Shown: positions 1 to 64,000 of the stretch, one piece after another
Numbering within the stretch: position 1 is the stretch's first letter
How the letters are laid out: each line of letters begins with the position of its first letter
From: a virus
Taxonomy: Duplodnaviria; Heunggongvirae; Uroviricota; Caudoviricetes
Direction: 5' to 3' (one strand)
DNA: 64,000 nucleotides
Virus record (IMG/VR): IMGVR_UViG_3300009165_000005
Made by a program: the position numbers and the translations under genes
The notes under the pieces: generated by a model
Told to the model about the DNA's origin: nothing
Databases searched by the model: none
Seen by the model: only the letters and a program-made list of their open reading frames with translations

Positions 1-631
1 CGAGCATGTTCTGAAGATGCTCTACCTGGGCGTCCGTGGCACCAGATAGCCCAATCAGGGCCTTGATGGCCGTCGCCGAGATGTCCACTGTGGGGACTGA
101 CAAGCCACCCGAGTAGCCCGGTACTGTGGCCGTAATCAAGGCAGCAGCAGCCTCAACCTTGAGACTAAGAGCAACGGTACCGTCGAAGTCTGTCGTGGGG
201 GTGATTACCAAGTTACCCGTAGTAGAAGCTGTGATTGAAGTCGTAGTGGTAGCTGAGATAGCTCCAGTGGTCCCACCACCAAACGTAACTGTCACAGTTC
301 CGGCAGTTCTACCGGTGATCGTAACGGTTAGGCTGTAGACCTGGGATGCTACAGCAGCCAAGCTATTGCTCAACGCGGTAGTACCAGTGGTATGCGTAAA
401 GGCGTTATAGGTACCAGACCATCCAGCCCCAACAGTCCACCCAGTTGACTTCAATAATTCATTGAGCCCCTGGTCGTTCAAGTACTTCTGGATGTTGACC
501 CGATTCGGACGAGAGACATACTTAGCCTGCCCTTTGGGAGACTCAGTTGTCGGATTAGTCTGTGAGATCGGTTCAATGTCCGAAAGGAAAAGAGGGTTCC
601 TGAGATCATTCCGGATAACTACGAGATACAT
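1..631 (-). CDS. Virion appendage/fibre-associated protein, partial (runs off the left edge; absent from the ORF track)
   Basis: Manual translation from ATG at 631 (SD GGAGG): MYLVVIRNDLRNPLFLSDIEP...HTTGTTALSNSLAAV...TITGRTAGTVTVTFGG...PTTDFDGT, open to position 1. Shares a ~95-aa module with the 583-aa ORF. Confidence 0.75.
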   Translation of the reverse strand, partial: MYLVVIRNDLRNPLFLSDIEPISQTNPTTESPKGQAKYVSRPNRVNIQKYLNDQGLNELLKSTGWTVGAGWSGTYNAFTHTTGTTALSNSLAAVASQVYSLTVTITGRTAGTVTVTFGGGTTGAISATTTTSITASTTGNLVITPTTDFDGTVALSLKVEAAAALITATVPGYSGGLSVPTVDISATAIKALIGLSGATDAQVEHLQNML

Positions 632-646
632 TGAGTCCTCCTGAAC

Positions 647-1009
647 TTAGACCGGCTGCAAATGGCCACGAGCTTGATCAATCTTGAGGTAGCGAAGAAT
701 GTTGCCGTAAACAGTGTAGAAGTTCGCTACCGCTTGGCCAAATGCAAGCTGATTAGCCAAGCGAACGTACTTTGCTCTTCGGAGAATGAACCCGAGCTGA
801 CGAACGCTCTTCAAGTAAAAGCTGGACCTCTCCAGAGTCTTGAACTCTTCTTCGGAGGCCAGCACTAAAGCGTAACGACGATTCATGTCCTTAATGAGCT
901 GTTGGGTTTGAATGGGTAGAAACAAGTGTTGGGGACGCCAAACATTGTCGATTCTCTGGAATGAGCCTATCTCGTGATCCAGAACATTGATTAGGTTAGG
1001 AGTCCCCAT
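647..1009 (-). CDS. Hypothetical protein (120 aa)
   Basis: Fills the gap between two virion genes, same strand, tight packing; no recognisable motif. Confidence 0.55.
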   Translation of the reverse strand: MGTPNLINVLDHEIGSFQRIDNVWRPQHLFLPIQTQQLIKDMNRRYALVLASEEEFKTLERSSFYLKSVRQLGFILRRAKYVRLANQLAFGQAVANFYTVYGNILRYLKIDQARGHLQPV

Positions 1010-1018
1010 TGCAATTGA

Positions 1019-2770
1019 TTAGGTTATGGCTACTACTGTGGACAATTGGTTATGCGCCCGCACTTGAGCAGAACTCGTAGTGGGAACCACACTTGGGATC
1101 AAGGCTGCAGGGATCACAATGGATGTTGCTCCTACTGAACCGCCACCAGCAGTAATAGCAGTCTCAGTAAGGGTAACTGCGCCAGTACCTGTGATATAGA
1201 CCGAAGTCACATCTGGCGAACTAGAAGCCATTCCAGTTCCAGTGATAGTAAGGTCCACCCTATAGACGAAGGAAGAGGTCTCGGTAGAACCTGCAGCGTT
1301 AGCATAGGTAATCTCTGTAGCGCTAACTCTTGTAGCAATGGTGAAGGTACCATTGTTATTTGGGTCTGTGGCTCCAGAGATAATGATGGACTTTCCGACG
1401 TCGCCTGCAGCAAATGTTCCTGCGGAATCCACTAGAGTGATAGTGGGTGTTGCAAAGGTTAGAGAATCTCCAACACCAGCTTTGAGCACAGCCGTCGTAA
1501 TCGCAGGATTAGCAACCAACGAGGTGACTTGGGACGCAACAGTATTTATGCTGATGGCTAGAGTTCCATCAAAGTCTGTTGAGGGTGCAATTGAAAGGCC
1601 ACCCGTACTAGTAGCCGCTAGCGCAACCGTACCAGTAGTAGATCTCGCAGGGAGAGTAACCCCACCAAACGTTACGGCAACCGTTCCAGCTGTCCTACCA
1701 GTAATAGTAAGGGTTACATTATAGATTACCCCTACTACGGCAGCTAAGGTATTAGTCAAAGCCGTGGTATTCCCAGTAGTGTGCTTGAATGAGTTGAAAG
1801 TACCAACCCACCCTGTCGATGTCCAATTTGCGAGTGCTAGCAGGTTCTCTGAACTTGATTGACTATCCGCAATTAGACTGACTACGCTAGTCCCAACGGT
1901 AATCACTGGAAGTAAGCTAGCAGGGATATCAATCTGAGTGGCGCTTATGCTCCCACCAGCTGCTAGAATCTGGCTCTGAGTAAGGGTAACCGTTGTTGCG
2001 CCACTTACTACGACTCGAGTGATCTCTGGCTCAACAGAGGTTAACCCGGTACCCGTGATCCTCAAAGCACCAGCCGTTGGAGAGCCAATTACAGCTGAAG
2101 TGAGCTTGGGTGGAGTGAGAGCCCCCGAGGCTATGGACACAACCTTAATTACCGCTGAAGTACGAACCACAATGAAGTTGAATGCCGAGGTCTCCGTAAT
2201 CCCCAAGGCATTGGTATAGGTTACTTGAGTTGGCCCTGGTACCGTTAGGATTACGAAGGTTCCATTGTTACTAGGATTGGTTGCCCCAGTAATCTCGATC
2301 TTCTTGCCCACATCAGTGGACAAGAAGGAGCCGCCAGAATCAAGAAGAGTGGTAGTCGACCCAGAAGCAGTCAACGAAGTTCCGATGCCAGAAAAGTTTC
2401 CAGCTTGGGACAACCCGTAGATCACGCCCTGTGCCTGACTAATCAAAACCCTATCCGATTCGACTAAGTCAATGTACCCAGGTATCAAAACATCATGCGT
2501 AGTCGGGGTTAACGTCTTGTAGAATGGAATGTAGCACTTCTGCTTCGAGTAGTTGACCCCAGGAAGGGTACTCTTATCTCGACCCCCAAGTGAACTTCCG
2601 TCGAGCCTAGAGTTAGCCGAAGCCAATACTCCACCCGATACTAGTACAGGACTACCAGATACTTTTTCCCTGGCAACCCCACGTCTGGCGGTCTTGTTTG
2701 GAAGTCCATCATCAATATCGTTGATGACGATTGGACCTGAAACGTTCTGGTTATGAATGAGCCTCAGCAT
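1019..2770 (-). CDS. Virion structural/appendage protein with internally repeated beta-rich modules (583 aa)
   Basis: Thr/Ser/Gly-rich. Duplicated modules (..DVGK.I.I.GAT.P.NNGTF.. x2; L.ITGTG..S..P..T.V x2). SD AGGAG upstream. Confidence 0.7.
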   Translation of the reverse strand: MLRLIHNQNVSGPIVINDIDDGLPNKTARRGVAREKVSGSPVLVSGGVLASANSRLDGSSLGGRDKSTLPGVNYSKQKCYIPFYKTLTPTTHDVLIPGYIDLVESDRVLISQAQGVIYGLSQAGNFSGIGTSLTASGSTTTLLDSGGSFLSTDVGKKIEITGATNPSNNGTFVILTVPGPTQVTYTNALGITETSAFNFIVVRTSAVIKVVSIASGALTPPKLTSAVIGSPTAGALRITGTGLTSVEPEITRVVVSGATTVTLTQSQILAAGGSISATQIDIPASLLPVITVGTSVVSLIADSQSSSENLLALANWTSTGWVGTFNSFKHTTGNTTALTNTLAAVVGVIYNVTLTITGRTAGTVAVTFGGVTLPARSTTGTVALAATSTGGLSIAPSTDFDGTLAISINTVASQVTSLVANPAITTAVLKAGVGDSLTFATPTITLVDSAGTFAAGDVGKSIIISGATDPNNNGTFTIATRVSATEITYANAAGSTETSSFVYRVDLTITGTGMASSSPDVTSVYITGTGAVTLTETAITAGGGSVGATSIVIPAALIPSVVPTTSSAQVRAHNQLSTVVAIT

Positions 2771-2816
2771 CTAACAGCTCCTAGTGGTGAGTAGACAGGG
2801 TTCAACTCAGTTGAGC

Positions 2817-2830
2817 CTATAAGAGGATCA
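2817..2830 (-). promoter_or_regulatory. Candidate phage late-promoter motif (TGATCCTCTTATAG)
   Basis: Intergenic, upstream of the 583-aa gene; shares the CTTRTA core with sites at 21748, 27650 and 45092. Confidence 0.3.
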
Positions 2831-2917
2831 ACCGGGGACCAACTCGCAGGCTTCTTGTGCCCTGATTCGATTATGCGCTTGACCAAAGCTCGCATACTCA
2901 AACCTTCAACCAAACGT

Positions 2918-3517
2918 TTATTGCCTAGTTGGGACAGTTACCAAATAGGCTTTAGTAGCTGCTACGATCTCCTCCTTGGTTGTAGCAGCATTGATCGCAG
3001 CTTTGACCACCTCCAACCCAGCGAGTACTCGAGATATGAAGCTAGCAATGATTGCAAAAATAGCCTTAACCTCATCAGCAGTCGAAACATCGATGTAATC
3101 GGCATCATCAATCGTTCGCACCCTGATAGGGTAAGTGTTTCCCAAAGCCTCCCACTGATCCGCCACTGTAGCTAGAGCCATCCACTTGAGCTGAGCGTTC
3201 TGACTAACAGAGAGGTACTTCCCAGACCCTGGTGGGAACTCAACCCCTGGCCCTCGAACGATGTAGGCTTCTCCAGCATCATTCACAATTGACAGGTTGC
3301 CAAGTTTGACCTGTGCGAGTTCTGCAGCATCAATAACAGCTAGCTCATCTTCAGACTTTAGGATCAGATTGAACTCAGCATCAAACTTGAGCCTCTCCCT
3401 TGGGATAATCTCAAGGAGCGAGATATCCGTGTTGATCGCCCACTCAGTTTCAGGGAAATCTGGGGTATTAACACTGAAAAGGGCTTCCATCGTAGTCTTG
3501 TTGATCACATTTGCCAT
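2918..3517 (-). CDS. Putative fibre assembly chaperone (DUF4376-like C-terminus)
   Basis: Downstream of the fibre genes. C-terminal TIDDADYIDVSTADEVKAIF...KAAINAATTKEEI resembles tail-fibre assembly proteins. Confidence 0.45.
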   Translation of the reverse strand: MANVINKTTMEALFSVNTPDFPETEWAINTDISLLEIIPRERLKFDAEFNLILKSEDELAVIDAAELAQVKLGNLSIVNDAGEAYIVRGPGVEFPPGSGKYLSVSQNAQLKWMALATVADQWEALGNTYPIRVRTIDDADYIDVSTADEVKAIFAIIASFISRVLAGLEVVKAAINAATTKEEIVAATKAYLVTVPTRQ

Positions 3518-3518
3518 C

Positions 3519-4232
3519 TTAATGCCGCCTTCTGCGAGTTACGGTACCTAGAGCTTGGGAATACACTGGAGAATTAGTTGATACAGCCCCACCTTGATTC
3601 GAACCAATAGAGGCAGTGGTGCCTATCGTAGCCCCAAGAGATCCATCCATCAGCTTCCACCTATCAAACATACCGTACACTACAGTATCTCGACCCTTTC
3701 CGGAGGCAATATTCCTTATCTCATTCGCTGTTAGAACACGCTGATAAATCCGTACATCATCGAAAATAGCATCAGCCATCGTAGCATTTGAGTGATCAGG
3801 ACCAGTACCAATCCCCGAACCACCAGCAATAGTATTACTACTGTTCCCAGTCCAACCCCCTATGGATAGTAAGCTCTCTTGAACCCCATTCACATAGATA
3901 ACCATAGCTCCAGTGGACCAGCCACAAGTCACGCACAGGTGAACTCTAGTTCCAGTCGCCGGAACTGTAGTTGAATCAACAGTACTAGCGAAGTCAAAGT
4001 CCAAACGTCTGGATCTGGCACGATACGAGATACCACTACGCATAGAGAGTGAAACTCTGCCGTTAGTTAACGACCCATTTACAGTGAAGATCATCAAATA
4101 GCGTTCCGTCCCAGTTAACGTCACAGGCTGAACCCAGAGACACATCGAGACCCCAGATTGATTCTGGGTGGCCGTCAATGAATTGCTCATAGACAAGTAC
4201 TGAGAGCTCGCTAGTACAAGAGTAGCGGCCAT
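3519..4232 (-). CDS. LamG/concanavalin-A-like lectin domain protein
   Basis: SMCLWVQP, HLCVT..W..GAMVIYVNGV and IFDDVRIYQRVLTANEI are typical LamG motifs. Start placed at 4232 by the TAATG overlap with the upstream stop. Confidence 0.8.
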   Translation of the reverse strand: MAATLVLASSQYLSMSNSLTATQNQSGVSMCLWVQPVTLTGTERYLMIFTVNGSLTNGRVSLSMRSGISYRARSRRLDFDFASTVDSTTVPATGTRVHLCVTCGWSTGAMVIYVNGVQESLLSIGGWTGNSSNTIAGGSGIGTGPDHSNATMADAIFDDVRIYQRVLTANEIRNIASGKGRDTVVYGMFDRWKLMDGSLGATIGTTASIGSNQGGAVSTNSPVYSQALGTVTRRRRH

Positions 4233-7200
4233 TAGATAAACCACTCTACGTTGAGCATAAAAATACCCATATCCCCAGTTAGGTTTGTACCAGCCGCTGG
4301 TGTTTGCCTAATAATTTCAAGTTGGTAGATACTCCCCGCAGTAAGGCTAAGGGTGGCCAAAGATACCGTCTGAGAGGACTTCTGGAAAGTCACGTTGGTT
4401 GGAAAAGATAGATCCGTCAACGTGGTAGAGGTCCATGATCCTAGGGTTGCATTGTTCGGGACTTCCCTCTTTTTCAGCGCAAGACCAACTGTACGAGTAC
4501 CCGCAGGAGACGATTGGGCCTTGGCCATGAAGGTAAAAGTAACTTGAGTAGCGGCGGATGGGATGTGTACACTCCAACCAACACCCTCTTGAGTAGTATC
4601 GTCAAAGCGTCGAATGAGAACCGCCGCATTTACAGTATCAGCATTGAGGGAGGCTGCTGCAGTGACTGCCCAATCAGTACCAGGATCATCGAAGTCCGGA
4701 GCAAACATCAGTTGCTGAAGTAGAGCATGACCATGGGAGTGAACATGGTCACTTCGAGCAAGAGAAGTGGCCGTACCTTCAGCATTCGAGGTACTGATAG
4801 ACACTGCAGCGGCCGTTGTGACATCATGCTTGTGATCATCCCGAGCTGCTGTGGTTCCAACCCCGACGGCCGCTGCGGCCTTCGTTACGTTCACTGGTGC
4901 ATTCGATGTGATAAAGGGTATCGTTTGCCAGGTAGCTAGGGTACTCGATGAAGCTACCAGAGCTTGACCCGAAGTGGGTGCGGTAGCTGCTGAGATAACC
5001 ACCACCGTAGTCGCTGTCCTCAACCCAGAGGCGGTTCTATCATCGGAGAGACGAGAGTCGTTCCCCTGACAGAAGGTCCCAGAGGTTGAACCAAAAGCTG
5101 GGAGAGCATGAACGTGATCACTTCTAGCTAGCGAGGTAGCCGTACCTTCAGTATTGGATCCACCAGCAGCCAAAGTGGAGGGAGCTGCCGTTGTGACATC
5201 GTGCTTGTGGTCATCACGAGCTGCTGCGGTACCAGTACCCACGTCCGCCGGGGCCTTGGTGACATTCACAGGAGCTGCCGACGCTAGAACCGCTACCGTT
5301 TGCCAGGTAGCTAGGGTACTTGATGAAGCTACTAAAGCTTGACCTGCTGAAGGGGCTGTTGCAGCCGAAATGACGACTACCGTAGTCGCAGTCCTCAAAC
5401 CAGAAGCTGTTCGGTCATCGGAAAGACGGGAGTCATTCCCTTGGCAGAAGGTTCCTGACCCCGTCCCGTATGCTGGAAGAGCATGAACGTGATCACTTCT
5501 AGCTAGAGAGGTGGCCGTACCTTCTGTATTGGACCCTCCAGCGGCGAGGGTAGAAGGAGCAGCAGTAGTGACATCATGCTTATGGTCAGCACGAGCTGCC
5601 GTTGACCCAGTACCCACGTCCGCTGGTGCCTTGGTAACGTCCGCTGGTGCCGATGAGGTCAAAGCAAGAGGAGTAGACCAAGCAGCAAGAGTACTCGATG
5701 AAGCAGTTAGGACTTGACCTGCTGATGGGGCAGTGGACGCTGAAATTACGACCACTGTCGTGGCTGTTCTCAATCCAGAAGCTGTTCTATCATCAGAGAG
5801 ACGAGAATCATTGCCTTGACAGAAAGTCCCAGAGGTTGAACCAAAAGCTGGGAGAGCGTGGATGTGATCACTTCTAGCTAGAGAGGTAGCCGTACCTTCC
5901 GCATTGGATCCTCCAACGGACAGGGTTGAGGCTGTCGTAGTGGTTACGTCATGCTTATGGTCGATACGAGCAAGGTAGTTCGAGGTACCCGTAGCGGCTG
6001 TTGCCTTGGTGACATTCGAAGGAGCTGTGGAGTCAATGCCCTCACGGGCAAACGCTAGGCTTGTGACTCCAAGATTAATCACCGGTTGGGTAGTTAGAGA
6101 CCACAGAGTATTCCCGTTGGCAGTACCTGCTCGAATCTCCACAAGCAGACCATTATTTGCCTGAGCTGAGGTACTGAAATCTGCAGCCCTTGACCAATCT
6201 CCCACTGCACAGACGTAGATACCACGATCCGCGGCGGTAGCTTGATCCTTACAAAGTACTCGATCTCCAGAAACTACAGAGACACCGTCAATACTCTGGG
6301 TCCCAGATAGGATGATGCTTCCTGTGGTGGCTACTCGACACGCAGGATGAAGCATCCCACCAGACTCAACGAAGTTCCTCGTGGCTGCATCCTGAGCAAC
6401 TACTGGATCAGCAAGCGAGGTGATGTTCAGCGAAGTCAGGTCCAATCCTGTGTCACTGAGCGTCATCCTCAAGTTAGTTGAGGTGAATCCTCCAGTACCA
6501 AACTTGATAGTTTTGCCAGAAGTACCTGTAGCTATGGCAAGGTGACCATCTAAATTTAACAGATAGGAATCATTAGCCTCGGTTAAGTTGTACGTTGGGT
6601 CATTGTAGGTTGATCCATTAATCCCCAAGTCTACATAATACGAAGAATCATCCCCATTGTCCGCAGTGGCAACGAAGTCCGAACTAGACCTATCACCTGA
6701 GTTCTGGTTCTGAATAGCGATTTGAAGGTAACTATTCAGAGGTCCAGTAGCAATGAAGATAGGTGCTTGTGGGAATGGACTGAGTCCATCGTGAACGTTG
6801 AACCAGCCCCTGTAGTCAAAACTAGCTAGCTCAGTTCCAGTGTTGTCTTGGTATTGAGTTAAATCACCCGATTGACTTGCAGCAGCCTTAATGACGAAAG
6901 CTGTAACCCCAGAAGTACTAGGGGTTACTAGGATTGAGCCGTCAGCATTGACGGTAAACCTAGACAAGTTGTTCGTGATAAGAGATAGAGAGTAAGAATC
7001 TGTGTTCCCTAGGGTTCGATTCGCAGTACCCGCTTCACCACCATTCGAGAAAGTGCCTGAGCCAGCAAACAAGAACTTCTTCCAAACAGCAGCATCCGTT
7101 GTGACATCAAACGCTACCCACTGGGTAACCCCTGTGGTGTTAAGCCAACTAGACCCTACAATGTACCCTTGAGTATTGTCGTTCCCAGCAACTGGGTCCA

Positions 7201-10200
7201 CAGTAGCCGCTAGGTGCGATTGAGGTTGGAACCCTGGGGCTGTCAAACTCGTAATTGCGTGGAGGGTGCCTGAGGTCTGATTACCGTGAGCATGAATATG
7301 ATCTGATCTCGCCAAGCTACTTGCCGAGCCCGCCGAGTTCGAAGTACCAACCGTCGAAGGTGTCCCAACATTAACTTGATGAACGTGATCAACCCTTGCT
7401 GCAGTTGTTCCAACCCCAACCGCACCAGCGGCTGCATCAACGTTTTCTGGGGTAGTACTAGTAAGAGTGACGGGTGTCACCCAAGTAGCCAGAGTACTCG
7501 AAGAGGCTGTGAGTACTTGACCAGCACTAGGTGCCGTTGCGGCTGAGATAACAACTACCGTGGTAGCTGTTCTCAACCCAGAAGCTGTTCGATCATCAGA
7601 AAGACGAGAGTCATTTCCTTGACAAAAGGTTCCTGAGGTAGATCCGTAGGACGGAAGACTGTGCTTGTGGTCGCTCCTAGCAAGAGAAGTTGCGGTTCCC
7701 TCAGCAGCTGAGTCCCCAGGCGTGGCTGCCCCGGCCGTTGCCGTCGAGATATCGTGCTTGTGATCAGCCCTTGCCGCATCGGTGGCCACCCCAACGACCG
7801 CTGTAGCCTTTGTGACATCCGCCGGAGCCGAAGATGTCAGAGGTGTGTTCGTTGCGCCAGAGGCAATCCCATCGAGTTTGGTCTTGTCTGTAGAAGACAA
7901 GAACCCTGCTACAGAAGTTGAGGCTGCCGCATGAAGGGTCCCACTCGTTTGAGCCCCATGATCGTGCACATGGTCACTACGGGCTACAGATGAGGCTGTA
8001 CCAGCCGAGTTAGTGGTTCCAATAGTAGAGGGGCTTCCTGCGGCAATCCCGTGCTGATGGTCATTTAGAGCGTAAGAAGACCCAACCCCAGCAGATGGAG
8101 AAGCTCCTACCGAAATCGCAACAGGCGTACCTGTGGATAAGGCATCTGCCCCACCTGGATTGTGCCGAGATGCATGAGCACTGACAGTGACCCCATCAAC
8201 AGTCCCTACGTTAGTAATATTGTGAGCCCCAAGACTCAGATCACCTGTCATTGCTCGAGAACCAGAGCCCAACAAGTACTGAGTATGGTCATCCGCGCTC
8301 AACCCAGTAAGCGCCGAGTGGACCGTAACCCCGCCACCACTACCCCCACCTGTACTACGAGTAGGGCGTGCGTCGATGATATTAGAGATACCAACACCCT
8401 GCTGAACAATCACCTTGGCCAAAGGCATGTTCGAAGGATCGAGGAAGGTAGGAAGTGCTGCAGTAGTACCGGCTTCGGCTAAGGGTTGAGTCGCGTACTG
8501 AGAAGTTCCGTAAAGTAGGCTCAATCTCCCATCTGAAGTGAGGATCAAGTAGTCAAGCCGATAATAGCTAGCCGTCATCGCTGTCAACGTTCCGGCATTA
8601 TCATAGTTGGTGATGTCAACTAAGGTCTGGGTTGCTACCTCGGTGGCCCCGTTGGTACCATAGAAGTAGCTCCACGTGGCATCACCACCGGAGCCAGCAT
8701 AGGCAATAGTGTCAATCCCCAAGTAATAAGAACCTGATCCTACATCAAGATTCCTGACTGTGGTGCCTTGGATAGTACCTAGACCACTCTTCAGGTATTG
8801 AGGTGAGACAGTTAGCAGATAGCTCTGGAGAACCCCTTCTACGTTAGCAGATAGGATTCGAGTCTGATGAAGGAACCTAATCCCACTACCATCAGTTACC
8901 ACAGTAGCCAGGAGAACCCCGGTTACGGGCGGAGGTGAGGTGGCTGAAGTTAGGGTTTGAGTCGTAGAATCGTAGTAGACATAGTTGGTGGTACTTGCTG
9001 TTAGAAGCACACTCCCCGCACCCCAACTAACTGAATAAGCAATACTATTGCCTGAATCTCTAATGAAACCCTTACCCAAGGCCACATTGACATGGAGCCC
9101 ACTACCGGCAGTGACCGCCCCTCCATTGCACAATCCAGTCGCACCCTGGTCGTAGTAGAAGTCACCCAAGTTAATCGAGGGGTTCGTGACGTCATAGCTA
9201 TAGGTAGCGGCACCAAGAACCTCGAAGGTTTGAGAGTCCTGAAAGAAGGTCGTACCTATCTTCCTGCCGCCCGAAACGATTGACAAGGCCGTGTGATCTA
9301 CAGTGACATTCGTATAAACGATACCTGTAGCGGATTCGATCTTGATGTTGTAGATGTTGTTTTCGAGTGAACTACCAAAGGCATTGATTACAGTACTAGT
9401 ACCGCTTGGACCAATATGAAGAGCCCAGTTGCTATCTCTGATAGAACTGGAAAGAAACGCAACTGTAGAGCCCCCATCTGCTAGAATGACGGAAGAAGTC
9501 CCATCGTTATCTGGCATAATGACGACAGTATTCGTAAGCGTCAGGTCACCACCGTCTGCAACTCTGAAAGCTACCTGAATCGGATTACCTGTGTAATAGG
9601 GTAGAATTGCGCTTGGTACATTCAAGTAGCATGGGGTGACATATGCCTGAGACCCAGCCCCAGTCACAGTGACCCAAGTACCAATATCCAGTCCGGGTGC
9701 TGCGATGATAGCGGAAAGAACAGAAATCACAGCGGACGCGCCGTCTGAAATGACTATCCCATTAGAGCAAGCTTGGACGGTGATCGTTTCAAGTGCACAG
9801 ACAGTTCCTGGGGTTGCACAACGAATCAAGCACTTAGCAGGGTCGGTCACACCCATAATGGTGACGCCCTTAATCTCGCCACCGGTCATTGTGAAAAGAT
9901 CCGTCAACGGATTTGCTGCTATAATAAAGATCGGTTGGACCCCAGTGGTATCTGCGGCTACGATAAGAGTCCCCTCAGTTACCGTGATTGGGTTCTCTAC
10001 ATAAGTGCCTGGGTTGACAACGATCTGCCACGGGTTGGTGCCCGTAGCCCCACCACTGATAGCGGCTGCTACCGCAGCTTCGATTGAGGTATAGTCAACA
10101 TCGTCCCCAACTTGACCCACCGTGATTCGATTGGTGATTTTGAAAACAAACTGGGACATTGTCCCGCTGCCAGATCCATTCGACAAGAATAGGTATCGAG

Positions 10201-10924
10201 AGTTAACTCCTGCTTGACCTCCGAGAGCAGCCGAAACATTGGTCCAGTTGCAAACCTGAGCACCACTTGCAACCCCATCAAGCTTGGTCTTGTCCGATGA
10301 GGACATAAACCCGTTGACTGAAGTCGTAGCCGCTGAGTGCTGAGTACCGCCCCCACGAGACCCGTGTTGGGTGTCACTAGCCAAGATCCCGACTTGGATA
10401 TCGTTGGTATTGACCGTGATAGAACCGTCGGCATTTGCTACTACATCGAAGGTTCGATCAGCAGATAGGTCTCCACCACCGGTCATACCAGAACCCGCTG
10501 TCAGGGTTCTGGTTGGGGCAACACCATCAGCCGTCGTGTTCTTCCAAACAGCAGCATTTACTGTATTGGTGATGCAGACGTACCAATTCCCAGTAGAAGT
10601 ATCCAACCAAGTGGCAACAGGCTGAACGCCCTTTGAGGAGTCATCCGTGACTGTAGGCGCCCGAGCGAAACCTTGAGCCGCTGCAATTGTGTAGTCCGGT
10701 GGGTCTCCAGAATGGGCCGCAACAAGGGCATCTAAGGCTGACTGGTCTGGACCTGATAGAGCCCCACTGAACCAGACACTACATGTTCCTGAATCAGTAT
10801 CGATGCGACGAAGAGAAGCCGAGGATATGGAGGAAGCAAGAATCTCCGATGTGAATCGAGTTGAATCAACCCGAGCAGACGGGAATGCTGTTGCAATCGT
10901 GTAGTCGTAATTTACGTCAGCCAT
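4232..10924 (-). CDS. Very large fibre protein (~2230 aa) with a beta-helix-like region and His-rich repeats
   Basis: 13 RxDHxH motifs, fibre module SGTQSIDGV...GDRVLCKDQ...GIY, beta-helix-type start YTSIEAAV..VNPGTYVE. Start at 10924 (TAATG overlap). Confidence 0.85.
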   Translation of the reverse strand: MADVNYDYTIATAFPSARVDSTRFTSEILASSISSASLRRIDTDSGTCSVWFSGALSGPDQSALDALVAAHSGDPPDYTIAAAQGFARAPTVTDDSSKGVQPVATWLDTSTGNWYVCITNTVNAAVWKNTTADGVAPTRTLTAGSGMTGGGDLSADRTFDVVANADGSITVNTNDIQVGILASDTQHGSRGGGTQHSAATTSVNGFMSSSDKTKLDGVASGAQVCNWTNVSAALGGQAGVNSRYLFLSNGSGSGTMSQFVFKITNRITVGQVGDDVDYTSIEAAVAAAISGGATGTNPWQIVVNPGTYVENPITVTEGTLIVAADTTGVQPIFIIAANPLTDLFTMTGGEIKGVTIMGVTDPAKCLIRCATPGTVCALETITVQACSNGIVISDGASAVISVLSAIIAAPGLDIGTWVTVTGAGSQAYVTPCYLNVPSAILPYYTGNPIQVAFRVADGGDLTLTNTVVIMPDNDGTSSVILADGGSTVAFLSSSIRDSNWALHIGPSGTSTVINAFGSSLENNIYNIKIESATGIVYTNVTVDHTALSIVSGGRKIGTTFFQDSQTFEVLGAATYSYDVTNPSINLGDFYYDQGATGLCNGGAVTAGSGLHVNVALGKGFIRDSGNSIAYSVSWGAGSVLLTASTTNYVYYDSTTQTLTSATSPPPVTGVLLATVVTDGSGIRFLHQTRILSANVEGVLQSYLLTVSPQYLKSGLGTIQGTTVRNLDVGSGSYYLGIDTIAYAGSGGDATWSYFYGTNGATEVATQTLVDITNYDNAGTLTAMTASYYRLDYLILTSDGRLSLLYGTSQYATQPLAEAGTTAALPTFLDPSNMPLAKVIVQQGVGISNIIDARPTRSTGGGSGGGVTVHSALTGLSADDHTQYLLGSGSRAMTGDLSLGAHNITNVGTVDGVTVSAHASRHNPGGADALSTGTPVAISVGASPSAGVGSSYALNDHQHGIAAGSPSTIGTTNSAGTASSVARSDHVHDHGAQTSGTLHAAASTSVAGFLSSTDKTKLDGIASGATNTPLTSSAPADVTKATAVVGVATDAARADHKHDISTATAGAATPGDSAAEGTATSLARSDHKHSLPSYGSTSGTFCQGNDSRLSDDRTASGLRTATTVVVISAATAPSAGQVLTASSSTLATWVTPVTLTSTTPENVDAAAGAVGVGTTAARVDHVHQVNVGTPSTVGTSNSAGSASSLARSDHIHAHGNQTSGTLHAITSLTAPGFQPQSHLAATVDPVAGNDNTQGYIVGSSWLNTTGVTQWVAFDVTTDAAVWKKFLFAGSGTFSNGGEAGTANRTLGNTDSYSLSLITNNLSRFTVNADGSILVTPSTSGVTAFVIKAAASQSGDLTQYQDNTGTELASFDYRGWFNVHDGLSPFPQAPIFIATGPLNSYLQIAIQNQNSGDRSSSDFVATADNGDDSSYYVDLGINGSTYNDPTYNLTEANDSYLLNLDGHLAIATGTSGKTIKFGTGGFTSTNLRMTLSDTGLDLTSLNITSLADPVVAQDAATRNFVESGGMLHPACRVATTGSIILSGTQSIDGVSVVSGDRVLCKDQATAADRGIYVCAVGDWSRAADFSTSAQANNGLLVEIRAGTANGNTLWSLTTQPVINLGVTSLAFAREGIDSTAPSNVTKATAATGTSNYLARIDHKHDVTTTTASTLSVGGSNAEGTATSLARSDHIHALPAFGSTSGTFCQGNDSRLSDDRTASGLRTATTVVVISASTAPSAGQVLTASSSTLAAWSTPLALTSSAPADVTKAPADVGTGSTAARADHKHDVTTAAPSTLAAGGSNTEGTATSLARSDHVHALPAYGTGSGTFCQGNDSRLSDDRTASGLRTATTVVVISAATAPSAGQALVASSSTLATWQTVAVLASAAPVNVTKAPADVGTGTAAARDDHKHDVTTAAPSTLAAGGSNTEGTATSLARSDHVHALPAFGSTSGTFCQGNDSRLSDDRTASGLRTATTVVVISAATAPTSGQALVASSSTLATWQTIPFITSNAPVNVTKAAAAVGVGTTAARDDHKHDVTTAAAVSISTSNAEGTATSLARSDHVHSHGHALLQQLMFAPDFDDPGTDWAVTAAASLNADTVNAAVLIRRFDDTTQEGVGWSVHIPSAATQVTFTFMAKAQSSPAGTRTVGLALKKREVPNNATLGSWTSTTLTDLSFPTNVTFQKSSQTVSLATLSLTAGSIYQLEIIRQTPAAGTNLTGDMGIFMLNVEWFI
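4725..6030 (-). repeat. ~126-aa fibre repeat array (3 full + 1 partial unit)
   Basis: Repeated AP..VTKA...AAR.DHKHDV..EGTATSLARSDH.H.LP..G..SGTFCQGNDSRLSDDRTASGLRTATTVVVIS.ATAP..GQ.L.ASSSTLA.W. Boundaries approximate. Confidence 0.9.
7265..8080 (-). repeat. Second fibre repeat cluster (1 full unit plus partial His-motif units)
   Basis: Same repeat unit and RxDHxH motifs as 4725-6030. Boundaries approximate. Confidence 0.8.
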
Positions 10925-13452
10925 TACGCCGAAACCCTCCACATCTCAATACGCGCTTCCTCAATAGCAGCAGTGTTTCCACCACCACCCTCATACTGAA
11001 TAGTGAATGAGTTCGAAGTACCTGAAAGTGTAATCACGGCTTCCCCACTAAACTGAAGTTTATCAGTGATTTGGAGCTGGTCTTTCGACCACACACCACC
11101 AACCACCGTTGAGCTAGTGACGTTGAAGAACCTGGCAGAGATTGGACTACCCCCAGAGGGTCTGCTCATTAGACAGTACCAGGTCATGAGATAAGTACCC
11201 GTTAAAGCCCCCGTAGCAAGACTCACCTTCGTCTGAAAGGAGGTTGCGGTTGTAGTAGACTGACCTAGACTTTGAGATAGCGCGTAGTCTCTACCATAGT
11301 CAGGGGACATCAAATCCAACTTGGACTTGTCCGTCGAGGACATGAACCCGTTGACGGATCCAGTCGCTACCGCATGATGTGTCCCTGTGGTCTGAGACCC
11401 GTGATTATGAATGTGATCTGACCTAGAAAAGGTGGTTGCAGATCCATCCGTGTTCGTAGTCCCAATTGAAGATGGGGTAGCACTTGAAACCGAGTGCTGA
11501 TGATCACTTCGAGCAAGAGAAGTTGCGATACCCTCAGCAGCCGAAGCCCCAATCGCTACAGACCCTGGAGTAGCTGTTGAAACATCATGCTTATGATCTG
11601 CTCGAGCTGAGGTACTTCCAACACCAGTTACCGCGGCCGACTTAGTAACATCCGCTGGGGTAGTAGTGGCTAGGGCAATAGGACTTGACCAGCTCGCCGA
11701 AGTACCAGAGGACGCAGTAAGAACTTGACCAGCACTAGGTGCCGTTGCTGCTGAAACAACGACTATCGTAGTAGCTGTCCGAATCCCAGAAGCTGTTCGG
11801 TCATCGGAAAGACGGGAGTCGTTTCCTTGACAGAAGGTTCCTGAGGTAGACCCATAAGACGGGAGACTATGCTTGTGATCACTTCGAGCAAGAGAAGTTG
11901 CGGTACCCTCAGCAACCGAATCTCCAGGCGTGGCCGCCCCCGCCGTCGCCGTCGACACATCGTGCTTGTGATCATCCCGAGCTGCTGTGGTTCCAACCCC
12001 AACGGCCGCTGTAGCCTTCGTAACGTCCGCCGGAGCCGAAGACGCTAAAGAGATACCTGGATCTGGAGTGGACCAAGCAGCTAGAGTACTTGATGAGGCA
12101 GTAAGGACTTGTCCCGCACTGGGGGCTGTTGCAGCCGAGATGATGACTATCGTAGTAGCTGTCCTCAAACCAGAAGCTGTTCTATCATCGGAAAGACGGG
12201 AGTCATTCCCTTGGCAGAAGGTTCCTGAAGTAGATCCATAAGACGGGAGACTATGCTTATGATCGCTTCGAGCGAGAGAAGTTGCGGTACCCTCAGCGAC
12301 TGAGTCTCCGGGCGTGGCCGCTCCCGCCGCTGCCGTCGAAACATCATGCTTGTGATCATCCCTTGCTGCTGTGGTACCAACCCCAACAGCTGCTGTAGCC
12401 TTCGTAACGTCCGCCGGAGCATTACTCGTAAGAGAAGCATAAACCGTGGGTGTGGACCAAGCAGCTAGAGTACTTGATGAGGCAGTAAGGACTTGCCCTG
12501 CACTGGGAGCTGTTGCAGCCGAGATGACAACTACTGTAGTTGCTGTCCTCAAACCAGAAGCGTTTCGGTCATCACTTAGGCGGGAGTCATTCCCAACACA
12601 GAAGGTTGTTGAAGTAGTCCCAAAAGATGGAAGACTATGCTGGTGGTCCGACCTTGCAAGAGAGGTGGCCGTACCTTCAGCAGCGGTGTCCCCAGGAGTT
12701 ATCGCCCCAGGAGTTGCTGTTGTCACATTGTGCTTGTGATCAGATCGAGCAGCGTCTGTAGCTACGCCAACAGCAGCCGTGGCTTTAGTAACATCAACAG
12801 GGGCCGTCGCGGTAAGAGGAGTATTTGTCGCCCCTGAAGCAACCCCATCAAGTTTGGTCTTGTCCGTTGAGGACATAAACCCATCGACTGAAGTCGTAGC
12901 CGCATCATGAAGGGATCCCCCACCCAAGTTACCATGTTGCGAGTCACTTGCTAGTATTCCAACTTGGATATCGTCGGCATTAACAATGATAGATCCATCG
13001 GCGTTGGCCACAACATCGAAAGTCCGGTCAGCAGTGAGATCCCCACCTCCAGTTAAACCATCACCCGCTATTAGCGTTCTAGCACTTGGAACGAACCCAC
13101 CCGTCGGGAATGAGGCACTCAACAAAGGACGCTCTAAGAAGATTCTGATGATGAAACCACCAGAGGTCACTACACGACCAAGTTGGATGTAGGATCCTGA
13201 AAGTGGATACCCCGTAGTACTGACAACAAGAATGCCTGAGTTGTTCAAATACAGGTAATTAGTATCATTATCGGCGACTGCATTGACTGAAGATCCGACA
13301 TAACGCCCATAAGCCCCATCTAGGTTGTAGTAGAATCCATTAACCTTGACGGACAGATCACCATCTTCAACAATGGCCCCATCATAGATGACTGCATTTG
13401 GAGCTAACGTCACCTCGTTAGTGACTTCTACTTCACCGATCACGTAAGGCAT
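10924..13452 (-). CDS. Fibre protein (842 aa) with His-rich repeats and a beta-sandwich (C1q/BclA-like) tip
   Basis: 9 RxDHxH motifs. Shares the repeat unit and the RTL.AG.G.TGGGDL.ADRTFDVVANADGSI segment with the 2230-aa fibre. Confidence 0.85.
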   Translation of the reverse strand: MPYVIGEVEVTNEVTLAPNAVIYDGAIVEDGDLSVKVNGFYYNLDGAYGRYVGSSVNAVADNDTNYLYLNNSGILVVSTTGYPLSGSYIQLGRVVTSGGFIIRIFLERPLLSASFPTGGFVPSARTLIAGDGLTGGGDLTADRTFDVVANADGSIIVNADDIQVGILASDSQHGNLGGGSLHDAATTSVDGFMSSTDKTKLDGVASGATNTPLTATAPVDVTKATAAVGVATDAARSDHKHNVTTATPGAITPGDTAAEGTATSLARSDHQHSLPSFGTTSTTFCVGNDSRLSDDRNASGLRTATTVVVISAATAPSAGQVLTASSSTLAAWSTPTVYASLTSNAPADVTKATAAVGVGTTAARDDHKHDVSTAAAGAATPGDSVAEGTATSLARSDHKHSLPSYGSTSGTFCQGNDSRLSDDRTASGLRTATTIVIISAATAPSAGQVLTASSSTLAAWSTPDPGISLASSAPADVTKATAAVGVGTTAARDDHKHDVSTATAGAATPGDSVAEGTATSLARSDHKHSLPSYGSTSGTFCQGNDSRLSDDRTASGIRTATTIVVVSAATAPSAGQVLTASSGTSASWSSPIALATTTPADVTKSAAVTGVGSTSARADHKHDVSTATPGSVAIGASAAEGIATSLARSDHQHSVSSATPSSIGTTNTDGSATTFSRSDHIHNHGSQTTGTHHAVATGSVNGFMSSTDKSKLDLMSPDYGRDYALSQSLGQSTTTATSFQTKVSLATGALTGTYLMTWYCLMSRPSGGSPISARFFNVTSSTVVGGVWSKDQLQITDKLQFSGEAVITLSGTSNSFTIQYEGGGGNTAAIEEARIEMWRVSA
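11390..12830 (-). repeat. ~128-aa (384-bp) fibre repeat array, 3 full + 1 partial unit
   Basis: gtagccttcgtaacgtccgccggagc recurs 384 nt apart (about 12011 and 12395); units are near-identical at DNA level. Confidence 0.9.
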
Positions 13453-13474
13453 GAGTTACCTCATTGAGCAACTC
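13453..13474 (-). promoter_or_regulatory. Hairpin enclosing the SD and abutting the start codon
   Basis: Minus strand GAGTTGC-TCAATGAG-GTAACTC|ATG; 7-bp stem (1 G-U) covering GAGG. Confidence 0.5.
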
Positions 13475-13525
13475 TGAGAACAGCTTTATCAAGGACTACC
13501 GTTGATTAGGCTCTTACAGTAGGGC

Positions 13526-14062
13526 TCAGAACAAAACCCTATTTCTCTCTATACTAACCACTCTGCCACCGGTTCGATTGAAAACTTCAGTCAAAGTCTC
13601 GTGGAGAATCCCTGACCCATTGTAATTATTAGTGACCAACTGAGACACGACCCCTCCCGTTCGAGTGAGTAGCTCTTCTCGAATCTTTCGCGTCTTCAGT
13701 GGGCTATCCCAAGTCACAACTTGGATGGTCTTGTCTCCTGACTTAATGATCTCATCGTAGCTATCCTGATCAATCCAGTGATTGCTTGAGGGTAGCATTC
13801 GATGCTGTTCCTCAGTCAAACCAACAAGCAAAAGATCTGAAAGTGTAGAGGGAATAGGGTTATTGACATCCATGAACGCCATGTTATCGCCATCTCGGTA
13901 AACCCGAACGGCTTCATCACGATTCAAGGCATCATCAAGAACAAGACCCGCACATTCGATGTGATCTTCAAGTGGGTTCAGCTCAGTTGGAAACTGATCA
14001 ATCTGATCTCCACCTGTAGCAGGGTCTTCGAGCTTTAGGGGGTGAACTCGGTCTATAGCCAC
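13526..14062 (-). CDS. Hypothetical virion/fibre-associated protein (178 aa)
   Basis: GTG start with SD AGAAGG; embedded in the fibre cluster. Confidence 0.65.
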   Translation of the reverse strand: MAIDRVHPLKLEDPATGGDQIDQFPTELNPLEDHIECAGLVLDDALNRDEAVRVYRDGDNMAFMDVNNPIPSTLSDLLLVGLTEEQHRMLPSSNHWIDQDSYDEIIKSGDKTIQVVTWDSPLKTRKIREELLTRTGGVVSQLVTNNYNGSGILHETLTEVFNRTGGRVVSIERNRVLF

Positions 14063-14091
14063 AACTCAACCTTCTAAGGAGAGTTGCTATC

Positions 14092-14139
14092 AAAAAAGAA
14101 CTGAGCCCAAAGAGGTTTACCTCTCGAGCTCAGTTCTTT
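14092..14139 (-). terminator. Rho-independent terminator
   Basis: AAAGAACTGAGC...GCTCAGTTCTTT 12-bp stem plus inner AGAGG/CCTCT stem, followed by TTTTTT; directly after the 633-aa gene. Confidence 0.8.
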
Positions 14140-14162
14140 CGCTACCTAACCTAGAACAGTTA

Positions 14163-16064
14163 CTAGGCGGCTTTCTTTCCGTAATCCATGATTCTGACGA
14201 ACAGGTCGTCAGCACTCAAGCAGATCCCAACCTGAATGACGCGGTTGCTTGCACCAGGTAGGGCCGTAGAGAGCCCACCAGTAGTAGCCAAATAGACCGG
14301 GACTCCGGCACCAGCCCCAGAGAGTCCGGAGACAACACCAGCAGCTTTACCAGCGTATACGACCATGAAGTTACTACCCGAAGGGTTGGCTTGAGCGATA
14401 CCAATGACCCTTGCGCTGGCATCTACCGATGCTTGAGCCTTAGCAACGAGGTTACTCGTACCCGTGATGTAGACCGGATCCTTGACTGCTATGGAACCCC
14501 CAGTTCCATCCATGACTGCTTGTAGGATTGGAGCAGAAGTAGCAGCTATAGCCGTATGGGTGTGTAAGGTGTCCGCATTGCTACTTGAACCAGCAGTTAG
14601 GGTGTTCAGATTGGTGGCCGTTACTTGACCAGTACCTGGAGTCTGGCTAGTTGCGGTACCACCAATGGTAAACAGATTTGGTACACCCGCCACGCTAAGG
14701 CCAGAACCAGCACCACCAACGTCTAGAGCAGCAGTGCTTCCATCCAGTTTGATACCTAAGCCGTTGGCGAAGCGCCGAATACCCTTGGCTGGGTCAACTT
14801 TTGCTCGAAGCTTACCACTTGCAGTATTTACATCGAACTCCAAGCCCGATGAACCACCAGCGGCACCAGTACCCGCCTCACTAGCAGCCGTGTCAAGGTC
14901 AATCTGAATACTGCTGAGATTCTTGATCAAACCCTGATCATAGGTGTAAGACGGAGCACCTGAGAACTGGGACCAAGCGTTAGGAGTAGTATCGACCGCA
15001 ATTGGGTCAACCGTGACACAATCCCAACCCATATTGGCGAAGGTTGTACCACTGGTGATAAAAACGAATACACCCTGATGGAATTCACTCGAACTAGTCT
15101 GGTCACAATCTGTAGCGCGAGTTAGCTTGAACTTGGCTCCAGCACCATCCCCTAACGTGGTTACCGTATAGATGCCGTTGTCAATTGCTGGGGTTGACTC
15201 ATCCCCATTCTCACTAGCCACTAACACTCGCTGAGAAACACCAGTAGCTGCAAAAGTATACCCATCAATGGTGTTGTAGACGGCTGAGTCCGTTGGAGCT
15301 TCCAAGGTCTTGCCCACGCCAGAACCAACAGCCGTAAAGCCAACACCAGAGACAGTCCCAACAGAAATACCTGTCTTCCCGACGAGGTCCCCAGGAGTTC
15401 CTTCAGTTACATTGGATACCGTAACTCGAGCCTTGCTACCAGTCCACTTGTCCCTCAAGTCAATATTGGCACCATTGACGAAAGCAACCGTGTAGCTAAG
15501 ACCGTAGACTGCCTGAACTGCAGAATTGATGGCGGCTGCTACTGCAGTTAGATTCGCCTCAGTAGTGAATGTAACAGTGACAGTTGTGCCGTAAGGATTG
15601 TGTAACTGCAGATCGAAAGTCTCGCCAGCCATCGGCAAGGAAACAGAACCACCAGTAGCACCAGCCTTGTCTGCAATGGTACCCAAACCACTAACTACTT
15701 TGACGATACACGAAGCATGAGGATCAAGGCCTTGGGCCAAAGCATCCACGTAAGCCTTATTAACTCCATCATCCGGGTCAACTGGAGTTGCCACGTTGTT
15801 GATGAGGTTATTACCCATGTCTACATTAGAAGTAAACTGGGTTGACCCAAGTTCTGCTGAGTTTTGACCAAATACCAGAACGTCACCAGAAGTAGTTGCA
15901 GGACCTGCTCCTGTAACTTTATTCCCATTCATCACAATGCCAACGCCACCAGCCCCCGATGTAGGGATAGTCAACTTGGCAATAGTCATGTAATCCGTGG
16001 TTGCCACTTCCTCGTGGTAACCTTCGGGAGACTGCATGAACAGTGGTTTACGTTCTGAGGCCAT
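14163..16064 (-). CDS. Head-fibre/whisker-like protein (633 aa) with a C-terminal DUF2190-like beta-tulip domain
   Basis: PVDPDDGVNKAYVD and TIDG...RVLV...DNGIY fibre motifs; C-terminal VKDPVYI..VIGIA..GVPVYLATTGGLST..QVG. Confidence 0.7.
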   Translation of the reverse strand: MASERKPLFMQSPEGYHEEVATTDYMTIAKLTIPTSGAGGVGIVMNGNKVTGAGPATTSGDVLVFGQNSAELGSTQFTSNVDMGNNLINNVATPVDPDDGVNKAYVDALAQGLDPHASCIVKVVSGLGTIADKAGATGGSVSLPMAGETFDLQLHNPYGTTVTVTFTTEANLTAVAAAINSAVQAVYGLSYTVAFVNGANIDLRDKWTGSKARVTVSNVTEGTPGDLVGKTGISVGTVSGVGFTAVGSGVGKTLEAPTDSAVYNTIDGYTFAATGVSQRVLVASENGDESTPAIDNGIYTVTTLGDGAGAKFKLTRATDCDQTSSSEFHQGVFVFITSGTTFANMGWDCVTVDPIAVDTTPNAWSQFSGAPSYTYDQGLIKNLSSIQIDLDTAASEAGTGAAGGSSGLEFDVNTASGKLRAKVDPAKGIRRFANGLGIKLDGSTAALDVGGAGSGLSVAGVPNLFTIGGTATSQTPGTGQVTATNLNTLTAGSSSNADTLHTHTAIAATSAPILQAVMDGTGGSIAVKDPVYITGTSNLVAKAQASVDASARVIGIAQANPSGSNFMVVYAGKAAGVVSGLSGAGAGVPVYLATTGGLSTALPGASNRVIQVGICLSADDLFVRIMDYGKKAA

Positions 16065-16079
16065 AATAAATGCTCCTTA

Positions 16080-16550
16080 CTAACTACTATCTTGGGTGAC
16101 CTCACCACGTAGGTCACGAACCGTTCGTGCCTCCGGGTCTATGGTCATAAAGTTGGGATCCATATTGTACTTGGTTGCGATCTCATTGATTAACTGAAGA
16201 TACCGAGGCTTTAACTCAGAGATACTGTGCTGAGCTTGATCTATTGACAACTGGCGAGATTCCTGCTGTTTTTTGAAGGAAGCTACAGCCTTCTCCATGT
16301 CATTCTGAGCGTTCTGCATCTCCAAGGTTAGCGCTCGGGCGGATAGCTCAAGGTTTCGAATCTCGGCATCGAGTGCCCGAAAGGTCATTACTTCAAGCTC
16401 AGTGATCTTTTCAATATGGTCCACAGGATGTTGAGCATTTTCGAGTTCAACCTCTTCTGAGACCACTTCGGCCTCTATAGAAGGCGCCTTCGGTTTACTG
16501 CGCCCAACAGGCTTGGTTGTATTCGATTTGGATTTGGTTTTGGGTATCAT
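16080..16550 (-). CDS. Coiled-coil hypothetical protein (156 aa)
   Basis: ATGA overlap at 16547-16550 fixes the start (the ORF-track extension to 16754 overlaps the upstream gene); heptad-rich middle. Confidence 0.65.
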   Translation of the reverse strand: MIPKTKSKSNTTKPVGRSKPKAPSIEAEVVSEEVELENAQHPVDHIEKITELEVMTFRALDAEIRNLELSARALTLEMQNAQNDMEKAVASFKKQQESRQLSIDQAQHSISELKPRYLQLINEIATKYNMDPNFMTIDPEARTVRDLRGEVTQDSS

Positions 16551-17164
16551 GCGATGACTCGGGTCAAGTTGAAGGACGGATTGAACAACATTCGCGAGGA
16601 GTCCATAGCGACCCCAAGCACCTGAACAAAAACTTTCTGGTTTCCTGTTGCTACTGGACGAGTAGGAGTGGGGATACCGTTGAAACCTATGAAGTAGGTT
16701 TTGCCCGGTATAAGACCAGGCACACTTAGGATACCGTATCGAAGGATCTTGCACTGAGTACTGGTACTCTTACTTACAATGGCCCCCACTCCAGGCATCT
16801 TGGAATAGTTGGTGATGTCTACCTTGGTAACCTGGATCACCCCTCCTACGCTATCCCCGGAGATGTAGACCAGGTCCCCAATCTGATCCGTAGCTTGACA
16901 GTTAGCGGGTAGCTCAAATCCCTCCGTCTGAGCTAGGTTGGTTAAGTCCTCAAGGCTGAGTATCCCCAACCCTTCGAAGTCATCCCTCCAGGTCCCCGCA
17001 TTGTTGCCGTGGATGATTCTCTTGACCTGACTTAACAGGAACTCTTGAAGATCTTCTTGCGTGATCGAGGATACTAGGGCGTTCAGAATAGCCGAAGCAG
17101 TCTTCTGATCATCCGTCTTATCGGCGATCCTGACTACTCGATATCTGACTTTCGTCTCGCCCAT
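16547..17164 (-). CDS. Virion protein with a C-terminal DUF2190-like beta-tulip domain (205 aa)
   Basis: IGDLVYISG..PGVGAIVSK..RYG..GLIPGKTYFIG..QVLGVA, same pattern as the 633-aa C-terminus. Confidence 0.6.
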   Translation of the reverse strand: MGETKVRYRVVRIADKTDDQKTASAILNALVSSITQEDLQEFLLSQVKRIIHGNNAGTWRDDFEGLGILSLEDLTNLAQTEGFELPANCQATDQIGDLVYISGDSVGGVIQVTKVDITNYSKMPGVGAIVSKSTSTQCKILRYGILSVPGLIPGKTYFIGFNGIPTPTRPVATGNQKVFVQVLGVAMDSSRMLFNPSFNLTRVIA

Positions 17165-17171
17165 CGAATCC

Positions 17172-17489
17172 TCACGTTATGACGTAGTCGGCAACTACGT
17201 GATCATCCGCGTACGGGGCTTGAGATAAAGTAACGGTGTCGTACCCAGTACCAGAACCTCCACTCTCTGAGATCGTGTAATCATCGAGTAACGTCAAGCG
17301 CAACCCATTCACAAACACGGCAATTGTTAGATAAGGGAGGTTATGGGTGAACTTCTCAAGCCCAGGAGTGTGAAACACCAGGTTGAAGCCGTCTTTGGAT
17401 CCGACCAACCCCTGACCCATGCGAAACCGACCCACAGATATGAACATCTGCAGGGCAGTTTGAAGGTTTAGGTAGTTGACAAGATACAC
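17172..17489 (-). CDS. Small beta-rich virion protein (105 aa)
   Basis: GSKDGFNLVF..VFVNGLRL..DDYTISE..TVTLSQAP..DHVVADY resembles small Ig-like phage appendage modules; start uncertain. Confidence 0.55.
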   Translation of the reverse strand: MYLVNYLNLQTALQMFISVGRFRMGQGLVGSKDGFNLVFHTPGLEKFTHNLPYLTIAVFVNGLRLTLLDDYTISESGGSGTGYDTVTLSQAPYADDHVVADYVIT

Positions 17490-17522
17490 TCACGTCTCCC
17501 GCCGAATTAAAACGACCGGGTT

Positions 17523-18197
17523 TCAGCGGGGATTTGCGTATGTGAATTGAGCGGAGAACGCAGCGGTCCCTCCGGAACCTCGAACCCAGATAGATGAGAC
17601 TAGACCATCGAAGCCAATGCTCTCTTGGCTTGATGCTTGACCCGGGACTACGATCTCAGGCCCACCCTCTTGGAAAGCCACATAGAGGGGAATCGTCGTG
17701 CTTAAGTTTCGGATCCTAAAGTTTGACATCTGACGCGGCAGATCAATCTGAAGCGAGTCAGCGAGGCTAGCCTCACTCGGAGCTGTGGCATTGAACCCAG
17801 CCTGCTCGTTGCCTACGAAGGGGGGGAGAACCAAGGTAGCCGCGCTCGGAGAGGGACCTGCAGGGACCAAGACACTTGGTATCTCATCACCCGCTGAATC
17901 AACATAGACCAGCTTCAACCAAAAGAAAGCAGAATCCGGAAGCCCATAGTTTGAAGGCTTCATGAGGATCTGAACGGTCTTACCTGGTTGAATCGGGTTC
18001 TGAGGACCCGCAACAGCAGAATCAACTAGACCCAGGTTGGTAACAGTCACCACTTCCGTGGGGGATGGAAAGTCTGGGCTATCGTCCGTGTATAGACGGT
18101 ATCTCACAACCCCCGTGGCTGTTGAGTCCAACAAAGGCGTTGTGAAATGAATGAACCCCGGCTTGCGTCGGAGAATTGAGAAGAGGCGTCCGCTCAT
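17523..18197 (-). CDS. Hypothetical virion protein (224 aa)
   Basis: ATG with SD AGGTG; beta-rich, in the structural cluster. Confidence 0.65.
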   Translation of the reverse strand: MSGRLFSILRRKPGFIHFTTPLLDSTATGVVRYRLYTDDSPDFPSPTEVVTVTNLGLVDSAVAGPQNPIQPGKTVQILMKPSNYGLPDSAFFWLKLVYVDSAGDEIPSVLVPAGPSPSAATLVLPPFVGNEQAGFNATAPSEASLADSLQIDLPRQMSNFRIRNLSTTIPLYVAFQEGGPEIVVPGQASSQESIGFDGLVSSIWVRGSGGTAAFSAQFTYANPR

Positions 18198-18243
18198 GAT
18201 GTCACCTGTATTGGACCTACAACAAATGATTAGGTGGCAGATA

Positions 18244-18657
18244 TCATGGAGTCAACTTTCCACGAGACACAAGAGAATCAAAGGTCGACGCAGAGACGTC
18301 ACCCTTTTCCTTTCGGGCTAGTTCTTGAGCCTCTTTCCAGGTACCTGTTTCTACCCCATCAAAGTTAGGCTGCAAACTAGCCTTGAACACATGATCCTTC
18401 TCTTTCTGAGCAACCTCTTCGCGCCTCTTCTTACGATAGGCGTTCTCTTTGATGGACTTTGTAGCCCAACCACCAGACTCGCCCTCTTTCAAGACGAATC
18501 CAAGGTTGCCGGGAGCGAAACCGATCTTAGCCTCCAGACCACAGTTGTTGCAGGTCAACTTCTTGTTCCCCGCTTCTACTGCGTCGTAGTCTGAGTAGGA
18601 AAGTCGCTGGTCTCTAGTAGTCCCGCATTCGTGACACTCAATCTGATAAGTAGGCAT
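18244..18657 (-). CDS. FmdB-family zinc-ribbon protein
   Basis: MPTYQIECHECG...LTCNNCG is the CxxC-Xn-CxxC FmdB-type N-terminus. Confidence 0.75.
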   Translation of the reverse strand: MPTYQIECHECGTTRDQRLSYSDYDAVEAGNKKLTCNNCGLEAKIGFAPGNLGFVLKEGESGGWATKSIKENAYRKKRREEVAQKEKDHVFKASLQPNFDGVETGTWKEAQELARKEKGDVSASTFDSLVSRGKLTP

Positions 18658-18688
18658 CCGCAGTGAAACCTTTCCGTTCGATCTACAC

Positions 18689-19516
18689 CTACGTATCCTT
18701 TTTCTTGATCGGAATAGACCAACTACGAACTTTGGACATCACTGCCGCAACATGCTTGCAAACCCTATTGATCCGAGCTGGATCTCTGATGTTGGGAGTT
18801 GAAGCTGTACCCACGGGCTTCCCATCAAGATACCCTTCCCCCTTGGCATGGTACTCAGATCCCAACCATCTCCATGCTTTGCATGAGCAAGAGAAACTGA
18901 CGTCCATCTTGGCAAGGGCTGTCACACGCCCCTTACGAGAAGCCTTGAGACGAACCATCTTGGGACCATTGCCACAATCAACCGAGAAGATCCACCTCAG
19001 GTTCTGTACGTCAGTCCTCTTGATAGTTACTACACATGCTGTAGCTCGTTGACGAGTCTGCGGGTTCAGTCCATTCTCAATTTCGGAGATCTTAGAGGCT
19101 ACTCGAATGGGCTCCTCCAGAGAGACTGGAACTTCATGAGCACACTTGAGCAACCATAGTTGAGCAACATTCTCAACTATCGAAGCGTTGTGCCGGTTTG
19201 GAATCTCATCTCGGTAGGGGTACTTCGTGATAGACCCGTCATCCTTCACGTGTGGACCAGGTCGACGATAGGTGGGCCGAGCGTCAGAGTGATCAATCTC
19301 GTCGGGCTTCTTCTGATCCTTCAAGAGATGATCTGCATCATCCACCCGGTACATCGATTGATCCTCAATGTCAGGCTCTCGCTCCTCCTCTTGCGAGGGT
19401 TTGGCATAGGTGGAGGTCCCCGGAATACTCGGATCTAAGCCAACTCCCTTCTGAGATGGACCTGTCCCTGGGAGCCCAGATTCAGACACTAGTGGGGTTG
19501 TAAACCCTCGAATCAT
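18689..19516 (-). CDS. SWIM-type zinc-finger protein (275 aa)
   Basis: FSCSCKAW...VCKHVAAV (CxC-Xn-CxH); acidic, probably disordered N-terminal half. Confidence 0.7.
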   Translation of the reverse strand: MIRGFTTPLVSESGLPGTGPSQKGVGLDPSIPGTSTYAKPSQEEEREPDIEDQSMYRVDDADHLLKDQKKPDEIDHSDARPTYRRPGPHVKDDGSITKYPYRDEIPNRHNASIVENVAQLWLLKCAHEVPVSLEEPIRVASKISEIENGLNPQTRQRATACVVTIKRTDVQNLRWIFSVDCGNGPKMVRLKASRKGRVTALAKMDVSFSCSCKAWRWLGSEYHAKGEGYLDGKPVGTASTPNIRDPARINRVCKHVAAVMSKVRSWSIPIKKKDT

Positions 19517-19974
19517 CGGTCAATGATCCAGTAACTAGAAAAGTCACTTGCTGCCCACTGAGCGCTAACCTTGTCTGCCGCCGTAAATAGGATCTCTGAC
19601 AAGATACCCTTACCACCCTCTTCCAATTGAGCGATAGCAGTAGCTATCGCTTGCAGGAGAGTGAGCAAAAGCCTCTTTGAGTCCTTAGGGCTCTTTTTCT
19701 TGAGTTGCTTCAGGGTTACAATCGCGGTATCCAGGTGAAGTAGATATTGAGCTACTGGGTCAGAACCCTCTTCAGCGGCGGATTTGAAGTTGTCTCTGTT
19801 CTTCTCATTCTCATCCTTCCACTTCTTGGCATCCTCCGTAGTCATATTCTGCGTAGGATCAGCGGGCTTCCCTTCCTCGAACCGACTTCGACGAGCTTCC
19901 TCAGAGGATGTGGCCCCTTCGCCGGCTGAGTGAGACGAGTAGATGTTCCAACGCGCGTTGTTCGAGTTTCTCAT
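19513..19974 (-). CDS. Hypothetical protein (153 aa)
   Basis: ATGA overlaps at both ends; helical C-terminal half. Confidence 0.6.
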   Translation of the reverse strand: MRNSNNARWNIYSSHSAGEGATSSEEARRSRFEEGKPADPTQNMTTEDAKKWKDENEKNRDNFKSAAEEGSDPVAQYLLHLDTAIVTLKQLKKKSPKDSKRLLLTLLQAIATAIAQLEEGGKGILSEILFTAADKVSAQWAASDFSSYWIIDR

Positions 19975-20813
19975 GGGTTTAACATTCTCAGGGTATCTTG
20001 GGTCTTCCTAGCCCTCTTATCAGCCTGGTACAAGCGTGAATACTCTCGACGCTTATTAAGCCGTGATTGCTCTTTAGAGGCTCTCGCTTCAGGGGTGAGA
20101 GTGTCATTTTCTATCCTAATCTTGGCCAACCTAGCAGCACGAGTTACAGCTAGAGCTCTAGCATTCTTCTCTCTCCACTCCGTATTACTAGATCTTTTAC
20201 GAACACCCTCTAATTGCGCCTTCCGCCAATCTGGATCTTGGGGTAGGCTTTGCATGACTTCCAAGTATCTTGGGTCAGCGTGCAATAGAGCGTTCTTAGC
20301 TGCATTGGCTTTTAACCACTCAGGATCTTGAGCACGTCTATGTCCTGCCTCTACAGTGGCTTTCTTCCAAGAGTGGCGTTTTGATCGCTCACGGCTAGCA
20401 GAAGAAATAGCAGCTAGCCAGGAAGGGTCAGCGTGCATCTTCTTCATCGCAATAGAATAGGCTTCACGGCGTCGCCTCTCTGCTTCTGGTGAAAGCAAAG
20501 ATATACCGTCCCCTCCAACTGTCAGATTATACCCGATAGGGGCTAAGCATTTGTTGGAGTAAACTTGACTCACCTCAGCATCAAAGAGATCACTCAAGGG
20601 GCCGTATACTACTTCCAAAGTCTCTACCGAAAAGTTATGAGGTCCGTATTTGTTAATAGCTCTATGTAGAGCGAATTTTCTTCTAGACCTGGCTTGACTA
20701 ATATGCCTAAGCCAACGCTCTTCAACAGTTCTAGTAGTACACCCCACATACTTCTTCCCGTTCACGAGATTCGTGATCAGGTAGATATACCCAGCAAAAG
20801 CAGATGAGGTCAT
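19971..20813 (-). mobile_element. Free-standing GIY-YIG homing endonuclease
   Basis: GYIYLITNLVNGKKYVG, RW..H, AINKYG..NF..ETLE; C-terminal ~17-aa helical repeats (DPSW, DPEW, DPRY, DPDW, NTEW). Confidence 0.85.
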
Positions 20814-20837
20814 AATTGTTGTGCACCAAAGTCTAGC

Positions 20838-21734
20838 TTATTGGTGCTTATCTTTTACTACATCCTTATTTTTCTCCCAGTGTGTAGCTATCTCCTCCAA
20901 CTGGTCCTCAGTTAGTGCAGGATTAGATGACTTAAACCCGTCAATTACGTCCTGTCTCGTAGTAGCCTGGATCGGTCCCATGGCTTCGAGAGCCTGCTGG
21001 GATGTCTGGGATAGGGCCATGAGCACCCGACGTACCCGACGACTAGCCTCTTTGGGCGGAATGCGAGCGGACTCTACATCAGCGGCGATCCGACGGAGGG
21101 CTGTTGCAATATGACTGGTAGAAGCTGCTCGGAACATGGATGCTCTCTTTCCTTGACTTGGTACTGTGGTTGAGGAGTGCTTGATTGTCTTCAACGCCCT
21201 ATCGGCAAGTTCTTTGATGTCTTCAAGCTTCCCTTGAAGTTGAGGGGGTAGATCCTTACGTAATCGTGCCGCCTCTAGAAGGATGTTTTCGAGACTCGTA
21301 GTGATCTGATTAATGTCCTTCACGTCAAGAGCCCCAGCCATCCTCGGTTGCCCTTGCTCCGGACGAGGTTGAATGAACGGAGACACCCGATCAATTTGAC
21401 GTATACGGACATCCCTGAGAACGTCCTCCAACTCCTCAACCTTCTCAGGCCTGAGTTGAGTCTTTAGCTCCTCATAGTCCAAACGCGAGGCCGCCAAAGC
21501 CGTAGCCCCCAAAGCCTTGTCCAACTTGAACAAGGCATCTGGGATCCCATAGATTGCATCCCCAGCAACTTCATAGAGATGATCCCTTTGAGGAGAAGAA
21601 GCAATCAATCGAACTACCTGACTGACGAACTTCTTAAGTTGCTCGCAACGAAGGCGAGCATCTGTAAGTTCCTCTACAAGATAGACCAGTACACCAGCTT
21701 CTTTATTGGTTCCCGTAGAGTTTACGTTATCCAT
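20838..21734 (-). CDS. Hypothetical helical protein, probable virion/head component (298 aa)
   Basis: Full-length ORF in the late cluster carrying KEAG, KRAS, RAAS, RIAA and KEAS motifs. Confidence 0.65.
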   Translation of the reverse strand: MDNVNSTGTNKEAGVLVYLVEELTDARLRCEQLKKFVSQVVRLIASSPQRDHLYEVAGDAIYGIPDALFKLDKALGATALAASRLDYEELKTQLRPEKVEELEDVLRDVRIRQIDRVSPFIQPRPEQGQPRMAGALDVKDINQITTSLENILLEAARLRKDLPPQLQGKLEDIKELADRALKTIKHSSTTVPSQGKRASMFRAASTSHIATALRRIAADVESARIPPKEASRRVRRVLMALSQTSQQALEAMGPIQATTRQDVIDGFKSSNPALTEDQLEEIATHWEKNKDVVKDKHQ

Positions 21735-21744
21735 CGAGCTAGCT

Positions 21745-21794
21745 AAAGTACAAGAAGACTACCGGCTCAATCAGGTAGATCTAGCCGGTAGTCT
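21745..21794 (-). terminator. Terminator-like hairpin overlapping a candidate late promoter
   Basis: Perfect 12-bp stem AGACTACCGGCT/AGCCGGTAGTCT, 8 nt after the 430-aa stop; tail TCTTGTACTTT; 3' arm plus tail reads TAGTCTTCTTGTAC. Confidence 0.6.
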
Positions 21795-21801
21795 CAGCAC
21801 C

Positions 21802-23094
21802 TCAACCAGGAAACGCTTCAGGGAACTCTTCGATGAGTAGCTTCTTGAACTCGTCACTTTCAGCAGCGAAAATAGCCCGGATGACCTCCGGACACTTCTC
21901 GTAATTCAAACGAATCATCGCTATCCGACGCTTCCAGTGGTCTGAGAAGTTGTAATCATCCGGGAAGTCCTTACAGAGACCTTTGGCTACCCTTCTTCGG
22001 TAGTCAGCTGTCCCATCATTGTCGATACGAGATCTCGGTTCATCATCTGACGGCATGGATACCGTGGTCTCAAATGTTGGAGCTGGTTGCGACCCCATAC
22101 CCTTCTTAGGCCCATTGGTGTTCCGAAAAGTAATCCCCTCTTGCTCCATAACCGACTCCACAGCATGCCCTGTTGAGCCCGAAGCATCGAAGGTCTCTAC
22201 ACCTCCACCTGAGGTCAACCCAACTGAGATCCCTTCCTGAACCCTAGCTTGACTAGGCGCTACCTTGCCAACTACAGGAGTTGCAGATGCAACCATGACT
22301 CGAGCCTTTGGTTGAGCTTGAGAACGCATACCTGATTGATTCATCGAGGCTAGGTTGGTAGTGACTACTGGAGGTGGTACGTAACCTGGAGTTCTACTCT
22401 GGATATCACCCTTCCGAGCCTCCTTCTCAGCCACATAGATTGACCGCTCTTCATCGGTCATCTTGGATAGGAGATCCCCCTCAGAGATCCCCTCACCAGG
22501 TTGAATCTTGACCAACTCCGCATCTCGAATAGCGGTACCAACTGTGTTGGGGGTCACCTGAGGTGCGGTCTTAGCCGAGGTCTTGAATTGTCTCTCAACC
22601 TCAACCCCAAACTCAGCACCACCAATCAAATCAGAACTACTCCCTCGTGCCACGAAGGCTCCTGCTCTTCCGGTAGACTGCCTAACCTCAGCGGTCCTCT
22701 GCCGGGCTTGTTGAGTCCTAGCAGAGCTACTCATGACCACCCGCTCATCAGATTCAACGGTAACGATGGCGGACTTCTTTGGAGGAGATAGTGGGTTCTG
22801 GCCTAAGTCATTGGCTGCCCGAACCCCAATATTCGCAGACGGGTTGGCTACTGGAGCTGCACCCGGATTGTATTCGTCAGCAGGTACAATCCACCCCATC
22901 CTAATGGCCCCTCGAAGGGTAGGTAGCATGAAACGGCTACCATTCAGCTCTACAATAGTACCATCAAACAGAATCTCCATCCCATCGTAGACACTGTAAT
23001 TAGTACCGCCCAAAGTGAACGCTTTCGTCGAGATAAAGCGTTCCATTTTTCCCGGTGTAAATCTAATCTGGGTCTGATTGGCTTCCATTGTCAT
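21802..23094 (-). CDS. Hypothetical protein (430 aa) with folded ends and a low-complexity middle
   Basis: Strong SD GAGGAGG, long ORF, same-strand packing. Confidence 0.7.
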   Translation of the reverse strand: MTMEANQTQIRFTPGKMERFISTKAFTLGGTNYSVYDGMEILFDGTIVELNGSRFMLPTLRGAIRMGWIVPADEYNPGAAPVANPSANIGVRAANDLGQNPLSPPKKSAIVTVESDERVVMSSSARTQQARQRTAEVRQSTGRAGAFVARGSSSDLIGGAEFGVEVERQFKTSAKTAPQVTPNTVGTAIRDAELVKIQPGEGISEGDLLSKMTDEERSIYVAEKEARKGDIQSRTPGYVPPPVVTTNLASMNQSGMRSQAQPKARVMVASATPVVGKVAPSQARVQEGISVGLTSGGGVETFDASGSTGHAVESVMEQEGITFRNTNGPKKGMGSQPAPTFETTVSMPSDDEPRSRIDNDGTADYRRRVAKGLCKDFPDDYNFSDHWKRRIAMIRLNYEKCPEVIRAIFAAESDEFKKLLIEEFPEAFPG

Positions 23095-23133
23095 GGCCTC
23101 CTCGGCTCATGACACACCCATGATAAGTACTTT

Positions 23134-23185
23134 AAACAAGTCAGGTGCCGTGAGTCACCCAGTAGCACTGAACTCACAGCACCTG
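23134..23185 (-). terminator. Long hairpin after the HU gene, probable terminator
   Basis: CAGGTGC-TGTGAGT...ACTCACG-GCACCTG (14-bp stem, 1 G-U) followed by ACTTGTTT. Confidence 0.65.
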
Positions 23186-23207
23186 TCGAAGAAAACCGAA
23201 GTAGAAC

Positions 23208-23615
23208 TTACTTCTTGGCGGTCTTCTTGGCCTTCGACGCGGACTCCTTCTTCTCCGCAGCAGCGGCGGCGGCGGCAGCAGCCTTAGCAGCAGCGGCAGG
23301 AGAAGGAGGAGGAGGAGGAACTATTCCAGCTTCCACCTTGATGGCCTTCAAGAAACGAGCCTTTAACTTCTTGGAAGCGGGCTTGGCGGCAACGATCATC
23401 TCCTGGCCGTTTGATGGATTGCGAGCTTTGCGCTCCGCCTTCGGGGGGACCCCTACGACAGTTAGCTTCACAATGCTAGGAAGGACGAACTTCTTATCTT
23501 TGCGAAGACATTTAGCAACCACTGTATTCAGAGCAGTGAGAAACCCACGGACATGGGTCTTGGTAGTACCTTCCATCTCGTTGGCAATAGCCGCAATCAG
23601 TCCAGTCTTGGTCAT
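23208..23615 (-). CDS. hup: Histone-like DNA-binding protein HU with a Pro/Ala/Lys-rich C-terminal tail
   Basis: MTKTGLIAAIA..., KFVLPSIVKL, ERKARNPSNGQEM..AAKPASKKLKARF; tail PPPPPSPAAAAKAAAAAAAAAEKK..KAKKTAKK. Confidence 0.85.
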   Translation of the reverse strand: MTKTGLIAAIANEMEGTTKTHVRGFLTALNTVVAKCLRKDKKFVLPSIVKLTVVGVPPKAERKARNPSNGQEMIVAAKPASKKLKARFLKAIKVEAGIVPPPPPSPAAAAKAAAAAAAAAEKKESASKAKKTAKK

Positions 23616-23745
23616 AACTTACATTCCTTCTGATCTGAGTTAGTTTGCGGAAGGAACACTCTCCACTCCGTCTAGGTGGTAACAACTACACCACCGACTA
23701 CCAATCTATAGAGGTGGACAAGAAATAAATCTAGGGACCCCCTAC

Positions 23746-24201
23746 TTAGCCCTCAACCGGTGTCTCTGAGCTAGCCCATAAGGCTGATAGCTCTACCTGA
23801 TCGCCCGAGTTGACCGTCAGCATCGCCTGCTGAGCAAAAGCAGTCTCCTCCTCACGTGCTCTTAGGAAGGTGTCTATCTGGGCTTTGATTTGTTCGTAGG
23901 CTTTCCTCAAAGCCTCTTGTTCAGAATCAGCCTCTCCACTGAACTCTTGACGGAACACATCCTCGAAGGTCTTTTGGGAGACCGCCTCAATGGAGCCTGG
24001 ATCCAGAGTAGTCCGGTACCCAGTATATGTGGTACCAACCAGCTTTACGGTCACTACCCAAGTAGGGGTGTCAGGCAGGTCCGTTGGGGTGTTTTTGAAC
24101 TCGAAGGTGACGTTAGTAACCGCGTTGCGGTTGATCGACCTACCGTAGAGATGAAGAGCGCCTGAAATGGAGGACAAGATACTCATGCCCTCTGAGTACA
24201 C
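23746..24201 (-). CDS. Hypothetical protein (~146-151 aa)
   Basis: ORF between the capsid terminator and HU; an alternative ATG at 24186 is plausible. Confidence 0.6.
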   Translation of the reverse strand: MYSEGMSILSSISGALHLYGRSINRNAVTNVTFEFKNTPTDLPDTPTWVVTVKLVGTTYTGYRTTLDPGSIEAVSQKTFEDVFRQEFSGEADSEQEALRKAYEQIKAQIDTFLRAREEETAFAQQAMLTVNSGDQVELSALWASSETPVEG

Positions 24202-24342
24202 CGAGAATCAGGGCAACTTGATCAACCAAACAATATCCCCTCTCATAGGAAGTGGGCGCTAGTACGGAGCGAAACACCCATAACAGGTCTTTTGTTCTTT
24301 GATTAGGCTATGTTGCTTCGATAGAATCACGACTTGGTGCTT

Positions 24343-24379
24343 AAAGAGGAAGGCCGGGAGTCCTTTCGGAAACCCGGCC
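24343..24379 (-). terminator. Rho-independent terminator after the major capsid gene
   Basis: GGCCGGG-TT-TCC-GAAA-GGA-CT-CCCGGCC followed by TTCCTCTTT. Confidence 0.85.
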
Positions 24380-24403
24380 CACACTCAATTCAGCCTAATT
24401 TTC

Positions 24404-25276
24404 TTAGACTCGCGTTACCACTACCCTGGTGAGGCCACGGGGGTTGAACGCGCCAATACCGATATTTTGGAAACAACTGAACCCAATCGTACGCGCCTTG
24501 GGATCATCTGCACTCAAAACTGTAAGTTCTGTACGTACGGGTATCCGGCCGAAATTTTCAGGCTCAGCGGAAATATACACAAAACCAGCAGGGACCAAAC
24601 GGCTCGTGATGATCTGGGCGCCCCAAAGGGTTGCCTGGAGACCAGTCTTGAGCAGAACGGCCTGACTCTCGATATCCAGAATGTCGCGTCCGAACTTACG
24701 GATGTCCGCGTAGTCCACCGCGTTCATATAGATACGAGCGACCCTAAGGTCGTGACGCTCTACCTCAGCAAAGGCATCCGCGAGGACACTTGGGCTGATT
24801 GGAGCCACGACGTTGAGGTCGGGGTTCGTCTGACCTGGCAAGGTATCGAAGCCAGAGACTGCGATCGAGTCGAGGACTGCAAACACGCGCTCGTCTTCCG
24901 CGGCCTGGATCTGGGCTTTCGCCAAGTCCTGAGCGCGTTCGATGAGATCGAATCGGCGTTCCTTGATCTGAGTAAGGGGGATCTCGGGGTTCGAGGCAAG
25001 CTCGAACAACGGGAAGATGACCCTTCGGGGCTTCTGGATGGCAAGGATGTTCTCACCCTCTTCACCGACCACGTAGGCGGTGACATCCGGATCCTTATCG
25101 TAGATCGGGAGAGCACCATCCGGGAGTTGTTCGACTAAGAAGGTCTTACGACCCACAGCCGTGTAATCTCTGCGAAGACGCAGAGGCTGAATCATCGAAG
25201 CGGCAAGCTTAGCTCGACCAGCAGCCGTTTTGATGTACTCACTAATGATCTGTTGCTTGATGTCGTTGCTAACCAC
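24404..25276 (-). CDS. Major capsid protein (HK97 fold, 290 aa)
   Basis: Last gene of the portal-protease-scaffold-decoration series, followed by a strong terminator. E-loop-like EQLPDGALPIYDKD..AYVVGEEG and P-domain-like LFELASNP..AEDERVF, GAQIITSRLVPAG. Confidence 0.85.
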   Translation of the reverse strand: MVSNDIKQQIISEYIKTAAGRAKLAASMIQPLRLRRDYTAVGRKTFLVEQLPDGALPIYDKDPDVTAYVVGEEGENILAIQKPRRVIFPLFELASNPEIPLTQIKERRFDLIERAQDLAKAQIQAAEDERVFAVLDSIAVSGFDTLPGQTNPDLNVVAPISPSVLADAFAEVERHDLRVARIYMNAVDYADIRKFGRDILDIESQAVLLKTGLQATLWGAQIITSRLVPAGFVYISAEPENFGRIPVRTELTVLSADDPKARTIGFSCFQNIGIGAFNPRGLTRVVVTRV

Positions 25277-25299
25277 GGTAGTCTACCTTTCTTGTCGGC

Positions 25300-25935
25300 T
25301 CAGATCCTGAGGTCGACGATCAGCATGGGGGTGGTGGCATCGACAGCAGCCTTGAGAACGCCGACAACAGTGGGAGTCAGACTCTCACTGGTTTCAAGGG
25401 AGTCGGCGGAAACGTTAGTGATCAATCCATTGATACTCGCGTATAGGAGATCACCAGCAGTATAGGTAATAGCATCACCCTTTGTGTGCCCACCACCAGT
25501 TAGCTGATACTGGGTTTCGTAGATCGTTAGACCTACGCAAGAACCAGATCCGCAAACGTACGGTCCACGACCCGATGCCGGTCCGGGAGTGTTCTCGTAG
25601 GCGTTACCAGCAGCATCATTCAAGAAGATGCCGAGGGGACGCATACCGGTGCTAAACACGGTTGGAGGATCTGCAGGGGTTCCTGCGGGACCCCCAATCA
25701 CATTGTTTCCCGCCACAGGGCGAGTGAAGGCGAATGACCCACCGAGCACACCAGTCTTGGTGATCCCGGATAGGGTGGTACTTTTTGCTGAAGCGCCCGT
25801 TGCGAGTGCAGGATTTGCTTGGGTGAAGGCATCTGCCGCGAGGACACCCACACTATTGCGGGTGACGACGTGAAACAGTTGGACTCGACCTGAGGTTTCC
25901 CTGAATTCGCCCGAGCTTTGACCGTTCATGGACAT
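25300..25935 (-). CDS. Capsid decoration/cement protein (beta-tulip-like)
   Basis: Immediately upstream of the MCP gene; RPLGIF..TYTAGDLLYASINGLIT..VVGV. ATG at 25935 (SD GGGA) preferred over the TTG at 25968. Confidence 0.65.
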   Translation of the reverse strand: MSMNGQSSGEFRETSGRVQLFHVVTRNSVGVLAADAFTQANPALATGASAKSTTLSGITKTGVLGGSFAFTRPVAGNNVIGGPAGTPADPPTVFSTGMRPLGIFLNDAAGNAYENTPGPASGRGPYVCGSGSCVGLTIYETQYQLTGGGHTKGDAITYTAGDLLYASINGLITNVSADSLETSESLTPTVVGVLKAAVDATTPMLIVDLRI

Positions 25936-26079
25936 ACTTATGTTCCCTGTTGGGTTAAAGTTGAGCAAACTTCATATTCATCTACATCTAGGCAATCACT
26001 GCATCTCAACGAATTGAGACCTCAGGACTGAGAGCTCTTCTAAGTGGAGCTGATCACACAACCCCACCTAACAAGTTCA

Positions 26080-27618
26080 TTAATCAGTTCGCATGCCGAA
26101 GGCCTCACGAACATCCGGAGCTGAATTCCAGATCCTCGAGAGATCTCGTCCAGCACTTACATTCGAGGGGACCCCACCAATCTGGCTGACACCAGCAGTG
26201 GGTCGTGTTCCGACAGTCCTCATAGAGGCAGTTCGGACAACATGAGCTTGCTTCTGCTGAGCTTGGCCTTGGCCCTGATCTTCCTGACCTTGACCAGCCG
26301 CTTCTTGGGCATTCTTGTACTCAGTGTTAGAGAACAGCTGACGGAGAGCATTGTCCTCATCGGGCGTGAGTTGAGCCTCACCAACATCCATATTGGGGGT
26401 ATCCAACTGAATATCCATATCGGCAACGGGCTCGATCTGACCTTGCTCAGCAAGCATCTGATCGATTTCGCTACCTACTTGTTGCTGGCTTTGACCCAAG
26501 CATTGTTGAGCAGCCTGAACCGGATCCTGACCCTGGGCGATGGCTTGCTGAACAGCCTGAGCTACCTGCTGAGCCTGGGACTGTTGCTGCATCTGAGCTT
26601 GTTGCTGCTGCTGACCCGCCTGCTGCTGCTGAGTCTGAACCTGCTGGGCTTGAGCCAATTGCTGCTGGATCTGCTGAGCCTGCTGAATCAACTGGGCAAG
26701 TTGCTGTTGCATTGCCTGTTGCTGCATCTCAGCTTGCTTCTGCTGGCCTTGACCTTGATCTTGCTGACCCTGGTCCTGTTGAGCTTGCTTCTGCTGAGCT
26801 TGACCTTGATCTTGCTGACCCTGGTCCTGTTGAGCTTGCTTCTGCTGTCCCTGGCCCTGCTGACTCTCTTGACCTTGCTCACCTTGCTCATCCGCAGCAA
26901 GACGCGTATAGGTAGACATTAACTCCGCATCAGGGAGGTACATGAAGGAATAGCTCTGATTTTCAACTTCCGCAGCAGATGCGGTCTTGGGAAGGATCTT
27001 ACGAGCAATAGCTACACAAAGAGCTGCCTTCTTGTCAGTGGCTTCGCTCTTCTCATCATCGTCTTCCTTCTCTTCCTTCTTCTTCTTGATGTTCTCAAGA
27101 AACTGAGGAGGTATCTGACCCGCTTGCTTCTGCTGACTCTGACCCTGACTCCCTTGGTCTTGCTCCTCTTGCTCTTCTTGTTCATCAGCGGCAAGACGAG
27201 TATAGGTAGCCATCACCTCTGCATCGGGGAGATACATGAAGGAGTAGCTCTGATCCTCAAGCTCCGCCGCGGAGGCGGTCTTGGGAAGGATCCTGCGAGC
27301 AATAGCCACACAGAGAGCTGCCTTCTTCGTAATGACTTCTTCGGAGGCAGTTTTCTCAGGATGATTGAAGGTATCGGATCTCATCTCAGGCATACCAATC
27401 TCATTACGCTTGACCTGACCACCAGCGTATTCAGCTTCCCAAGTTCCATTTGAAGGATGGATATCCTCAGCAAAGTCCGAAGGCCCACCAATCACGTACT
27501 GGTCGGCGGAGGGCTGCTGATTAACGTGATCCTGATTCATCAAGTAGGGGTCGGCGACTTTCATACCAGCCCTCTTGGCGATTGCATTTACGTTCCAAGT
27601 TGAGCGCTCACGAGGCAT
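26080..27618 (-). CDS. Gln-rich prohead scaffolding/core protein (512 aa)
   Basis: Position between protease and capsid genes; Q/E-rich; duplicated ~50-aa block. Confidence 0.65.
   Translation of the reverse strand: MPRERSTWNVNAIAKRAGMKVADPYLMNQDHVNQQPSADQYVIGGPSDFAEDIHPSNGTWEAEYAGGQVKRNEIGMPEMRSDTFNHPEKTASEEVITKKAALCVAIARRILPKTASAAELEDQSYSFMYLPDAEVMATYTRLAADEQEEQEEQDQGSQGQSQQKQAGQIPPQFLENIKKKKEEKEDDDEKSEATDKKAALCVAIARKILPKTASAAEVENQSYSFMYLPDAELMSTYTRLAADEQGEQGQESQQGQGQQKQAQQDQGQQDQGQAQQKQAQQDQGQQDQGQGQQKQAEMQQQAMQQQLAQLIQQAQQIQQQLAQAQQVQTQQQQAGQQQQQAQMQQQSQAQQVAQAVQQAIAQGQDPVQAAQQCLGQSQQQVGSEIDQMLAEQGQIEPVADMDIQLDTPNMDVGEAQLTPDEDNALRQLFSNTEYKNAQEAAGQGQEDQGQGQAQQKQAHVVRTASMRTVGTRPTAGVSQIGGVPSNVSAGRDLSRIWNSAPDVREAFGMRTD
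26886..27330 (-). repeat. Duplicated ~50-aa block in the scaffold (two copies 294 nt apart)
   Basis: KKAALCVAIAR[RK]ILPKTASAAE.E.QSYSFMYLPDAE.M.TYTRLAADEQ x2, followed by 16-aa QQKQAQQDQGQQDQGQ repeats (about 26735-26850). Confidence 0.9.
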
Positions 27619-27649
27619 GGAGGAGATCCTTTCCTTAATTCGAGAAGCT

Positions 27650-27663
27650 GTATAAGAGCTTCA
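27650..27663 (-). promoter_or_regulatory. Candidate late-promoter motif (TGAAGCTCTTATAC)
   Basis: Intergenic, upstream of the scaffold gene; CTTRTA core. Confidence 0.3.
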
Positions 27664-29307
27664 TCGACGTCCGAGAGAGAACAATTTACCTTTAGTGACC
27701 AATTGAACCTTCTCAGAGTTAGTGAGGGTTCGGCCCAGTACCTCACGACAAGCCGCAAGGTATTTATCTACATTTGGATATGAGGTTATTCCGCCCAGTG
27801 CGATGACGGTCCTATAAATCCGAGCATCGCCTGCCATCGAGGATTTCCTCTCGGACCTCTCAAGAAGACGATTCATGACGAGAATTTCCCGTCCTGAGAA
27901 TCTGTTAGCCCTACCTACCGCTTCCCATCCGCCATGGTCATGCAGAATCAGTCCAGCTAGGATGTTCCTAGCTAAGGAGGGGTCTCTAACGTTGGCAAGT
28001 ACCATCTTTGATCGCTCACGCCACTTCGAGTAACGTAAAGCAGACTTGATAAGAGATTCATTGGACCGATTCTCGTCCAAGGTACTCTCCTCACCCTTGT
28101 TGGCTTCGGAGATGTCTTTCTTGACCTTGTTCGTGACCTCTCCAACCAAAGACTCATACAAATCGTTGATGACTTGTTTGAAGGGCTTGGTTGAGTCCTC
28201 AGTAGATGGCTCTGAGGAGGGTGATCCACTCATCTCAGCTTGTCCGGGGAAATCCTGCTGAGCGGTATTAATCTGTTGGATTCGGGCCTTGTGAGCCTCA
28301 ACAGCCTTGGAGGTTCCAGAAAACGGTGGCGGAGCGCGAAGAGTTCCAATTGAGGGCCCGTCATGCAAGTATGAGAGGTAGTCTGCAGGCTTCGCTGGAG
28401 CTCCAACTCCAATGGGTGCGAGCCTCGCTGCCTTCTGCATGGTATTCGGGTCGAAAACCTCTGTGGGCCTCATGAAGGCCACTTGAATCCTCTGTCGAGC
28501 TGCCTCTGCCAACTCAGCTGTCTTGGGATCAAGAATGGATCTAAGTACAGCTCCCGAAAAGGCTGGGTGCGCTACCCAAGAGGCCTCAATGAACTTGACT
28601 GAATTGGGATCAGAATAGTGACCACAGAGCTCAGCTATCTTGCGTCGCTTACCCTTTGGGTCTAAGAACGTTTGACCCTTAAAGTATCGGATATGCTTGC
28701 ACAATTGACTTTCATCTTCGGCCACATTCCCACATTTAGTGCACTGGGTATATGATACCTGGCACCCCATGCTAAGGGTTCCAAGGGTTCCATTGGAAAT
28801 TGCCTCAATGAGATCTTTGTGCTTCCTATCCGTAGCTACTAAGATATCGACATAAACTGAATCCCCAATGTCTCGAGCTGCAGCATCAATGATCTTACCT
28901 TTGGAAAGCTCAGGGATCTGAATATGCTCAACGAAATTGCTTCCACCAATGAACGTTCTGTAGCAAGAAAGAAGGAGTTTTCTCTCCCAGCTATCCTGAT
29001 TCGAATTAATATACTTCTCAGTTCCACGTGTGATGTAGAAGTCTGGGAACCGTCTGTCAATCTGAAGTCCCTCAAACATTTGCTTACCCGTAGGAAGCCC
29101 AGGGAATTCAGTATCGACCGAAGCAATGATAGTCACATGGCTCAATAAGTACTGAGCTGGATCATACTGCTGAAGTACCACTTGAGAGGCACTTCGCAAC
29201 TCAAACGAAGGTTCTGGATGAGTTGCCTTGGCACGAAAGTCATCCCATCCAGAAATGCTTATTGCTGGATGCACAACTTGGGCCCTAGCATACTTAGGGA
29301 AACTCAT
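27661..29307 (-). CDS. Prohead maturation protease with a Zn-finger insertion (548 aa)
   Basis: INSNQDSW..YRTFIG..VEH..GKIIDA..LSMGC (candidate catalytic His/Ser), CTKCG..CKH insertion, IEASWVAHPAF; upstream of scaffold and MCP. Confidence 0.7.
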   Translation of the reverse strand: MSFPKYARAQVVHPAISISGWDDFRAKATHPEPSFELRSASQVVLQQYDPAQYLLSHVTIIASVDTEFPGLPTGKQMFEGLQIDRRFPDFYITRGTEKYINSNQDSWERKLLLSCYRTFIGGSNFVEHIQIPELSKGKIIDAAARDIGDSVYVDILVATDRKHKDLIEAISNGTLGTLSMGCQVSYTQCTKCGNVAEDESQLCKHIRYFKGQTFLDPKGKRRKIAELCGHYSDPNSVKFIEASWVAHPAFSGAVLRSILDPKTAELAEAARQRIQVAFMRPTEVFDPNTMQKAARLAPIGVGAPAKPADYLSYLHDGPSIGTLRAPPPFSGTSKAVEAHKARIQQINTAQQDFPGQAEMSGSPSSEPSTEDSTKPFKQVINDLYESLVGEVTNKVKKDISEANKGEESTLDENRSNESLIKSALRYSKWRERSKMVLANVRDPSLARNILAGLILHDHGGWEAVGRANRFSGREILVMNRLLERSERKSSMAGDARIYRTVIALGGITSYPNVDKYLAACREVLGRTLTNSEKVQLVTKGKLFSLGRR

Positions 29308-29308
29308 A

Positions 29309-30055
29309 CTAGACCCCTACTCCGAACCACTGATGAGGTTCACCAGTGGGGCCAAGAATCGAAATCGGGTCGATGATGTAGAGGCACTTCGGGCAGGCAA
29401 AGACCTTGTGCCGAGCACCCTCATGCATCTTATAAGTAGCACGACGCATCCGATTCGAGCACTTCGGGCATGCGGGCTTACCCATCTTGATGTCCTCAGC
29501 CGTAGCCCTGTACTGCCTGTTCTGAGAGACCCAGTAGGCGGAGGACTTCTGAAGATGAGCCTCAATCCTCATGTCTCCAGAGTTCTTTGCAAATCGGTAA
29601 AACTTAGAGACTTCTGATCGAAGTTCCTCATCATTCACATTTGGGTAAAGAGCGCGATAGAGATCGTCATAAGCAATGATCTCGCTCGCGCCCTTATGCC
29701 AACGCCTCGCCAGCTCTACATAAACCGAGGGCTGGAATTGCTTACTCCAGAGGGAACTCGAGGAAGCTTCCTTCCTAGCCCTCTCGATCTCTACGGTTAG
29801 GTAACTCTGATCAAATTGAGGTGGCAGATACCGGATGAATTTAGGACTGACCCTAACAATGTCATCCGGAAACACACGCTCATTACCAAATGGCCATTGG
29901 ACATCAAGTACGCCAAGGCCCTTGTGGACAGCAGTGACCGTCCCAACATAAGGCGAGAGATCCCCACCAATGACGTCGATCTTTTGGACCACATCACCTT
30001 GGGTAAATTCCTTTACAAGTTTCCAATAGTCGATCATTGAAACCCGTCCCGCCAC
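29309..30055 (-). CDS. Head-cluster protein with an SH3/KOW-like N-terminus and C-terminal zinc ribbon
   Basis: GDVVQK..YVGTVTAVHKGLGVLDVQW; CPKC...CPKC. Start may be the ATG at 30037. Confidence 0.6.
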   Translation of the reverse strand: MAGRVSMIDYWKLVKEFTQGDVVQKIDVIGGDLSPYVGTVTAVHKGLGVLDVQWPFGNERVFPDDIVRVSPKFIRYLPPQFDQSYLTVEIERARKEASSSSLWSKQFQPSVYVELARRWHKGASEIIAYDDLYRALYPNVNDEELRSEVSKFYRFAKNSGDMRIEAHLQKSSAYWVSQNRQYRATAEDIKMGKPACPKCSNRMRRATYKMHEGARHKVFACPKCLYIIDPISILGPTGEPHQWFGVGV

Positions 30056-30085
30056 CTATTCAAGTAGGTGCTAGCTGAGGTCAAC

Positions 30086-31165
30086 TTATGGGGCGAGAGG
30101 GCGACCTGTGGTGGACTTGCCAGTTGCGACGGCCTCCGTCTGGTCATCCTTGAACAAGCTCATGTACTCGTTCTCGTCGGCATCGGTCTGAATGGGAGCC
30201 GTCGGAGCGTTGAAGGTATCCATGTAACCCTCGTCCGCGTCCTCCTGTAGGACCTTGGCTTGACGAAGCACATGGACCTGACGCTTGAGCATGTGATCTG
30301 CTCCATAGCTATTCAGCTCGACCTCGTCCGCCACCTTGTCGATCTCATTGACGACAGCTTTGGCAGCTTCGAAGTTCATCCCCCACTTCTCATGGTTGTC
30401 TTGAATGACCTGAGCGACCCGATCCAAACGGGTGAGGATCTTGCTGGCTTCTTCCTGAGCAAACTTGGCAGTCATATTGTTTCCCTCTGAGGTTCTAATT
30501 GAGGACTCACGAACGGTTAACAATGGATTTGTTTGAGTTTCCCCTGACAGTTTGGCTAAGAGCATGTTGTAGAGGTTGGCATCTACGACTGCGCCGTAGC
30601 GACCATCCTCAGCAGATCGAATGGCTAGGTCGAGAGCAGCTCTGAAACGAGCATCGGGAACCATTCCACTAATAGCCTTGGACAAAACAGAAGACTTCAA
30701 CCACTCTTTAGCCGCAGCAAGAAGGATGTTGTAGTCTTCTGCAGTGAGATCGCGAACAACACCCTGTTCCCACTCAACATATGGGGCGAACCCTTCATGA
30801 CCTTTTGGGTAGGGCTCAATACCGTGATACATCGAGGTCCTTTGGGGTTGGGATTTAGAGTCGTCTGCCAGCATGGATGCTTCCACCTGTGCTTTGACTA
30901 GGGGATAAGAAGAATAGAGGTTGGTTTCTGGAACCCTTAGGGCTGGCTGAACCAACCTCTGAAAGTTCCCTGTTGAACCACCAATTTCCCGTCGATTCCG
31001 AGATAAGTCCTTATCCGTCTTGTTCAAGTCGGGGTCACGTTCAACCTCAACCCGCTCTCGACGACGATCATGACGAGGAGGCTTGAGCTTAGGCAGAGGT
31101 CTAACAAGGCGCTCCGCCTCCTCTTCCTCTCGCTCATGAAGATCCTTGGTAGCAATAACATCCAT
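30086..31165 (-). CDS. Hypothetical head-cluster protein (359 aa)
   Basis: Directly downstream of the portal gene; charged N-terminus, helical C-terminus. Confidence 0.65.
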   Translation of the reverse strand: MDVIATKDLHEREEEEAERLVRPLPKLKPPRHDRRRERVEVERDPDLNKTDKDLSRNRREIGGSTGNFQRLVQPALRVPETNLYSSYPLVKAQVEASMLADDSKSQPQRTSMYHGIEPYPKGHEGFAPYVEWEQGVVRDLTAEDYNILLAAAKEWLKSSVLSKAISGMVPDARFRAALDLAIRSAEDGRYGAVVDANLYNMLLAKLSGETQTNPLLTVRESSIRTSEGNNMTAKFAQEEASKILTRLDRVAQVIQDNHEKWGMNFEAAKAVVNEIDKVADEVELNSYGADHMLKRQVHVLRQAKVLQEDADEGYMDTFNAPTAPIQTDADENEYMSLFKDDQTEAVATGKSTTGRPLAP

Positions 31166-31201
31166 GGGTCGCAGGCATGACTCCTATCTAGCCTGCGACC
31201 C
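31166..31201 (-). promoter_or_regulatory. Perfect 11-bp hairpin abutting the start codon, with AGGAG in the loop
   Basis: GGGTCGCAGGC-TAGATAGGAGTCAT-GCCTGCGACCC|ATG. Confidence 0.6.
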
Positions 31202-31216
31202 TAAAGGACTATTGGA

Positions 31217-34159
31217 TCACCCAAACCTGGATTCGGACTCCTGAGAAGGTGCCGCATTTTTCTTGAGGTGAAGGTATTCAGCGATCTTCTCAGATACGTT
31301 GGTATCTTCTACTAGCTTTCTACCAACCTCACCGTAGATGCCTCGAAGTACTTCGTTGAAAGTGGAATCATTGATCGTGAACATGTCACGCTCAAGTTTT
31401 TCCTTGGTATCCTGAGGATCGATGTTGAATAGCTCGAGAATCACATCAACACTCACGCTACCCTTCTGGTAGAGATTGAACAGGGCATCGTAAGTGTCTT
31501 GCGAGTCACGTAGTGCCAAACGAGTGAAGCTCAACCTCGGATAGAGGACAACCTCGTTCCCCCACTCATCCTGCTCCACGAAACCTTTTCTACGGGCCAC
31601 AGGCCTAAAGAGATACTTCTCGACGTACTCCTGAATCATCTCACGGAATAGGAGGTACCTGGTATTGAGTACCTCGAGTTTCACCCGGTCACCAGAGAAG
31701 GTAGCCTCCCCATTCAATAGAGACTCTGTAACCCCAAGACCCGCGAATAACTGCTTGTCCGTGATCTCGTATTCAGTGGACAGATCCAGAAGACGGTCTC
31801 GAGCTCCGATGTCCTCCCAATGAACCTCGTAGTTCGTGATAATACTGTAATCTGGGTCAACCAGAGCCAAGTCAACTTGCTCACGGAGATCCTCGACATC
31901 CAACTCAGAAAGACCCTCACCCCAAATCAAACGCTTGGGGGTCATCGCTCTGGAAGCAATGAGAGTCTGCGCTTGACGGAGCTTCTCCCTGTAGTAGAGG
32001 CAGTTGCGTGTTGCGGCTAAGTTAGCAAAGAAGGTATGGTCCTCATGCACATTCAAGCTGTATACAGGGCCCGTATACGTCGTAGTACCAACTCTAGTAA
32101 CTCGGTAATAGAGTTTCCCCTCAAACTCAATATGACGAGGGCCTGATTTGCCAGTCTTCCAAGAGTCTGGTACTTTTTTCTTTGCTAAGAAACCTGACTC
32201 AAAGAATTTCTTGACCGATGGCCCGTGGGTAAAGTGAACAGAATAGGAAGGTTTTGCGCAACTCAACTGCTTAACCCAACGCTCCTTAAGAGCATTGGTG
32301 TTCGAAGCTGGGATTCCCAACGAAGTGCAAAGCAAGAATATTTGATCCGTAAGAGATTTGTTACTCCCATTGAACCTAACCGAAATACTACCATCTTTTT
32401 TGGTTACAACGTCCCCATCAGAATCGACGAAACCACGCAACAACCCAAGCAAAAAGTCCTTTGGAGCATCAAAGATCCAATTGGGTAGCTGCTTATCCTC
32501 ACAGGTGTGACCAAAGTTCTTAGCTAACCAACGAATCAAGGTATCCTGGTAACCAAAGAGGTGCGAACCATTAGTCTGCCAAGTGACCCCTAACCGATCA
32601 AGGGTGGGCTTGATCTGCCCCTCGATTGACAGAACAGATGTTGTTTGGGTATTATCAAATGTAATACCCAAACAACCGTAGGCTAAGCCTTCTCGTTTTG
32701 CAAGATGTCCTGCACCTAACCAGTAACCTACAAAGTAGCCAAAATCAGAGTTCAAGTCTAACCATCGTGGGGACGATGTGTTATCGAAGTCCAAAGACAA
32801 GTCAAATCTAGACACTGACTCAGTCAGCGGAATCTGAGGTACTTGAAGAGCGTCCCTAGGACGGATATCACCAGCAAGAAGATCAACGACCTTTCCATCT
32901 CTAAGTACAAAGTGCTTGTGATTCTTTGTACAAGCAATAGGGGAGTACAACTTTGACACATGAAGTAGGGACACTTCCTCATCGACAACGCGTACTCCAA
33001 TCTCAAAACCCCTCCAGACTCCGGTATGACTTAGAAGTAGATCTGTATCTGGGTTCAAGGTTTCGATTGGAATCTGCCCAATAAGCCCATTCCTTTGCAC
33101 AAGAACAAGAGTCCCGGGCAAATGGCAACGCAAGCATCGATCGAGGATGCTTGCTCCCAAATCCTCTCCAGCCCCTCGTCGTGCAGCTAGATGGTAGCAA
33201 AAGGATCCCTCATCGGCATCGGTGCCTAATGGGATCAATTTACCAGATTCGAGGTAATCACGTACCTCGGAGGGGATCTCCTCAACCATCTCCTGGGCTC
33301 GCTCATCTCCAGCCTTAGCTTGAGTGAACAAAGCCTTGTCCCGATCACTCGGAATCAACTCAATTCGAGTCTTGTCGGTGAACGAGAAGGTAGTGAGCTT
33401 CACCTGATCAATTGGAAGAATTACAAGCTTGGCCCACCCCTTGTAATTCTTCTGGTAGTAGGCTAGGTCCTTCTCCTCGTGATCCGGATAGGGCTCAACG
33501 AGTTCTTGCTCCGTTTCAGTTCCAGTACCATCAGGATTGAGAATAGCTAACGGACGACGCTCTACCCGATTACCAACCTCCACTGGGATATCTACGGAAG
33601 AATCTTCTGCGAAGAGAAATACATTCCCGTCCAACCAATAGTGGTGGGTACCAGTGATCAACCTCTTGAAGAGTTCAATCTTGTCACACATCCTCTCGAA
33701 AAAATCCAGGATGTACTTCCCGTAATTATCAGCACTCTTGAAACCTTGTGGGCAAGTCCTGGGCTTAGGGGTCGAGAGACGAACTTTGGAGAGAGGTAGC
33801 TCGGTGTGAAGGTCAATAGCTTGACCAACGATAGGATCCGTATTGTAGAAATGACGATAGATCTCTCTCTTTTCACGAAGAGACTGTGGGAGCTCTAGAA
33901 AGTCTGTGGAGAGCTGAGGAGAGAAGAAGGAGCTATTCCCAGAAAGGGAGGTATTTGAGCCCGCGCCAATTGGAACGGGACCCCCGTAATTCCCAGCTCC
34001 ACTCATGTTGGAGGTACGAAGCTTTCGAGCCTGTCTCTCCTTCTCAGTCAGATTGGTGAACTTACCCTTCGCAGCATAGGGGGCATACTGTCTGCTTGTA
34101 GAGGACCAAGAGGAGGAGAACCCGCTCTGAGGTACATTGGTAAATCTAGCCGCTGGCAT
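31217..34159 (-). CDS. Portal protein precursor containing an intein (980 aa; ~605 aa after splicing)
   Basis: REIYRHFYNTDPIVGQAIDL, SILDRCLR|..|CLYYREKLRQAQ, FREMIQEYVEKYLFRPVA; first gene of the head series. Confidence 0.8.
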   Translation of the reverse strand: MPAARFTNVPQSGFSSSWSSTSRQYAPYAAKGKFTNLTEKERQARKLRTSNMSGAGNYGGPVPIGAGSNTSLSGNSSFFSPQLSTDFLELPQSLREKREIYRHFYNTDPIVGQAIDLHTELPLSKVRLSTPKPRTCPQGFKSADNYGKYILDFFERMCDKIELFKRLITGTHHYWLDGNVFLFAEDSSVDIPVEVGNRVERRPLAILNPDGTGTETEQELVEPYPDHEEKDLAYYQKNYKGWAKLVILPIDQVKLTTFSFTDKTRIELIPSDRDKALFTQAKAGDERAQEMVEEIPSEVRDYLESGKLIPLGTDADEGSFCYHLAARRGAGEDLGASILDRCLRCHLPGTLVLVQRNGLIGQIPIETLNPDTDLLLSHTGVWRGFEIGVRVVDEEVSLLHVSKLYSPIACTKNHKHFVLRDGKVVDLLAGDIRPRDALQVPQIPLTESVSRFDLSLDFDNTSSPRWLDLNSDFGYFVGYWLGAGHLAKREGLAYGCLGITFDNTQTTSVLSIEGQIKPTLDRLGVTWQTNGSHLFGYQDTLIRWLAKNFGHTCEDKQLPNWIFDAPKDFLLGLLRGFVDSDGDVVTKKDGSISVRFNGSNKSLTDQIFLLCTSLGIPASNTNALKERWVKQLSCAKPSYSVHFTHGPSVKKFFESGFLAKKKVPDSWKTGKSGPRHIEFEGKLYYRVTRVGTTTYTGPVYSLNVHEDHTFFANLAATRNCLYYREKLRQAQTLIASRAMTPKRLIWGEGLSELDVEDLREQVDLALVDPDYSIITNYEVHWEDIGARDRLLDLSTEYEITDKQLFAGLGVTESLLNGEATFSGDRVKLEVLNTRYLLFREMIQEYVEKYLFRPVARRKGFVEQDEWGNEVVLYPRLSFTRLALRDSQDTYDALFNLYQKGSVSVDVILELFNIDPQDTKEKLERDMFTINDSTFNEVLRGIYGEVGRKLVEDTNVSEKIAEYLHLKKNAAPSQESESRFG
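32003..33127 (-). mobile_element. Intein (375 aa) with a LAGLIDADG endonuclease domain
   Basis: Block A CHLPGTLV, block B CTKNHKHF (TxxH), LAGLIDADG motifs GYWLGAG and RGFVDSDG, block F VYSLNVHEDHTFFAN, ends TRN followed by Cys+1. Confidence 0.92.
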
Positions 34160-34680
34160 TAGGGTAACTCCTCGCCATACAAGTCATCGATATCTGAAGG
34201 CATTGTCTTTGATAGACCCGCTGCCACCAGATCCTCACCAGAGGTCCCCTGAGGGATCCCATAAAGGGCTTCCAAAGGGTCCTTCGGAGATGAAGTGGAC
34301 TTCTGCTGTTCAGCTTCTCTTCTAGCTAACCTCTCCGCCTCAACTTGCTTCTGTCGATTCCTATCCTCTGTATCGCGAGCAACAACCGTAAGAATCCTAT
34401 TTTCAACCCCAGCAGTCCTCCTAGCAGCTTGATAAACCATCCCAGAGAAACGCTTCCCAGAGTTAGCAATTGAGATGTAGGAGTAGGAGGCCTCATCAGC
34501 AGCACGACGAGCTTTGCTGTAGAGGGTTGCGTAGATCTCATTCAACTTCTCAGAATGATCCATCATCAAGTCTCGAATTCGAACAGCCTCAGCACAAAGC
34601 TCATCGAGACTCATCTGGTCCAAGGGCTTCCTGAACCGGTAAGTCTCGTGAGACCTGAGTTTAAGTCCATTTTCGGCCAT
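34159..34680 (-). CDS. Hypothetical helical protein (173 aa)
   Basis: TAATG overlaps at both ends. Confidence 0.7.
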   Translation of the reverse strand: MAENGLKLRSHETYRFRKPLDQMSLDELCAEAVRIRDLMMDHSEKLNEIYATLYSKARRAADEASYSYISIANSGKRFSGMVYQAARRTAGVENRILTVVARDTEDRNRQKQVEAERLARREAEQQKSTSSPKDPLEALYGIPQGTSGEDLVAAGLSKTMPSDIDDLYGEELP

Positions 34681-35198
34681 TACATTGACGTTTGGATACC
34701 TAGGAAGTTGCTATTCACTGACTTTGGAATCTGAGCTACGAACCCAGTGAAGAAGCAAGGAGCAAGAGGGTCACCAGAGAGAGTCATTTCATCCTCTTTG
34801 GTCCACAAACCCCTTTTTGATAAGTAAAGTATGTCGTTAGCCTGATAGCTTATGGGAACGTAGGGAGGACCCACAATTCTAGAGGCATAGGTATACCGTT
34901 CATAGCTAGTGGTAGCCATTAGGCATCCACCAGAGAGCATAACTGCATACTGATAGACCAATTGCTGTTTGGTCATCGCAGTAAACTCGTCGGCAGACTC
35001 ATCGGATCCCCAAACTAAGAAGCCTCCGTAGAGACCACTTGAGAATGTCACCATTCTCTCGTCAGTAGGAGAGTCAACCCATTGAACCCCCTGACCTCCA
35101 GACCACCCGAGCCGAATCATATCCGGAGAGACAATAACGGGCTGAGTGTCCCCTTTAAAGAACACGACACAGTCTCTGGAACGGATGATCTCAGGCAT
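34680..35198 (-). CDS. Decoration-like protein, paralogue 3 of 3
   Basis: RDC..KGD..GWSGGQGVQW..YTYASR..YQANDILYLSKRGLWTKEDE..GDP.AP..QTS. Confidence 0.7.
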   Translation of the reverse strand: MPEIIRSRDCVVFFKGDTQPVIVSPDMIRLGWSGGQGVQWVDSPTDERMVTFSSGLYGGFLVWGSDESADEFTAMTKQQLVYQYAVMLSGGCLMATTSYERYTYASRIVGPPYVPISYQANDILYLSKRGLWTKEDEMTLSGDPLAPCFFTGFVAQIPKSVNSNFLGIQTSM

Positions 35199-35204
35199 GG
35201 GATC

Positions 35205-35735
35205 TCAAATTGAAGTTTGAATTACGATGTAGTTGTTGTTCTCTGGCGCTGGGGCTTGAACCACATTCCCGATGAAGTACGTGTTCGGGGCTCGCGGATC
35301 ACCAGCCGGCGTCCATTCATCTTCAGTTGTAAACAACCCACGAAGAGAGAATACAACCCTCTGACCTACCCTGTACACGATGGGGACTAGAAGGCCACCC
35401 CCGGTACGAGAGGCATAGGTGTACTGCTCGAAGGTTCGAGTAGCGATAAGCCAACCTCCAGCGCAGAACGTTCCGTAGCCATACAGAGGCTGAGCTCCTG
35501 TCATCGAGGTGAACTGATCTGAGGACTCGTTCGACCCCCAGAGCAAGAAGCCACCGTAGATGCCGTCTGAGAACGTTACAATGAACTCATCCCTTGAAGA
35601 GTCATCCCACTTCACTCCCTGCCCACCCTGCCAACCCTGAGTCGCCATGGCTTGGGAAACGGCAACAGTATAGGCGTCGCCACGAAATAGGACGTAGCAG
35701 TCTCGGGTTCTCGGGAACTTCTGAGTGTAGGTCAT
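35205..35735 (-). CDS. Decoration-like protein, paralogue 2 of 3
   Basis: RDC..RGD..GWQGGQGVKW..YTYASR..SLRGLFTTEDE..GDPRAP..QTSI. Confidence 0.7.
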   Translation of the reverse strand: MTYTQKFPRTRDCYVLFRGDAYTVAVSQAMATQGWQGGQGVKWDDSSRDEFIVTFSDGIYGGFLLWGSNESSDQFTSMTGAQPLYGYGTFCAGGWLIATRTFEQYTYASRTGGGLLVPIVYRVGQRVVFSLRGLFTTEDEWTPAGDPRAPNTYFIGNVVQAPAPENNNYIVIQTSI

Positions 35736-35743
35736 GTTTGCTT

Positions 35744-36280
35744 CTAGATGCTAACTTGAACCCCCATGTAGAAGTTAGTAAGGCTAGACGGGGCCTGGGT
35801 CACGAACCCAATGAAGTAAGTATTTGGTGCACGAGGATCCCCAGAGAGGGTCCATTCGTCCTCAGACGTCCAGTACCCTCGTAAAGAGAACAAGAGACGA
35901 TCACTCGCGTGATACACAATAGGTACTAATGGACCACTTTGACGAGAGGCATAGGTGTATCGCTCAAAAGTTGTGGTCAATATGTGCCACCCTCCAGCCC
36001 CGACGGTACCAAACCGGTAGTAGGGTTGGTTCGCTGTCATTGACGTGAGCTGGTCCCCAGATTCAGAAGATCCCCAGAGCATGAACCCAGCGTAGTAACC
36101 ATCAGATTGGGTCACCAAGAACTCATCTAAACTTGACCCAACCCACTGGACTGCTTGACCACCCCGCCAACCCTGAGTCGCTAGAATGCTGTCAACCGTG
36201 ACGGGGTAGGCATCTCCTTTGGCGAGAATTATGCAATCCCGATCCCGAATGGGCTCGTTGCTGACGAGCTGCTCAGGCAC
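35744..36280 (-). CDS. Decoration-like protein, paralogue 1 of 3
   Basis: RDC..KGD..GWRGGQAVQW..YTYASR..SLRGYWTSEDE..GDPRAP. GTG at 36280 (SD AGGAG, TAGTG overlap) preferred over 36388. Confidence 0.7.
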   Translation of the reverse strand: MPEQLVSNEPIRDRDCIILAKGDAYPVTVDSILATQGWRGGQAVQWVGSSLDEFLVTQSDGYYAGFMLWGSSESGDQLTSMTANQPYYRFGTVGAGGWHILTTTFERYTYASRQSGPLVPIVYHASDRLLFSLRGYWTSEDEWTLSGDPRAPNTYFIGFVTQAPSSLTNFYMGVQVSI

Positions 36281-37329
36281 TAGATGGTCTCCTGCTTCTT
36301 CTTGAGCCCTGGTGTCTGAGCCCAAGCGGAGATGATGTCTTGAAGAAGCTTGTTCTGCTGTATGTCGCCACTCAAGAACTTCTCCCAAGAACCTCCCTTG
36401 TTCCTAAATACCAAACGAATCGACTTGAATTCTGGATCCTCAATCAAGTACTCAGTCCCCAAGAGATGATCTACAAGTTGCCGGATGATTCTGTGGGCAA
36501 AGACCAACGGAGGACTTGTTTCGGGATCCAAACCTGCGGTCTTCTCGTTAAGCTTCTCGATTACAGTACCATCCTTTAGGTAAGCTTCCTCGAGAGCTGG
36601 TACCAAGTATTGACTCCTCAAAGTTGAGGCCTCGTGCCCAACAGCTTCAGCCGCCCCCTCGAGAGCCTTCTTGAACTCCTTCTTAAGAATCTCGTCCTTT
36701 CTCTTCCGATCAGAGGGGAGTTCAGGTCCCTTAGACCTGATGGACCGCAGACGTTCCTGCATCTCCCGATTGGCATGAAGTCCTCGAAGGTCCTTCGCCG
36801 TGATATTGAAAGAACTCAAGTATTCGTTGACCTCCTTTGAGCCAACACCCTCAAACAGACCTCCAGTTTCTTTCTCAACGGAGTCATAGGCTGACTTCAA
36901 GGCTGGGAGGATCTTTGGGTCGTCAACCACCTTCTCATGCTTCACTCCTGACTTCCCAACATAATGAATGGTGACTCGACCCTTACCCATCAATAGGTGT
37001 TGCTTTTGCCACCCGGTAACCCCAAAGTGCCCACGCTCTTCGGCAGACTCATCATTGCCGACACGCTCATAAGTGTGGTCGATCAAAGCAACGACAAGCG
37101 CCGTCAACTTGGTCTTCGTATTCTTTGACTTCAGATCCTTCTCTACCTTACTACGGAGCTTCCCTAGAGAGGACTTGAACTCTTCGATCCGATCTGCCTT
37201 CTCATTGTTTCTGATGGCAACCTGACGGGGACTGTACACATAAATGGTGTTCCCACTCTCCAGCTTCTTCTTTTTCTGGTATCTAGCGGCAACACGAAGT
37301 GAGATCTCATCTAGGATTGGGAATCTCAA
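36280..37329 (-). CDS. Type IB DNA topoisomerase
   Basis: Catalytic pentad pattern: ERVGN (R), YVGKSG (K), AKDLRG (K/R), VGHEA (H), RSQYL (Tyr nucleophile). Confidence 0.8.
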   Translation of the reverse strand: MRFPILDEISLRVAARYQKKKKLESGNTIYVYSPRQVAIRNNEKADRIEEFKSSLGKLRSKVEKDLKSKNTKTKLTALVVALIDHTYERVGNDESAEERGHFGVTGWQKQHLLMGKGRVTIHYVGKSGVKHEKVVDDPKILPALKSAYDSVEKETGGLFEGVGSKEVNEYLSSFNITAKDLRGLHANREMQERLRSIRSKGPELPSDRKRKDEILKKEFKKALEGAAEAVGHEASTLRSQYLVPALEEAYLKDGTVIEKLNEKTAGLDPETSPPLVFAHRIIRQLVDHLLGTEYLIEDPEFKSIRLVFRNKGGSWEKFLSGDIQQNKLLQDIISAWAQTPGLKKKQETI

Positions 37330-39323
37330 GGTAGCCTCCTGGAAAGCATCCGAGGAATCATACGGTCAAGGATGGCTCCATGCTTTCGCATCCGTGTCAT
37401 CCTGTAGTTGCGCGGGGTGGTCTCTCTCTGAATTGATCGAGTCTCACTCTGCAAACTACCTTTGGACACTAGTTTGATATTGGTGATCCTAGCTAAAGAT
37501 AACCATACTGCCCGAACGAAGGCATCTACCACATCATCATGAAGGCCAGAAACCTTTGGGGCCTCTACGATGATCTGATTCTTGGATCGTTGAGTAGCTT
37601 CTAGCCCTAACACCTCACTGATGAACGGGGAGTGCTTCCCGCTCTCCATTTCTGTTGGTAGCGGGTAGTCATAGAGCTCCAACTTGCGGTCAAACATTAG
37701 CATCTTGACCGCCTGGAACATACGACTCTTCTCATCCTGAGTGAAGAACTCGCTACGGAACTGCTTCAACCCCTTCTTATGAAGAGATTGCTCAAGTGGT
37801 AACCCATTCCAACGGTCAAACAAACCCTCTGTGATATAGAACTTCTTGCAAATGGCATAGATCCAGTCAGCAATAGCATCGAAGTCCAATCTCTCGACGG
37901 TCTCTAGGATCTTGGCGTAATCACTCAGAGGGATTTGGAGTTGAGGGTTGGATTCCTTCCACGGAATCCCGGCATACCAAACCTCATGGTAGTCCTGTAT
38001 GATTCGGTCACCCTCTGCATGAGTGATGAAGATTGCAGTACCATCTCCGATTAGCCCAACGTCAATACCCATCTGGTGAGGGTTACGAGGGCGACCTGCA
38101 AGGATGGGTTTTCGCTCTGGCTTGATACAAGCCAAGAGATCTCCCTCTCGCTCCACCCAACCACGAACTCGATCTGAGAATTGGGCCCCAAACTCCGTCA
38201 TGAAGATAGTGGGATCCTCATGGTACTTCTCTCGAAGGAATGTCGAATCACAATCCTTGTAAACTTCCCAAGTGGGGGCTTGGATAGCCAACATATTCTC
38301 CGAGCCAGCAGCTCGAGACATGGCGAAATGAAACAACTCGTAGAACTTACCTGCCCGATTTAGGGGGGAAGAGATCGAGATGATGCGACTCTCGACCGGA
38401 CCTATTGTATCGTTAGTCTCTGGATCCTTCGGAGAAAATGCTAAAGCCGACGGAGCGATTGCCTCGTAAATGTCCTTGGCTGAGCTAACACCCTTGTCTT
38501 GAAAATGAGCCAACTCATCGAGGATGATGACGATGTTACCCGATCCACGAAGACCTTTTGACACACTAGCCTTGAAGGTGATCTTCAAACTAGCCTTGCC
38601 GTTAAAGCTTGTGAACTTACCATTCTCGTGTCTGACAGTTGGACCAAACTTCTCAATGTCGTACGGGGTTCTGAATTGAACATAACTAAGCGTATTGTTG
38701 GCAATATATGGCTGAAAGAACTCACACTTCGCCATGTGTGCGGTCACATCACTAAAGAGTAGGCCTGCTTGGTCCTTATCCGTGGCTACCGAGATGATCT
38801 GAATTCGATTCCCATTTGGGAGTCCGTAATAGGCTTGAGGATTGCCAAGGGAAATCAGCCGGTACAACTCGTAACTAGCGAAAATCGCTGACAATGTGGT
38901 CTTTCCGGATCGTCGGCCGAGTGCCAAAACCAACTGTCGACGAACATGATCCTGCTCACCAATATTGCAGCGACCTTCACTGAATAGGTAGCGTAGGTAC
39001 TCAGTTTCAGTGAATCGATACAGGACCCTTGTCTTGAACATGTCATGAATGACGATGTTCTGCTCAGTGTCATTCAAAGGGATGCCATAATACAGCTTAA
39101 CGATGAAGCGTTGTATCGGATACAACCTCATCCCCAAGCCCCAAGATGACTCCGCATATTGTAGGACATTGAAGATCTTAATACGACGCCCGTCGTAGGT
39201 GATCTCACTCAAGTCCTTAGAATCCGAAACTTGCTGTGTGTTCTCCAGGATACTCTTCGCCTGTTGTCCGGCACTCCGGATCAGCTGAGAGATACCCATG
39301 GACTTGGTATCTTTGGTTGCCAC
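37326..39323 (-). CDS. terL: Terminase large subunit
   Basis: Walker A LGRRSGKT, Walker B IILDELAH, IISISSP, nuclease GIDVG and HDDVVDA. Confidence 0.92.
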   Translation of the reverse strand: MATKDTKSMGISQLIRSAGQQAKSILENTQQVSDSKDLSEITYDGRRIKIFNVLQYAESSWGLGMRLYPIQRFIVKLYYGIPLNDTEQNIVIHDMFKTRVLYRFTETEYLRYLFSEGRCNIGEQDHVRRQLVLALGRRSGKTTLSAIFASYELYRLISLGNPQAYYGLPNGNRIQIISVATDKDQAGLLFSDVTAHMAKCEFFQPYIANNTLSYVQFRTPYDIEKFGPTVRHENGKFTSFNGKASLKITFKASVSKGLRGSGNIVIILDELAHFQDKGVSSAKDIYEAIAPSALAFSPKDPETNDTIGPVESRIISISSPLNRAGKFYELFHFAMSRAAGSENMLAIQAPTWEVYKDCDSTFLREKYHEDPTIFMTEFGAQFSDRVRGWVEREGDLLACIKPERKPILAGRPRNPHQMGIDVGLIGDGTAIFITHAEGDRIIQDYHEVWYAGIPWKESNPQLQIPLSDYAKILETVERLDFDAIADWIYAICKKFYITEGLFDRWNGLPLEQSLHKKGLKQFRSEFFTQDEKSRMFQAVKMLMFDRKLELYDYPLPTEMESGKHSPFISEVLGLEATQRSKNQIIVEAPKVSGLHDDVVDAFVRAVWLSLARITNIKLVSKGSLQSETRSIQRETTPRNYRMTRMRKHGAILDRMIPRMLSRRLP

Positions 39324-39325
39324 GG

Positions 39326-39940
39326 CTACCTCAAGTTGTTCTGGGCTTTCTCTTCCCAGTCCTGCATCTCAGTGGCAAACCGATTGAAGAACATGTCCAG
39401 GAGCTCAGGAGGTAGCACTTCTAAGGCTACTTCCCGCATAACTTCGACCCACATAGTGAAGATCTTCTGCATCTTTTCACTATGTAGATTGATGGAATCC
39501 TGATCTACTTGACGGAGCTTCAACTCAATCTTGGCAATCTCTTCTAAGACCTTGACCCGCTTGATGGAGATCGCAGAAGTATCCTTACCATACTTCTCGG
39601 ATTCAATTCGTTGGAACTGTAGAGCGGCTGCCTCACGAGCAACATCAAGCTTGACCCTCTGAAGCAGAGCAAGAGTGTCATTAGGGTTGCTTTCGATGAG
39701 ACCAACTAGAGGGTCCGTGTCGACGAACTTCTGTCTCTCCATCGACATCTTAGCGTGATATTCGAGATCGAGACGTTGTGGGCGATTTTGAATCTTTCGA
39801 GGGCGCCCACGTCCTCTCTTGACAATTCCAGTCTCACCCTTAAAAGGGCCAATATCATGTAAAGGAAGAGTCGAAGTAGTAGCTTCAATCACCTCCTCGT
39901 GCGAAAGTTCTTTCTCTGTATCTAGTTTTTCATCTGGCAT
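39326..39940 (-). CDS. Putative terminase small subunit with an AT-hook
   Basis: Immediately upstream of TerL; KRGRGRPRK AT-hook; helical oligomerisation-like C-half. ATG at 39940 (SD GAGG). Confidence 0.5.
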   Translation of the reverse strand: MPDEKLDTEKELSHEEVIEATTSTLPLHDIGPFKGETGIVKRGRGRPRKIQNRPQRLDLEYHAKMSMERQKFVDTDPLVGLIESNPNDTLALLQRVKLDVAREAAALQFQRIESEKYGKDTSAISIKRVKVLEEIAKIELKLRQVDQDSINLHSEKMQKIFTMWVEVMREVALEVLPPELLDMFFNRFATEMQDWEEKAQNNLR

Positions 39941-39952
39941 AGGGCACCTCAC

Positions 39953-40360
39953 TCACTGAACCGGGTCAGCACCCCCGCCACCCTTGGTCTCAATGAGATA
40001 CTGAGACAAGTTACGAACTACATCGTACCCCTTGTCTTTTTTAATCTGAGTCTTGAGGACTTTAGACAGATCCTTTCCAGTTTCAGCTAGGTTGAGAACC
40101 CCCATTTGATTGGGGGTTCCAGCGAAAGCATCTTCTGGTCGAATGTCCTTGCGATTAGGAGGAACTATTTCGTCAATCCCTTGGTTCATACGCTGACCAT
40201 GGTCGTTAACAATCCTTCGCAAGATCCCCCGAGGCTTGTTCACAGGGAGCACAAGATCTTGAACCCTCTTGCGCATCCCAGGGAGTTGGTCTGCTCGAAC
40301 GAATCGAGCAGCCACTCGAAGGACTAGGGTGTCAACCGTAGTAGGATCATCGTGGATCAT
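39953..40360 (-). CDS. Hypothetical protein (135 aa)
   Basis: ATGA overlap with the upstream gene; N-terminal LRVAARF motif shared with TopIB. Confidence 0.65.
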   Translation of the reverse strand: MIHDDPTTVDTLVLRVAARFVRADQLPGMRKRVQDLVLPVNKPRGILRRIVNDHGQRMNQGIDEIVPPNRKDIRPEDAFAGTPNQMGVLNLAETGKDLSKVLKTQIKKDKGYDVVRNLSQYLIETKGGGGADPVQ

Positions 40361-42381
40361 AGGTTGATTGTCGCCCCACCCATCTCAACAGAAATCGTTG
40401 GAGACTTCTCTGGAGTTGGGTTCAACTCAATGTCCATCCCAGACTTGAGCTGCACAAGGTCAGCCACCGCAGATGGGTTATGGCTCATCAAACTGGCAAC
40501 TGAGACTTCATCAGCAGGCCCCGAAGCGAGGATCTCTCTTTGCTGAGCCTGCTTATTCGTATAAGGTGGATCGACTACGAGGTGTTTGGCATACTTGGAG
40601 CAGAACCCTGGATGCCTTTGCAGAACACAGGTTTGGCACTTTGATCCAAGTTTCACGTAGGGTACTTGACGAGCCCTATGCAGACGAGCACCCTCGTCAC
40701 AAGTACTACCGTAGTCGGTATACACCGTAGGATCTACGTAATAGATGCCCTGAAGCCCTTGCTCGCTCATAGCTACCTTGAGCTCAGCTTGTGATGCCAA
40801 GAGGTCCCTTGCATCAAACCGACCCTTCAAGGCTGTGAGAAGACGCTCCCCATACAAGCCCTCGTTCAAGAATCGAGAGGCTGTCTTGACGACATCTCTC
40901 TTAGTCAAACCAGAGGTGCTGTACCCAATAGATCCACCACAGAAGGCCTGCTCAACATAAGCCCGCATCGGGATCTGGGGTTGAGGAGTAGCTGCTGAAG
41001 CTGTTCGATAGATCTCCTTGAGCGCTTGTACCGGGGTCTCACCCCACTTGTAACTCTCCGCACCAGCTCCGAGATTACCTGCTTGCTTGTGCTCCCATAC
41101 TGCCTGACGAACGGTCTCTTCTGTGTATAAGTCTTCAGCTCGAGCTACGAGCTTCTTCCCATAGACCAGGCAGCGACTCAACTTGCTATAAATGCAGGTT
41201 GCACACTTAGCACTTGCCACAATACCCTTAATCAGGTGGTTGTGCTTCGCAATGAAGTCAGCCCCCTCGTGACAATTGTCGAAAGCCTCTTGTGTCGAGT
41301 AGACCGTTCCGTATAGACCTGCTTCCTTGTAGATCGGTTCCCAAGAGCTACGAGTAGTTCGCAAGTCGTCCAGGGTGAAGGAGAGCTTCAAGGCTTGTAA
41401 CAAATCAGACTCACTCCGACCCTTGAGCATCTCCCTCTGTAGAAAGGTACAGACATCGAAAGCCTTTCTACTTGATGCATTCTTGAAAGCCGCCACCCTA
41501 CCCTCAATAGGTGGCGCCCAAGCTAGTTGCTCAGCAATATTGTGCTGATTCTGAGAAGCCAATACCGGAAGGTGAACCTTGGGTGGATCCCCTGCCGCCT
41601 TAAGTTGATGAATCGGGTTCACCACTGGCTTCGGAGTCTCGACAGGCCCTGCTACCCGAACATCCTCTGCTAGGTATGCCGCCCTGATCCTCTCACGGGG
41701 ATCTTGACTCGAAGCTTGCACCTGCTTCCCACAGGCACACTGACTGTGTTCTACCGCATTAGCTAGCTCAGAGGAGTAAGGTACCTCGAGGACCAGCTCC
41801 TTGTGAAAAACTGAGCAAGTTGACTTGGCATTGTGAACACAGTCAAGGCACTGGTCCTTAGCCAACAAGAAACGAGCACTGCCGCCGTTGCGCTTTACGA
41901 AGTCGGACTCACTCTTGCTGGCCTTCTTGGAGCAACTAGGAAAGTCCTGAGCATCGATGTAGTATCGACCCAAGAGCCCACGTTCCTGTAGAATGCTGGC
42001 AAGCATTGGGCGAGCCGCTTGAAGCGTCCAAGAATCGAACCTGGTCTTCAGGGCATTACTGAAACAGGCTGGATCAGTAGACTGCATGAGAGCCAGACGA
42101 GCCACCTTAGAAACTCGTTGAAGGATCTCATCCGAAGCCAACTTACCATGAATCTCACTCAAGTCCCCCATAGTTCGAGGAACGTCTTTATTCGGAATCA
42201 GGTGAGTTGCGGGAGCCTCGTCCCTATGGTTCCAAGCAGCTTCCAGATCCGGAGCAAAGTCCAGGTTCTGCTTTGGTAGGTCAGCCAAATCCCTATAGGC
42301 CTTGTCATCAACGTCAAGCCACTCAAGATTGTTGACGGTGCCTTCCTTGAGGATAGCAGAGATGTCACCAAGATCAGCCAT
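40357..42381 (-). CDS. Protein with three Cys-rich repeat domains (674 aa)
   Basis: Three copies of E.GL.G..Y...C......CxxC......C..[FY].K.LV; SD AAGGA. Confidence 0.7.
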   Translation of the reverse strand: MADLGDISAILKEGTVNNLEWLDVDDKAYRDLADLPKQNLDFAPDLEAAWNHRDEAPATHLIPNKDVPRTMGDLSEIHGKLASDEILQRVSKVARLALMQSTDPACFSNALKTRFDSWTLQAARPMLASILQERGLLGRYYIDAQDFPSCSKKASKSESDFVKRNGGSARFLLAKDQCLDCVHNAKSTCSVFHKELVLEVPYSSELANAVEHSQCACGKQVQASSQDPRERIRAAYLAEDVRVAGPVETPKPVVNPIHQLKAAGDPPKVHLPVLASQNQHNIAEQLAWAPPIEGRVAAFKNASSRKAFDVCTFLQREMLKGRSESDLLQALKLSFTLDDLRTTRSSWEPIYKEAGLYGTVYSTQEAFDNCHEGADFIAKHNHLIKGIVASAKCATCIYSKLSRCLVYGKKLVARAEDLYTEETVRQAVWEHKQAGNLGAGAESYKWGETPVQALKEIYRTASAATPQPQIPMRAYVEQAFCGGSIGYSTSGLTKRDVVKTASRFLNEGLYGERLLTALKGRFDARDLLASQAELKVAMSEQGLQGIYYVDPTVYTDYGSTCDEGARLHRARQVPYVKLGSKCQTCVLQRHPGFCSKYAKHLVVDPPYTNKQAQQREILASGPADEVSVASLMSHNPSAVADLVQLKSGMDIELNPTPEKSPTISVEMGGATINL

Positions 42382-42392
42382 ATCAATTTCCT

Positions 42393-43889
42393 TCAGTGGT
42401 AGTCTTCGCGATACAAATCTTGTTGATCGTTACGGTAATCGTGAGCATCCCACTTGTACTTGACGTAGGGGACGTCCTGCTTTTCAGAGGTCTCACCAAC
42501 ATTGGGAGTGATGTCCCTATAATGATCGTAGGTGACAGAGCTATCTCCGGGTAACTCTGAATCCGCAAACATGTGCTCGAAGTTGTGGGAAGGTCTTGGA
42601 GTCAACGGAGCTTCAGGGGACGGAAAATCCATCTCAGGGAGACCAGAGGTTCCATGATGATGGACATTGAATTGATTCCCCTTGTCTCCATCAAAGTAGT
42701 CACTCCTAGCAACAGGGTCTGGACCATCGAAAGGAAGACCAGATTCAGCTATCGAGGCCCAAACATTGTAGGGCGATAAGTGGTCGTCGTAAGGGATCGA
42801 TCCAGAGTCTGGATCTCGTACGGGACCCTTCGGATCGTTTGGAAGACCACTTTGAGGACCAAAAACTCCTCGACCATCTGGGTTCTTGGTGCCGTACCCT
42901 TCTGACCCCTCACCTTTTGCACCATACCCTAAACCAAAGTCACGAGCCTCACCGTGAGTGTCATCATCCGAGGGTAAATTCGATGAACCCCATACAAAGG
43001 GTTCACTCGCAGATCGGCTGGTATCATTCTCCCAAGGAGTGGTATACAGGTATTCATTACCCACCCCCTCAGAACGACCCCAGTCGTCATCCACGGTTGG
43101 TTCATCCTTGTTGTAGGAGCCCCCAGGACCTTGTTGTTCCCCTCGATCAAGATGGTCCACTCGAGGTCCCGGAAGGGTATTGACTGGGAGCGATGAGTTG
43201 GCAACTCTTTGAATGAAGGGAGCCTTCCAGTCTCTTGACTGCTTGACTCGGAAGACGTCTCCAGCCGGAGTTGGTTCGCTTGTCTCCGAAGCCCCACCTC
43301 CAGGAATCCTAGAAGCCCCGGACTCACTGTTCTCTTTTTCGTGAATTCGATCCACAACCCCCTTGGTCTTTGATCCTGGTTTTTCAGCCTCGTCGACTTC
43401 CTTGTCCCCAAACTGTTCAGGATCCTCTAAGACCTCGTCAGCCTCTTCGATGAGTTCCTCAACTCCATTAAACCCATCCAAAGCCTTAATTTCAGGCTGC
43501 CAATGAGGAGCATGTAGTTCATCGTGTAAGGTATCAGTGATATTGGACAGGATCTCGCAAGCCTGTTGTAATTGAGACCTAACCTCCTTCACCTTCATCA
43601 CGTAGCCCTTGCCGCCCAACATGCCATCTGGGGAGATACTCGATGACTTGATTCGAGCAAACTCCTTGTAGGCCGTGATGCTGTGGCCAAGGGCAACTGA
43701 AGCAGCGAACAAGGTCCTTGCCAGGGGCCTCAACGCCCGCGGATTGTATTGGTGCCCTTGAGGTATGGCTCGTTTAGCTCCATCTCCAACTGGACTCTCA
43801 AACTTCTGAGTCGGAGGGGCCAAGGGGAGATTCTCCTCCCGAGCAACAATCACCCTGACCTTTTCACGATTGTCCAAGGTACACTCCAA
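42393..43889 (-). CDS. Hypothetical protein with a long acidic, probably disordered C-terminus (498 aa)
   Basis: Helical N-domain, then a D/G/P-rich tail with six S-x-L-P motifs; start uncertain. Confidence 0.7.
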   Translation of the reverse strand: MECTLDNREKVRVIVAREENLPLAPPTQKFESPVGDGAKRAIPQGHQYNPRALRPLARTLFAASVALGHSITAYKEFARIKSSSISPDGMLGGKGYVMKVKEVRSQLQQACEILSNITDTLHDELHAPHWQPEIKALDGFNGVEELIEEADEVLEDPEQFGDKEVDEAEKPGSKTKGVVDRIHEKENSESGASRIPGGGASETSEPTPAGDVFRVKQSRDWKAPFIQRVANSSLPVNTLPGPRVDHLDRGEQQGPGGSYNKDEPTVDDDWGRSEGVGNEYLYTTPWENDTSRSASEPFVWGSSNLPSDDDTHGEARDFGLGYGAKGEGSEGYGTKNPDGRGVFGPQSGLPNDPKGPVRDPDSGSIPYDDHLSPYNVWASIAESGLPFDGPDPVARSDYFDGDKGNQFNVHHHGTSGLPEMDFPSPEAPLTPRPSHNFEHMFADSELPGDSSVTYDHYRDITPNVGETSEKQDVPYVKYKWDAHDYRNDQQDLYREDYH

Positions 43890-44156
43890 TTAGGCCTTGA
43901 GAGGCGCCCCATTATCGTCAAAAGTCCTTTCAACAAACAAAGCCCCATCCCCTTGTCTGCGAATCGCCCACAAGTCCTTTGTTGACTTGTGGATCAACTC
44001 ATCAGCAGAAAGACGTATGAACGAGCTGAGGTCTTGAATAGAGGCCACCTTCATTCGAAGAGGGGTCACCATATTGGCGTTTCGAGCCAAGAAGCTATCT
44101 AACCCAGTTGAGGGTTGAACTTCGAAACTGCTGATATCGAAATCTTGCTCAGACAT
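43890..44156 (-). CDS. Hypothetical protein (88 aa)
   Basis: Tightly packed between neighbours on the same strand. Confidence 0.65.
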   Translation of the reverse strand: MSEQDFDISSFEVQPSTGLDSFLARNANMVTPLRMKVASIQDLSSFIRLSADELIHKSTKDLWAIRRQGDGALFVERTFDDNGAPLKA

Positions 44157-44163
44157 CCTAGCC

Positions 44164-45069
44164 TCACGTAATTACAAGACGAATCTCAACGTCTACGTAG
44201 TTGTTGGAGCTATAACCAATAACGCGCAGCTTTTCTGAGTAAGTGCCTTGCAGACTACCGTCTTGGGGTTGAACTGAAACAGTGATCGTCTCACTCTCCC
44301 CGGACTGCAAAGTACCCTCAGCCGGTAACCAACTTCGAAGCCATCCACCACAAAGGCCTGTGAGAGCTCGTATGTCGTACTCAAGAACCGAGCCTACCGG
44401 ACCTGAATTCTCAACAATGAAGTTTTGAGTTGGTATCTGTGGGAACGGGCCACTAAGAGGGCGGACTACTTCGAACACCAAAAGAATTGGACTCGAGGAG
44501 ATCACTGCTTTAGGTCGAACATTGATTACCACCGGAACTGTCTGGGGGTTGTTCGTAGCCGTTGGATCCTGAATAACTACTGTCTCAGCATAGGGGCTAT
44601 CAGAAGCCAAGAGACCAGTTGAGTCCACCTCAACCATAAAGTCCCCACTCTCGTTGACCGCCAACCCACCTACGCTAGAGGGGTTGACCTTAACGAAAGA
44701 TGCTGACGAAGTGAAGCTAGCACTCAAAATAGAGCCATAGACCCCACTGTTCGTGAGCAGTACTGTTTGAGAGGGAGAGTACCCGCGACCCTCGTCGACC
44801 TCAAAGGTGAGGATTGAGGGGGGACCAACCAGTATGCTAGGAGCGAAGTTTGACTTCAACTCGGCTATACTGTCCGCCATAGCCTGAACGACGCCACCCG
44901 GGATAGGGATGGAGTCCCGCAGCAAACCATAGGGGGACTTGATGTCCCTTACTTGGTACGACGGAACGGATTGGGAGACGTCAACTCGAGTGGTCCATAG
45001 CCAGTTACCGGCTGGAACTGAATACTCGAACTGATAATCGTGAAATCGGAGGTTCTGTACGAGTGGCAC
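44164..45069 (-). CDS. Tandem BACON/Ig-like domain virion protein (301 aa)
   Basis: Two copies of P..L.F.V...SQT..[LV].N.G..GS.L..W/F..V.P..G.L..V.V..G.Y.E.[VL].[IV]. Confidence 0.7.
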   Translation of the reverse strand: MPLVQNLRFHDYQFEYSVPAGNWLWTTRVDVSQSVPSYQVRDIKSPYGLLRDSIPIPGGVVQAMADSIAELKSNFAPSILVGPPSILTFEVDEGRGYSPSQTVLLTNSGVYGSILSASFTSSASFVKVNPSSVGGLAVNESGDFMVEVDSTGLLASDSPYAETVVIQDPTATNNPQTVPVVINVRPKAVISSSPILLVFEVVRPLSGPFPQIPTQNFIVENSGPVGSVLEYDIRALTGLCGGWLRSWLPAEGTLQSGESETITVSVQPQDGSLQGTYSEKLRVIGYSSNNYVDVEIRLVIT

Positions 45070-45088
45070 GGCAGTCCTCTAACCTGCC
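45070..45088 (-). promoter_or_regulatory. Hairpin with SD in the loop abutting the GTG start
   Basis: GGCAG-GTTAGAGGA-CTGCC|GTG; candidate promoter motif GTTTCCACTTGTAC just upstream (45092-45105). Confidence 0.45.
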
Positions 45089-45325
45089 GGCGTACAAGTG
45101 GAAACTCAATCGGTTGGCTTATCTATACTAAGCCCAATCCCGCGACCCCCGTAATCTGGGTAGGCTTGATGATCAGGATTCAAACAACGCGCTTTGATCT
45201 GCTACCAACATTGGTATTCGAGAATCCTACTAAGACCATGCTTCAGGTTCATACCATTAGGGTACACAAGAACCAGAGCCAACCTCAAAATATTTTCAAA
45301 ACAGTTTCATCACCACAAAAGTACT

Positions 45326-45961
45326 CTAAGTACACTCATCTCCGCCACGATGGATCCATTGTGGAAGCTGCACGGATCTCATGATGTTAAAATTTTTGTT
45401 AGCAATGGAAGAGAACACCTTGAACAACGGTTCGAAATTCCCATCCTCTGAAGCCTTGCGCTCAAGTAGCTTTACGGCCCCAAAAAAACGGTGCCTCACC
45501 CGTCCTTGGGTGAGACCTAACTGTGTTGCCACTTCACTTTGGCAAGTTGTCTTCCACATACCAATCAAGATCTCCACGTCTATGGGCTTCAGTGGTACGT
45601 AGGGTAGGATATTTCTCATTTCATCCTCAGTGACTTGAGGGATCGAGAGTAGGAACTTGATTCTCTGAAGGCCCCTGTCCAACCGATAGCTGATAGCTGC
45701 TTGAGTTACATCGAAGATCTCGGCTATGTCAGCCTGACGCTTCTTTCGTATGTAATACAGCTCAATCAGGTCAGCTTCTCTATCTGGGATTCTATCGAGA
45801 AGGGGCCGCACCTGAGTTTCGAAATGCAGAGAAGACAGGATCGATTCGATCTTCTCCTTCTCCTCTTCCTCCAGAGGTTCGTCGAATAGGGGCTCTGGCG
45901 ACGCAAACCGGTTTGCCATTTCTGAAGGGTCAACCGAAATTACATAGCCAGTACTACTCAT
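45326..45961 (-). CDS. Tandem sigma-70 region-4-like HTH protein (211 aa)
   Basis: HTH1 READLIELYY..RQADIAEIFDVTQAAISYRLDRG; HTH2 DVEILIGMW..QSEVATQLGLTQGRVRHRF. No region-2 motif visible. Confidence 0.75.
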   Translation of the reverse strand: MSSTGYVISVDPSEMANRFASPEPLFDEPLEEEEKEKIESILSSLHFETQVRPLLDRIPDREADLIELYYIRKKRQADIAEIFDVTQAAISYRLDRGLQRIKFLLSIPQVTEDEMRNILPYVPLKPIDVEILIGMWKTTCQSEVATQLGLTQGRVRHRFFGAVKLLERKASEDGNFEPLFKVFSSIANKNFNIMRSVQLPQWIHRGGDECT

Positions 45962-45967
45962 ATTACC

Positions 45968-47821
45968 TCAACTGGTTTTGGAAAACCCAGCACCCGAAGG
46001 TAACTGGAAGAAAGTGGAGATCAGAGTCTCAGGTTGAATGGCGCATTGCTTAAGAGCTTCAAAAGCGCCATCGAAGTCAGGTGCAGACTCACGTAGTTCG
46101 TATTCAAGGTCCGACCTAAGTGCCATTAACTCGACATTAAGCCTAGCTTGCTTCTCGAAGTCTTTGATCTTCTCGTACTGCGTCTTGGTTAACCCAGCTA
46201 GATTTGAAGCGTATATGCCGTTGATCGAGCCTTGGGTAGTAAGAAGGGAGGCCAAGATCTTTCTAGGAACTCTTGGAACTCCAGGTAGATTGTCTGAGGT
46301 GTCACCCGAGAGGGCTCTGAGGTGTACCATCAGCCGCGGTGGGACTCCATACTCTGCCACAACCTTGTCCGGGTCGTAAAGGGTCTCAGGTCGACTTCCT
46401 TGCTTGGGGACCAAAAGTAAGTCGGTATAGGTAACTAACTGTAAGAAATCCCTGTCAGTGGATATTATGACATTGTGCTTCCCACTGAGCTTGTTTCTCA
46501 CCAAACAAGCGATGATATCATCAGTTTCCTCCTCAGGATTGTGTACTTGATGGATCCCAAACATCGGAAGCATCGCCTGAAGTCGAGACATCTCAGCATA
46601 GGTCTCCTGACTATGCTCAGGTCTACCAGCCTTGTACTCTGGGTACATCTTGGCTCTACGTTGTTTTGAGCCATCCCATACCACGTACAAGCTTGCTCTT
46701 GAAAAACGCTTCTTGAAGGCGGCTAGGCTACGTAGAAACCCAAATACCAGTGCAGTGGAGTGCCCCTCACTGTCCGTTAGCTGTTCCGAGAAATTCCTGA
46801 ATGCACTGATAACCCTGTAGGCTAGGTTGTGTCCGTCGAAGATGATGTTGTTAGCCATATCTGGGTTCCAATCTGGTACAGATCTCTCGAGAAGGTCACA
46901 ATCCCTGTGGATGATGGAGAAACGTGAGATGAAGACGTCAAGATCCTCGAGCTCGGAGGCCTTTCTCGTCAAAGCATCGATATCTGGGAGTTGAACCAAA
47001 GGTAAGTAGAATAGAAAGCCAGATCTCTCCAAGAAGGCATTCATCTGCTGAACTCGTAGATACTTCCGTATTAGGGGTTCCCCATCTGAGCCACAAAAGG
47101 CCATAGGTGAGGAAAGATCCACTAACAACTTCTTCCCTTCTCGAAAGGCCCTCAACCACCCCTGAATCTTCGAATATCGTTGAATCAAAGTATCTAACAA
47201 ACGTCGACCTGGAACCAAAGCCATCATGGGCGCCCGAGCCAGATCCACCAACCTCCTAATCCGAGTCAACTTGGTGAGAAAAGGTGAATTGTACTGTTGG
47301 TCCTCAGTTTCTTTCGAGACAAACTTCAGGAAACTACGGGGTAGCGTGAGCAGCGCTTGTTTGGACCTGAGTTTGATGAATACTTGAACTGAGTTATTCT
47401 CGGGAATGTTCTCAATGACCTTGCCATTGATCCCACTGTAGGCCCCACTCATCACAAGAACCTCATCCCCAACCTCAATCCCTTGTTCGGTCTCCACGTG
47501 AAGTTGACGACGCATCTGTTCGATGGACCTATCGAAGACTGGGGATATCTTACGCACCCTATGCTCGACAACGGTTAGAACCGACGCCACGTACTTCGAA
47601 CCCTCAAGCTTGAAGTACACTTGATCTTGTTGAGTCCTTCTGACGAATATGTAGTTCTCAACGAGCTTGTAGACGGATCTCGAGTGCCCACGCGTGATGA
47701 TAGACGCGGGCACAAATACGTCTTTGAGGCTCTTAACGGCTTTTCCAACCGCCTTGCGCAGTACTTCTGGATCCTCATCCTCACCTTGAGGACTCAATTC
47801 TAGGACAACCCACTCAGCCAT
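45968..47821 (-). CDS. NusG-like (NGN+KOW) - helical linker - 5'-3' exonuclease/flap endonuclease fusion (617 aa)
   Basis: N-terminus WVVL..VFVP..ENYIFVR..KYVASVL and KOW IEVGDEVLVMSGAYSGINGKV. C-terminus IIFDGHNL, VVWDG..R...YPEYKAGR, ETDDII, IISTDRDFLQL, ALSGDTSDNLPGVP. No stop between domains; ATG at 47821. Confidence 0.85.
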   Translation of the reverse strand: MAEWVVLELSPQGEDEDPEVLRKAVGKAVKSLKDVFVPASIITRGHSRSVYKLVENYIFVRRTQQDQVYFKLEGSKYVASVLTVVEHRVRKISPVFDRSIEQMRRQLHVETEQGIEVGDEVLVMSGAYSGINGKVIENIPENNSVQVFIKLRSKQALLTLPRSFLKFVSKETEDQQYNSPFLTKLTRIRRLVDLARAPMMALVPGRRLLDTLIQRYSKIQGWLRAFREGKKLLVDLSSPMAFCGSDGEPLIRKYLRVQQMNAFLERSGFLFYLPLVQLPDIDALTRKASELEDLDVFISRFSIIHRDCDLLERSVPDWNPDMANNIIFDGHNLAYRVISAFRNFSEQLTDSEGHSTALVFGFLRSLAAFKKRFSRASLYVVWDGSKQRRAKMYPEYKAGRPEHSQETYAEMSRLQAMLPMFGIHQVHNPEEETDDIIACLVRNKLSGKHNVIISTDRDFLQLVTYTDLLLVPKQGSRPETLYDPDKVVAEYGVPPRLMVHLRALSGDTSDNLPGVPRVPRKILASLLTTQGSINGIYASNLAGLTKTQYEKIKDFEKQARLNVELMALRSDLEYELRESAPDFDGAFEALKQCAIQPETLISTFFQLPSGAGFSKTS

Positions 47822-49328
47822 TTCCCACTCTATTCCAGATCTCCAAGAATCCACGACGCCACTGAGCATGCGTGATCAAATCTCTATCACTAGAGGTGTT
47901 AGCTTCGAATGTAAACTGAGAGGGATTTCTCCTCTTCCCAGGGTTTCCCTTTGGGATCACTTGAGTGTCATAAATAGTCCGAGCTTCTGGATCACTGGAC
48001 CCTAGATTACCAATTTCTGGCTCACTGGGTTCCGGATCTGGGGGAGCCTCAGGTTGACGAGGAGCCTCAGGTTGACGAGGGGCTTCAGGTTGACGAGGGG
48101 CTTCAGGTTGACGAGGGGCTTCAGGTTGACGAGAGACTTCAGGTTGACGAGAGACTTCAGGTTGACGAGAGACTTCAGGTTGACGAGGAGCCTCAACCGA
48201 AGGAACAGAGGGCGCTACGGGCTTCTGAACCACCGCAACTTGTGTGAGAATCGGAACAGGAGCCGTAGGGACTGAATAATTGAGAGATCCGATGGACCCT
48301 GAATAGGCCAGAGTTGTCACGTCGCAAATCAGACTGACCTGAGTTACGAACCTAGACCTAAGAAAGTGGCTGGAGACCTTGATCAGTTCAAACCCATACA
48401 ACTTGTAGACCTCGGCAGCTTGAGTGGTGTCCGTAAAGGCGAAGTCAGCTCCAAGGCCATTAGCCAACCGAAAGGCGTTCATTGCGGCCTCGGACAACCC
48501 TGAAGCTACCTCTTCAGCAGTCACTCTCTCACAGGCCTGGTCAACTAACTGAAGAGCCTTTTTGACGTCCTGCTTGATGTTGATGAGAATCTGGTAGTAA
48601 GTCGAAACTACAGACAGGTTCAGGTACTCACGGACATTATCAAGAGTGATTGGCCCAACTTGGGCTATCATCTCGAGCCGACTCACAACATCACGAACAT
48701 GACCCCCAGCATAGTCGATGACTGTCAGCACACCCTCATCTTCGTATTCTACCTTCTCAGACTCTAAGATGTGCTTCATCCGAACCAGGACATCATCCCG
48801 AGTAACCTTACGAATACCGTACTCCTCACATCGGGATCTAATAGCCCCACGAACCTTCTCAGGTTCGGTGGTACAGAACATCCCGATCATCTTTCGTTCT
48901 TCTAAGGGCTTTAGGAGAACATCTTGGGCATCCTTCGACATTCGGTGGCACTCGTCGAACAGGTAGATGCGCTTAGCTGCCCCTACGACTGCGAACGGAA
49001 GACTGTCCACAATTCTTCGAATCTGTTCGATCCCACCTTGACTGGCGGCATCCTGTTCAGAGAAAGCCACCGAAGAATCATTGAGGATCGAAACACAACT
49101 CTCGCATTGGTTACAGGGTTCAGGGTCACTCCTATCCAAGTTCTCGCACAACATTGCTCGCGCGTAGATACGACTTAAGGTCGTCTTTCCCTGGCCGCTG
49201 CCTCCAGAGAAAATGTAGCTAGTATCTAGCGCAGTCCCGTTCTTGAGCCTAGCTTTGAGAAGTTGGACTGTACCCTTTTGACCCAAGACATCCGCAAACA
49301 CTAATGGACGGTGAGTTGTATCCCACAC
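47814..49328 (-). CDS. dnaX: DNA polymerase III clamp-loader subunit gamma/tau
   Basis: HRP..FADVLGQ, GGSGQGKTT, C..PCNQCESC zinc motif, EQDAAS..G.E.IR, LFDECH, IRSRC. Confidence 0.92.
   Translation of the reverse strand: MWDTTHRPLVFADVLGQKGTVQLLKARLKNGTALDTSYIFSGGSGQGKTTLSRIYARAMLCENLDRSDPEPCNQCESCVSILNDSSVAFSEQDAASQGGIEQIRRIVDSLPFAVVGAAKRIYLFDECHRMSKDAQDVLLKPLEERKMIGMFCTTEPEKVRGAIRSRCEEYGIRKVTRDDVLVRMKHILESEKVEYEDEGVLTVIDYAGGHVRDVVSRLEMIAQVGPITLDNVREYLNLSVVSTYYQILINIKQDVKKALQLVDQACERVTAEEVASGLSEAAMNAFRLANGLGADFAFTDTTQAAEVYKLYGFELIKVSSHFLRSRFVTQVSLICDVTTLAYSGSIGSLNYSVPTAPVPILTQVAVVQKPVAPSVPSVEAPRQPEVSRQPEVSRQPEVSRQPEAPRQPEAPRQPEAPRQPEAPRQPEAPPDPEPSEPEIGNLGSSDPEARTIYDTQVIPKGNPGKRRNPSQFTFEANTSSDRDLITHAQWRRGFLEIWNRVGNG
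48043..48196 (-). repeat. 18-bp tandem repeat (8 full units) in dnaX encoding E[AV][PS]RQP
   Basis: Variants ggagcctcaggttgacga / ggggcttcaggttgacga / gagacttcaggttgacga in contiguous blocks with no spacers. Confidence 0.95.
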
Positions 49329-49339
49329 TGGTTAAGCCT

Positions 49340-49828
49340 TTACTCGCTGGCTGCGGTCTGAACTTCAGAATCCTCTTCCTCAGTCATGAAACTCAGGTCG
49401 AGAGATTGAGCCACCGAAGCAAAGTTCGAAAGATCCTCAGTCCAAGCCCCGTGACGTCGGAGGATCGAACTGAACTCATAAACGTCAGGCTCTCTCGTCT
49501 TCCATTTCATCTCCGCAGTCTGTTCATCCTCCTCACCGGTACAACGCTCGAGGAGATGGTCTACCAACGCGGTACGACGACTGGCATCCAATTCGTTCCA
49601 GGCATCGAGAGGGATCTCAATGAGGAAGTCTGGTTTCCCTGTGATCAGAAACTTCTGCAGGTCACTCATCTTCTTCACAGTACCAAGAACGGTCTTTCCA
49701 CCCTTCTTACTGCACTTCTCTTTAAAAATGTACCTGAACTTGGCCTCAGCTAACTCAGGGTGGTGAGTGCCAATCAGACTGTTAGCTATAGATTCGACAG
49801 ATTGAGCTTCTTCGTAGGTCTGTGCCAT
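49340..49828 (-). CDS. Phage putative-metallopeptidase-family protein with a degenerate Zn motif
   Basis: HHPEL..AKFRYIF..G..VLG..K..DFLIEI..W..L...RTALVDHLLERC..EPDVYEF..ILRRHGAW; the expected HEXXH reads HLLER. Confidence 0.65.
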   Translation of the reverse strand: MAQTYEEAQSVESIANSLIGTHHPELAEAKFRYIFKEKCSKKGGKTVLGTVKKMSDLQKFLITGKPDFLIEIPLDAWNELDASRRTALVDHLLERCTGEEDEQTAEMKWKTREPDVYEFSSILRRHGAWTEDLSNFASVAQSLDLSFMTEEEDSEVQTAASE

Positions 49829-49830
49829 GG

Positions 49831-50532
49831 TTACTCCGTGATTTGGTTCCGAATGTACGGACCTAGCAAGTCATCACCCCAAACTTCCCAGAGGTCAGCA
49901 GGGTCTTTTACTAGCTTGCCATTTGAAAGGGTAACCCCACGTGGGTACTCCATGATCTGAAGATGATCAAAGTCCAGGTGGTGCTCCCTAGCAAACTCTC
50001 GACAGGCAGATCTTCCAGTTGAGTCCGCATCGTAGAACAAGTACACCTTACGCACAAGACGAAATAACCAACGTAGCAAGTCGTCAGTGACCTTAGCAGT
50101 GATCGTACTGATCGTATACGGAAGTACTCTTTGAACTGGGAACAAGTCAAAAGCACCTTCAACAACACACGCTGAATTGCTAGACCACATGTGAGGGATA
50201 GCCTGCCCCAATCCAAAGAGTACGGGCTCGTCACGTACTAAGAAGTAGTCCAAGTACCCCTTGTTTGACTTGTCAACGGATCTGAACTGGAACCCGCTCA
50301 CCACATCAAGGGGGTTGGTGAGCGGCAGAACATAAGAGTCCTTCAGTTTACCGCCGTCATGGGACCACTCCTTGAAAGCTTGGGGTACCCCAGATGGGAG
50401 AACCCCATCCAAGTATCCTAACTTGAACTCGGCTATCTGCTCCGGAGAAGCTCCTCGACACCAGAGCGCTTCCTGGACTCTCTCGTCCAAATTGCCTCGA
50501 GCGAAGTCAATTAAGTCATCAGCCCAACTCAT
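49831..50532 (-). CDS. dnaG: DnaG-like primase catalytic (TOPRIM) core without a zinc-binding domain
   Basis: RG....I..FKLGY, VLPL..VSGFQFR, VLFGL, VVEGAFD, LFYDADSTG, KDPAD; only 233 aa. Confidence 0.75.
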   Translation of the reverse strand: MSWADDLIDFARGNLDERVQEALWCRGASPEQIAEFKLGYLDGVLPSGVPQAFKEWSHDGGKLKDSYVLPLTNPLDVVSGFQFRSVDKSNKGYLDYFLVRDEPVLFGLGQAIPHMWSSNSACVVEGAFDLFPVQRVLPYTISTITAKVTDDLLRWLFRLVRKVYLFYDADSTGRSACREFAREHHLDFDHLQIMEYPRGVTLSNGKLVKDPADLWEVWGDDLLGPYIRNQITE

Positions 50533-51100
50533 GAGACTCGATCACCACCAACGTCTTGTCCACGTTGTAAAGTTGGAGACCAAGGTAATCTCCTACCCTT
50601 ACGTAGACACCTAAAGCCGGTGCATCAGTCGTCAAAAGCGCCATATTGCTCGGAAGGTCAGAGGACAACAACTGAAGGCCCTCGACTTTCCCTACCTGAG
50701 TGGCATCCGAATTAGTGAATCGATGGATCACCCCACGGGGTAGAATCAGGTTCTTGGGTTTGAACCTAGAATCATTCATGGAATCTACTGCAGATCCAAC
50801 TGAATCGAAGGTATTGGACCAACCGTAAGTTCTTGCCAGCTCCCGAACTTGATGAGCTAGCGCTGAAAGGACTAAGGGCTCCTCCTCCAAAGTACAAGGG
50901 GAGAACCCAAATCGAGCCAGCCCTTCGTTGTTCTTCTGAGTCACAACGAACCCTCGACGAGCATTGGTGACCAGAATCGGATCTAACCCGTCAGCAACCC
51001 CTCTTTCGGACAGAGCGGGAACTGCAAGCCCAGCCCCAGACGAACCACGAGGGCGAACCCTCTCCGTTATCAGGAGATAGCTAAAGACCGAGAAGTTCAT
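50519..51100 (-). CDS. Hypothetical protein (193 aa)
   Basis: Overlapping start/stop junctions at both ends. Confidence 0.65.
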   Translation of the reverse strand: MNFSVFSYLLITERVRPRGSSGAGLAVPALSERGVADGLDPILVTNARRGFVVTQKNNEGLARFGFSPCTLEEEPLVLSALAHQVRELARTYGWSNTFDSVGSAVDSMNDSRFKPKNLILPRGVIHRFTNSDATQVGKVEGLQLLSSDLPSNMALLTTDAPALGVYVRVGDYLGLQLYNVDKTLVVIESHELG

Positions 51101-51639
51101 TGTTCAGGTGGAGGGGAGAGAAGCTTCGTGGTGTCAATCTTGGGAGTCACCGGCTCCAATCGAACCCTTCTGAAGAAGAACAAGACTCTCTTCCACCAGG
51201 GTACACTCAACTCCTGGACTGCCATGAGTACCCATAGAAGAACAAACAGTTCAGATTGGTTGGTCCTAACCCAATCTACATCTTTCAGGTCCCGAGCTAG
51301 ATCGGGTAAAATGTCAGAACGGATCTTGGCAGGCTTGAAGTCTGAGCACTTCTTAGCATCAATCGGATCTTCACAGATGGTCCCCTCCCAGTTTTCAGGA
51401 TCATTGCAGTTGAGGAGACAGAGCCCAATGGTTTGAACCACCGGAAGATCAACCTTGTCCGTAATCCGATTGTACTCGGGGTTTTCTTCCCCCTCAATCT
51501 GCTTCCGAGTATCCAAGGAATGACGGTAGTTATAGATGCATCGAGTAGGGAGTCTCTCCGAAGCTTCGGCCACCCTGCGGTCAAGCTCCAAACATACTAG
51601 CTCTCTAATCCTGGCCTCTACTTCAGATTTGGTTCTCAT
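51097..51639 (-). CDS. Cys-containing hypothetical protein with a hydrophobic C-terminal segment (180 aa)
   Basis: RCIYNYRH..LCLLNC..ICED..KCSDF; ELFVLLWVLMAV..WWKRVLFFF. Confidence 0.6.
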   Translation of the reverse strand: MRTKSEVEARIRELVCLELDRRVAEASERLPTRCIYNYRHSLDTRKQIEGEENPEYNRITDKVDLPVVQTIGLCLLNCNDPENWEGTICEDPIDAKKCSDFKPAKIRSDILPDLARDLKDVDWVRTNQSELFVLLWVLMAVQELSVPWWKRVLFFFRRVRLEPVTPKIDTTKLLSPPPEQ

Positions 51640-52330
51640 GTTTGAAACCTTTAGCTCGCCGAAGAGTCAGGTGATTTCTGCCATCCTCACTCTTGGTATC
51701 CGCGTGATAGGCTACCGGCGCAAAATCAACGTAGGACTGCTTGTGGGTCACCAAGAAGATGTCCAAGCCCATGGTCTTGGCTAGGCTTCTCATGAACAAG
51801 CTCGTGGTTTCCACGTACTCATCTGACACCGCAAACAGAGTCTCATCGAGGAGCAGGAACTTCCTGCGTTTTAGCCTAAGCAGGGTCAGAATACGAAGGA
51901 TCAGACTCGCAATGACTGCAGGGCCTCCACCGTAGGATTCCATTGGATCCCCACGGGTACCACCGTTATTCAAGTCCCCATCGCAGATGAAGAACTCTGC
52001 ACTCACTTTGTTGTACTTCGAGGACAAGTCGGTTTCGAAGCGTAAGTCCTGGTCAAAGAAGATCGTCTGGAAGCCACTAGAGATCACCTCATCGATGGTC
52101 TTCACCTGATCTCGAACCATACGATCCATGAGCATCAAGTAGAGCTCAGAGACCTTAGCCAAGACTATCAAACGTGAAGAGAGAGACTCCAACTCTCTCT
52201 CCTTATCTTTGAGCTCGGAAACCAACTGATTCCGAAGCGCTTGAACCTTGGTTGCCCTAGTCCTAAGCGCTTCGAGCCTTTGCTTTTTTCCTACTTCGCT
52301 TGGGAGGGCATGAACCTTGTCACTCGACAC
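51623..52330 (-). CDS. sbcC: SbcC/Rad50 ABC-ATPase C-terminal half
   Basis: Short coiled coil, then signature SYGGG, Walker B LLLDE, D-loop-like AVSD and H-loop LVTH; no Walker A. Confidence 0.85.
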   Translation of the reverse strand: MSSDKVHALPSEVGKKQRLEALRTRATKVQALRNQLVSELKDKERELESLSSRLIVLAKVSELYLMLMDRMVRDQVKTIDEVISSGFQTIFFDQDLRFETDLSSKYNKVSAEFFICDGDLNNGGTRGDPMESYGGGPAVIASLILRILTLLRLKRRKFLLLDETLFAVSDEYVETTSLFMRSLAKTMGLDIFLVTHKQSYVDFAPVAYHADTKSEDGRNHLTLRRAKGFKHENQI

Positions 52331-53556
52331 AGGATGCCTTCCTCACTGTTGGGGGTTGCCTTGCCAGTTGCCGGATCCAGGTAGAACTCGTCAATGGTTC
52401 TGAATAGGCAGGTAGCCTGCTTCTTCCCTTCCTTTGGCTTTCCAAGATACCCACGGAAGTTGATCTCATAACCCTTCATGCTCTGGACCAACTCAGTGAG
52501 TTGCTTGGCACTCACGGTGGAGGCGAAGGAATCAGCCTTGGATTGGGTTGTGCCCTCTTCAGCCTCAGTCACCGGAGATGCTTCAACTTTGATCGACTTA
52601 GCCCGGGACTCCGGAACATCGAACCAAATCTTGTTGGTCTTCGAGTCAAAGTTGAGGATAATGCTATCCTTCTCCTTGTCTCGGAAAGCACCCTTTGCAC
52701 ACTCCAGGGCGTGCAACAGACGACCCTTATTGATTCGAGCAACGAGAGAGTCCGTCTTGAGAGCATGGTAGTTGAACTTGTCGTGCAGCTCCCCATGACG
52801 TGTCCACCCAAACACATCACCCTTCTCATTGATAGCGAAGGTCTTGTTATCTCCAAGCTTGATGACAACCTTATCCCCACACTTGGCCAAGAAACTCATG
52901 AAGGCCGAAATATAGTTTCCATGAATGGCAAGCTTCTTCCCAACGAAGTGATCGCTCCTGAAGAAAAAGGCCATGAACTTGTTGGTGGCATAGACATAAC
53001 CGTCCCCCTTCTCGAACTTAGCCTTGTCGAGGATCTCAACTCCATGGAAGGCCTCGGGCACCGCCTGATCTGACTTGTCAGCCATGAAAGCTCGAGCGAG
53101 GTTGATGGCCTCTCGTAGTACCCCTGGGCTGAACTCGTAACTCTCCGTGGCTGATTCCAAGTCTTCATCGTACCTGGAGATGCTATCCGGAGAGAAAGAC
53201 CCGAACTCGGCTTCTGCACCATCCGGCGAGGTCACGTATTTTACTGTATGTCGGCCATCCTCATCAGAGTTAGCTTCGATCACACAGGTTTCCTCTTCCT
53301 TGGCCAGAGGGCGAAGAGAGTTGCTGAGGTTCTTGGCGGGAAATACGAACGACCCATCCCCACTAGACTCGATCAGATCGAACTTCGCCCTGGAGATGCA
53401 AGTCTCGTCACTCGAGTAGAGAAAGCATTCAGTACCTCGGACAACGAACAGGTATCCAGCTCCTTCGTTGGCCATAGTTGAATGTGGGGTGACCGTTGAG
53501 ACCACGTCAAGGGCCTCGATGATGTCTGCCAGATTGAAATTGATTCGGATGTTCAT
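52291..53556 (-). CDS. dnaN: DNA polymerase III beta sliding clamp-like protein
   Basis: Three repeated clamp-like domains (ALDVVSTV..LYSSD; VLREAINLA..FHGV..VYATN; INKGRLLHAL); 421 aa; dnaX nearby. Confidence 0.6.
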   Translation of the reverse strand: MNIRINFNLADIIEALDVVSTVTPHSTMANEGAGYLFVVRGTECFLYSSDETCISRAKFDLIESSGDGSFVFPAKNLSNSLRPLAKEEETCVIEANSDEDGRHTVKYVTSPDGAEAEFGSFSPDSISRYDEDLESATESYEFSPGVLREAINLARAFMADKSDQAVPEAFHGVEILDKAKFEKGDGYVYATNKFMAFFFRSDHFVGKKLAIHGNYISAFMSFLAKCGDKVVIKLGDNKTFAINEKGDVFGWTRHGELHDKFNYHALKTDSLVARINKGRLLHALECAKGAFRDKEKDSIILNFDSKTNKIWFDVPESRAKSIKVEASPVTEAEEGTTQSKADSFASTVSAKQLTELVQSMKGYEINFRGYLGKPKEGKKQATCLFRTIDEFYLDPATGKATPNSEEGILCRVTRFMPSQAK

Positions 53557-53564
53557 CTAGGTCC

Positions 53565-53849
53565 TCACTTCTTGTCGTAAGCCTCAAAGGTACCCTCTAC
53601 CTCTGTGAGCTGCCTATCATAGTCCTCGAGCATATCCTCCAGCTCCTTCTGGGTCCGATTCCTCTCCTCAACGAGAGTCTTCGCGTTATACCCAGAATCG
53701 CTGATCTCCTTGACCAAAGCGGCCAGTTCTTCCTTCTTCTCTTTTAGAGCACCAGACAGTTCAGACTTGCGACGCAGTATCCGTGAGTGACGCGACAGAA
53801 TGCTGTTGACTTTTTCTTGTAACTTGTCTGGAGTCAAAAGCTGAGACAT
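53565..53849 (-). CDS. Small coiled-coil protein (94 aa)
   Basis: Continuous heptads (LSGALKEKKEELAALVKEI..QKELEDMLEDY..L.EVE); SD GGAGAGGTGG. Confidence 0.7.
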   Translation of the reverse strand: MSQLLTPDKLQEKVNSILSRHSRILRRKSELSGALKEKKEELAALVKEISDSGYNAKTLVEERNRTQKELEDMLEDYDRQLTEVEGTFEAYDKK

Positions 53850-53893
53850 CTAACCACCTCTCCATCCCAGGTCACTGGGCGATCTCGTTAACT

Positions 53894-54859
53894 TCAGTCA
53901 TCGATACCGAGGGCAAGTTCTGTTACACCTTCCGGTAGGTTTAGCCTCGGGCGAGGACGAGATTTCTTCGTCTGCTTCTTCCCATCCTCACATATGGTAG
54001 AGAAAGCGCACAAGTTGCACCCGTAACTGGGTTGAGATGGAAACAACTCCTGTCTGAGGTCACTATATGCCTCAGAGCCCCTGTCGAGATTTCTGAGCCT
54101 ACTCGTAGCTGTATCAATCCTAGTGAGAACCGACAGTACTTCTGCCTTCAGGTTATCCAAGTCACTGGCTGAAAATTCAACCCATTCAATGGCACGTTCA
54201 CCCTTGAATCTCCAGAAAATATACCCCAGACCATCCGGAAGCGTACCTGTGTGTGCTCGGTAAAGCAATCCGTACCACTTCAACTGAGTCCCTTCTATCT
54301 TCTGCCCTGGAGCGAGCTTGTGGCCGTCGACATACTGCTCTCGATGCTTAGAACCCTTCCCATCGAGAATCACCAGATCGTTGAATGGCTTGACCCTTTG
54401 GATAATGAAGTCAGACCTACCCCCAATAATGTACTCTCCGAACTTGAAATCGAGCTTGAACTCGGTATCCATTCGAGAGCCTACGAACCGATTCTCTCGA
54501 ATGGTCTGTACACCAATAGGGATCGTTGCCTCCAGATCTACTAGAATCTCCTGCTTACTATGGTAATTGGAGCCCGCAGCCAACCAATCAACATCTCGCC
54601 CCTTACTCTTGGCCTCGTTGATTGCCATCTCCAAATGGACTGGAGCTAGCTTAAGCAGGCGACCCGAGATATCCTTGTCCCTCCAGATCTGTTGCTTGTA
54701 GAAGGCCTCAAAAACAGTACCAATAGTGGTCCCGTAGAGTGAGTTCACACTATTCTCTGGGACTTTCAACACGGTTCGAATGACGTACTTGTGCCAGTAC
54801 GCATAGGGGCACTTTTCGTACTCCTTGTACCCTGAATACGAGATGTAGTTAGTACTCAT
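53894..54859 (-). CDS. PD-(D/E)XK nuclease, AddB/RecB/Cas4-like, with a probable Fe-S staple
   Basis: ISYS..YEKCPY, GRSDFI..ILDGKG, QLKWY, C-terminal CNLCAFSTIC. Confidence 0.85.
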   Translation of the reverse strand: MSTNYISYSGYKEYEKCPYAYWHKYVIRTVLKVPENSVNSLYGTTIGTVFEAFYKQQIWRDKDISGRLLKLAPVHLEMAINEAKSKGRDVDWLAAGSNYHSKQEILVDLEATIPIGVQTIRENRFVGSRMDTEFKLDFKFGEYIIGGRSDFIIQRVKPFNDLVILDGKGSKHREQYVDGHKLAPGQKIEGTQLKWYGLLYRAHTGTLPDGLGYIFWRFKGERAIEWVEFSASDLDNLKAEVLSVLTRIDTATSRLRNLDRGSEAYSDLRQELFPSQPSYGCNLCAFSTICEDGKKQTKKSRPRPRLNLPEGVTELALGIDD

Positions 54860-55830
54860 CCTACTTCCGCCATTTCTAGGTACCTAAGAGCCTCTTTGCG
54901 GACTTCATCAGCGAAGTCTAGAGATTGAATGTTGACCTCGATGGTCTGGTCTGGATCAACCTCACCCTCAGACACTAAACGCTGGACAAATTGGTCGATA
55001 TCCTGACGCTCACGTTCCTGAACTGCCTTCTTTTCCAAGTCGAAGACATCGGAAGCCGGAGCTACATCCAGCTCGAACAACTTTACCCCCAAGTCACTAC
55101 CCTCGAACTCAATGAGCGCCACCTTCGGAGTACGTTCCAAGTTCTCTCGCACCAAGGCGCCGCGGGACATAGCGCCTTGATTTACGAAGTACTTACCCCC
55201 AACAACCTCGACACCTTGATCCTTGTGCCAATGCCCAAACATGAATACATCGGGACCATTACGACTAACAAGAGACTCATAGGCGAAGACCGGCTCGTTC
55301 CAGAAGTCCTCAACCGAACTTGGAGCTTTCAAAGAAGCCAGAGCATGAACTACGGCTATCAAATACGTGTCCCCCTTGCGCTTCTGAATCCCCATCAGGT
55401 CCGTGAGCGTCAAGTTTGGGTTGTAAGGTACGCCAACTACACGTACCCGAAGGCCCCCATCCTCAAAGACTTTTTCATTGAGTTGCTCAAACACACCACT
55501 TGCGTAAAGAGTCCCAAGAGGCTGTCTCTCGAGAGTATCCATGTTGTTGTATCGAACATCATGATTCCCCGTTGTGACAAGAGTCGGACAAGGATACGCC
55601 CGATGGATCGAGGCGGTCCTTTGCACCAGGTAGTGAGAGTTCTTGGTGGGGGCTTTCACATGAAAGTAGTCCCCTCCATCCAAGACCGCATTTACCTCAT
55701 ACTTTTTGGCTAGCGATCCGACTTGGTCCAAGTTGGACCAAAGCTCTTCAGTGTAGTCAGCCTTCCACGAAATCGGGCTATTGTCAGAGAGGTGTGTATC
55801 GGTTCTGAATAGGAAGGCTAATCTAGGCAT
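54856..55830 (-). CDS. sbcD: SbcD/Mre11 metallophosphoesterase nuclease
   Basis: DTH, GGDYF, GNHD, VH and GHWH motifs. Confidence 0.9.
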   Translation of the reverse strand: MPRLAFLFRTDTHLSDNSPISWKADYTEELWSNLDQVGSLAKKYEVNAVLDGGDYFHVKAPTKNSHYLVQRTASIHRAYPCPTLVTTGNHDVRYNNMDTLERQPLGTLYASGVFEQLNEKVFEDGGLRVRVVGVPYNPNLTLTDLMGIQKRKGDTYLIAVVHALASLKAPSSVEDFWNEPVFAYESLVSRNGPDVFMFGHWHKDQGVEVVGGKYFVNQGAMSRGALVRENLERTPKVALIEFEGSDLGVKLFELDVAPASDVFDLEKKAVQERERQDIDQFVQRLVSEGEVDPDQTIEVNIQSLDFADEVRKEALRYLEMAEVG

Positions 55831-57286
55831 GAGTGTGGTCCAAGGTCAAAGGGCGAACACACGTTGGACATACACCTAGGACCTGGATCTCACTTTCAAG
55901 GGCTCTTTCCTCCGCCTCAACTTGAACTAACTCACTCTCCATAGCATCAATGGCCTTCTGAAGACTCTGTGCTCGAGTCGCGAATCGGGACAAGGTACTC
56001 AACTTTCCTTGCAACCCCTGCAAGGTATCGGCATCTGGGATAGCTACCTTAGCCACCTTGTCTAGAACATCAAACTTTGACTTGATCCCCCGCAACTTCG
56101 AGATCCAAAAATCAAACAATCCAAGCTTCTTAGAGGATTGACTCAAAGTGAGGGTGTCCGGAACCTCCACTTTTTCGACCCACTCTAGAGCTTCCACCTC
56201 GGACTTACGACGAGAGTACTCAGTAGCGAATCTGGACAGTTGGATAACCCTGGAACTTGAGTCTGAGATCGACGTAACATCGGGAACCTTCAACTTGTCG
56301 ACCCACTCCAAACCAGAACACCCAATGTACCTGCGTTGGTACTCTTCCACGAACCAAGCGAGTCTTTCAACCTTGGAGTTCGAACCGGGGATCATTGTGA
56401 CGTCCGGTACCTCTACGTCCTCAACCCACTCCAAGCTAGACACAGCAGAGGATCTACGCGAGTAACCATCAACGAGCTTGGATAGGGCTTCCACTTTAGG
56501 TACTAGCTGATTAATGCCTGCGGTCTCTGGTACCTTGACAGCGGTGACACTAGCCAACCCGCGAATCTTCAATCCAAGGGTAGTGATCTTGGAAATATAC
56601 CCTTTGATGTTGTCCAGACGGCCCCCTACAACTTCAATGGCCTCGAATCGACTCTCAACAGAGGACACCCTCTCGAGAGCTTCATCCAGCCCATCGTAGT
56701 TGCAGAGTCTGATCCTGAGCTTATCCACATCCCCTTCTCGAACCTTCTTAGTGGACTGAGCCTCTCGGCGATCCTTCTCAACCAACTTGGTAGCCTTGTT
56801 GATCCGGGTTAGCTTGGAGACATCAGAGATAGTCTCAGCGGCTACTCCTCCAGACTGATCCAAGAGAAAGATCGGATAGAACTGATCTGAAATTTGGATA
56901 CAACCAGACTCATCTCCTACTTTGACAGGAGCCACTCCGTTCAGCTTCAGGAACTCTGGGATCCCTTTCCCAGGATGGTCGTACTCATCTCCATTGAAGA
57001 CATAGCGATTCACTGAATCACCCTTCTCCCAGAGTAGATCAAAACTCTCAGTGACTATGTGCACTGAAGAAAAGCACTTGCACGTCTTCACCCCTCGAAG
57101 GGTACGAGCGCAGTCCGGACCGTGCCTGACAAAGCTCATCCCCTCAGCATTGGTGAGAGCATACTTCAGAGCTCTCACCAATGCACTTTTTCCAATATTG
57201 CTTCGGCCAACGATGACTGTAAACCCATCGATGACGAACTTGACGTCCTCGGCAGATTGGAAGCCCTTGACCTCAATGTGAATCAT
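55823..57286 (-). CDS. sbcC: SbcC/Rad50 N-terminal half ending in the zinc hook
   Basis: IEVKGFQS, Walker A GRSNIGKS, DQFYPIFLL, long arm, terminal CPTC; no Walker B or signature motif. Confidence 0.85.
   Translation of the reverse strand: MIHIEVKGFQSAEDVKFVIDGFTVIVGRSNIGKSALVRALKYALTNAEGMSFVRHGPDCARTLRGVKTCKCFSSVHIVTESFDLLWEKGDSVNRYVFNGDEYDHPGKGIPEFLKLNGVAPVKVGDESGCIQISDQFYPIFLLDQSGGVAAETISDVSKLTRINKATKLVEKDRREAQSTKKVREGDVDKLRIRLCNYDGLDEALERVSSVESRFEAIEVVGGRLDNIKGYISKITTLGLKIRGLASVTAVKVPETAGINQLVPKVEALSKLVDGYSRRSSAVSSLEWVEDVEVPDVTMIPGSNSKVERLAWFVEEYQRRYIGCSGLEWVDKLKVPDVTSISDSSSRVIQLSRFATEYSRRKSEVEALEWVEKVEVPDTLTLSQSSKKLGLFDFWISKLRGIKSKFDVLDKVAKVAIPDADTLQGLQGKLSTLSRFATRAQSLQKAIDAMESELVQVEAEERALESEIQVLGVCPTCVRPLTLDHTHA
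55934..56548 (-). repeat. Five 41-aa repeats in the SbcC N-half arm
   Basis: ..V.VPD...I....SKV..L..F..EY.RR...L.WV, repeated at 41-aa periodicity. Confidence 0.8.
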
Positions 57287-58503
57287 TACGCCTCTGCGAT
57301 GATCTCTTCCGTTGATGAATCCGAAGACTCATCGAACAGAGTATCATCATCGAGCTCCTGTCGCATGTCGGACACGATATCCTCGTCATCAACCTCGGAG
57401 ATCACAGTTGGAGCCTCCGAGAGTAACGTCTTCATCACGTCATCCCGAAGTTGCTCGAAGGCCTTGGGGTTGTTGATCAGATAGTTACGTAGCTTGTCCC
57501 GACCTTTGAAGGATTCACCTCCAAAATCATAAGCTGCACCTCTCTTGACCACAATCTTACGTGGTACAGCAGCTTCGACCAGAGACAAATACTCATCAAC
57601 CCCCAATCCGTAACGGATGAAGATCTCCCCTGTATGACCTTGTTTCCCGTCCATCCTGTTCTTAACAGCCTTGACCTGGACGACGTTTCCGTACGGAATC
57701 TTCTTCTTCTGCAGAGTAATTGGGTCAACCTTCTCGACAAACTCAGACTTGATTCGAGTAAGCTTCAACCGTAAGCTTGCATAGAACTTAACCGCTTTCC
57801 CGCCCGCCGTATTGTCATCCGTTGGGCCATAACTAGCCTTCGAGATGTTAGCTCGAACCTGATTGAGGAAGATGACGCCCGTTGGACTACCCTTTAGCCA
57901 CTGGGTCATCTTCGGGAGCACATTACTCATAGCTCGAGCTAGGATACCAATGGCTGCTGCGTCATCGAGCTTCTTCTCCAGTTCAGCCTTGGGAACCATC
58001 GCTGCCACCGAATCGATCACCACCAAACCAACCCCCTGGCGAATGGCAATGTACAGCATCTTCATACCCTCCTCGAAGGTAGTGGGTGCAAACATCGTCA
58101 AATAGTCTTCGGCAAAGCTGACTCCAATTGACCGAGCATACCCATGGTGGATGGCATTCTCATAGTCCAGATAGAGAACCCCTTGCCGAGCCTTCTGTAC
58201 CTGAACCGCGGCAGCAAGGGCGAGAGTGGTTTTCCCACTTGACTCAGCACCATAGATCTCAGTGATACGTCCACGAGGGTATCCAGGGCAGACAAACCCA
58301 GATCCATCTAGAAGAGGGGTTCCCCCAATCAGGTTATCGATTGAGATAGCCCCTGTTGGAATGTAAGGGAAAGAACCATTCCGGACTCCAATCGGGTCTT
58401 GATCCGTAGCCTTCTTGATGTAAGCCCTCGTGGCGGCCATCATTTCCTTACGCTTCGCGTCAACGTCATCCACAGGGGTTTGAACACTTTTCTTAGCTGC
58501 CAT
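57286..58503 (-). CDS. recA: Recombinase RecA
   Basis: IPTGAISIDNLIG, GYPRGRITEIYGAESSGKTT, LVVIDSVAA, IFLNQVR, GGKAVKFYASLRL, VKNR; acidic tail. Confidence 0.97.
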   Translation of the reverse strand: MAAKKSVQTPVDDVDAKRKEMMAATRAYIKKATDQDPIGVRNGSFPYIPTGAISIDNLIGGTPLLDGSGFVCPGYPRGRITEIYGAESSGKTTLALAAAVQVQKARQGVLYLDYENAIHHGYARSIGVSFAEDYLTMFAPTTFEEGMKMLYIAIRQGVGLVVIDSVAAMVPKAELEKKLDDAAAIGILARAMSNVLPKMTQWLKGSPTGVIFLNQVRANISKASYGPTDDNTAGGKAVKFYASLRLKLTRIKSEFVEKVDPITLQKKKIPYGNVVQVKAVKNRMDGKQGHTGEIFIRYGLGVDEYLSLVEAAVPRKIVVKRGAAYDFGGESFKGRDKLRNYLINNPKAFEQLRDDVMKTLLSEAPTVISEVDDEDIVSDMRQELDDDTLFDESSDSSTEEIIAEA

Positions 58504-58505
58504 GT

Positions 58506-59168
58506 CTACTCCAATGCTGAGAACCTGAAGAATCTATCGTTTTCCCTGAACAAGGTTCCATATTTATAGGTTTCCCCAGAACGAACACCCCTAGAGAATG
58601 TGTGTTCCCCTAAGAATGTGTGTTTTTCAGAGGGGATGAGTACATCCTCATCGATCTCACCCTCCAACAATAGCCAGAACCTAGCTGCGAACCTCGCAAC
58701 ATTGTAGGCGTCTGCCTCGTCGTTGTTCCAACGAGAGATGCCCGTGTCCGCCTTGGCCATCATAACCATGTCGGCTTTAAACATTTTCCCCTTGCGAATA
58801 GAGGGATCCTCCTTGGCAAGGGACTTCACTGTCAGAGGATCGAAATACACCACATCTTTCCGATTGGTATATAGCGCCTCATTTATGTAGAGAAACAAGC
58901 CATAGAGCCCCTCCGAATACTCTTCACCAAACGGAGGAGACTCTACTCCAACAATCTTGATTTCAGGGTAATCAAGCAGTAAGTCGTTAACACACGAGCG
59001 GAGACCCATGTACCGACCTACGAACACCATATCGGAAGGACTCGAGAACCTACCCTTATCTATCACACGATCCTTCCCCTTAGCCCAGGGATCGTGCACG
59101 CACCAACCCATCGCCGACAAAGATGGATCTAACCCAAGAGCGTACATTAGGCACACCCATACTCCCAC
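58506..59168 (-). CDS. ruvC: RuvC-like Holliday junction resolvase
   Basis: LGLDPSL..MGW, VGVE, K..M, NDEADA; start may be the ATG at 59147. Confidence 0.7.
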   Translation of the reverse strand: MGVWVCLMYALGLDPSLSAMGWCVHDPWAKGKDRVIDKGRFSSPSDMVFVGRYMGLRSCVNDLLLDYPEIKIVGVESPPFGEEYSEGLYGLFLYINEALYTNRKDVVYFDPLTVKSLAKEDPSIRKGKMFKADMVMMAKADTGISRWNNDEADAYNVARFAARFWLLLEGEIDEDVLIPSEKHTFLGEHTFSRGVRSGETYKYGTLFRENDRFFRFSALE

Positions 59169-59197
59169 GTAACTGTAATTCAGCTACGTAACAAGCT

Positions 59198-59231
59198 AAA
59201 AGCAGGTAGGGGTACCTGAATACCCCTACCT
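59198..59231 (-). terminator. Rho-independent terminator
   Basis: AGGTAGGGGTA-TTCAGG-TACCCCTACCT 11-bp stem followed by GCTTTT. Confidence 0.8.
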
Positions 59232-59247
59232 CAACCACTCGCTTGAA

Positions 59248-60117
59248 TCAGACGTTACCGAGGACTCCAGAGAAGTCTTCGTCCGTGAGATCAGACCCAA
59301 CAGATACGGTACCGCCACTTGGAGTCATGCCAAGCTTCTCGCGCAACTCATCCGTGGTCAACTGGCGGAACGGATTCAGCTTCGAGTACAGAGCATAGGC
59401 TTTCTCGAGCACCAACTTCTTAAAGTTCTCGTTCTTCAGGTAGACTGCGGATCCAGCCTGAGTAACAGTGTTCTTCTGATAGTTGGTGTCCCCGCAGGTC
59501 AGGTTGAGATCGATCTGTGAGATCGACGAACCATCACTCACGAGACCCTTGTTCATTCGACGAAAGTTTCCGTACATCTCTGGGGTGGTTCTCCAAGGCA
59601 TCACCCTCCAGTGCTTAGAGAGACGATCCTTGTCGATCTCACCTTCACGATCGGTCGGATACCAAAGGACCACAGTGATCACATAGTCCTTACGATCCCC
59701 AACCTTAGCCCAAATCTTCTCCTCAGCAGGCGTCAACCCCTTCGGCCAAGCAATGTATCCGAGACCATCTTTGAAGAGTCCAGAAGCCGTCCGAAACCTG
59801 GCTTCCCGAGTATCAAGTAGGTCAACAGGCTCGAGCATGTCAACAGACTTATTCAGTTTCTGGGCGATGTTGGCTCGGATCTTCTTGATCACTGCTCGCT
59901 GTTGCTCAGCGGACAACTCTGGCTTCTCTTTGAGAAGATTCCGAAGCTGAATTGCTTCAAAGGTGTTGAAGTATATGAGGGCAATTCGATCCGTTCGCCC
60001 CTTCTCACCCTTATACCAATCGAGCTTGTTGGATTGAACTCGATTCTTGTCCTCGTCACCAAGGCCAATATCCTCGTTAACGTCGGGAATCTCGATCTCA
60101 AGATCTTCATCACTCAT
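59248..60117 (-). CDS. Putative single-stranded DNA-binding protein (gp32-like)
   Basis: WYKGEKGRTDRI, VLWYPTD..G, WRVMPW, DLNLTC.D..YQK, TDELREKLG and acidic termini; own terminator; beside RecA and RuvC. Confidence 0.5.
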   Translation of the reverse strand: MSDEDLEIEIPDVNEDIGLGDEDKNRVQSNKLDWYKGEKGRTDRIALIYFNTFEAIQLRNLLKEKPELSAEQQRAVIKKIRANIAQKLNKSVDMLEPVDLLDTREARFRTASGLFKDGLGYIAWPKGLTPAEEKIWAKVGDRKDYVITVVLWYPTDREGEIDKDRLSKHWRVMPWRTTPEMYGNFRRMNKGLVSDGSSISQIDLNLTCGDTNYQKNTVTQAGSAVYLKNENFKKLVLEKAYALYSKLNPFRQLTTDELREKLGMTPSGGTVSVGSDLTDEDFSGVLGNV

Positions 60118-60292
60118 GACTTATTTCCTTTGCTTGCAATTGACATGGCCCCAGATACGAAACACGGTAGAGCTGGGTCACCTGGTCGGTGCTTGAACGC
60201 GGTACGCCATAGGACAGGATAGTGTCACCACGGACGGATCAGGTCAGTGACGTACCAGTAGAGTGATACACCAATAGATGATGCGTCTCGAC

Positions 60293-61216
60293 TCAGAGGT
60301 TACTGAGGATGTCGTTGAAGTCCAGATCTACGTCTTCTAGCTTTACCTTTGGAGAGGCATCACCAGAACCTTTGGGTTTCTTGGTAGATGCCTTCTTAGG
60401 GGGCGAGTCACCCTCCAAAAAACCAGCTAAATCTTCCTCAGTCACTGGGCTTGGTGCTGGCTCCAATGTTGTTGCCTGAGGTACCCCGTCTGAAACCACT
60501 GGCTCTGAGTTGGAGTTCTGAGTAGGGGGCTTATCTGCCACAGGCTTTACCTCAGTTTCGAACTCCCCATCCTCGATGCTAGCTAATGCCGCTAATAGAT
60601 CAGGGTCTTCCTCTTCGACCTTTGATTTCTGTACAAGAGGGATGGTACCCTTCATCAAGTTGTCCAGCTCATTCTCGTTGATCTCGTGGCTGGTTTGAGG
60701 TGATGGAGAGGGCGGAGTACTCCCATTAATTGGAGTCTCATCTCCGTATCCGGCACCAGAGTTTCTGTCGGAAAACAACAGGCTTCGTTGAACCTTGATC
60801 TCTTGGGAGGTTCGAATCAACTCGTCATGAATCATCTTTACAGCCTTATCGACCGTATCGATATCAAGGAGGTCTAGCTTCAGAACAGAGATCCGATTGA
60901 TCTGCTGACGAAGCATAGTGTTAGCGATGGCTTCCCGATCAGCTATGTTGGAGCCTCGTCTCACCGTGTCATTTCCAGCCAACAGACTAGACTTTTCTAT
61001 CGAGAGAGAGGTCTCCTCCCCAGCAATCTGAACCATCAGATTTCGCTTTTTCTGATTCAGTTGGACCCGAATCAAAGCGACTCTGTTCAGGTGATTTCGG
61101 CATCTAGAAGTAACCGATTGAATGTACCTAGCTCCAAGTATCGTTGGATCAGGCTCCAATTCGATCCGAAGCTCTGAAATCTCGCTATACAACCGATCAA
61201 CGTAACTCTGTTCCAC
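60293..61216 (-). CDS. Coiled-coil protein with an acidic tail, possible UvsY-like recombination mediator
   Basis: Helical N-terminal ~160 aa (REAIANTML..LKLDL..V..I.DEL..IKVQ), disordered acidic C-terminus; function inferred from context only. Confidence 0.35.
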   Translation of the reverse strand: MEQSYVDRLYSEISELRIELEPDPTILGARYIQSVTSRCRNHLNRVALIRVQLNQKKRNLMVQIAGEETSLSIEKSSLLAGNDTVRRGSNIADREAIANTMLRQQINRISVLKLDLLDIDTVDKAVKMIHDELIRTSQEIKVQRSLLFSDRNSGAGYGDETPINGSTPPSPSPQTSHEINENELDNLMKGTIPLVQKSKVEEEDPDLLAALASIEDGEFETEVKPVADKPPTQNSNSEPVVSDGVPQATTLEPAPSPVTEEDLAGFLEGDSPPKKASTKKPKGSGDASPKVKLEDVDLDFNDILSNL

Positions 61217-63403
61217 TCACTCAATTACACCAGACCCAATAGCCTTCATGATGGCTTTACCAAATCCAGTGTTTCTAGCTATCACCTTGTCATTGTCGAT
61301 GGCCTTCTGCACAGCACCACGATCTCCAAGGACCCAAACCCGCTTCTTTGCTCTTGTAACCGCCGTGTAGAACAGATTTCGTTGAAGCATGCGACCATGC
61401 TCTCGAACCATCGGCAAAATGATAGTATCATGCTCACTGCCTTGGCATTTATGCACAGTTATCGCATAGGCCAGACGTAACTTCTGAGGGACGTCATTTC
61501 TAGGGACGTCCACGTTAGCATCCAAACCACTCTCCCCAATGCCATGAACACGGACCCTCAAGTAGTCAGCATGAATCTCTACCAGCTTCCCCATATCCCC
61601 GTTGTAGATCCCAAGCTTGTAGTCATTCTTGATGACCATCAAGCGGTCCCCTACTCGGAAGCGAAGCTTCCCAATGACTACTTCCATCTTGCCAGGCCCG
61701 AGTGGGTTCAGTACCTCGCGTAGTCGTTCATTCAGGTTGGTAACCCCAACAATCCCATCGTACTTCGGTGACAAGACCTGGAAGTTGGCATCTCGAGCCT
61801 TAAGCTTCTCGGCCATCTTCAAAATCAAGTCCACTATCCTGGAATCATCCAGAGAGACAAACCTGAAGTCCGAGTTCTCATCACCAGTCAGGATCGACTC
61901 CCCTCGATTGATTCGATGCGAGTTGACCACAATCTCGCTCTGTTGAGCCTGACGAAAGATTTGGGTCAACCTGACTGTAGGGATAGCCGGGCACCGTACC
62001 AAGTCCCTCAGAACGCTTCCTGGGCCCACAGAGGGCAACTGGGCATCGTCCCCGACAAGGACCAGAATGGTTCTTTCCTCCAAAGAGCTAACCACCCTAA
62101 AGAACAACTCCTGATCCAACATTGACATTTCGTCAATGATAACTGCCCCTACTGGGAACTTGTTCCACTCATTGTAATACCACTCCTCTCCGTTGAACCG
62201 AAAGGTACGATGAACCGTAGCAGCCTCGTGACCCGTCACCATGGCCACTCGCTTTGCGGCAATCCCTGTCGGAGCCATCAACTGGAAGCTAACGCCAGCC
62301 TTCTTGAAGAGTTCGACGAAGGTCTTAAGGACAGTTGTTTTTCCAGTTCCGGGGCCACCAGTAAGCACAAGCACCCTATTGCTGATCAGCTTATTAACAG
62401 CATCCTGCTGAGCGTCAGACAATTGAATCTGATGAGTGTTTTCGTAGGTCTCTAGAAACTCCTTTAGATCAATCTCGAGGCTCAAGGGGGTTCGGAATCT
62501 GGCTAAACACTCAGCGGATCTTCGTTCGAAGTTGTACAGGATAGGTAGGTAAACGCCAACATCCGGATCAATGAACACCTTCCCCTTGGACTCCAATCGA
62601 GCCGTAGCGTCCATCAAATCTCGAGCTAGATCTTGACTTCCAAAAGTTTCAGCCTCGGCCTTGAGCGACTCTCGGAGATTCATTGCTAGGTCCCCTCTCC
62701 GAACGCACAAGTGACCTGCCTGGGAAGCCTCCCGTAGAACCCATAGTACTGCACCCTCAAACCGACGAGGGTCGGTCTTAGGGACACCGCGGGATTCAGC
62801 AACGTCATCCACCTTGCTGAACTCGAAACCCTCAACTTCCAACAGGCTATAGGGGTTGTCTGAGATGATCCTGCGGGATTCCGAACCGAAAGCGTTGAAC
62901 AAAGCCTTCATCTGCTCAGAAGTCACATCGTGGTCAGCAAGAAGGGAGGACAACTCGGAACTAGTGACCGCTTCAATCCATGCATTCGTAAGAGAACCTA
63001 TGGTTGACTCATCGAACCCCTGAACTTCGGAGAGCCGCTTTGGGTCCTCAGAGAGAACTCGAAAGGTGTCAATTCCAAAGGTGTCAACCAAGTCACCTAT
63101 CTTGGATTCATCTAAGATCCCAAGACAATGACGGAGGAAGTTCTCTACTCCGACCTCAGACATCGCCCAGGGACCCCACCCATTGAAGTCGAATTGCTTT
63201 CCGAACTTTGAGTGTTGGGACCATTTGCCGAAGAGCTCGAGAGGTACTCCAGGTACGACACCTTGAATCCCGAAGAAGCGCCCCTTGCAAACAATCTTCC
63301 GATCCAAATGCGAAGACTCGGCTCTCGATGGTTCTACAGTCAAAATGTAGAAGTCCTCGGCCTTGTGAATGACCCCGGTGACTAGGACTCTCAATGATAT
63401 CAT
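61217..63403 (-). CDS. recD2: RecD2-like SF1B helicase
   Basis: TGGPGTGKTT, IIDEMSM, VGDDAQLPSVGPG, LTQIFRQ, YAITVHKCQGSE, YTAVTRAK; N-terminal HhH domain. Start at 63403 by ATGA overlap. Confidence 0.93.
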   Translation of the reverse strand: MISLRVLVTGVIHKAEDFYILTVEPSRAESSHLDRKIVCKGRFFGIQGVVPGVPLELFGKWSQHSKFGKQFDFNGWGPWAMSEVGVENFLRHCLGILDESKIGDLVDTFGIDTFRVLSEDPKRLSEVQGFDESTIGSLTNAWIEAVTSSELSSLLADHDVTSEQMKALFNAFGSESRRIISDNPYSLLEVEGFEFSKVDDVAESRGVPKTDPRRFEGAVLWVLREASQAGHLCVRRGDLAMNLRESLKAEAETFGSQDLARDLMDATARLESKGKVFIDPDVGVYLPILYNFERRSAECLARFRTPLSLEIDLKEFLETYENTHQIQLSDAQQDAVNKLISNRVLVLTGGPGTGKTTVLKTFVELFKKAGVSFQLMAPTGIAAKRVAMVTGHEAATVHRTFRFNGEEWYYNEWNKFPVGAVIIDEMSMLDQELFFRVVSSLEERTILVLVGDDAQLPSVGPGSVLRDLVRCPAIPTVRLTQIFRQAQQSEIVVNSHRINRGESILTGDENSDFRFVSLDDSRIVDLILKMAEKLKARDANFQVLSPKYDGIVGVTNLNERLREVLNPLGPGKMEVVIGKLRFRVGDRLMVIKNDYKLGIYNGDMGKLVEIHADYLRVRVHGIGESGLDANVDVPRNDVPQKLRLAYAITVHKCQGSEHDTIILPMVREHGRMLQRNLFYTAVTRAKKRVWVLGDRGAVQKAIDNDKVIARNTGFGKAIMKAIGSGVIE

Positions 63404-64000
63404 GAGCTTACAAGGGAGAGGAACTCTTCCTCCGAGATGCATTTCGTCCCATACTTACGAGCGGCTGCTGCTTTGGTTGTGGTTGTGTCTGCAGCAACGA
63501 GGTAAGTCAGCTTCTTGGTAACAGAACCCTTAACCTCCCCACCGTTGTCCCGGACCATCTGCTCTAAGTCCCCTCGCTTGTGACTCATCTCCCCGGTAAA
63601 GCAGAAGTACATCCCCGAGAACTTGCCTCGAATCGGGTCTTGAACTACAACCCCAACTTGACCTAGCTCGTCAACTATGTGGCTATTGTCCTTGAGCCAT
63701 TGGATAAGTACTGCGGCCTTCACAGGCCCAATACCCTTCACCTTACTGAGGATCCCAACGTTAAGCCCTCGAAGCTTGTGAATGTCATCATACCCAGCAT
63801 CCATGATCAATCGAATGGTTGATTGGGCCACCCCAGGGATGCAAAGAGACCCGAGCATCAGATCGAGAGTTAGGGTCTTCTTCTCGTGGAGCAAGCCAAG
63901 AACCTTGGTCGCTGAGGTTGAGCCCATGCGATCTAGACCCGCCACTTGCTCCACGGTGAGCCGATACAAGTCAGGGACCGACTTGACCAAACCACTAGCA
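63400..64000 (-). CDS. ligA: NAD-dependent DNA ligase, C-terminal part (HhH + BRCT), truncated by the window edge
   Basis: DLYRLT..LDRMG..SA.K.L, L.IPGV, VKGIGPVKA, BRCT FCFTGEM..R..V..NGG..GSVTKKLTYLV..K...A.KYG..ISEEEF. Confidence 0.9.
   Translation of the reverse strand, partial: ASGLVKSVPDLYRLTVEQVAGLDRMGSTSATKVLGLLHEKKTLTLDLMLGSLCIPGVAQSTIRLIMDAGYDDIHKLRGLNVGILSKVKGIGPVKAAVLIQWLKDNSHIVDELGQVGVVVQDPIRGKFSGMYFCFTGEMSHKRGDLEQMVRDNGGEVKGSVTKKLTYLVAADTTTTKAAAARKYGTKCISEEEFLSLVSS

Follow-up and report, generated by a model that had tools for sequence, protein, structure and literature searches.

Herpesvirus assemblins (pUL26/UL80a, MEROPS S21) process their substrates after Ala, at the consensus (V/L/I)-x-A|S, where the bar marks the bond that is cut. 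They act with a Ser-His-His triad, and their protease and scaffold are encoded by nested, in-frame genes with a common C-terminus. The architecture of their release (R) and maturation (M) sites has been described previously (PMC4498786). Two multi-substrate prohead protease specificities are known in phages, and both direct cleavage after Glu: T4 gp21 cuts at [LI]xE, and the system of phiKZ gp175 / SPN3US gp245 follows a second code, [SAG]xE in phiKZ. Each code extends over the major capsid protein (MCP), scaffold, protease and internal head proteins, and so short a motif lets substrates be predicted from sequence (PMC10052503, PMC5694885). For Bacillus phage G, Tunturiibacter phage Tunturi_5 and the Bxz1-type mycobacteriophages, the literature that we found describes no cleavage motif and gives only a mature length for the phage G MCP, a 282-aa protein that N-terminal sequencing showed to lose 27 residues and to be 255 aa long when mature (PMC5646251 Table 1). 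Phage G is the only megaphage in culture. A 2025 phage G paper used a trypsin-only search. We found no published description of a Lys/Arg-x-Ala specificity for a head protease.

The window analyzed here, a stretch of 64,000 nucleotides, contains the genes for head assembly of a huge, uncultured phage that is, by homology, a relative of phage G, Tunturi_5 and the Bxz1-type mycobacteriophages. All features located here by nucleotide position lie on the minus strand. The 548-aa prohead protease (27661..29307; phrog_18299, head maturation protease) has the portal gene (31217-34159) on one side and, on the other, a 512-aa Gln-rich scaffold candidate (26080..27618), itself between the protease and MCP genes, and the 290-aa HK97-fold MCP (24404..25276; phrog_2522, PF05065). 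Phage G gp19 and gp27, Tunturi_5 gp331-334 and Bxz1-type gp94-96 are true homologues, in the order protease, scaffold, small protein, MCP. Identity to the window is 37% for the phage G MCP (gp27), 48% for Tunturi_5 and 27% for mycobacteriophage Catera, and 33%, 38% and 30%, respectively, for the protease domain. The pattern [KR]-x-A-[ASGQ] recurs in proteins of this module, and its recurrence is real. We think it probable that [K/R]-x-A | [S/A/G/Q] is the cut site of the 548-aa assemblin-fold protease, which would cleave after the Ala.

Searches of PDB and Pfam with the protease sequence returned nothing significant, and there was no detectable sequence similarity to T4 gp21 or phiKZ gp175 (no Pfam hit). 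An AF2 model built from 26 close homologues was unusable (pLDDT 44.6), and one built from a 54-sequence alignment reached pLDDT 86.7 and pTM 0.76. When this model was compared with known structures by VIA-align, the top 37 rows were all herpesvirus proteases or T4 gp21 (Z 11.7-7.3, rmsd 3.1-4.8, 113-146 aligned residues), with best scores for VZV (Z 11.7), PrV (11.0) and T4 gp21 (Z 9.1); the rows below were unrelated structures at Z<=6.9. Foldseek E-values were weak by themselves (0.017 or worse). As modeled, the protease has a herpesvirus-type assemblin fold, which it has in common with the herpesvirus enzymes at Z 9-11.7 over about 130 aligned residues. The catalytic domain spans about residues 51-280 (nt 28468-29157). 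Ser179 in LSMG (nt 28771-28773) and His128 in FVEH (nt 28924-28926) are invariant in 54 protease sequences and kept in four distant lineages. An acidic residue probably joins Ser and His in the triad, unlike in the herpesvirus enzymes. H57 and H230 are unlikely candidates for the catalytic His, as neither is kept in phage G or Catera. Further departures from the herpesvirus enzyme are a four-Cys insert after the catalytic Ser and the gene structure: protease and scaffold are here separate, non-overlapping ORFs whose C-terminal sequences are unrelated by eye, whereas Catera gp94 is a fusion of the two. A C-terminal extension of about 250 aa completes the protein, and the homologue search returned 2,066 protease representatives.

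The MCP offers the one point at which the motif can be set against a measured cut. It carries just two copies, KTA|AG (nt 25220-25231) and KLA|AS (nt 25199-25210), both within residues 1-26, with KTAA at residue 16 and KLAA at 23. Residues 28-282 of the phage G MCP have a computed mass of 28.17 kDa, against the published 28.2 kDa; this agreement, together with the 255 of 282 residues in the mature form, places the phage G cut at GRVALA|QAM. That site aligns gap-free with GRAKLA|ASM of the window MCP, for which we predict a mature N-terminus at Ala26 and the removal of 25 residues, the anchor being one table value for a 37%-identical homologue. In phage G the P3 residue is Ala, where the window has Lys, and Arg stands at P5, so a basic P3 is not strictly required at the phage G site. 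The search for MCP homologues returned 2,059 clusters at E<=1e-10. Wherever the sequence could be read in 120 of the clusters, KLA or KIA was present, and each of the variants listed had A, Q or S at P1'; these relatives were all at least 86% identical and contributed little beyond the P1' variants. By homology only, then, the bond cut would follow Ala and precede a small or polar residue, as in herpesviruses, where P1' is small and often Ser.

The protease carries candidate sites on both sides of its catalytic domain. RSA|S (residues 38-41, 29185..29196) is a candidate N-terminal self-processing site in a loop before the domain's first strand, where pLDDT falls below 50 (residues 30-42); its counterparts are KTA|A in phage G gp19, KTA|A in Tunturi_5 gp331 and KHA|E in Catera gp94. 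Just beyond the assemblin fold lies KAA|R (residues 292-295, 28423..28434), a candidate release site placed like the herpesvirus R site, with A293 and A294 invariant in 26 close homologues and KAA present in the 54-sequence consensus. KTA|E (residues 262-265, nt 28513-28524) could serve as a second such site. In four protease lineages, which share just 30-38% identity with the window's protease, [KR]xA sites that align with one another lie on either side of the catalytic domain. The motif is not enriched over the full-length protease (1 copy against 1.8 expected).

In the scaffold, conservation could be followed across 53 homologues whose MCPs are more than 91% identical while the scaffolds themselves are merely 40-80% identical. 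RTA|S (residues 462-465, 26224..26235) stands out: its R, T and A are found in 100% of the homologues and its S in 83%, it lies 45-55 aa before the C-terminus in 50 of 52 homologues, and the sequence is variable upstream of it and conserved downstream. A cut at this candidate maturation site would release a 48-aa C-terminal tail, much as the herpesvirus M site lies tens of residues from the C-terminus ahead of a conserved tail. KTA[SA] at position 89 is also kept (K 92%, T 90%, A 96%) with gaps on either side, as are KKA at 98, KTAS at 113 and RLA at 141, and KQA falls in QQKQA repeats whose number varies among homologues. The KKAA and RLAA copies sit in the scaffold's duplicated domain, a well-conserved folded context that counts against cleavage. 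Throughout the protein x-A follows 35% of all Lys and Arg residues (Ala makes up 12.5% of residues), and Ser is 4.3-fold enriched at P1' of the [KR]xA sites. So many internal sites are unlike the herpesvirus scaffold, as is the residue at P3, Lys or Arg here and Val, Leu or Ile there; the scaffold shows no excess of [VLI]xAS (0 against 0.4). The codes cut after Glu show none either: [LI]xE occurs once against 3.1 expected and [SAG]xE 10 times against 9.6, and both are at background in the 674-aa and 298-aa proteins, the MCP and the protease. The window phage would thus differ from T4 and phiKZ in having Ala at P1 and a basic residue at P3. Prediction of a complex between the protease domain and the scaffold's C-terminal 80 residues gave no answer (score 0.02), which weighs neither way.

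We infer that the 548-aa protein is the cutting enzyme, that it reads Lys or Arg at P3, and that copies other than KLA|AS of the MCP are cut. It would free its own catalytic domain at the flanking R-like sites, fragment the Gln-rich scaffold at many positions, cut at the invariant, M-like RTA|S so that the scaffold parts from its conserved C-terminal tail, and take 25 residues off the MCP at KLA|AS; the 674-aa protein, and probably the 298-aa and 248-aa proteins, may also be trimmed. The order in which these maturation events are given is presumed. The earlier note had proposed a basic-x-Ala specificity for this protease, and that proposal gains indirect support from the alignment of KLA|AS with the phage G cut, from the conserved sites and from the related phages; the Ala at P3 in phage G speaks against its strict form. 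That note mentioned neither the assemblin fold of the protease nor the likeness of the site layout to the herpesvirus R and M sites.

The motif might instead be a short linear signal for binding or targeting (to the inner capsid surface, to the portal or for protease docking), with most copies left uncut, an explanation that we hold to be rather unlikely. Because RTA|S opens a longer invariant block in scaffold homologues, RTAxRTVGTxP..G, its conservation could reflect binding and not cutting. The earlier note's remark that many copies sit near N-termini also holds: of 22 head-region proteins, 8 have a copy that starts within residues 1-40 where 2.5 would be expected (p=7e-4, with region boundaries picked post hoc on data already seen), as have 1 of 17 tail and 2 of 20 replication proteins, a distribution reminiscent of the capsid-targeting sequence of T4. 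The distinct RVAxR-aromatic tag on topoisomerase IB (TopIB) and a 135-aa protein, described below, would likewise suit a signal. Against this, the phage G MCP is in fact cut where the window MCP has its copy, sites stand on both sides of the protease catalytic domain in four lineages, as expected for self-release, and a scaffold that is Gln-rich, disposable and so full of copies suits degradation better. Targeting and cleavage are in any case compatible with each other, as the T4 capsid-targeting sequence is also cut off.

Cleavage by the head protease presupposes that the recurrence itself is no product of composition, low complexity, repeats or degenerate motif classes chosen after the fact. 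Every copy listed in the earlier note was found in the sequence. The scaffold has 13 strict copies plus KQAE and KQAH, the 674-aa protein 11 and the 298-aa protein 6; the protease has RSAS at 38 and KAAR at 292, the 88-aa protein KVAS, the 275-aa (SWIM) protein RVAS, and LRVAAR occurs in TopIB (residues 11-16) and in the 135-aa protein (residues 14-19). Against composition-matched shuffles of each protein, the scaffold had 13 copies where 2.4 were expected and the 674-aa protein 11 against 2.7 (p<2e-4 for each), and the 298-aa protein had 6 against 1.3 (p=0.0016; about 0.001-0.003 across tests). Pooled, the three hold 30 copies against 6.2 expected, each being over-represented 4-6 times, and in the whole 114-kb record they alone among the 122 ORFs scanned reach p<=0.002. 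The remainder of the head region (22 against 15.6, p=0.07), the tail region (20 against 16.7) and the replication region (15 against 12.8) are near background. The enrichment in head over replication proteins, for which the earlier note proposed a count, is confined to these three, and it does extend beyond the scaffold.

Several features of the data do favor an artefact. The scaffold is rich in Gln and Ala, and the raw count is raised by its tandem QQKQA units and by a 51-aa stretch that it holds in duplicate (residues 96-146 and 194-244, identical at 44 of 51 positions); the motif classes were picked post hoc, by inspection of these same proteins; and most of the listed proteins (protease, TopIB, SWIM, 88-aa) carry the motif at chance rate. 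However, in the scaffold and the 674-aa protein alike the enrichment keeps p<=2e-4 when shuffling is confined to blocks of 15 or 30 residues, removing one copy of the duplication still leaves 10 copies against 1.9 expected (p<=2e-4), and the reversed motif, a control for directionality, shows no excess over background. The basic residue matters, because [^KR]xA[ASGQ] is at or below expectation. In an unbiased count of about 1,200 residue pairs, K-x-A was the top pair outside low complexity (15 against 3.0 in the scaffold, z=7.2).

The motif, defined beforehand, was also re-tested in phage G, Tunturi_5 and Catera. It was enriched in the matching proteins of all three: Tunturi_5 gp332 (9 against 2.5 expected, p=6e-4) and gp328 (14 against 3.8, p=2e-4), the protease-scaffold fusion gp94 of Catera (14 against 5.6, p=6e-4), and the phage G gp19 protease (4 against 0.75, p=0.005) and gp7 (9 against 2.2, p=4e-4). 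The adjoining genes of these phages were mostly near background. This replication, with the unbiased pair count, offsets the post-hoc choice of motif. Site positions are moreover kept while their flanks vary, and the artefact explanation is largely refuted; we give it very little credence.

Cutting of these sites by a different enzyme or at another bond, for instance by a host protease or by a trypsin-like activity after Lys/Arg, is highly improbable, for although nothing in the enrichment is as specific as the basic residue, the mature phage G MCP begins after Ala, two residues beyond any basic position and in conflict with a trypsin-like cut, motif and phage protease co-vary in four lineages and the protease has sites of its own, and no second protease was identified among the head-region proteins scanned.

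If cleavage by the head protease is the right reading, it would amount to a third phage code, directed after Ala as in herpesviruses with a basic P3, and the parallel between phages and herpesviruses would extend from the protease fold to the logic of substrate choice. Such a rule would apply to a very large, almost wholly uncultured clade, would set the boundaries of mature MCPs for structural work, and would nominate scaffold and packaged proteins from sequence. It is testable now, because phage G, Tunturi_5 and Bxz1-type mycobacteriophages are in culture.

Outside the protease, scaffold and MCP, the clearest candidate substrate is the 674-aa Cys-rich protein (40357..42381), which may be head-internal. 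Its sites near residues 80, 295, 352, 432, 459, 499 and 610 are kept in most of the 5 homologues compared (49-63% identity), and EG[KR][TV]A[ASG] occupies a variable linker. Its KEAG copy lies in a well-conserved folded context, which again counts against cleavage. Support is weaker for the 298-aa protein (20838..21734), in which [KR]xA itself is at background, yet [ASGQ] follows in 6 of 6 copies; two of its sites recur among 16 aligned sequences, one in 9 of them and the other in 12. No family was found for the 674-aa protein, Atlas look-ups gave no usable functional lead for either protein, and BLAST found no counterparts of the two in the examined parts of phage G, Tunturi_5 and Catera. Both are no more than candidate virion proteins. 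The 248-aa protein (29309..30055), encoded between the portal region and the protease, is a case in which the family is more telling than the single sequence: the window copy is not significant, and 37 homologues carry 117 copies against 29 expected (ratio 4.0), with KGA|SE kept in 26 of 38 aligned sequences. The 173-aa and 359-aa proteins also show an excess at family level.

TopIB, SWIM, the 88-aa protein and TerL have one copy each, which is indistinguishable from chance. TerL is not a prohead component, and it keeps a conserved N-terminal R-x-A-G, so conservation alone is weak evidence at these distances. The suggestion in the earlier note that the motif predicts the internal virion proteome is thus supported in part at most: three proteins and a few families stand out, and it does not carry over to TopIB, SWIM and the 88-aa protein, which are at chance rate, or to TerL, with its conserved copy.

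TopIB (36280..37329; PF01028) and the 135-aa protein (39953..40360) are alike near the N-terminus, with LRVAARY at nt 37279-37296 and LRVAARF at nt 40301-40318, respectively. TopIB homologues read RVAARY, RVVARY or KVVAKY at this position, and RVAA of TopIB is doubtful as a cut site: 2 of 4 full-length homologues lack [KR]xA at that position. LRVAARY matches a [KR]V[AV]x[KR]-aromatic tag more closely than it does the motif for cleavage. It is tempting to speculate that cut site and N-terminal tag together form an address-and-trim code, readable from sequence across the whole phage G / huge-phage clade, with TopIB loaded into the capsid, although we consider so broad a scheme doubtful. TopIB-like enzymes would then be delivered with the DNA, and the packaged proteome of uncultured megaphages would be predictable from sequence. 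Vaccinia virus, for its part, packages its TopIB. The tag recurs in a 411-aa ORF outside the window, and [KR]VA is kept in 6 of 6 members of the 135-aa family.

The earlier note had read a recurrent [KR]-x-A-[ASGQ] motif in head proteins as a candidate novel cleavage or targeting code of the prohead protease. Every copy that it listed is present in the translated proteins, and composition-matched shuffles show where the excess lies: in the scaffold candidate (13 copies against 2.4 expected, p<2e-4), a 674-aa protein at 40357-42381 (11 against 2.7, p<2e-4) and a 298-aa protein at 20838-21734 (6 against 1.3, p=0.0016). These are the only ORFs, among the 122 of the whole record, that reach p<=0.002. 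The remaining head region (22 against 15.6), the tail region (20 against 16.7) and the replication region (15 against 12.8) have no significant excess in these shuffles. Clustering near N-termini was borne out, with a copy starting in the first 40 residues of 8 of 22 head-region proteins (2.5 expected, p=7e-4). Outside the window, a 445-aa ORF (114-kb record G000:C1, 104811-106148) has four copies against 0.7 expected (p=0.0045, borderline given 122 ORFs tested).

The window belongs to a 114-kb virus record, and all its long ORFs lie on the minus strand. Family scans recognise the major capsid protein as HK97-fold (MCP, 24404-25276; phrog_2522, PF05065) and the product of 27661-29307 as a head maturation protease (phrog_18299); they also find a portal (31217-34159), a large terminase (TerL, 37326-39323) and a topoisomerase IB (TopIB, 36280-37329; PF01028). 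A 512-aa Gln-rich protein, whose gene (26080-27618) lies between those of the protease and the MCP, is taken as the scaffold from this position. Many uncultured phages of 280-530 kb carry MCPs 91-98% identical to that of the window, and the relatives in culture are Bacillus phage G, Tunturiibacter phage Tunturi_5 and Bxz1-type mycobacteriophages. Conservation of the MCP is extraordinary, the best 120 of 2,059 clusters being at least 86% identical; in the same genomes the scaffold encoded next to it has diverged to 40-80% identity.

Because the motif was defined post hoc, after inspection of the data, four controls were run on its enrichment. When all residue pairs at spacings 1-3 were enumerated, K-x-A ranked first among non-low-complexity pairs (scaffold, 15 against 3.0, z=7.2; scaffold, 674-aa and 298-aa proteins pooled, 30 against 9.9, z=6.7). 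The reversed motif stayed at background level in the shuffles, and the scaffold and the 674-aa protein retained p<=2e-4 when residues were shuffled within blocks of 15 or 30. An internal duplication in the scaffold (51 aa, 44/51 identical) does not account for the excess, as 10 copies against 1.9 expected remain when one copy of it is removed. The basic residue is needed for enrichment, since [^KR]xA[ASGQ] occurs at or under expectation. The T4-type [LI]xE and phiKZ-type [SAG]xE codes are at background level in the tested window proteins.

The strongest reply to the post-hoc objection is the enrichment found in three cultured relatives, in which the same motif was scored unaltered. It is frequent in gp332 of Tunturi_5, which occupies the scaffold position (9 against 2.5), and in gp328 of that phage (14 against 3.8), in the gp94 protease-scaffold fusion of the Bxz1-type phage Catera (14 against 5.6), and in the gp19 protease (4 against 0.75) and gp7 (9 against 2.2) of phage G. 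Adjoining genes in the three phages are mostly close to background.

The position of the bond can be deduced from phage G, whose 282-residue MCP has a mature form of 255 residues (28.2 kDa) by N-terminal sequencing (Hua et al. 2017, Table 1, PMC5646251). Residues 28-282 of gp27, the MCP of this phage, have a computed mass of 28.17 kDa, matching the published mature form, and the cut is therefore GRVALA↓QAMANP. In an ungapped BLASTP alignment (37% identity) this bond falls opposite GRAKLA↓ASMIQP in the window MCP, within the AKLAAS copy of the earlier note. Tunturi_5 has an identical KLA↓AS and Catera has RLG↓QS. Within the window's clade, KLA (KIA once) is retained throughout 120 MCP clusters, P1' is A, Q or S in every variant listed, and the upstream copy KTA↓AG is sometimes lost. 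Together, the phage G N-terminus and the MCP alignment place the scissile bond after Ala. P3 in phage G is itself Ala, with Arg at P5; a basic P3 is therefore frequent rather than obligatory.

Conservation in the scaffold was followed in 53 non-identical homologues, 40-80% identical, whose MCPs are >91% identical. The motif copies hold fixed alignment positions: R, T and A of RTA[SA] are each 100% conserved, and KTA[SA] at position 89 (K 92%, T 90%, A 96%) has gaps on both sides. The homologues likewise retain KKA at 98, KTAS at 113 and RLA at 141, and KQA[GQA] is found in repeats of variable number. In the homologue set, x-A follows 35% of all scaffold K/R residues, and the sites have a 5-fold excess of Thr at P2 and a 4.3-fold excess of Ser at P1'. 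RTA↓S lies 45-55 residues before the C-terminus in 50/52 homologues; the sequence upstream of it is variable, and RTA begins a conserved tail, RTAxRTVGTxP..G...LSSLW.SAPDV.

In the 674-aa family (6 sequences, 49-63% identity) most sites are retained, and EG[KR][TV]A[ASG] sits in a linker that is otherwise variable. This protein also has a Cys-bearing module in three repeats, ERGLLGRYYIDAQDFPSC, KEAGLYGTVYSTQEAFDNCHEGADF and EQGLQGIYYVDPTVYTDYGSTCDEGARL; it matched no PHROGs or Pfam family, and an Atlas search gave no usable lead. Observed/expected ratios by family are 4.0 for the 248-aa protein adjoining the protease (29309-30055), 3.3 for a 173-aa, 2.7 for a 359-aa and 2.5 for the 298-aa protein. 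The motif is strongly depleted in a 222-aa protein (25300-25968; 4 against 26.6 in 60 homologues, ratio 0.15) and a 151-aa protein (23746-24201; 1 against 4.4 in 14 homologues, ratio 0.23), the homologues being related sequences whose counts are not independent. Their genes flank that of the MCP, the 222-aa gene just upstream and the 151-aa gene downstream, and the former has the same gene position as that of the capsid decoration protein gp26 in phage G.

The protease itself was modeled by AlphaFold with 54 diverse representatives (pLDDT 86.7). Foldseek ranks T4 gp21 and herpesvirus proteases highest, with weak E-values. VIA-align gives Z scores of 11.7 (VZV protease), 11.0 (pseudorabies), 9.4 (HSV-2), 9.0 (HCMV) and 9.1 (T4 gp21) over model residues 44-285, against at most 6.9 for unrelated folds. 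Ser179 (LSMG) and His128 (FVEH) are kept in the window, phage G, Tunturi_5 and Catera proteases. Four invariant cysteines (C189, C192, C203 and C228) directly follow the catalytic Ser (protease residues 179-226, nt 28630-28773); to judge from weak Pfam zinc-ribbon matches this insert would be metal-binding, and we know of no such insert in T4 gp21 or the herpesvirus enzymes. The four-lineage alignment has [KR]xA at three matching places. One is the very N-terminus (KYA, KIA, KTA). Another, in a segment where the model has pLDDT <50, immediately precedes the first strand (RSA↓S, KTA↓A, KTA↓A, KHA↓E), and the third directly follows the catalytic domain (KTA↓E with KAA↓R; KVA↓S with KIA↓S; KVA↓S; KTA↓G).

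The herpesvirus bond is Ala↓Ser, in the consensus (V/L/I)-x-A↓S. Herpesvirus assemblin liberates itself at a release (R) site, and at a maturation (M) site it separates the scaffold from the tail that binds the MCP (PMC4498786); the site layout of the phage protease and scaffold matches this scheme. The statistics, the conservation, the protease fold and the positional match with the phage G cut are results of the analysis, and from there we infer that the protease cuts these bonds in the window's phage: it would release its own catalytic domain, cut the scaffold many times, with RTA↓S among the sites, take 25 residues off the MCP, and trim the 674-aa protein and probably also those of 298 and 248 aa. 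In Bxz1-type phages the protease domain and a 1,100-aa C-terminal extension form a single 1,369-aa protein (Catera gp94, L088:2342-6451), a fusion like herpesvirus pUL26; its motif copies include NKTA↓G past the protease domain, a KNASRTAAVRTAA cluster and, 21 residues before the C-terminus, QRTA↓G. Assemblin-fold prohead proteases with multi-substrate codes are of a known kind, the codes of T4 and phiKZ/SPN3US being already in the literature; what differs is the proposed specificity, together with the herpesvirus-like site layout. The searchable literature, in which coverage of phage G is incomplete, yielded no account of a specificity for Lys/Arg-x-Ala.

Single copies occur at the chance rate, among them those of TopIB and of the SWIM and 88-aa proteins. 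The TopIB copy is RVVA or KVVA in 2/4 full-length homologues, and TerL, not itself a prohead protein, retains an N-terminal R-x-A-G, so that at such distances conservation by itself is weak evidence. LRVAAR[YF] is indeed common to TopIB (37279-37296) and a 135-aa protein (40301-40318), as had been noted, but it fits another pattern, [KR]V[AV]x[KR]-aromatic, rather than the cut-site motif. L-[KR]-V-A-A-R-[FY] recurs in an N-proximal position in a 411-aa ORF beyond the window (G000:C1, ~88322), and [KR]V[AV]x[KR][FWY] has five matches in the record's ORFs of at least 80 aa, against a rough expectation of <1. This peptide may act as a tag for cargo or for targeting, separate from the cut site.

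Many homologues of the protease gene encode 900-1,960 aa (for example at the homologous loci L024:4759-7728, L014:4697-7645, L078:4731-7835 and L075:5204-7966, and proteins P0005, P0008, P0014 and P0020). Insertions of ~400-500 aa at varying points (after approximately residues 61, 102, 126, 190 and 228) divide their protease domain into 2-5 matched stretches. In appearance these insertions are inteins or other mobile elements within an essential head gene.

What the first reader, a model, noticed from the sequence alone, without database searches (positions are those of the whole stretch)
45968..47821. NusG transcription factor fused to an intact 5'-3' exonuclease/flap endonuclease
Seen: one uninterrupted ORF with NGN+KOW (aa 1-170), a ~150-aa helical linker and a PolA/T5-type 5' nuclease retaining its acidic active-site motifs (DGHN, WDG, ETDD, DRD, GD.SDN). 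There is no strong SD before the internal Met at 46858. Known: NusG/Spt5 rides on elongating RNAP; 5'-3' nucleases remove RNA primers and R-loop RNA, and torpedo-type termination (Rat1/Xrn2; archaeal FttA stimulated by Spt4/5) couples a 5' nuclease to the elongation complex. I know of no described NusG-FEN fusion. Inference: an RNAP-tethered nuclease for (a) torpedo-like termination or host mRNA shut-off, (b) R-loop removal at replication-transcription conflicts, or (c) replication-coupled late transcription via nicks or gaps.
Basis: partly seen in the sequence, partly recalled or inferred. Interest (0 to 1): 0.87.

Follow-up and report, generated by a model that had tools for sequence, protein, structure and literature searches.

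The report
Huge-phage NusG-like factor fused to FEN
An uncultured huge bacteriophage makes one protein that joins a copy of NusG, the factor that rides on RNA polymerase, to the phage's only DNA-replication flap nuclease. The combination is conserved in a large clade of huge phages, I found no description of it, and it probably links transcription physically to the removal of RNA from DNA.

Summary
Window 45968-47821 (minus strand) is one 617-aa ORF: NusG-type NGN (1-105), KOW (113-169), a roughly 150-aa four-helix spacer, and a PolA-type 5' nuclease (326-580) with all nine acidic residues kept. The N-terminal family profile hits solved NusG (E 2e-8), and its AF2 model matches NusG/Spt5/RfaH.

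The fusion is real and old. More than 115 full-length homologues exist, down to about 36% identity. 60 of 67 IMG/VR loci are fused, on phage genomes of 230-530 kb. Contigs from other samples bridge the junction without indels.

Relatives show a series: clamp loader, NGN-KOW, sigma-r4 protein; then NGN-KOW and FEN as separate overlapping genes; then the fusion; then at least two secondary splits. One relative fuses the same NGN-KOW to a sigma factor.

Four complete relatives have no detectable RNA polymerase or RNase H, and the fusion is their only FEN.

Best reading (about 40%): a phage NusG paralogue on host RNA polymerase carries the replicative FEN to clear RNA:DNA hybrids and RNA flaps. 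RNAP binding and nuclease activity are inferred, not shown. I found no paper describing it. This scan had already noted the same fusion on other genomes.

The parts
45968..47821 (-). Whole NusG-like/linker/FEN ORF (617 aa plus stop)
   Evidence: The start at 47821 overlaps the clamp-loader stop (ATGGCTGA). The stop lies 6 nt before the next gene.
47507..47821 (-). NGN domain (aa 1-105). W4 and Y57/F59 match the NusG hallmark strands.
   Evidence: Pfam/NCBIfam NusG. Profile against PDB NusG, E 2e-8. Foldseek NusG/Spt5/RfaH at probability 1.0. Y57 and F59 are invariant and W4 is at least 90% conserved.
47315..47485 (-). KOW beta-barrel (aa 113-169), the most conserved part of the protein
   Evidence: Pfam KOW 24.4 bits, above the cut-off. 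Identity by region is 93/72/60% in near, middle and far homologues, against 84/60/51% for FEN.
46856..47308 (-). Helical spacer (aa 172-322). It has four helices, its sequence diverges fast and its length is kept at 123-188 aa (median 150).
   Evidence: AF2 models. Conservation.
46856..46858 (-). Internal ATG (M322) at the linker/FEN boundary. It has no SD here. It is probably the relic start of the once separate FEN gene.
   Evidence: There is an ATG in this column in 27 of 54 fused relatives, with an SD-like 4-mer or longer upstream in 15 of those 27, against 20% at other internal ATGs.
46346..46846 (-). FEN N-terminal PIN-like catalytic domain (aa 326-492), with D329, D383, E432, D434, D435, D456, D458 and the YKAGR arch
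   Evidence: Pfam PF02739, E 9e-32. Alignment to Taq and M. smegmatis Pol I. Conservation.
46091..46345 (-). FEN H3TH domain (aa 493-577), with D507 and D510
   Evidence: Pfam PF01367, E 3e-15..
46007..46033 (-). C-terminal P-[IL]-L-x-x-F-F motif (aa 597-605). It is PIP-box-like and is a candidate sliding-clamp-binding peptide.
   Evidence: The motif is conserved in nearly all fused and split relatives and is predicted as a short helix. Clamp binding is inferred only.
47814..49328 (-). Upstream neighbour: DnaX-type clamp loader, whose stop overlaps the fusion's start
   Evidence: Pfam DNA_pol3_delta2. It holds the same position in all relatives examined.
45326..45961 (-). Downstream neighbour: 211-aa protein with sigma-70 region 4, a second HTH and a hyperconserved C-terminal tail
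   Evidence: Pfam Sigma70_r4, E 1e-13. PHROGs sigma factor. A homologue lies directly downstream in 70 of 70 loci.
52291..53556 (-). Phage beta-type sliding clamp, a possible partner of the C-terminal motif
   Evidence: phrog_947 processivity factor. The family profile hits beta clamps 1vpk (5e-7) and 8dt6.

Best explanation
The gene encodes a phage-specific NusG paralogue (NGN plus KOW) that carries the phage's only flap endonuclease/5'-3' exonuclease on a roughly 150-residue helical spacer of preserved length.

The phage has no detectable RNA polymerase of its own and encodes sigma-type proteins. The NGN domain therefore most likely docks on the clamp helices of the host RNA polymerase while that enzyme transcribes the phage genome, together with the sigma-region-4 protein encoded immediately downstream.

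The tether then holds the replicative FEN at the upstream edge of elongating polymerases. Replication and transcription run on the same, almost entirely co-oriented template. There the nuclease can cut 5' RNA flaps and degrade RNA:DNA hybrids: R-loops, and transcripts taken over as primers when a replisome catches up with a polymerase. The same active site also removes Okazaki primers at the fork, probably held there by a C-terminal clamp-binding-like motif.

Shown here: the domain identities, the intact catalytic residues, conservation of the fusion, its evolutionary history and its gene context. Inferred: RNAP binding, nuclease activity, clamp binding and the substrate.
For: Domains.

Both halves are under purifying selection, and KOW is the most conserved region.

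The fusion is conserved in more than 115 proteins and in 60 of 67 IMG/VR loci, on genomes of 230-530 kb.

Gene order shows a graded history. The states are: clamp loader, NGN-KOW, r4 (L093, L095, L096, L100); NGN-KOW and FEN as overlapping separate genes (L094, L098); the fusion; and secondary splits that stay adjacent and are nested among fused forms. The two functions were therefore already kept together before the fusion and stayed together after fission.

Links to transcription: an r4 protein is directly downstream in 70 of 70 loci. P0196 is sigma r2 plus r4 fused to the same NGN-KOW. No beta', beta or T7-type RNAP was found in four complete relatives. Sigma r2 matches were found in this record and in two of the four relatives.

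Links to replication: there is exactly one PF02739 match per complete genome, and that match is the fusion. No RNase H was found. The gene sits in a primase, clamp loader and clamp cassette.

All long ORFs of the 64-kb window lie on one strand, and GC skew is monotonic, so co-directional encounters are expected.
Against: RNAP binding is not shown. Identity to cellular NusG is only 15-21%, and the Pfam NGN score straddles the cut-off (19.2 and 22.9 against 22.2).

A covalent link is not essential. At least two independent fissions exist, along with linker-less two-gene forms, and some relatives have NGN-KOW with no adjacent FEN.

Half of the fused relatives keep an ATG at the junction, with an SD-like sequence enriched upstream. 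A free FEN may therefore also be made, although this window lacks the SD.

The linker sequence is poorly conserved. No expression or biochemical data exist. The KOW tip (LRSK) differs from the NusG segment it aligns with (FGR), so its partner is unknown.
Confidence: 0.4

Rival explanations
1. There are two independent functions in one polypeptide. The NusG-like part is an ordinary phage antiterminator or processivity factor for very long co-oriented operons. The FEN is an ordinary replicative primer-removal nuclease. Neighbouring, translationally coupled genes merged by loss of a stop codon, and the fusion persists only because it is harmless or fixes their stoichiometry.
For: Linker-less overlapping gene pairs exist (L094, L098). 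Repeated fission occurs without loss of either gene. The linker is poorly conserved. Some relatives lack an adjacent FEN. The junction ATG, with an SD-like sequence, is retained in many relatives.
Against: The fusion is kept across divergence down to about 30% identity in most lineages. Spacer length is held near 150 aa while its sequence drifts. After fission the halves stay adjacent, with overlapping or abutting stop and start, and the spacer stays with the NusG half. Adjacency of NGN-KOW and FEN preceded the fusion.
Confidence: 0.25
2. This is replication-coupled transcription of the T4 type. The NGN binds the beta' clamp helices, which is the site used by T4 gp55 and sigma region 2. The neighbouring r4 protein binds the beta flap, which is the site used by T4 gp33. 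The C-terminal I-L-x-x-F-F motif binds the phage beta-type sliding clamp. Clamps left on replicated or nicked DNA would thus recruit or activate RNA polymerase for late genes, and the FEN would mark nicks.
For: The conserved core is clamp loader, NGN-KOW and r4, even where FEN is absent. A PIP-like motif sits at the C-terminus. The r4 protein has a hyperconserved C-terminal tail. The cassette lies at the border between the replication genes and the structural genes. The T4 mechanism itself is established knowledge and was not tested here.
Against: There is no homology to gp33 or gp55. Clamp binding is not shown. Stand-alone NGN-KOW proteins end right after the KOW, with no such motif, so in those phages the NusG-like protein cannot itself contact the clamp in this way.
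Confidence: 0.12
3. The NGN-KOW module has been re-used as a replisome adaptor and no longer binds RNA polymerase. It would tether the FEN to the clamp loader, the primase, or a nucleic acid at the fork.
For: The gene is embedded in, and translationally coupled to, the clamp-loader gene within a replisome cassette. Similarity to cellular NusG is low. The KOW tip differs from the NusG segment it aligns with.
Against: The NGN hallmark residues, which in NusG line the RNAP-binding pocket, are invariant. The r4 neighbour is constant, and there is a sigma/NGN-KOW fusion. Members of the wider family pass the Pfam NusG cut-off (P0211, 30.1 bits).
Confidence: 0.1
4. It is a torpedo-type terminator or host-transcript killer. 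The RNAP-borne 5'-3' exonuclease would degrade nascent RNA from its 5' end to dislodge polymerase or to shut off host mRNA.
For: This rests on analogy only, to Rat1/Xrn2 and to archaeal FttA with Spt4/5. The Foldseek list includes the FttA-Spt5 complex 9bct, but only through its Spt5 chain.
Against: PolA-type FENs act on flaps and on the 5' ends of duplex or hybrid substrates, not on free single-stranded RNA (established knowledge). This is the only FEN in genomes with no detectable RNase H, so its core duty is replicative. The cassette is a replication cassette.
Confidence: 0.06

Closest known systems
Bacterial NusG and its specialised paralogues (RfaH, LoaP, UpxY)
   Same: It has a two-domain NGN plus KOW layout and fold. 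The hallmark N-terminal W-hydrophobic strand and the G-Y-V-F-V-type strand are kept (W4, Y57, F59). Like the specialised paralogues, it is encoded beside the genes it presumably serves.
   Different: Identity is only 15-21%. The family was found only in phage or metagenome contigs. None was found by the one sequence pattern used to scan about 185,000 species genomes, which is a test of limited sensitivity. It carries a roughly 450-aa C-terminal extension with an enzyme. The KOW tip reads LRSK instead of the FGR segment of NusG. No recruitment element is known.
Pol I 5' nuclease domain and stand-alone bacterial/phage FENs (Taq/E. coli Pol I N-domain, ExoIX/Xni, mycobacterial FenA, T5 D15, T4 RNase H)
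   Same: It has a PIN-like domain plus H3TH, all metal-binding carboxylates and the YKAGR helical-arch motif. It is the sole such enzyme of the genome and sits in the replication module.
   Different: It is preceded by NGN, KOW and a spacer rather than being free or followed by a polymerase. It ends in an I-L-x-x-F-F motif reminiscent of the PIP box of eukaryotic and archaeal FEN1.
T4 late-transcription machinery (sliding clamp gp45 with gp55 and gp33 on host RNAP)
   Same: In both, small RNAP-binding proteins are genetically and functionally tied to the clamp and clamp loader. The two RNAP sites involved would be the same: the clamp helices and the flap.
   Different: There is no sequence or fold relationship. 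The coupling is inferred from gene order only.
Nucleases that act on elongation complexes in other domains (XPG/Rad2 of the FEN superfamily with Pol II/TFIIH at R-loops; Rat1/Xrn2; archaeal FttA stimulated by Spt4/5)
   Same: The concept is the same: a nuclease is positioned on a transcribing polymerase, in one case through the NusG/Spt5 factor.
   Different: Those associations are non-covalent. Except for XPG, they use unrelated nuclease folds. Here the NusG-family factor and the nuclease form one chain.

Membership tests
NusG/Spt5 family | NGN alpha/beta domain | tested here: met
   The family profile hits NusG 2lq8 at E 2e-8. The AF2 model (pLDDT above 90 in NGN) matches NusG, Spt5 and RfaH at probability 1.0. 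Pfam NusG scores 19.2-22.9 bits against a cut-off of 22.2.
NusG/Spt5 family | KOW beta-barrel following the NGN | tested here: met
   Pfam KOW scores 24.4 bits, above the 22.3 cut-off. The model predicts a five-strand barrel at 120-169.
NusG/Spt5 family | Conserved hydrophobic NGN motifs that form the RNAP clamp-helix pocket | tested here: inconclusive
   W4 is at least 90% conserved and Y57 and F59 are invariant. They align with the NusG G-Y-V-F-V strand. Residue-level mapping on an RNAP complex could not be done with these tools.
NusG/Spt5 family | Binds the elongating RNA polymerase | not testable with these tools
   The host is unknown. No pull-down or complex structure is available.
5'-3' exonuclease / FEN (PolA N-domain type) | PIN-like N-domain plus H3TH domain | tested here: met
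   PF02739 at E 9e-32 and PF01367 at E 3e-15. NCBIfam PolA N-terminus at 171 bits over positions 4-253. AF2 pLDDT is above 90.
5'-3' exonuclease / FEN (PolA N-domain type) | Full set of metal-binding carboxylates and the basic helical arch | tested here: met
   D329, D383, E432, D434, D435, D456, D458, D507 and D510 align with the Taq residues, and each is at least 90% conserved in 86 sequences. R389 and Y396 are invariant, and K397 and R400 are nearly so.
5'-3' exonuclease / FEN (PolA N-domain type) | Flap endonuclease / 5' exonuclease activity | not testable with these tools
   This needs a biochemical assay.
Sliding-clamp client proteins | Terminal clamp-binding peptide that docks in the clamp's hydrophobic pocket | tested here: inconclusive
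   A conserved P-[IL]-L-x-x-F-F motif is present at the C-terminus. Binding is not established.

The most novel reading that the evidence does not exclude
The protein is a physical bridge between host RNA polymerase and the phage sliding clamp. Its NGN sits on the beta' clamp helices, and the neighbouring r4 protein sits on the beta flap. Its C-terminal PIP-like motif binds the clamp. The huge phage would then run a T4-style, replication-coupled transcription switch, built from a NusG paralogue and a FEN rather than from gp55 and gp33. That would be an independent invention of clamp-activated transcription, in which the nuclease reads nicks and Okazaki junctions as the signal.
Probability: 0.12. 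Interest if true: 0.9.

Novelty: new variant of a known kind. Interest (0 to 1): 0.72.

Why it matters
NusG/Spt5 is the only transcription factor conserved in all cellular life. As far as I know, it is understood to work by recruiting partners non-covalently through its KOW domain. Here a large, uncultured clade of the biggest known phages has welded an enzyme to it, and that enzyme is the phage's sole replication nuclease.

If the NGN still binds RNA polymerase, this would be a natural, genetically encoded coupling of transcription elongation to RNA:DNA hybrid or primer processing. That would offer a simple system for studying how replication and transcription share one template.

The graded series is a ready-made set of natural variants for testing what the tether adds. 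It runs from stand-alone genes, to adjacent genes, to the fusion, to re-split genes, and includes a sigma/NGN-KOW fusion.

The work also defines a phage-restricted NusG-like family that always sits between a clamp loader and a sigma-region-4 protein. I found no mention of it in the NusG reviews or the jumbo-phage surveys that I checked.

Tried and rejected
1. Complex prediction with the phage beta-type clamp (alignment A2) and the C-terminal 58 residues of the fusion returned no verdict. It is not used as evidence either way.

2. RNA evidence: the look-up of sequencing runs listed no RNA holder, so nothing can be said about expression.

3. BLASTP gave 27% identity over 52 aa at a pairwise E of 9e-4. 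In a shuffle test 7 of 1000 shuffles reached the score, and the SbcD ORF scored almost as high (47 against 50). I treat this as helical-composition noise, not homology.

4. Cultured relatives. tblastn against 50,697 GenBank phage records found no record holding the fusion. Only the FEN part matched. The NGN-KOW alone matched a single record, the uncultured 485-kb phage LR745208.1, where it is stand-alone.

5. Cellular genomes. One scan of the species-representative genomes with the N-terminal profile found no relative. It used a single sequence pattern, so sensitivity was limited.

6. Other C- or N-terminal extensions on NGN-KOW relatives carry no recognisable Pfam domain, apart from the sigma fusion.

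7. Consensus promoter and terminator scans around the gene gave no more sites than shuffled sequence.

8. Literature. Eight full-text searches and four targeted reads found no NusG-nuclease fusion and no NusG-like gene in jumbo or huge phages. The reads were NusG reviews PMC7819879 and PMC7593976 and jumbo-phage surveys PMC7824862 and PMC13282480. The library lacks most subscription-journal papers.
Full report
WHAT IS THERE

The finding's coordinates are right. On the minus strand, 45968-47821 is one open frame of 617 codons plus a stop. An upstream ATG at 47869 would add 16 residues, but most homologues begin at the position of the 47821 ATG. That ATG overlaps the stop codon of the preceding clamp-loader gene, reading ATGGCTGA. 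The next gene starts 6 nt after the fusion's stop. The three genes are therefore packed like an operon.

DOMAINS

- Pfam, NCBIfam and PHROGs all see a strong PolA-type 5'-3' exonuclease/FEN at 326-580: PF02739 at E 9e-32, PF01367 at E 3e-15, and NCBIfam PolA N-terminus at 171 bits.
- They also see a weaker NusG signal at 1-170. KOW scores 24.4 bits, above its cut-off. NGN scores 19.2-22.9 bits around its cut-off of 22.2. TIGR00922 nusG gives E 2e-7. phrog_6386 is annotated 'transcription antiterminator'.
- I tested the weak half separately. A profile of 68 N-terminal regions hits solved NusG structures, with 2lq8 at E 2e-8 and 2xhc at E 1e-6.
- An AF2 model of residues 1-325 has pLDDT 82, and above 90 in NGN and KOW. 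All of its top Foldseek matches in the PDB are NusG, Spt5 or RfaH, at probability 1.00.
- The two most characteristic NusG strands are kept. W4 is at least 90% conserved, and Y57 and F59 are invariant. They align with the G-Y-V-F-V strand of Thermotoga NusG.
- The FEN half aligns with Taq and mycobacterial Pol I. D329, D383, E432, D434, D435, D456, D458, D507 and D510 fall on Taq D18, D67, E117, D119, D120, D142, D144, D188 and D191. Each is at least 90% conserved in 86 homologues, as is the basic arch (R389, Y396, K397, R400).
- Between the halves lie four helices at 180-313.
- The full-length model has pLDDT 86.

IS THE FUSION REAL AND CONSERVED?

Yes.

- A word-indexed search found more than 115 full-length proteins with 98-100% coverage, down to about 36% identity, on contigs of up to 512 kb.
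- JGI's automatic names already read "5'-3' exonuclease/transcription antitermination factor NusG".
- Of 67 IMG/VR loci recovered with the N-terminal profile, 60 are fused, 4 carry the two parts as adjacent genes and 3 carry NGN-KOW only.
- Contigs from two other freshwater-sediment samples bridge the linker/FEN junction with no differences and no indels. These samples may come from the same sampling campaign as the source.
- Identity to this protein, by region, in near, middle and far homologues: KOW 93/72/60%, NGN 84/52/43%, FEN 84/60/51%, linker 59/25/16%.
- Linker length stays at 123-188 aa, with a median of 150.
- Both functional halves are therefore under purifying selection, and the spacer behaves like a ruler of preserved length.

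THE GENOME

- The window lies in a 114-kb IMG/VR record that CheckV rates 23% complete, which implies a genome of about 0.5 Mb.
- Relatives with terminal repeats measure 435-513 kb, and a 529-kb record is classed as a provirus.
- In four complete relatives I found no RNAP beta' (PF00623), no beta (PF00562), no T7-type RNAP (PF00940; the control was silent, so this result is weak) and no RNase H (PF00075).
- Each of those genomes has exactly one PF02739 match, and that match is the fusion.
- Sigma region-2 matches occur in this record and in two of the relatives.
- The phage therefore probably uses host RNA polymerase redirected by its own sigma-type proteins, and the fused FEN has to be its primer-removal nuclease.
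- All long ORFs of the 64-kb window lie on the minus strand, and cumulative GC skew falls monotonically.

GENE CONTEXT AND HISTORY

- The cassette runs Toprim primase, phage metallopeptidase, DnaX-type clamp loader, NusG-FEN, sigma-region-4 protein. It is the same in the window and in a relative at 45% identity.
- Upstream of it lie a beta-type clamp, SbcCD, RecA and a RecD2 helicase. Downstream lie the structural genes.
- A homologue of the region-4 protein sits directly after the FEN or NGN-KOW gene in 70 of 70 loci.
- An exhaustive search with residues 1-325 against 1.8 billion representatives found 266 clusters. Of the 150 listed, 53 are fused, 52 are stand-alone NGN-KOW proteins of 170-210 aa, 13 are NGN-KOW plus linker without FEN, and 32 have other extensions.
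- The contexts show a series:
  1. Clamp loader, NGN-KOW, r4 (L093, L095, L096, and the published uncultured 485-kb phage LR745208.1).
  2. Clamp loader, NGN-KOW, FEN, r4, with the two as separate, overlapping genes and no linker (L094, L098).
  3. The fusion with its linker, which is the majority state.
  4. NGN-KOW-linker and FEN as separate genes with a stop and a frame change at the domain border. These were seen in several assemblies (L003/L004, L005-L007, L036, L039, L054).
- In an NGN-KOW tree, the type-4 forms are nested among fused forms in at least two places. The linker-less forms lie outside on long branches. The root is a midpoint root, so the direction of change is suggested, not proven.
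- One relative, P0196, is sigma region 2 plus region 4 followed by the same NGN-KOW module. This is a Rosetta-stone link between the module and RNA polymerase.
- No member was found in about 185,000 species-representative cellular genomes. That scan used one pattern and has limited sensitivity.

HOW IT MOST LIKELY WORKS

Shown here:
- A NusG-family module and an apparently active FEN sit in one chain.
- The module is tied to a sigma-type gene, and in one relative it is fused to a sigma factor.
- The FEN is the only one in the genome.
- NGN-KOW and FEN were neighbours before they fused and stayed neighbours after they split.

Inferred (about 40%): the NGN docks on host RNAP elongation complexes. 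The spacer holds the FEN near the upstream DNA and the RNA exit channel. There the FEN removes 5' RNA flaps and RNA:DNA hybrids that arise when replisomes and polymerases travel along the same co-oriented template. At forks, the same enzyme processes Okazaki primers.

A conserved C-terminal P-[IL]-L-x-x-F-F motif resembles the PIP box of FEN1 and may bind the phage clamp.

Rivals:
- A functionally neutral fusion of two neighbouring genes (25%).
- T4-like clamp-coupled late transcription (12%).
- A replisome adaptor that no longer binds RNAP (10%).
- Torpedo termination or host shut-off (6%). This is disfavoured because PolA-type FENs do not degrade free RNA and because this is the phage's sole replicative nuclease.

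CAVEATS

- The covalent link is dispensable in some lineages.
- The junction keeps an ATG in 27 of 54 distinct fused relatives. An SD-like sequence lies upstream in 15 of those 27, against 20% at other internal ATGs. The binomial p is 5e-5, but it is not corrected for relatedness.
- This is probably the relic start of the FEN gene, and in some phages it may still yield a free FEN.
- The KOW tip (LRSK) differs from the NusG segment it aligns with, so its partner is open.

NOVELTY

I found no paper describing a NusG-nuclease fusion or a NusG-like gene in jumbo or huge phages. No cultured phage in GenBank carries it.

The same fusion was already noted by this scan on other genomes. Finding e1-1618812 was followed up with the same verdict. 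Finding e1-5368220 is a first-reader note. This window is therefore a further member, not the first sighting.

New in this report:
- The stepwise history of the fusion.
- The constant clamp-loader and region-4 neighbours.
- The sigma/NGN-KOW fusion.
- The result that the fused FEN is the sole FEN in genomes with no detectable RNAP or RNase H.
- The C-terminal motif.
- The junction ATG/SD pattern.

I class the finding as a new variant of known kinds (a NusG paralogue, a FEN) and score its interest at 0.72.

Noticed in passing
window 45326-45961 (-), especially the last ~35 codons (about 45329-45435): The sigma-region-4 protein downstream of the fusion ends in a tail that is almost unchanged in 70 loci, down to about 30% identity of the neighbouring gene: F-N-I-L-R-E-V-K-L-P-Q-W-x-x-R-G-G-D-x-C. 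It is better conserved than any enzyme motif nearby and looks like a docking peptide for a conserved partner such as RNAP, the clamp or the KOW domain. The protein has region 4 plus a second HTH but no region 2.
   Followed up: partly
L008:3612-5237 (protein P0196): A 541-aa protein on an 18-kb JGI contig joins sigma-70 region 2 and region 4 to a C-terminal NGN-KOW of the same phage family. Sigma region 2 and NusG are known to use the same site on RNAP. A covalent sigma-NusG chain would therefore be an initiation-to-elongation hand-over built into one protein.
   Followed up: partly
window 46856-46858 and the homologous column in L030-L092: An ATG is retained at the linker/FEN boundary in half of the fused relatives, and SD-like sequences are enriched upstream (15 of 27, against a 20% background). 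This suggests optional internal initiation of a free FEN in some lineages. This window has no SD there.
   Followed up: yes
window 47990-48280 (-), inside the clamp-loader gene 47814-49328: The C-terminal part of the DnaX-type clamp loader contains about nine tandem copies of a 7-residue Pro/Gln/Glu-rich unit (SRQPEV / PRQPEA). It is a low-complexity spacer reminiscent of the flexible linker of bacterial tau.
   Followed up: no
window 46856-47308 versus 55823-57286 (-): The similarity of the linker to the SbcC N-half arm repeats, proposed in another note, is weak. BLASTP gave 27% over 52 aa at a pairwise E of 9e-4. 7 of 1000 shuffles reached the score, and SbcD scores nearly as high. It is probably helical composition, not homology.
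   Followed up: yes
window 1-64000: Every long ORF of the window is on the minus strand, and cumulative GC skew falls steadily across all 64 kb. Replication, recombination, transcription and head genes thus form one co-oriented block.
   Followed up: partly
window 49340-49828 (-) and the same position in L002, L003, L005, L097, L098: A 'putative phage metallopeptidase' gene (PF18894) is a constant member of the replisome cassette, between the Toprim primase and the clamp loader. Its role there is unexplained.
   Followed up: no
L100 (LR745208.1:416368-424862): The only GenBank phage record with a relative of the NGN-KOW is an unannotated 485-kb uncultured phage. There the module is stand-alone and is followed directly by the region-4 gene, with no FEN beside it.
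   Followed up: partly
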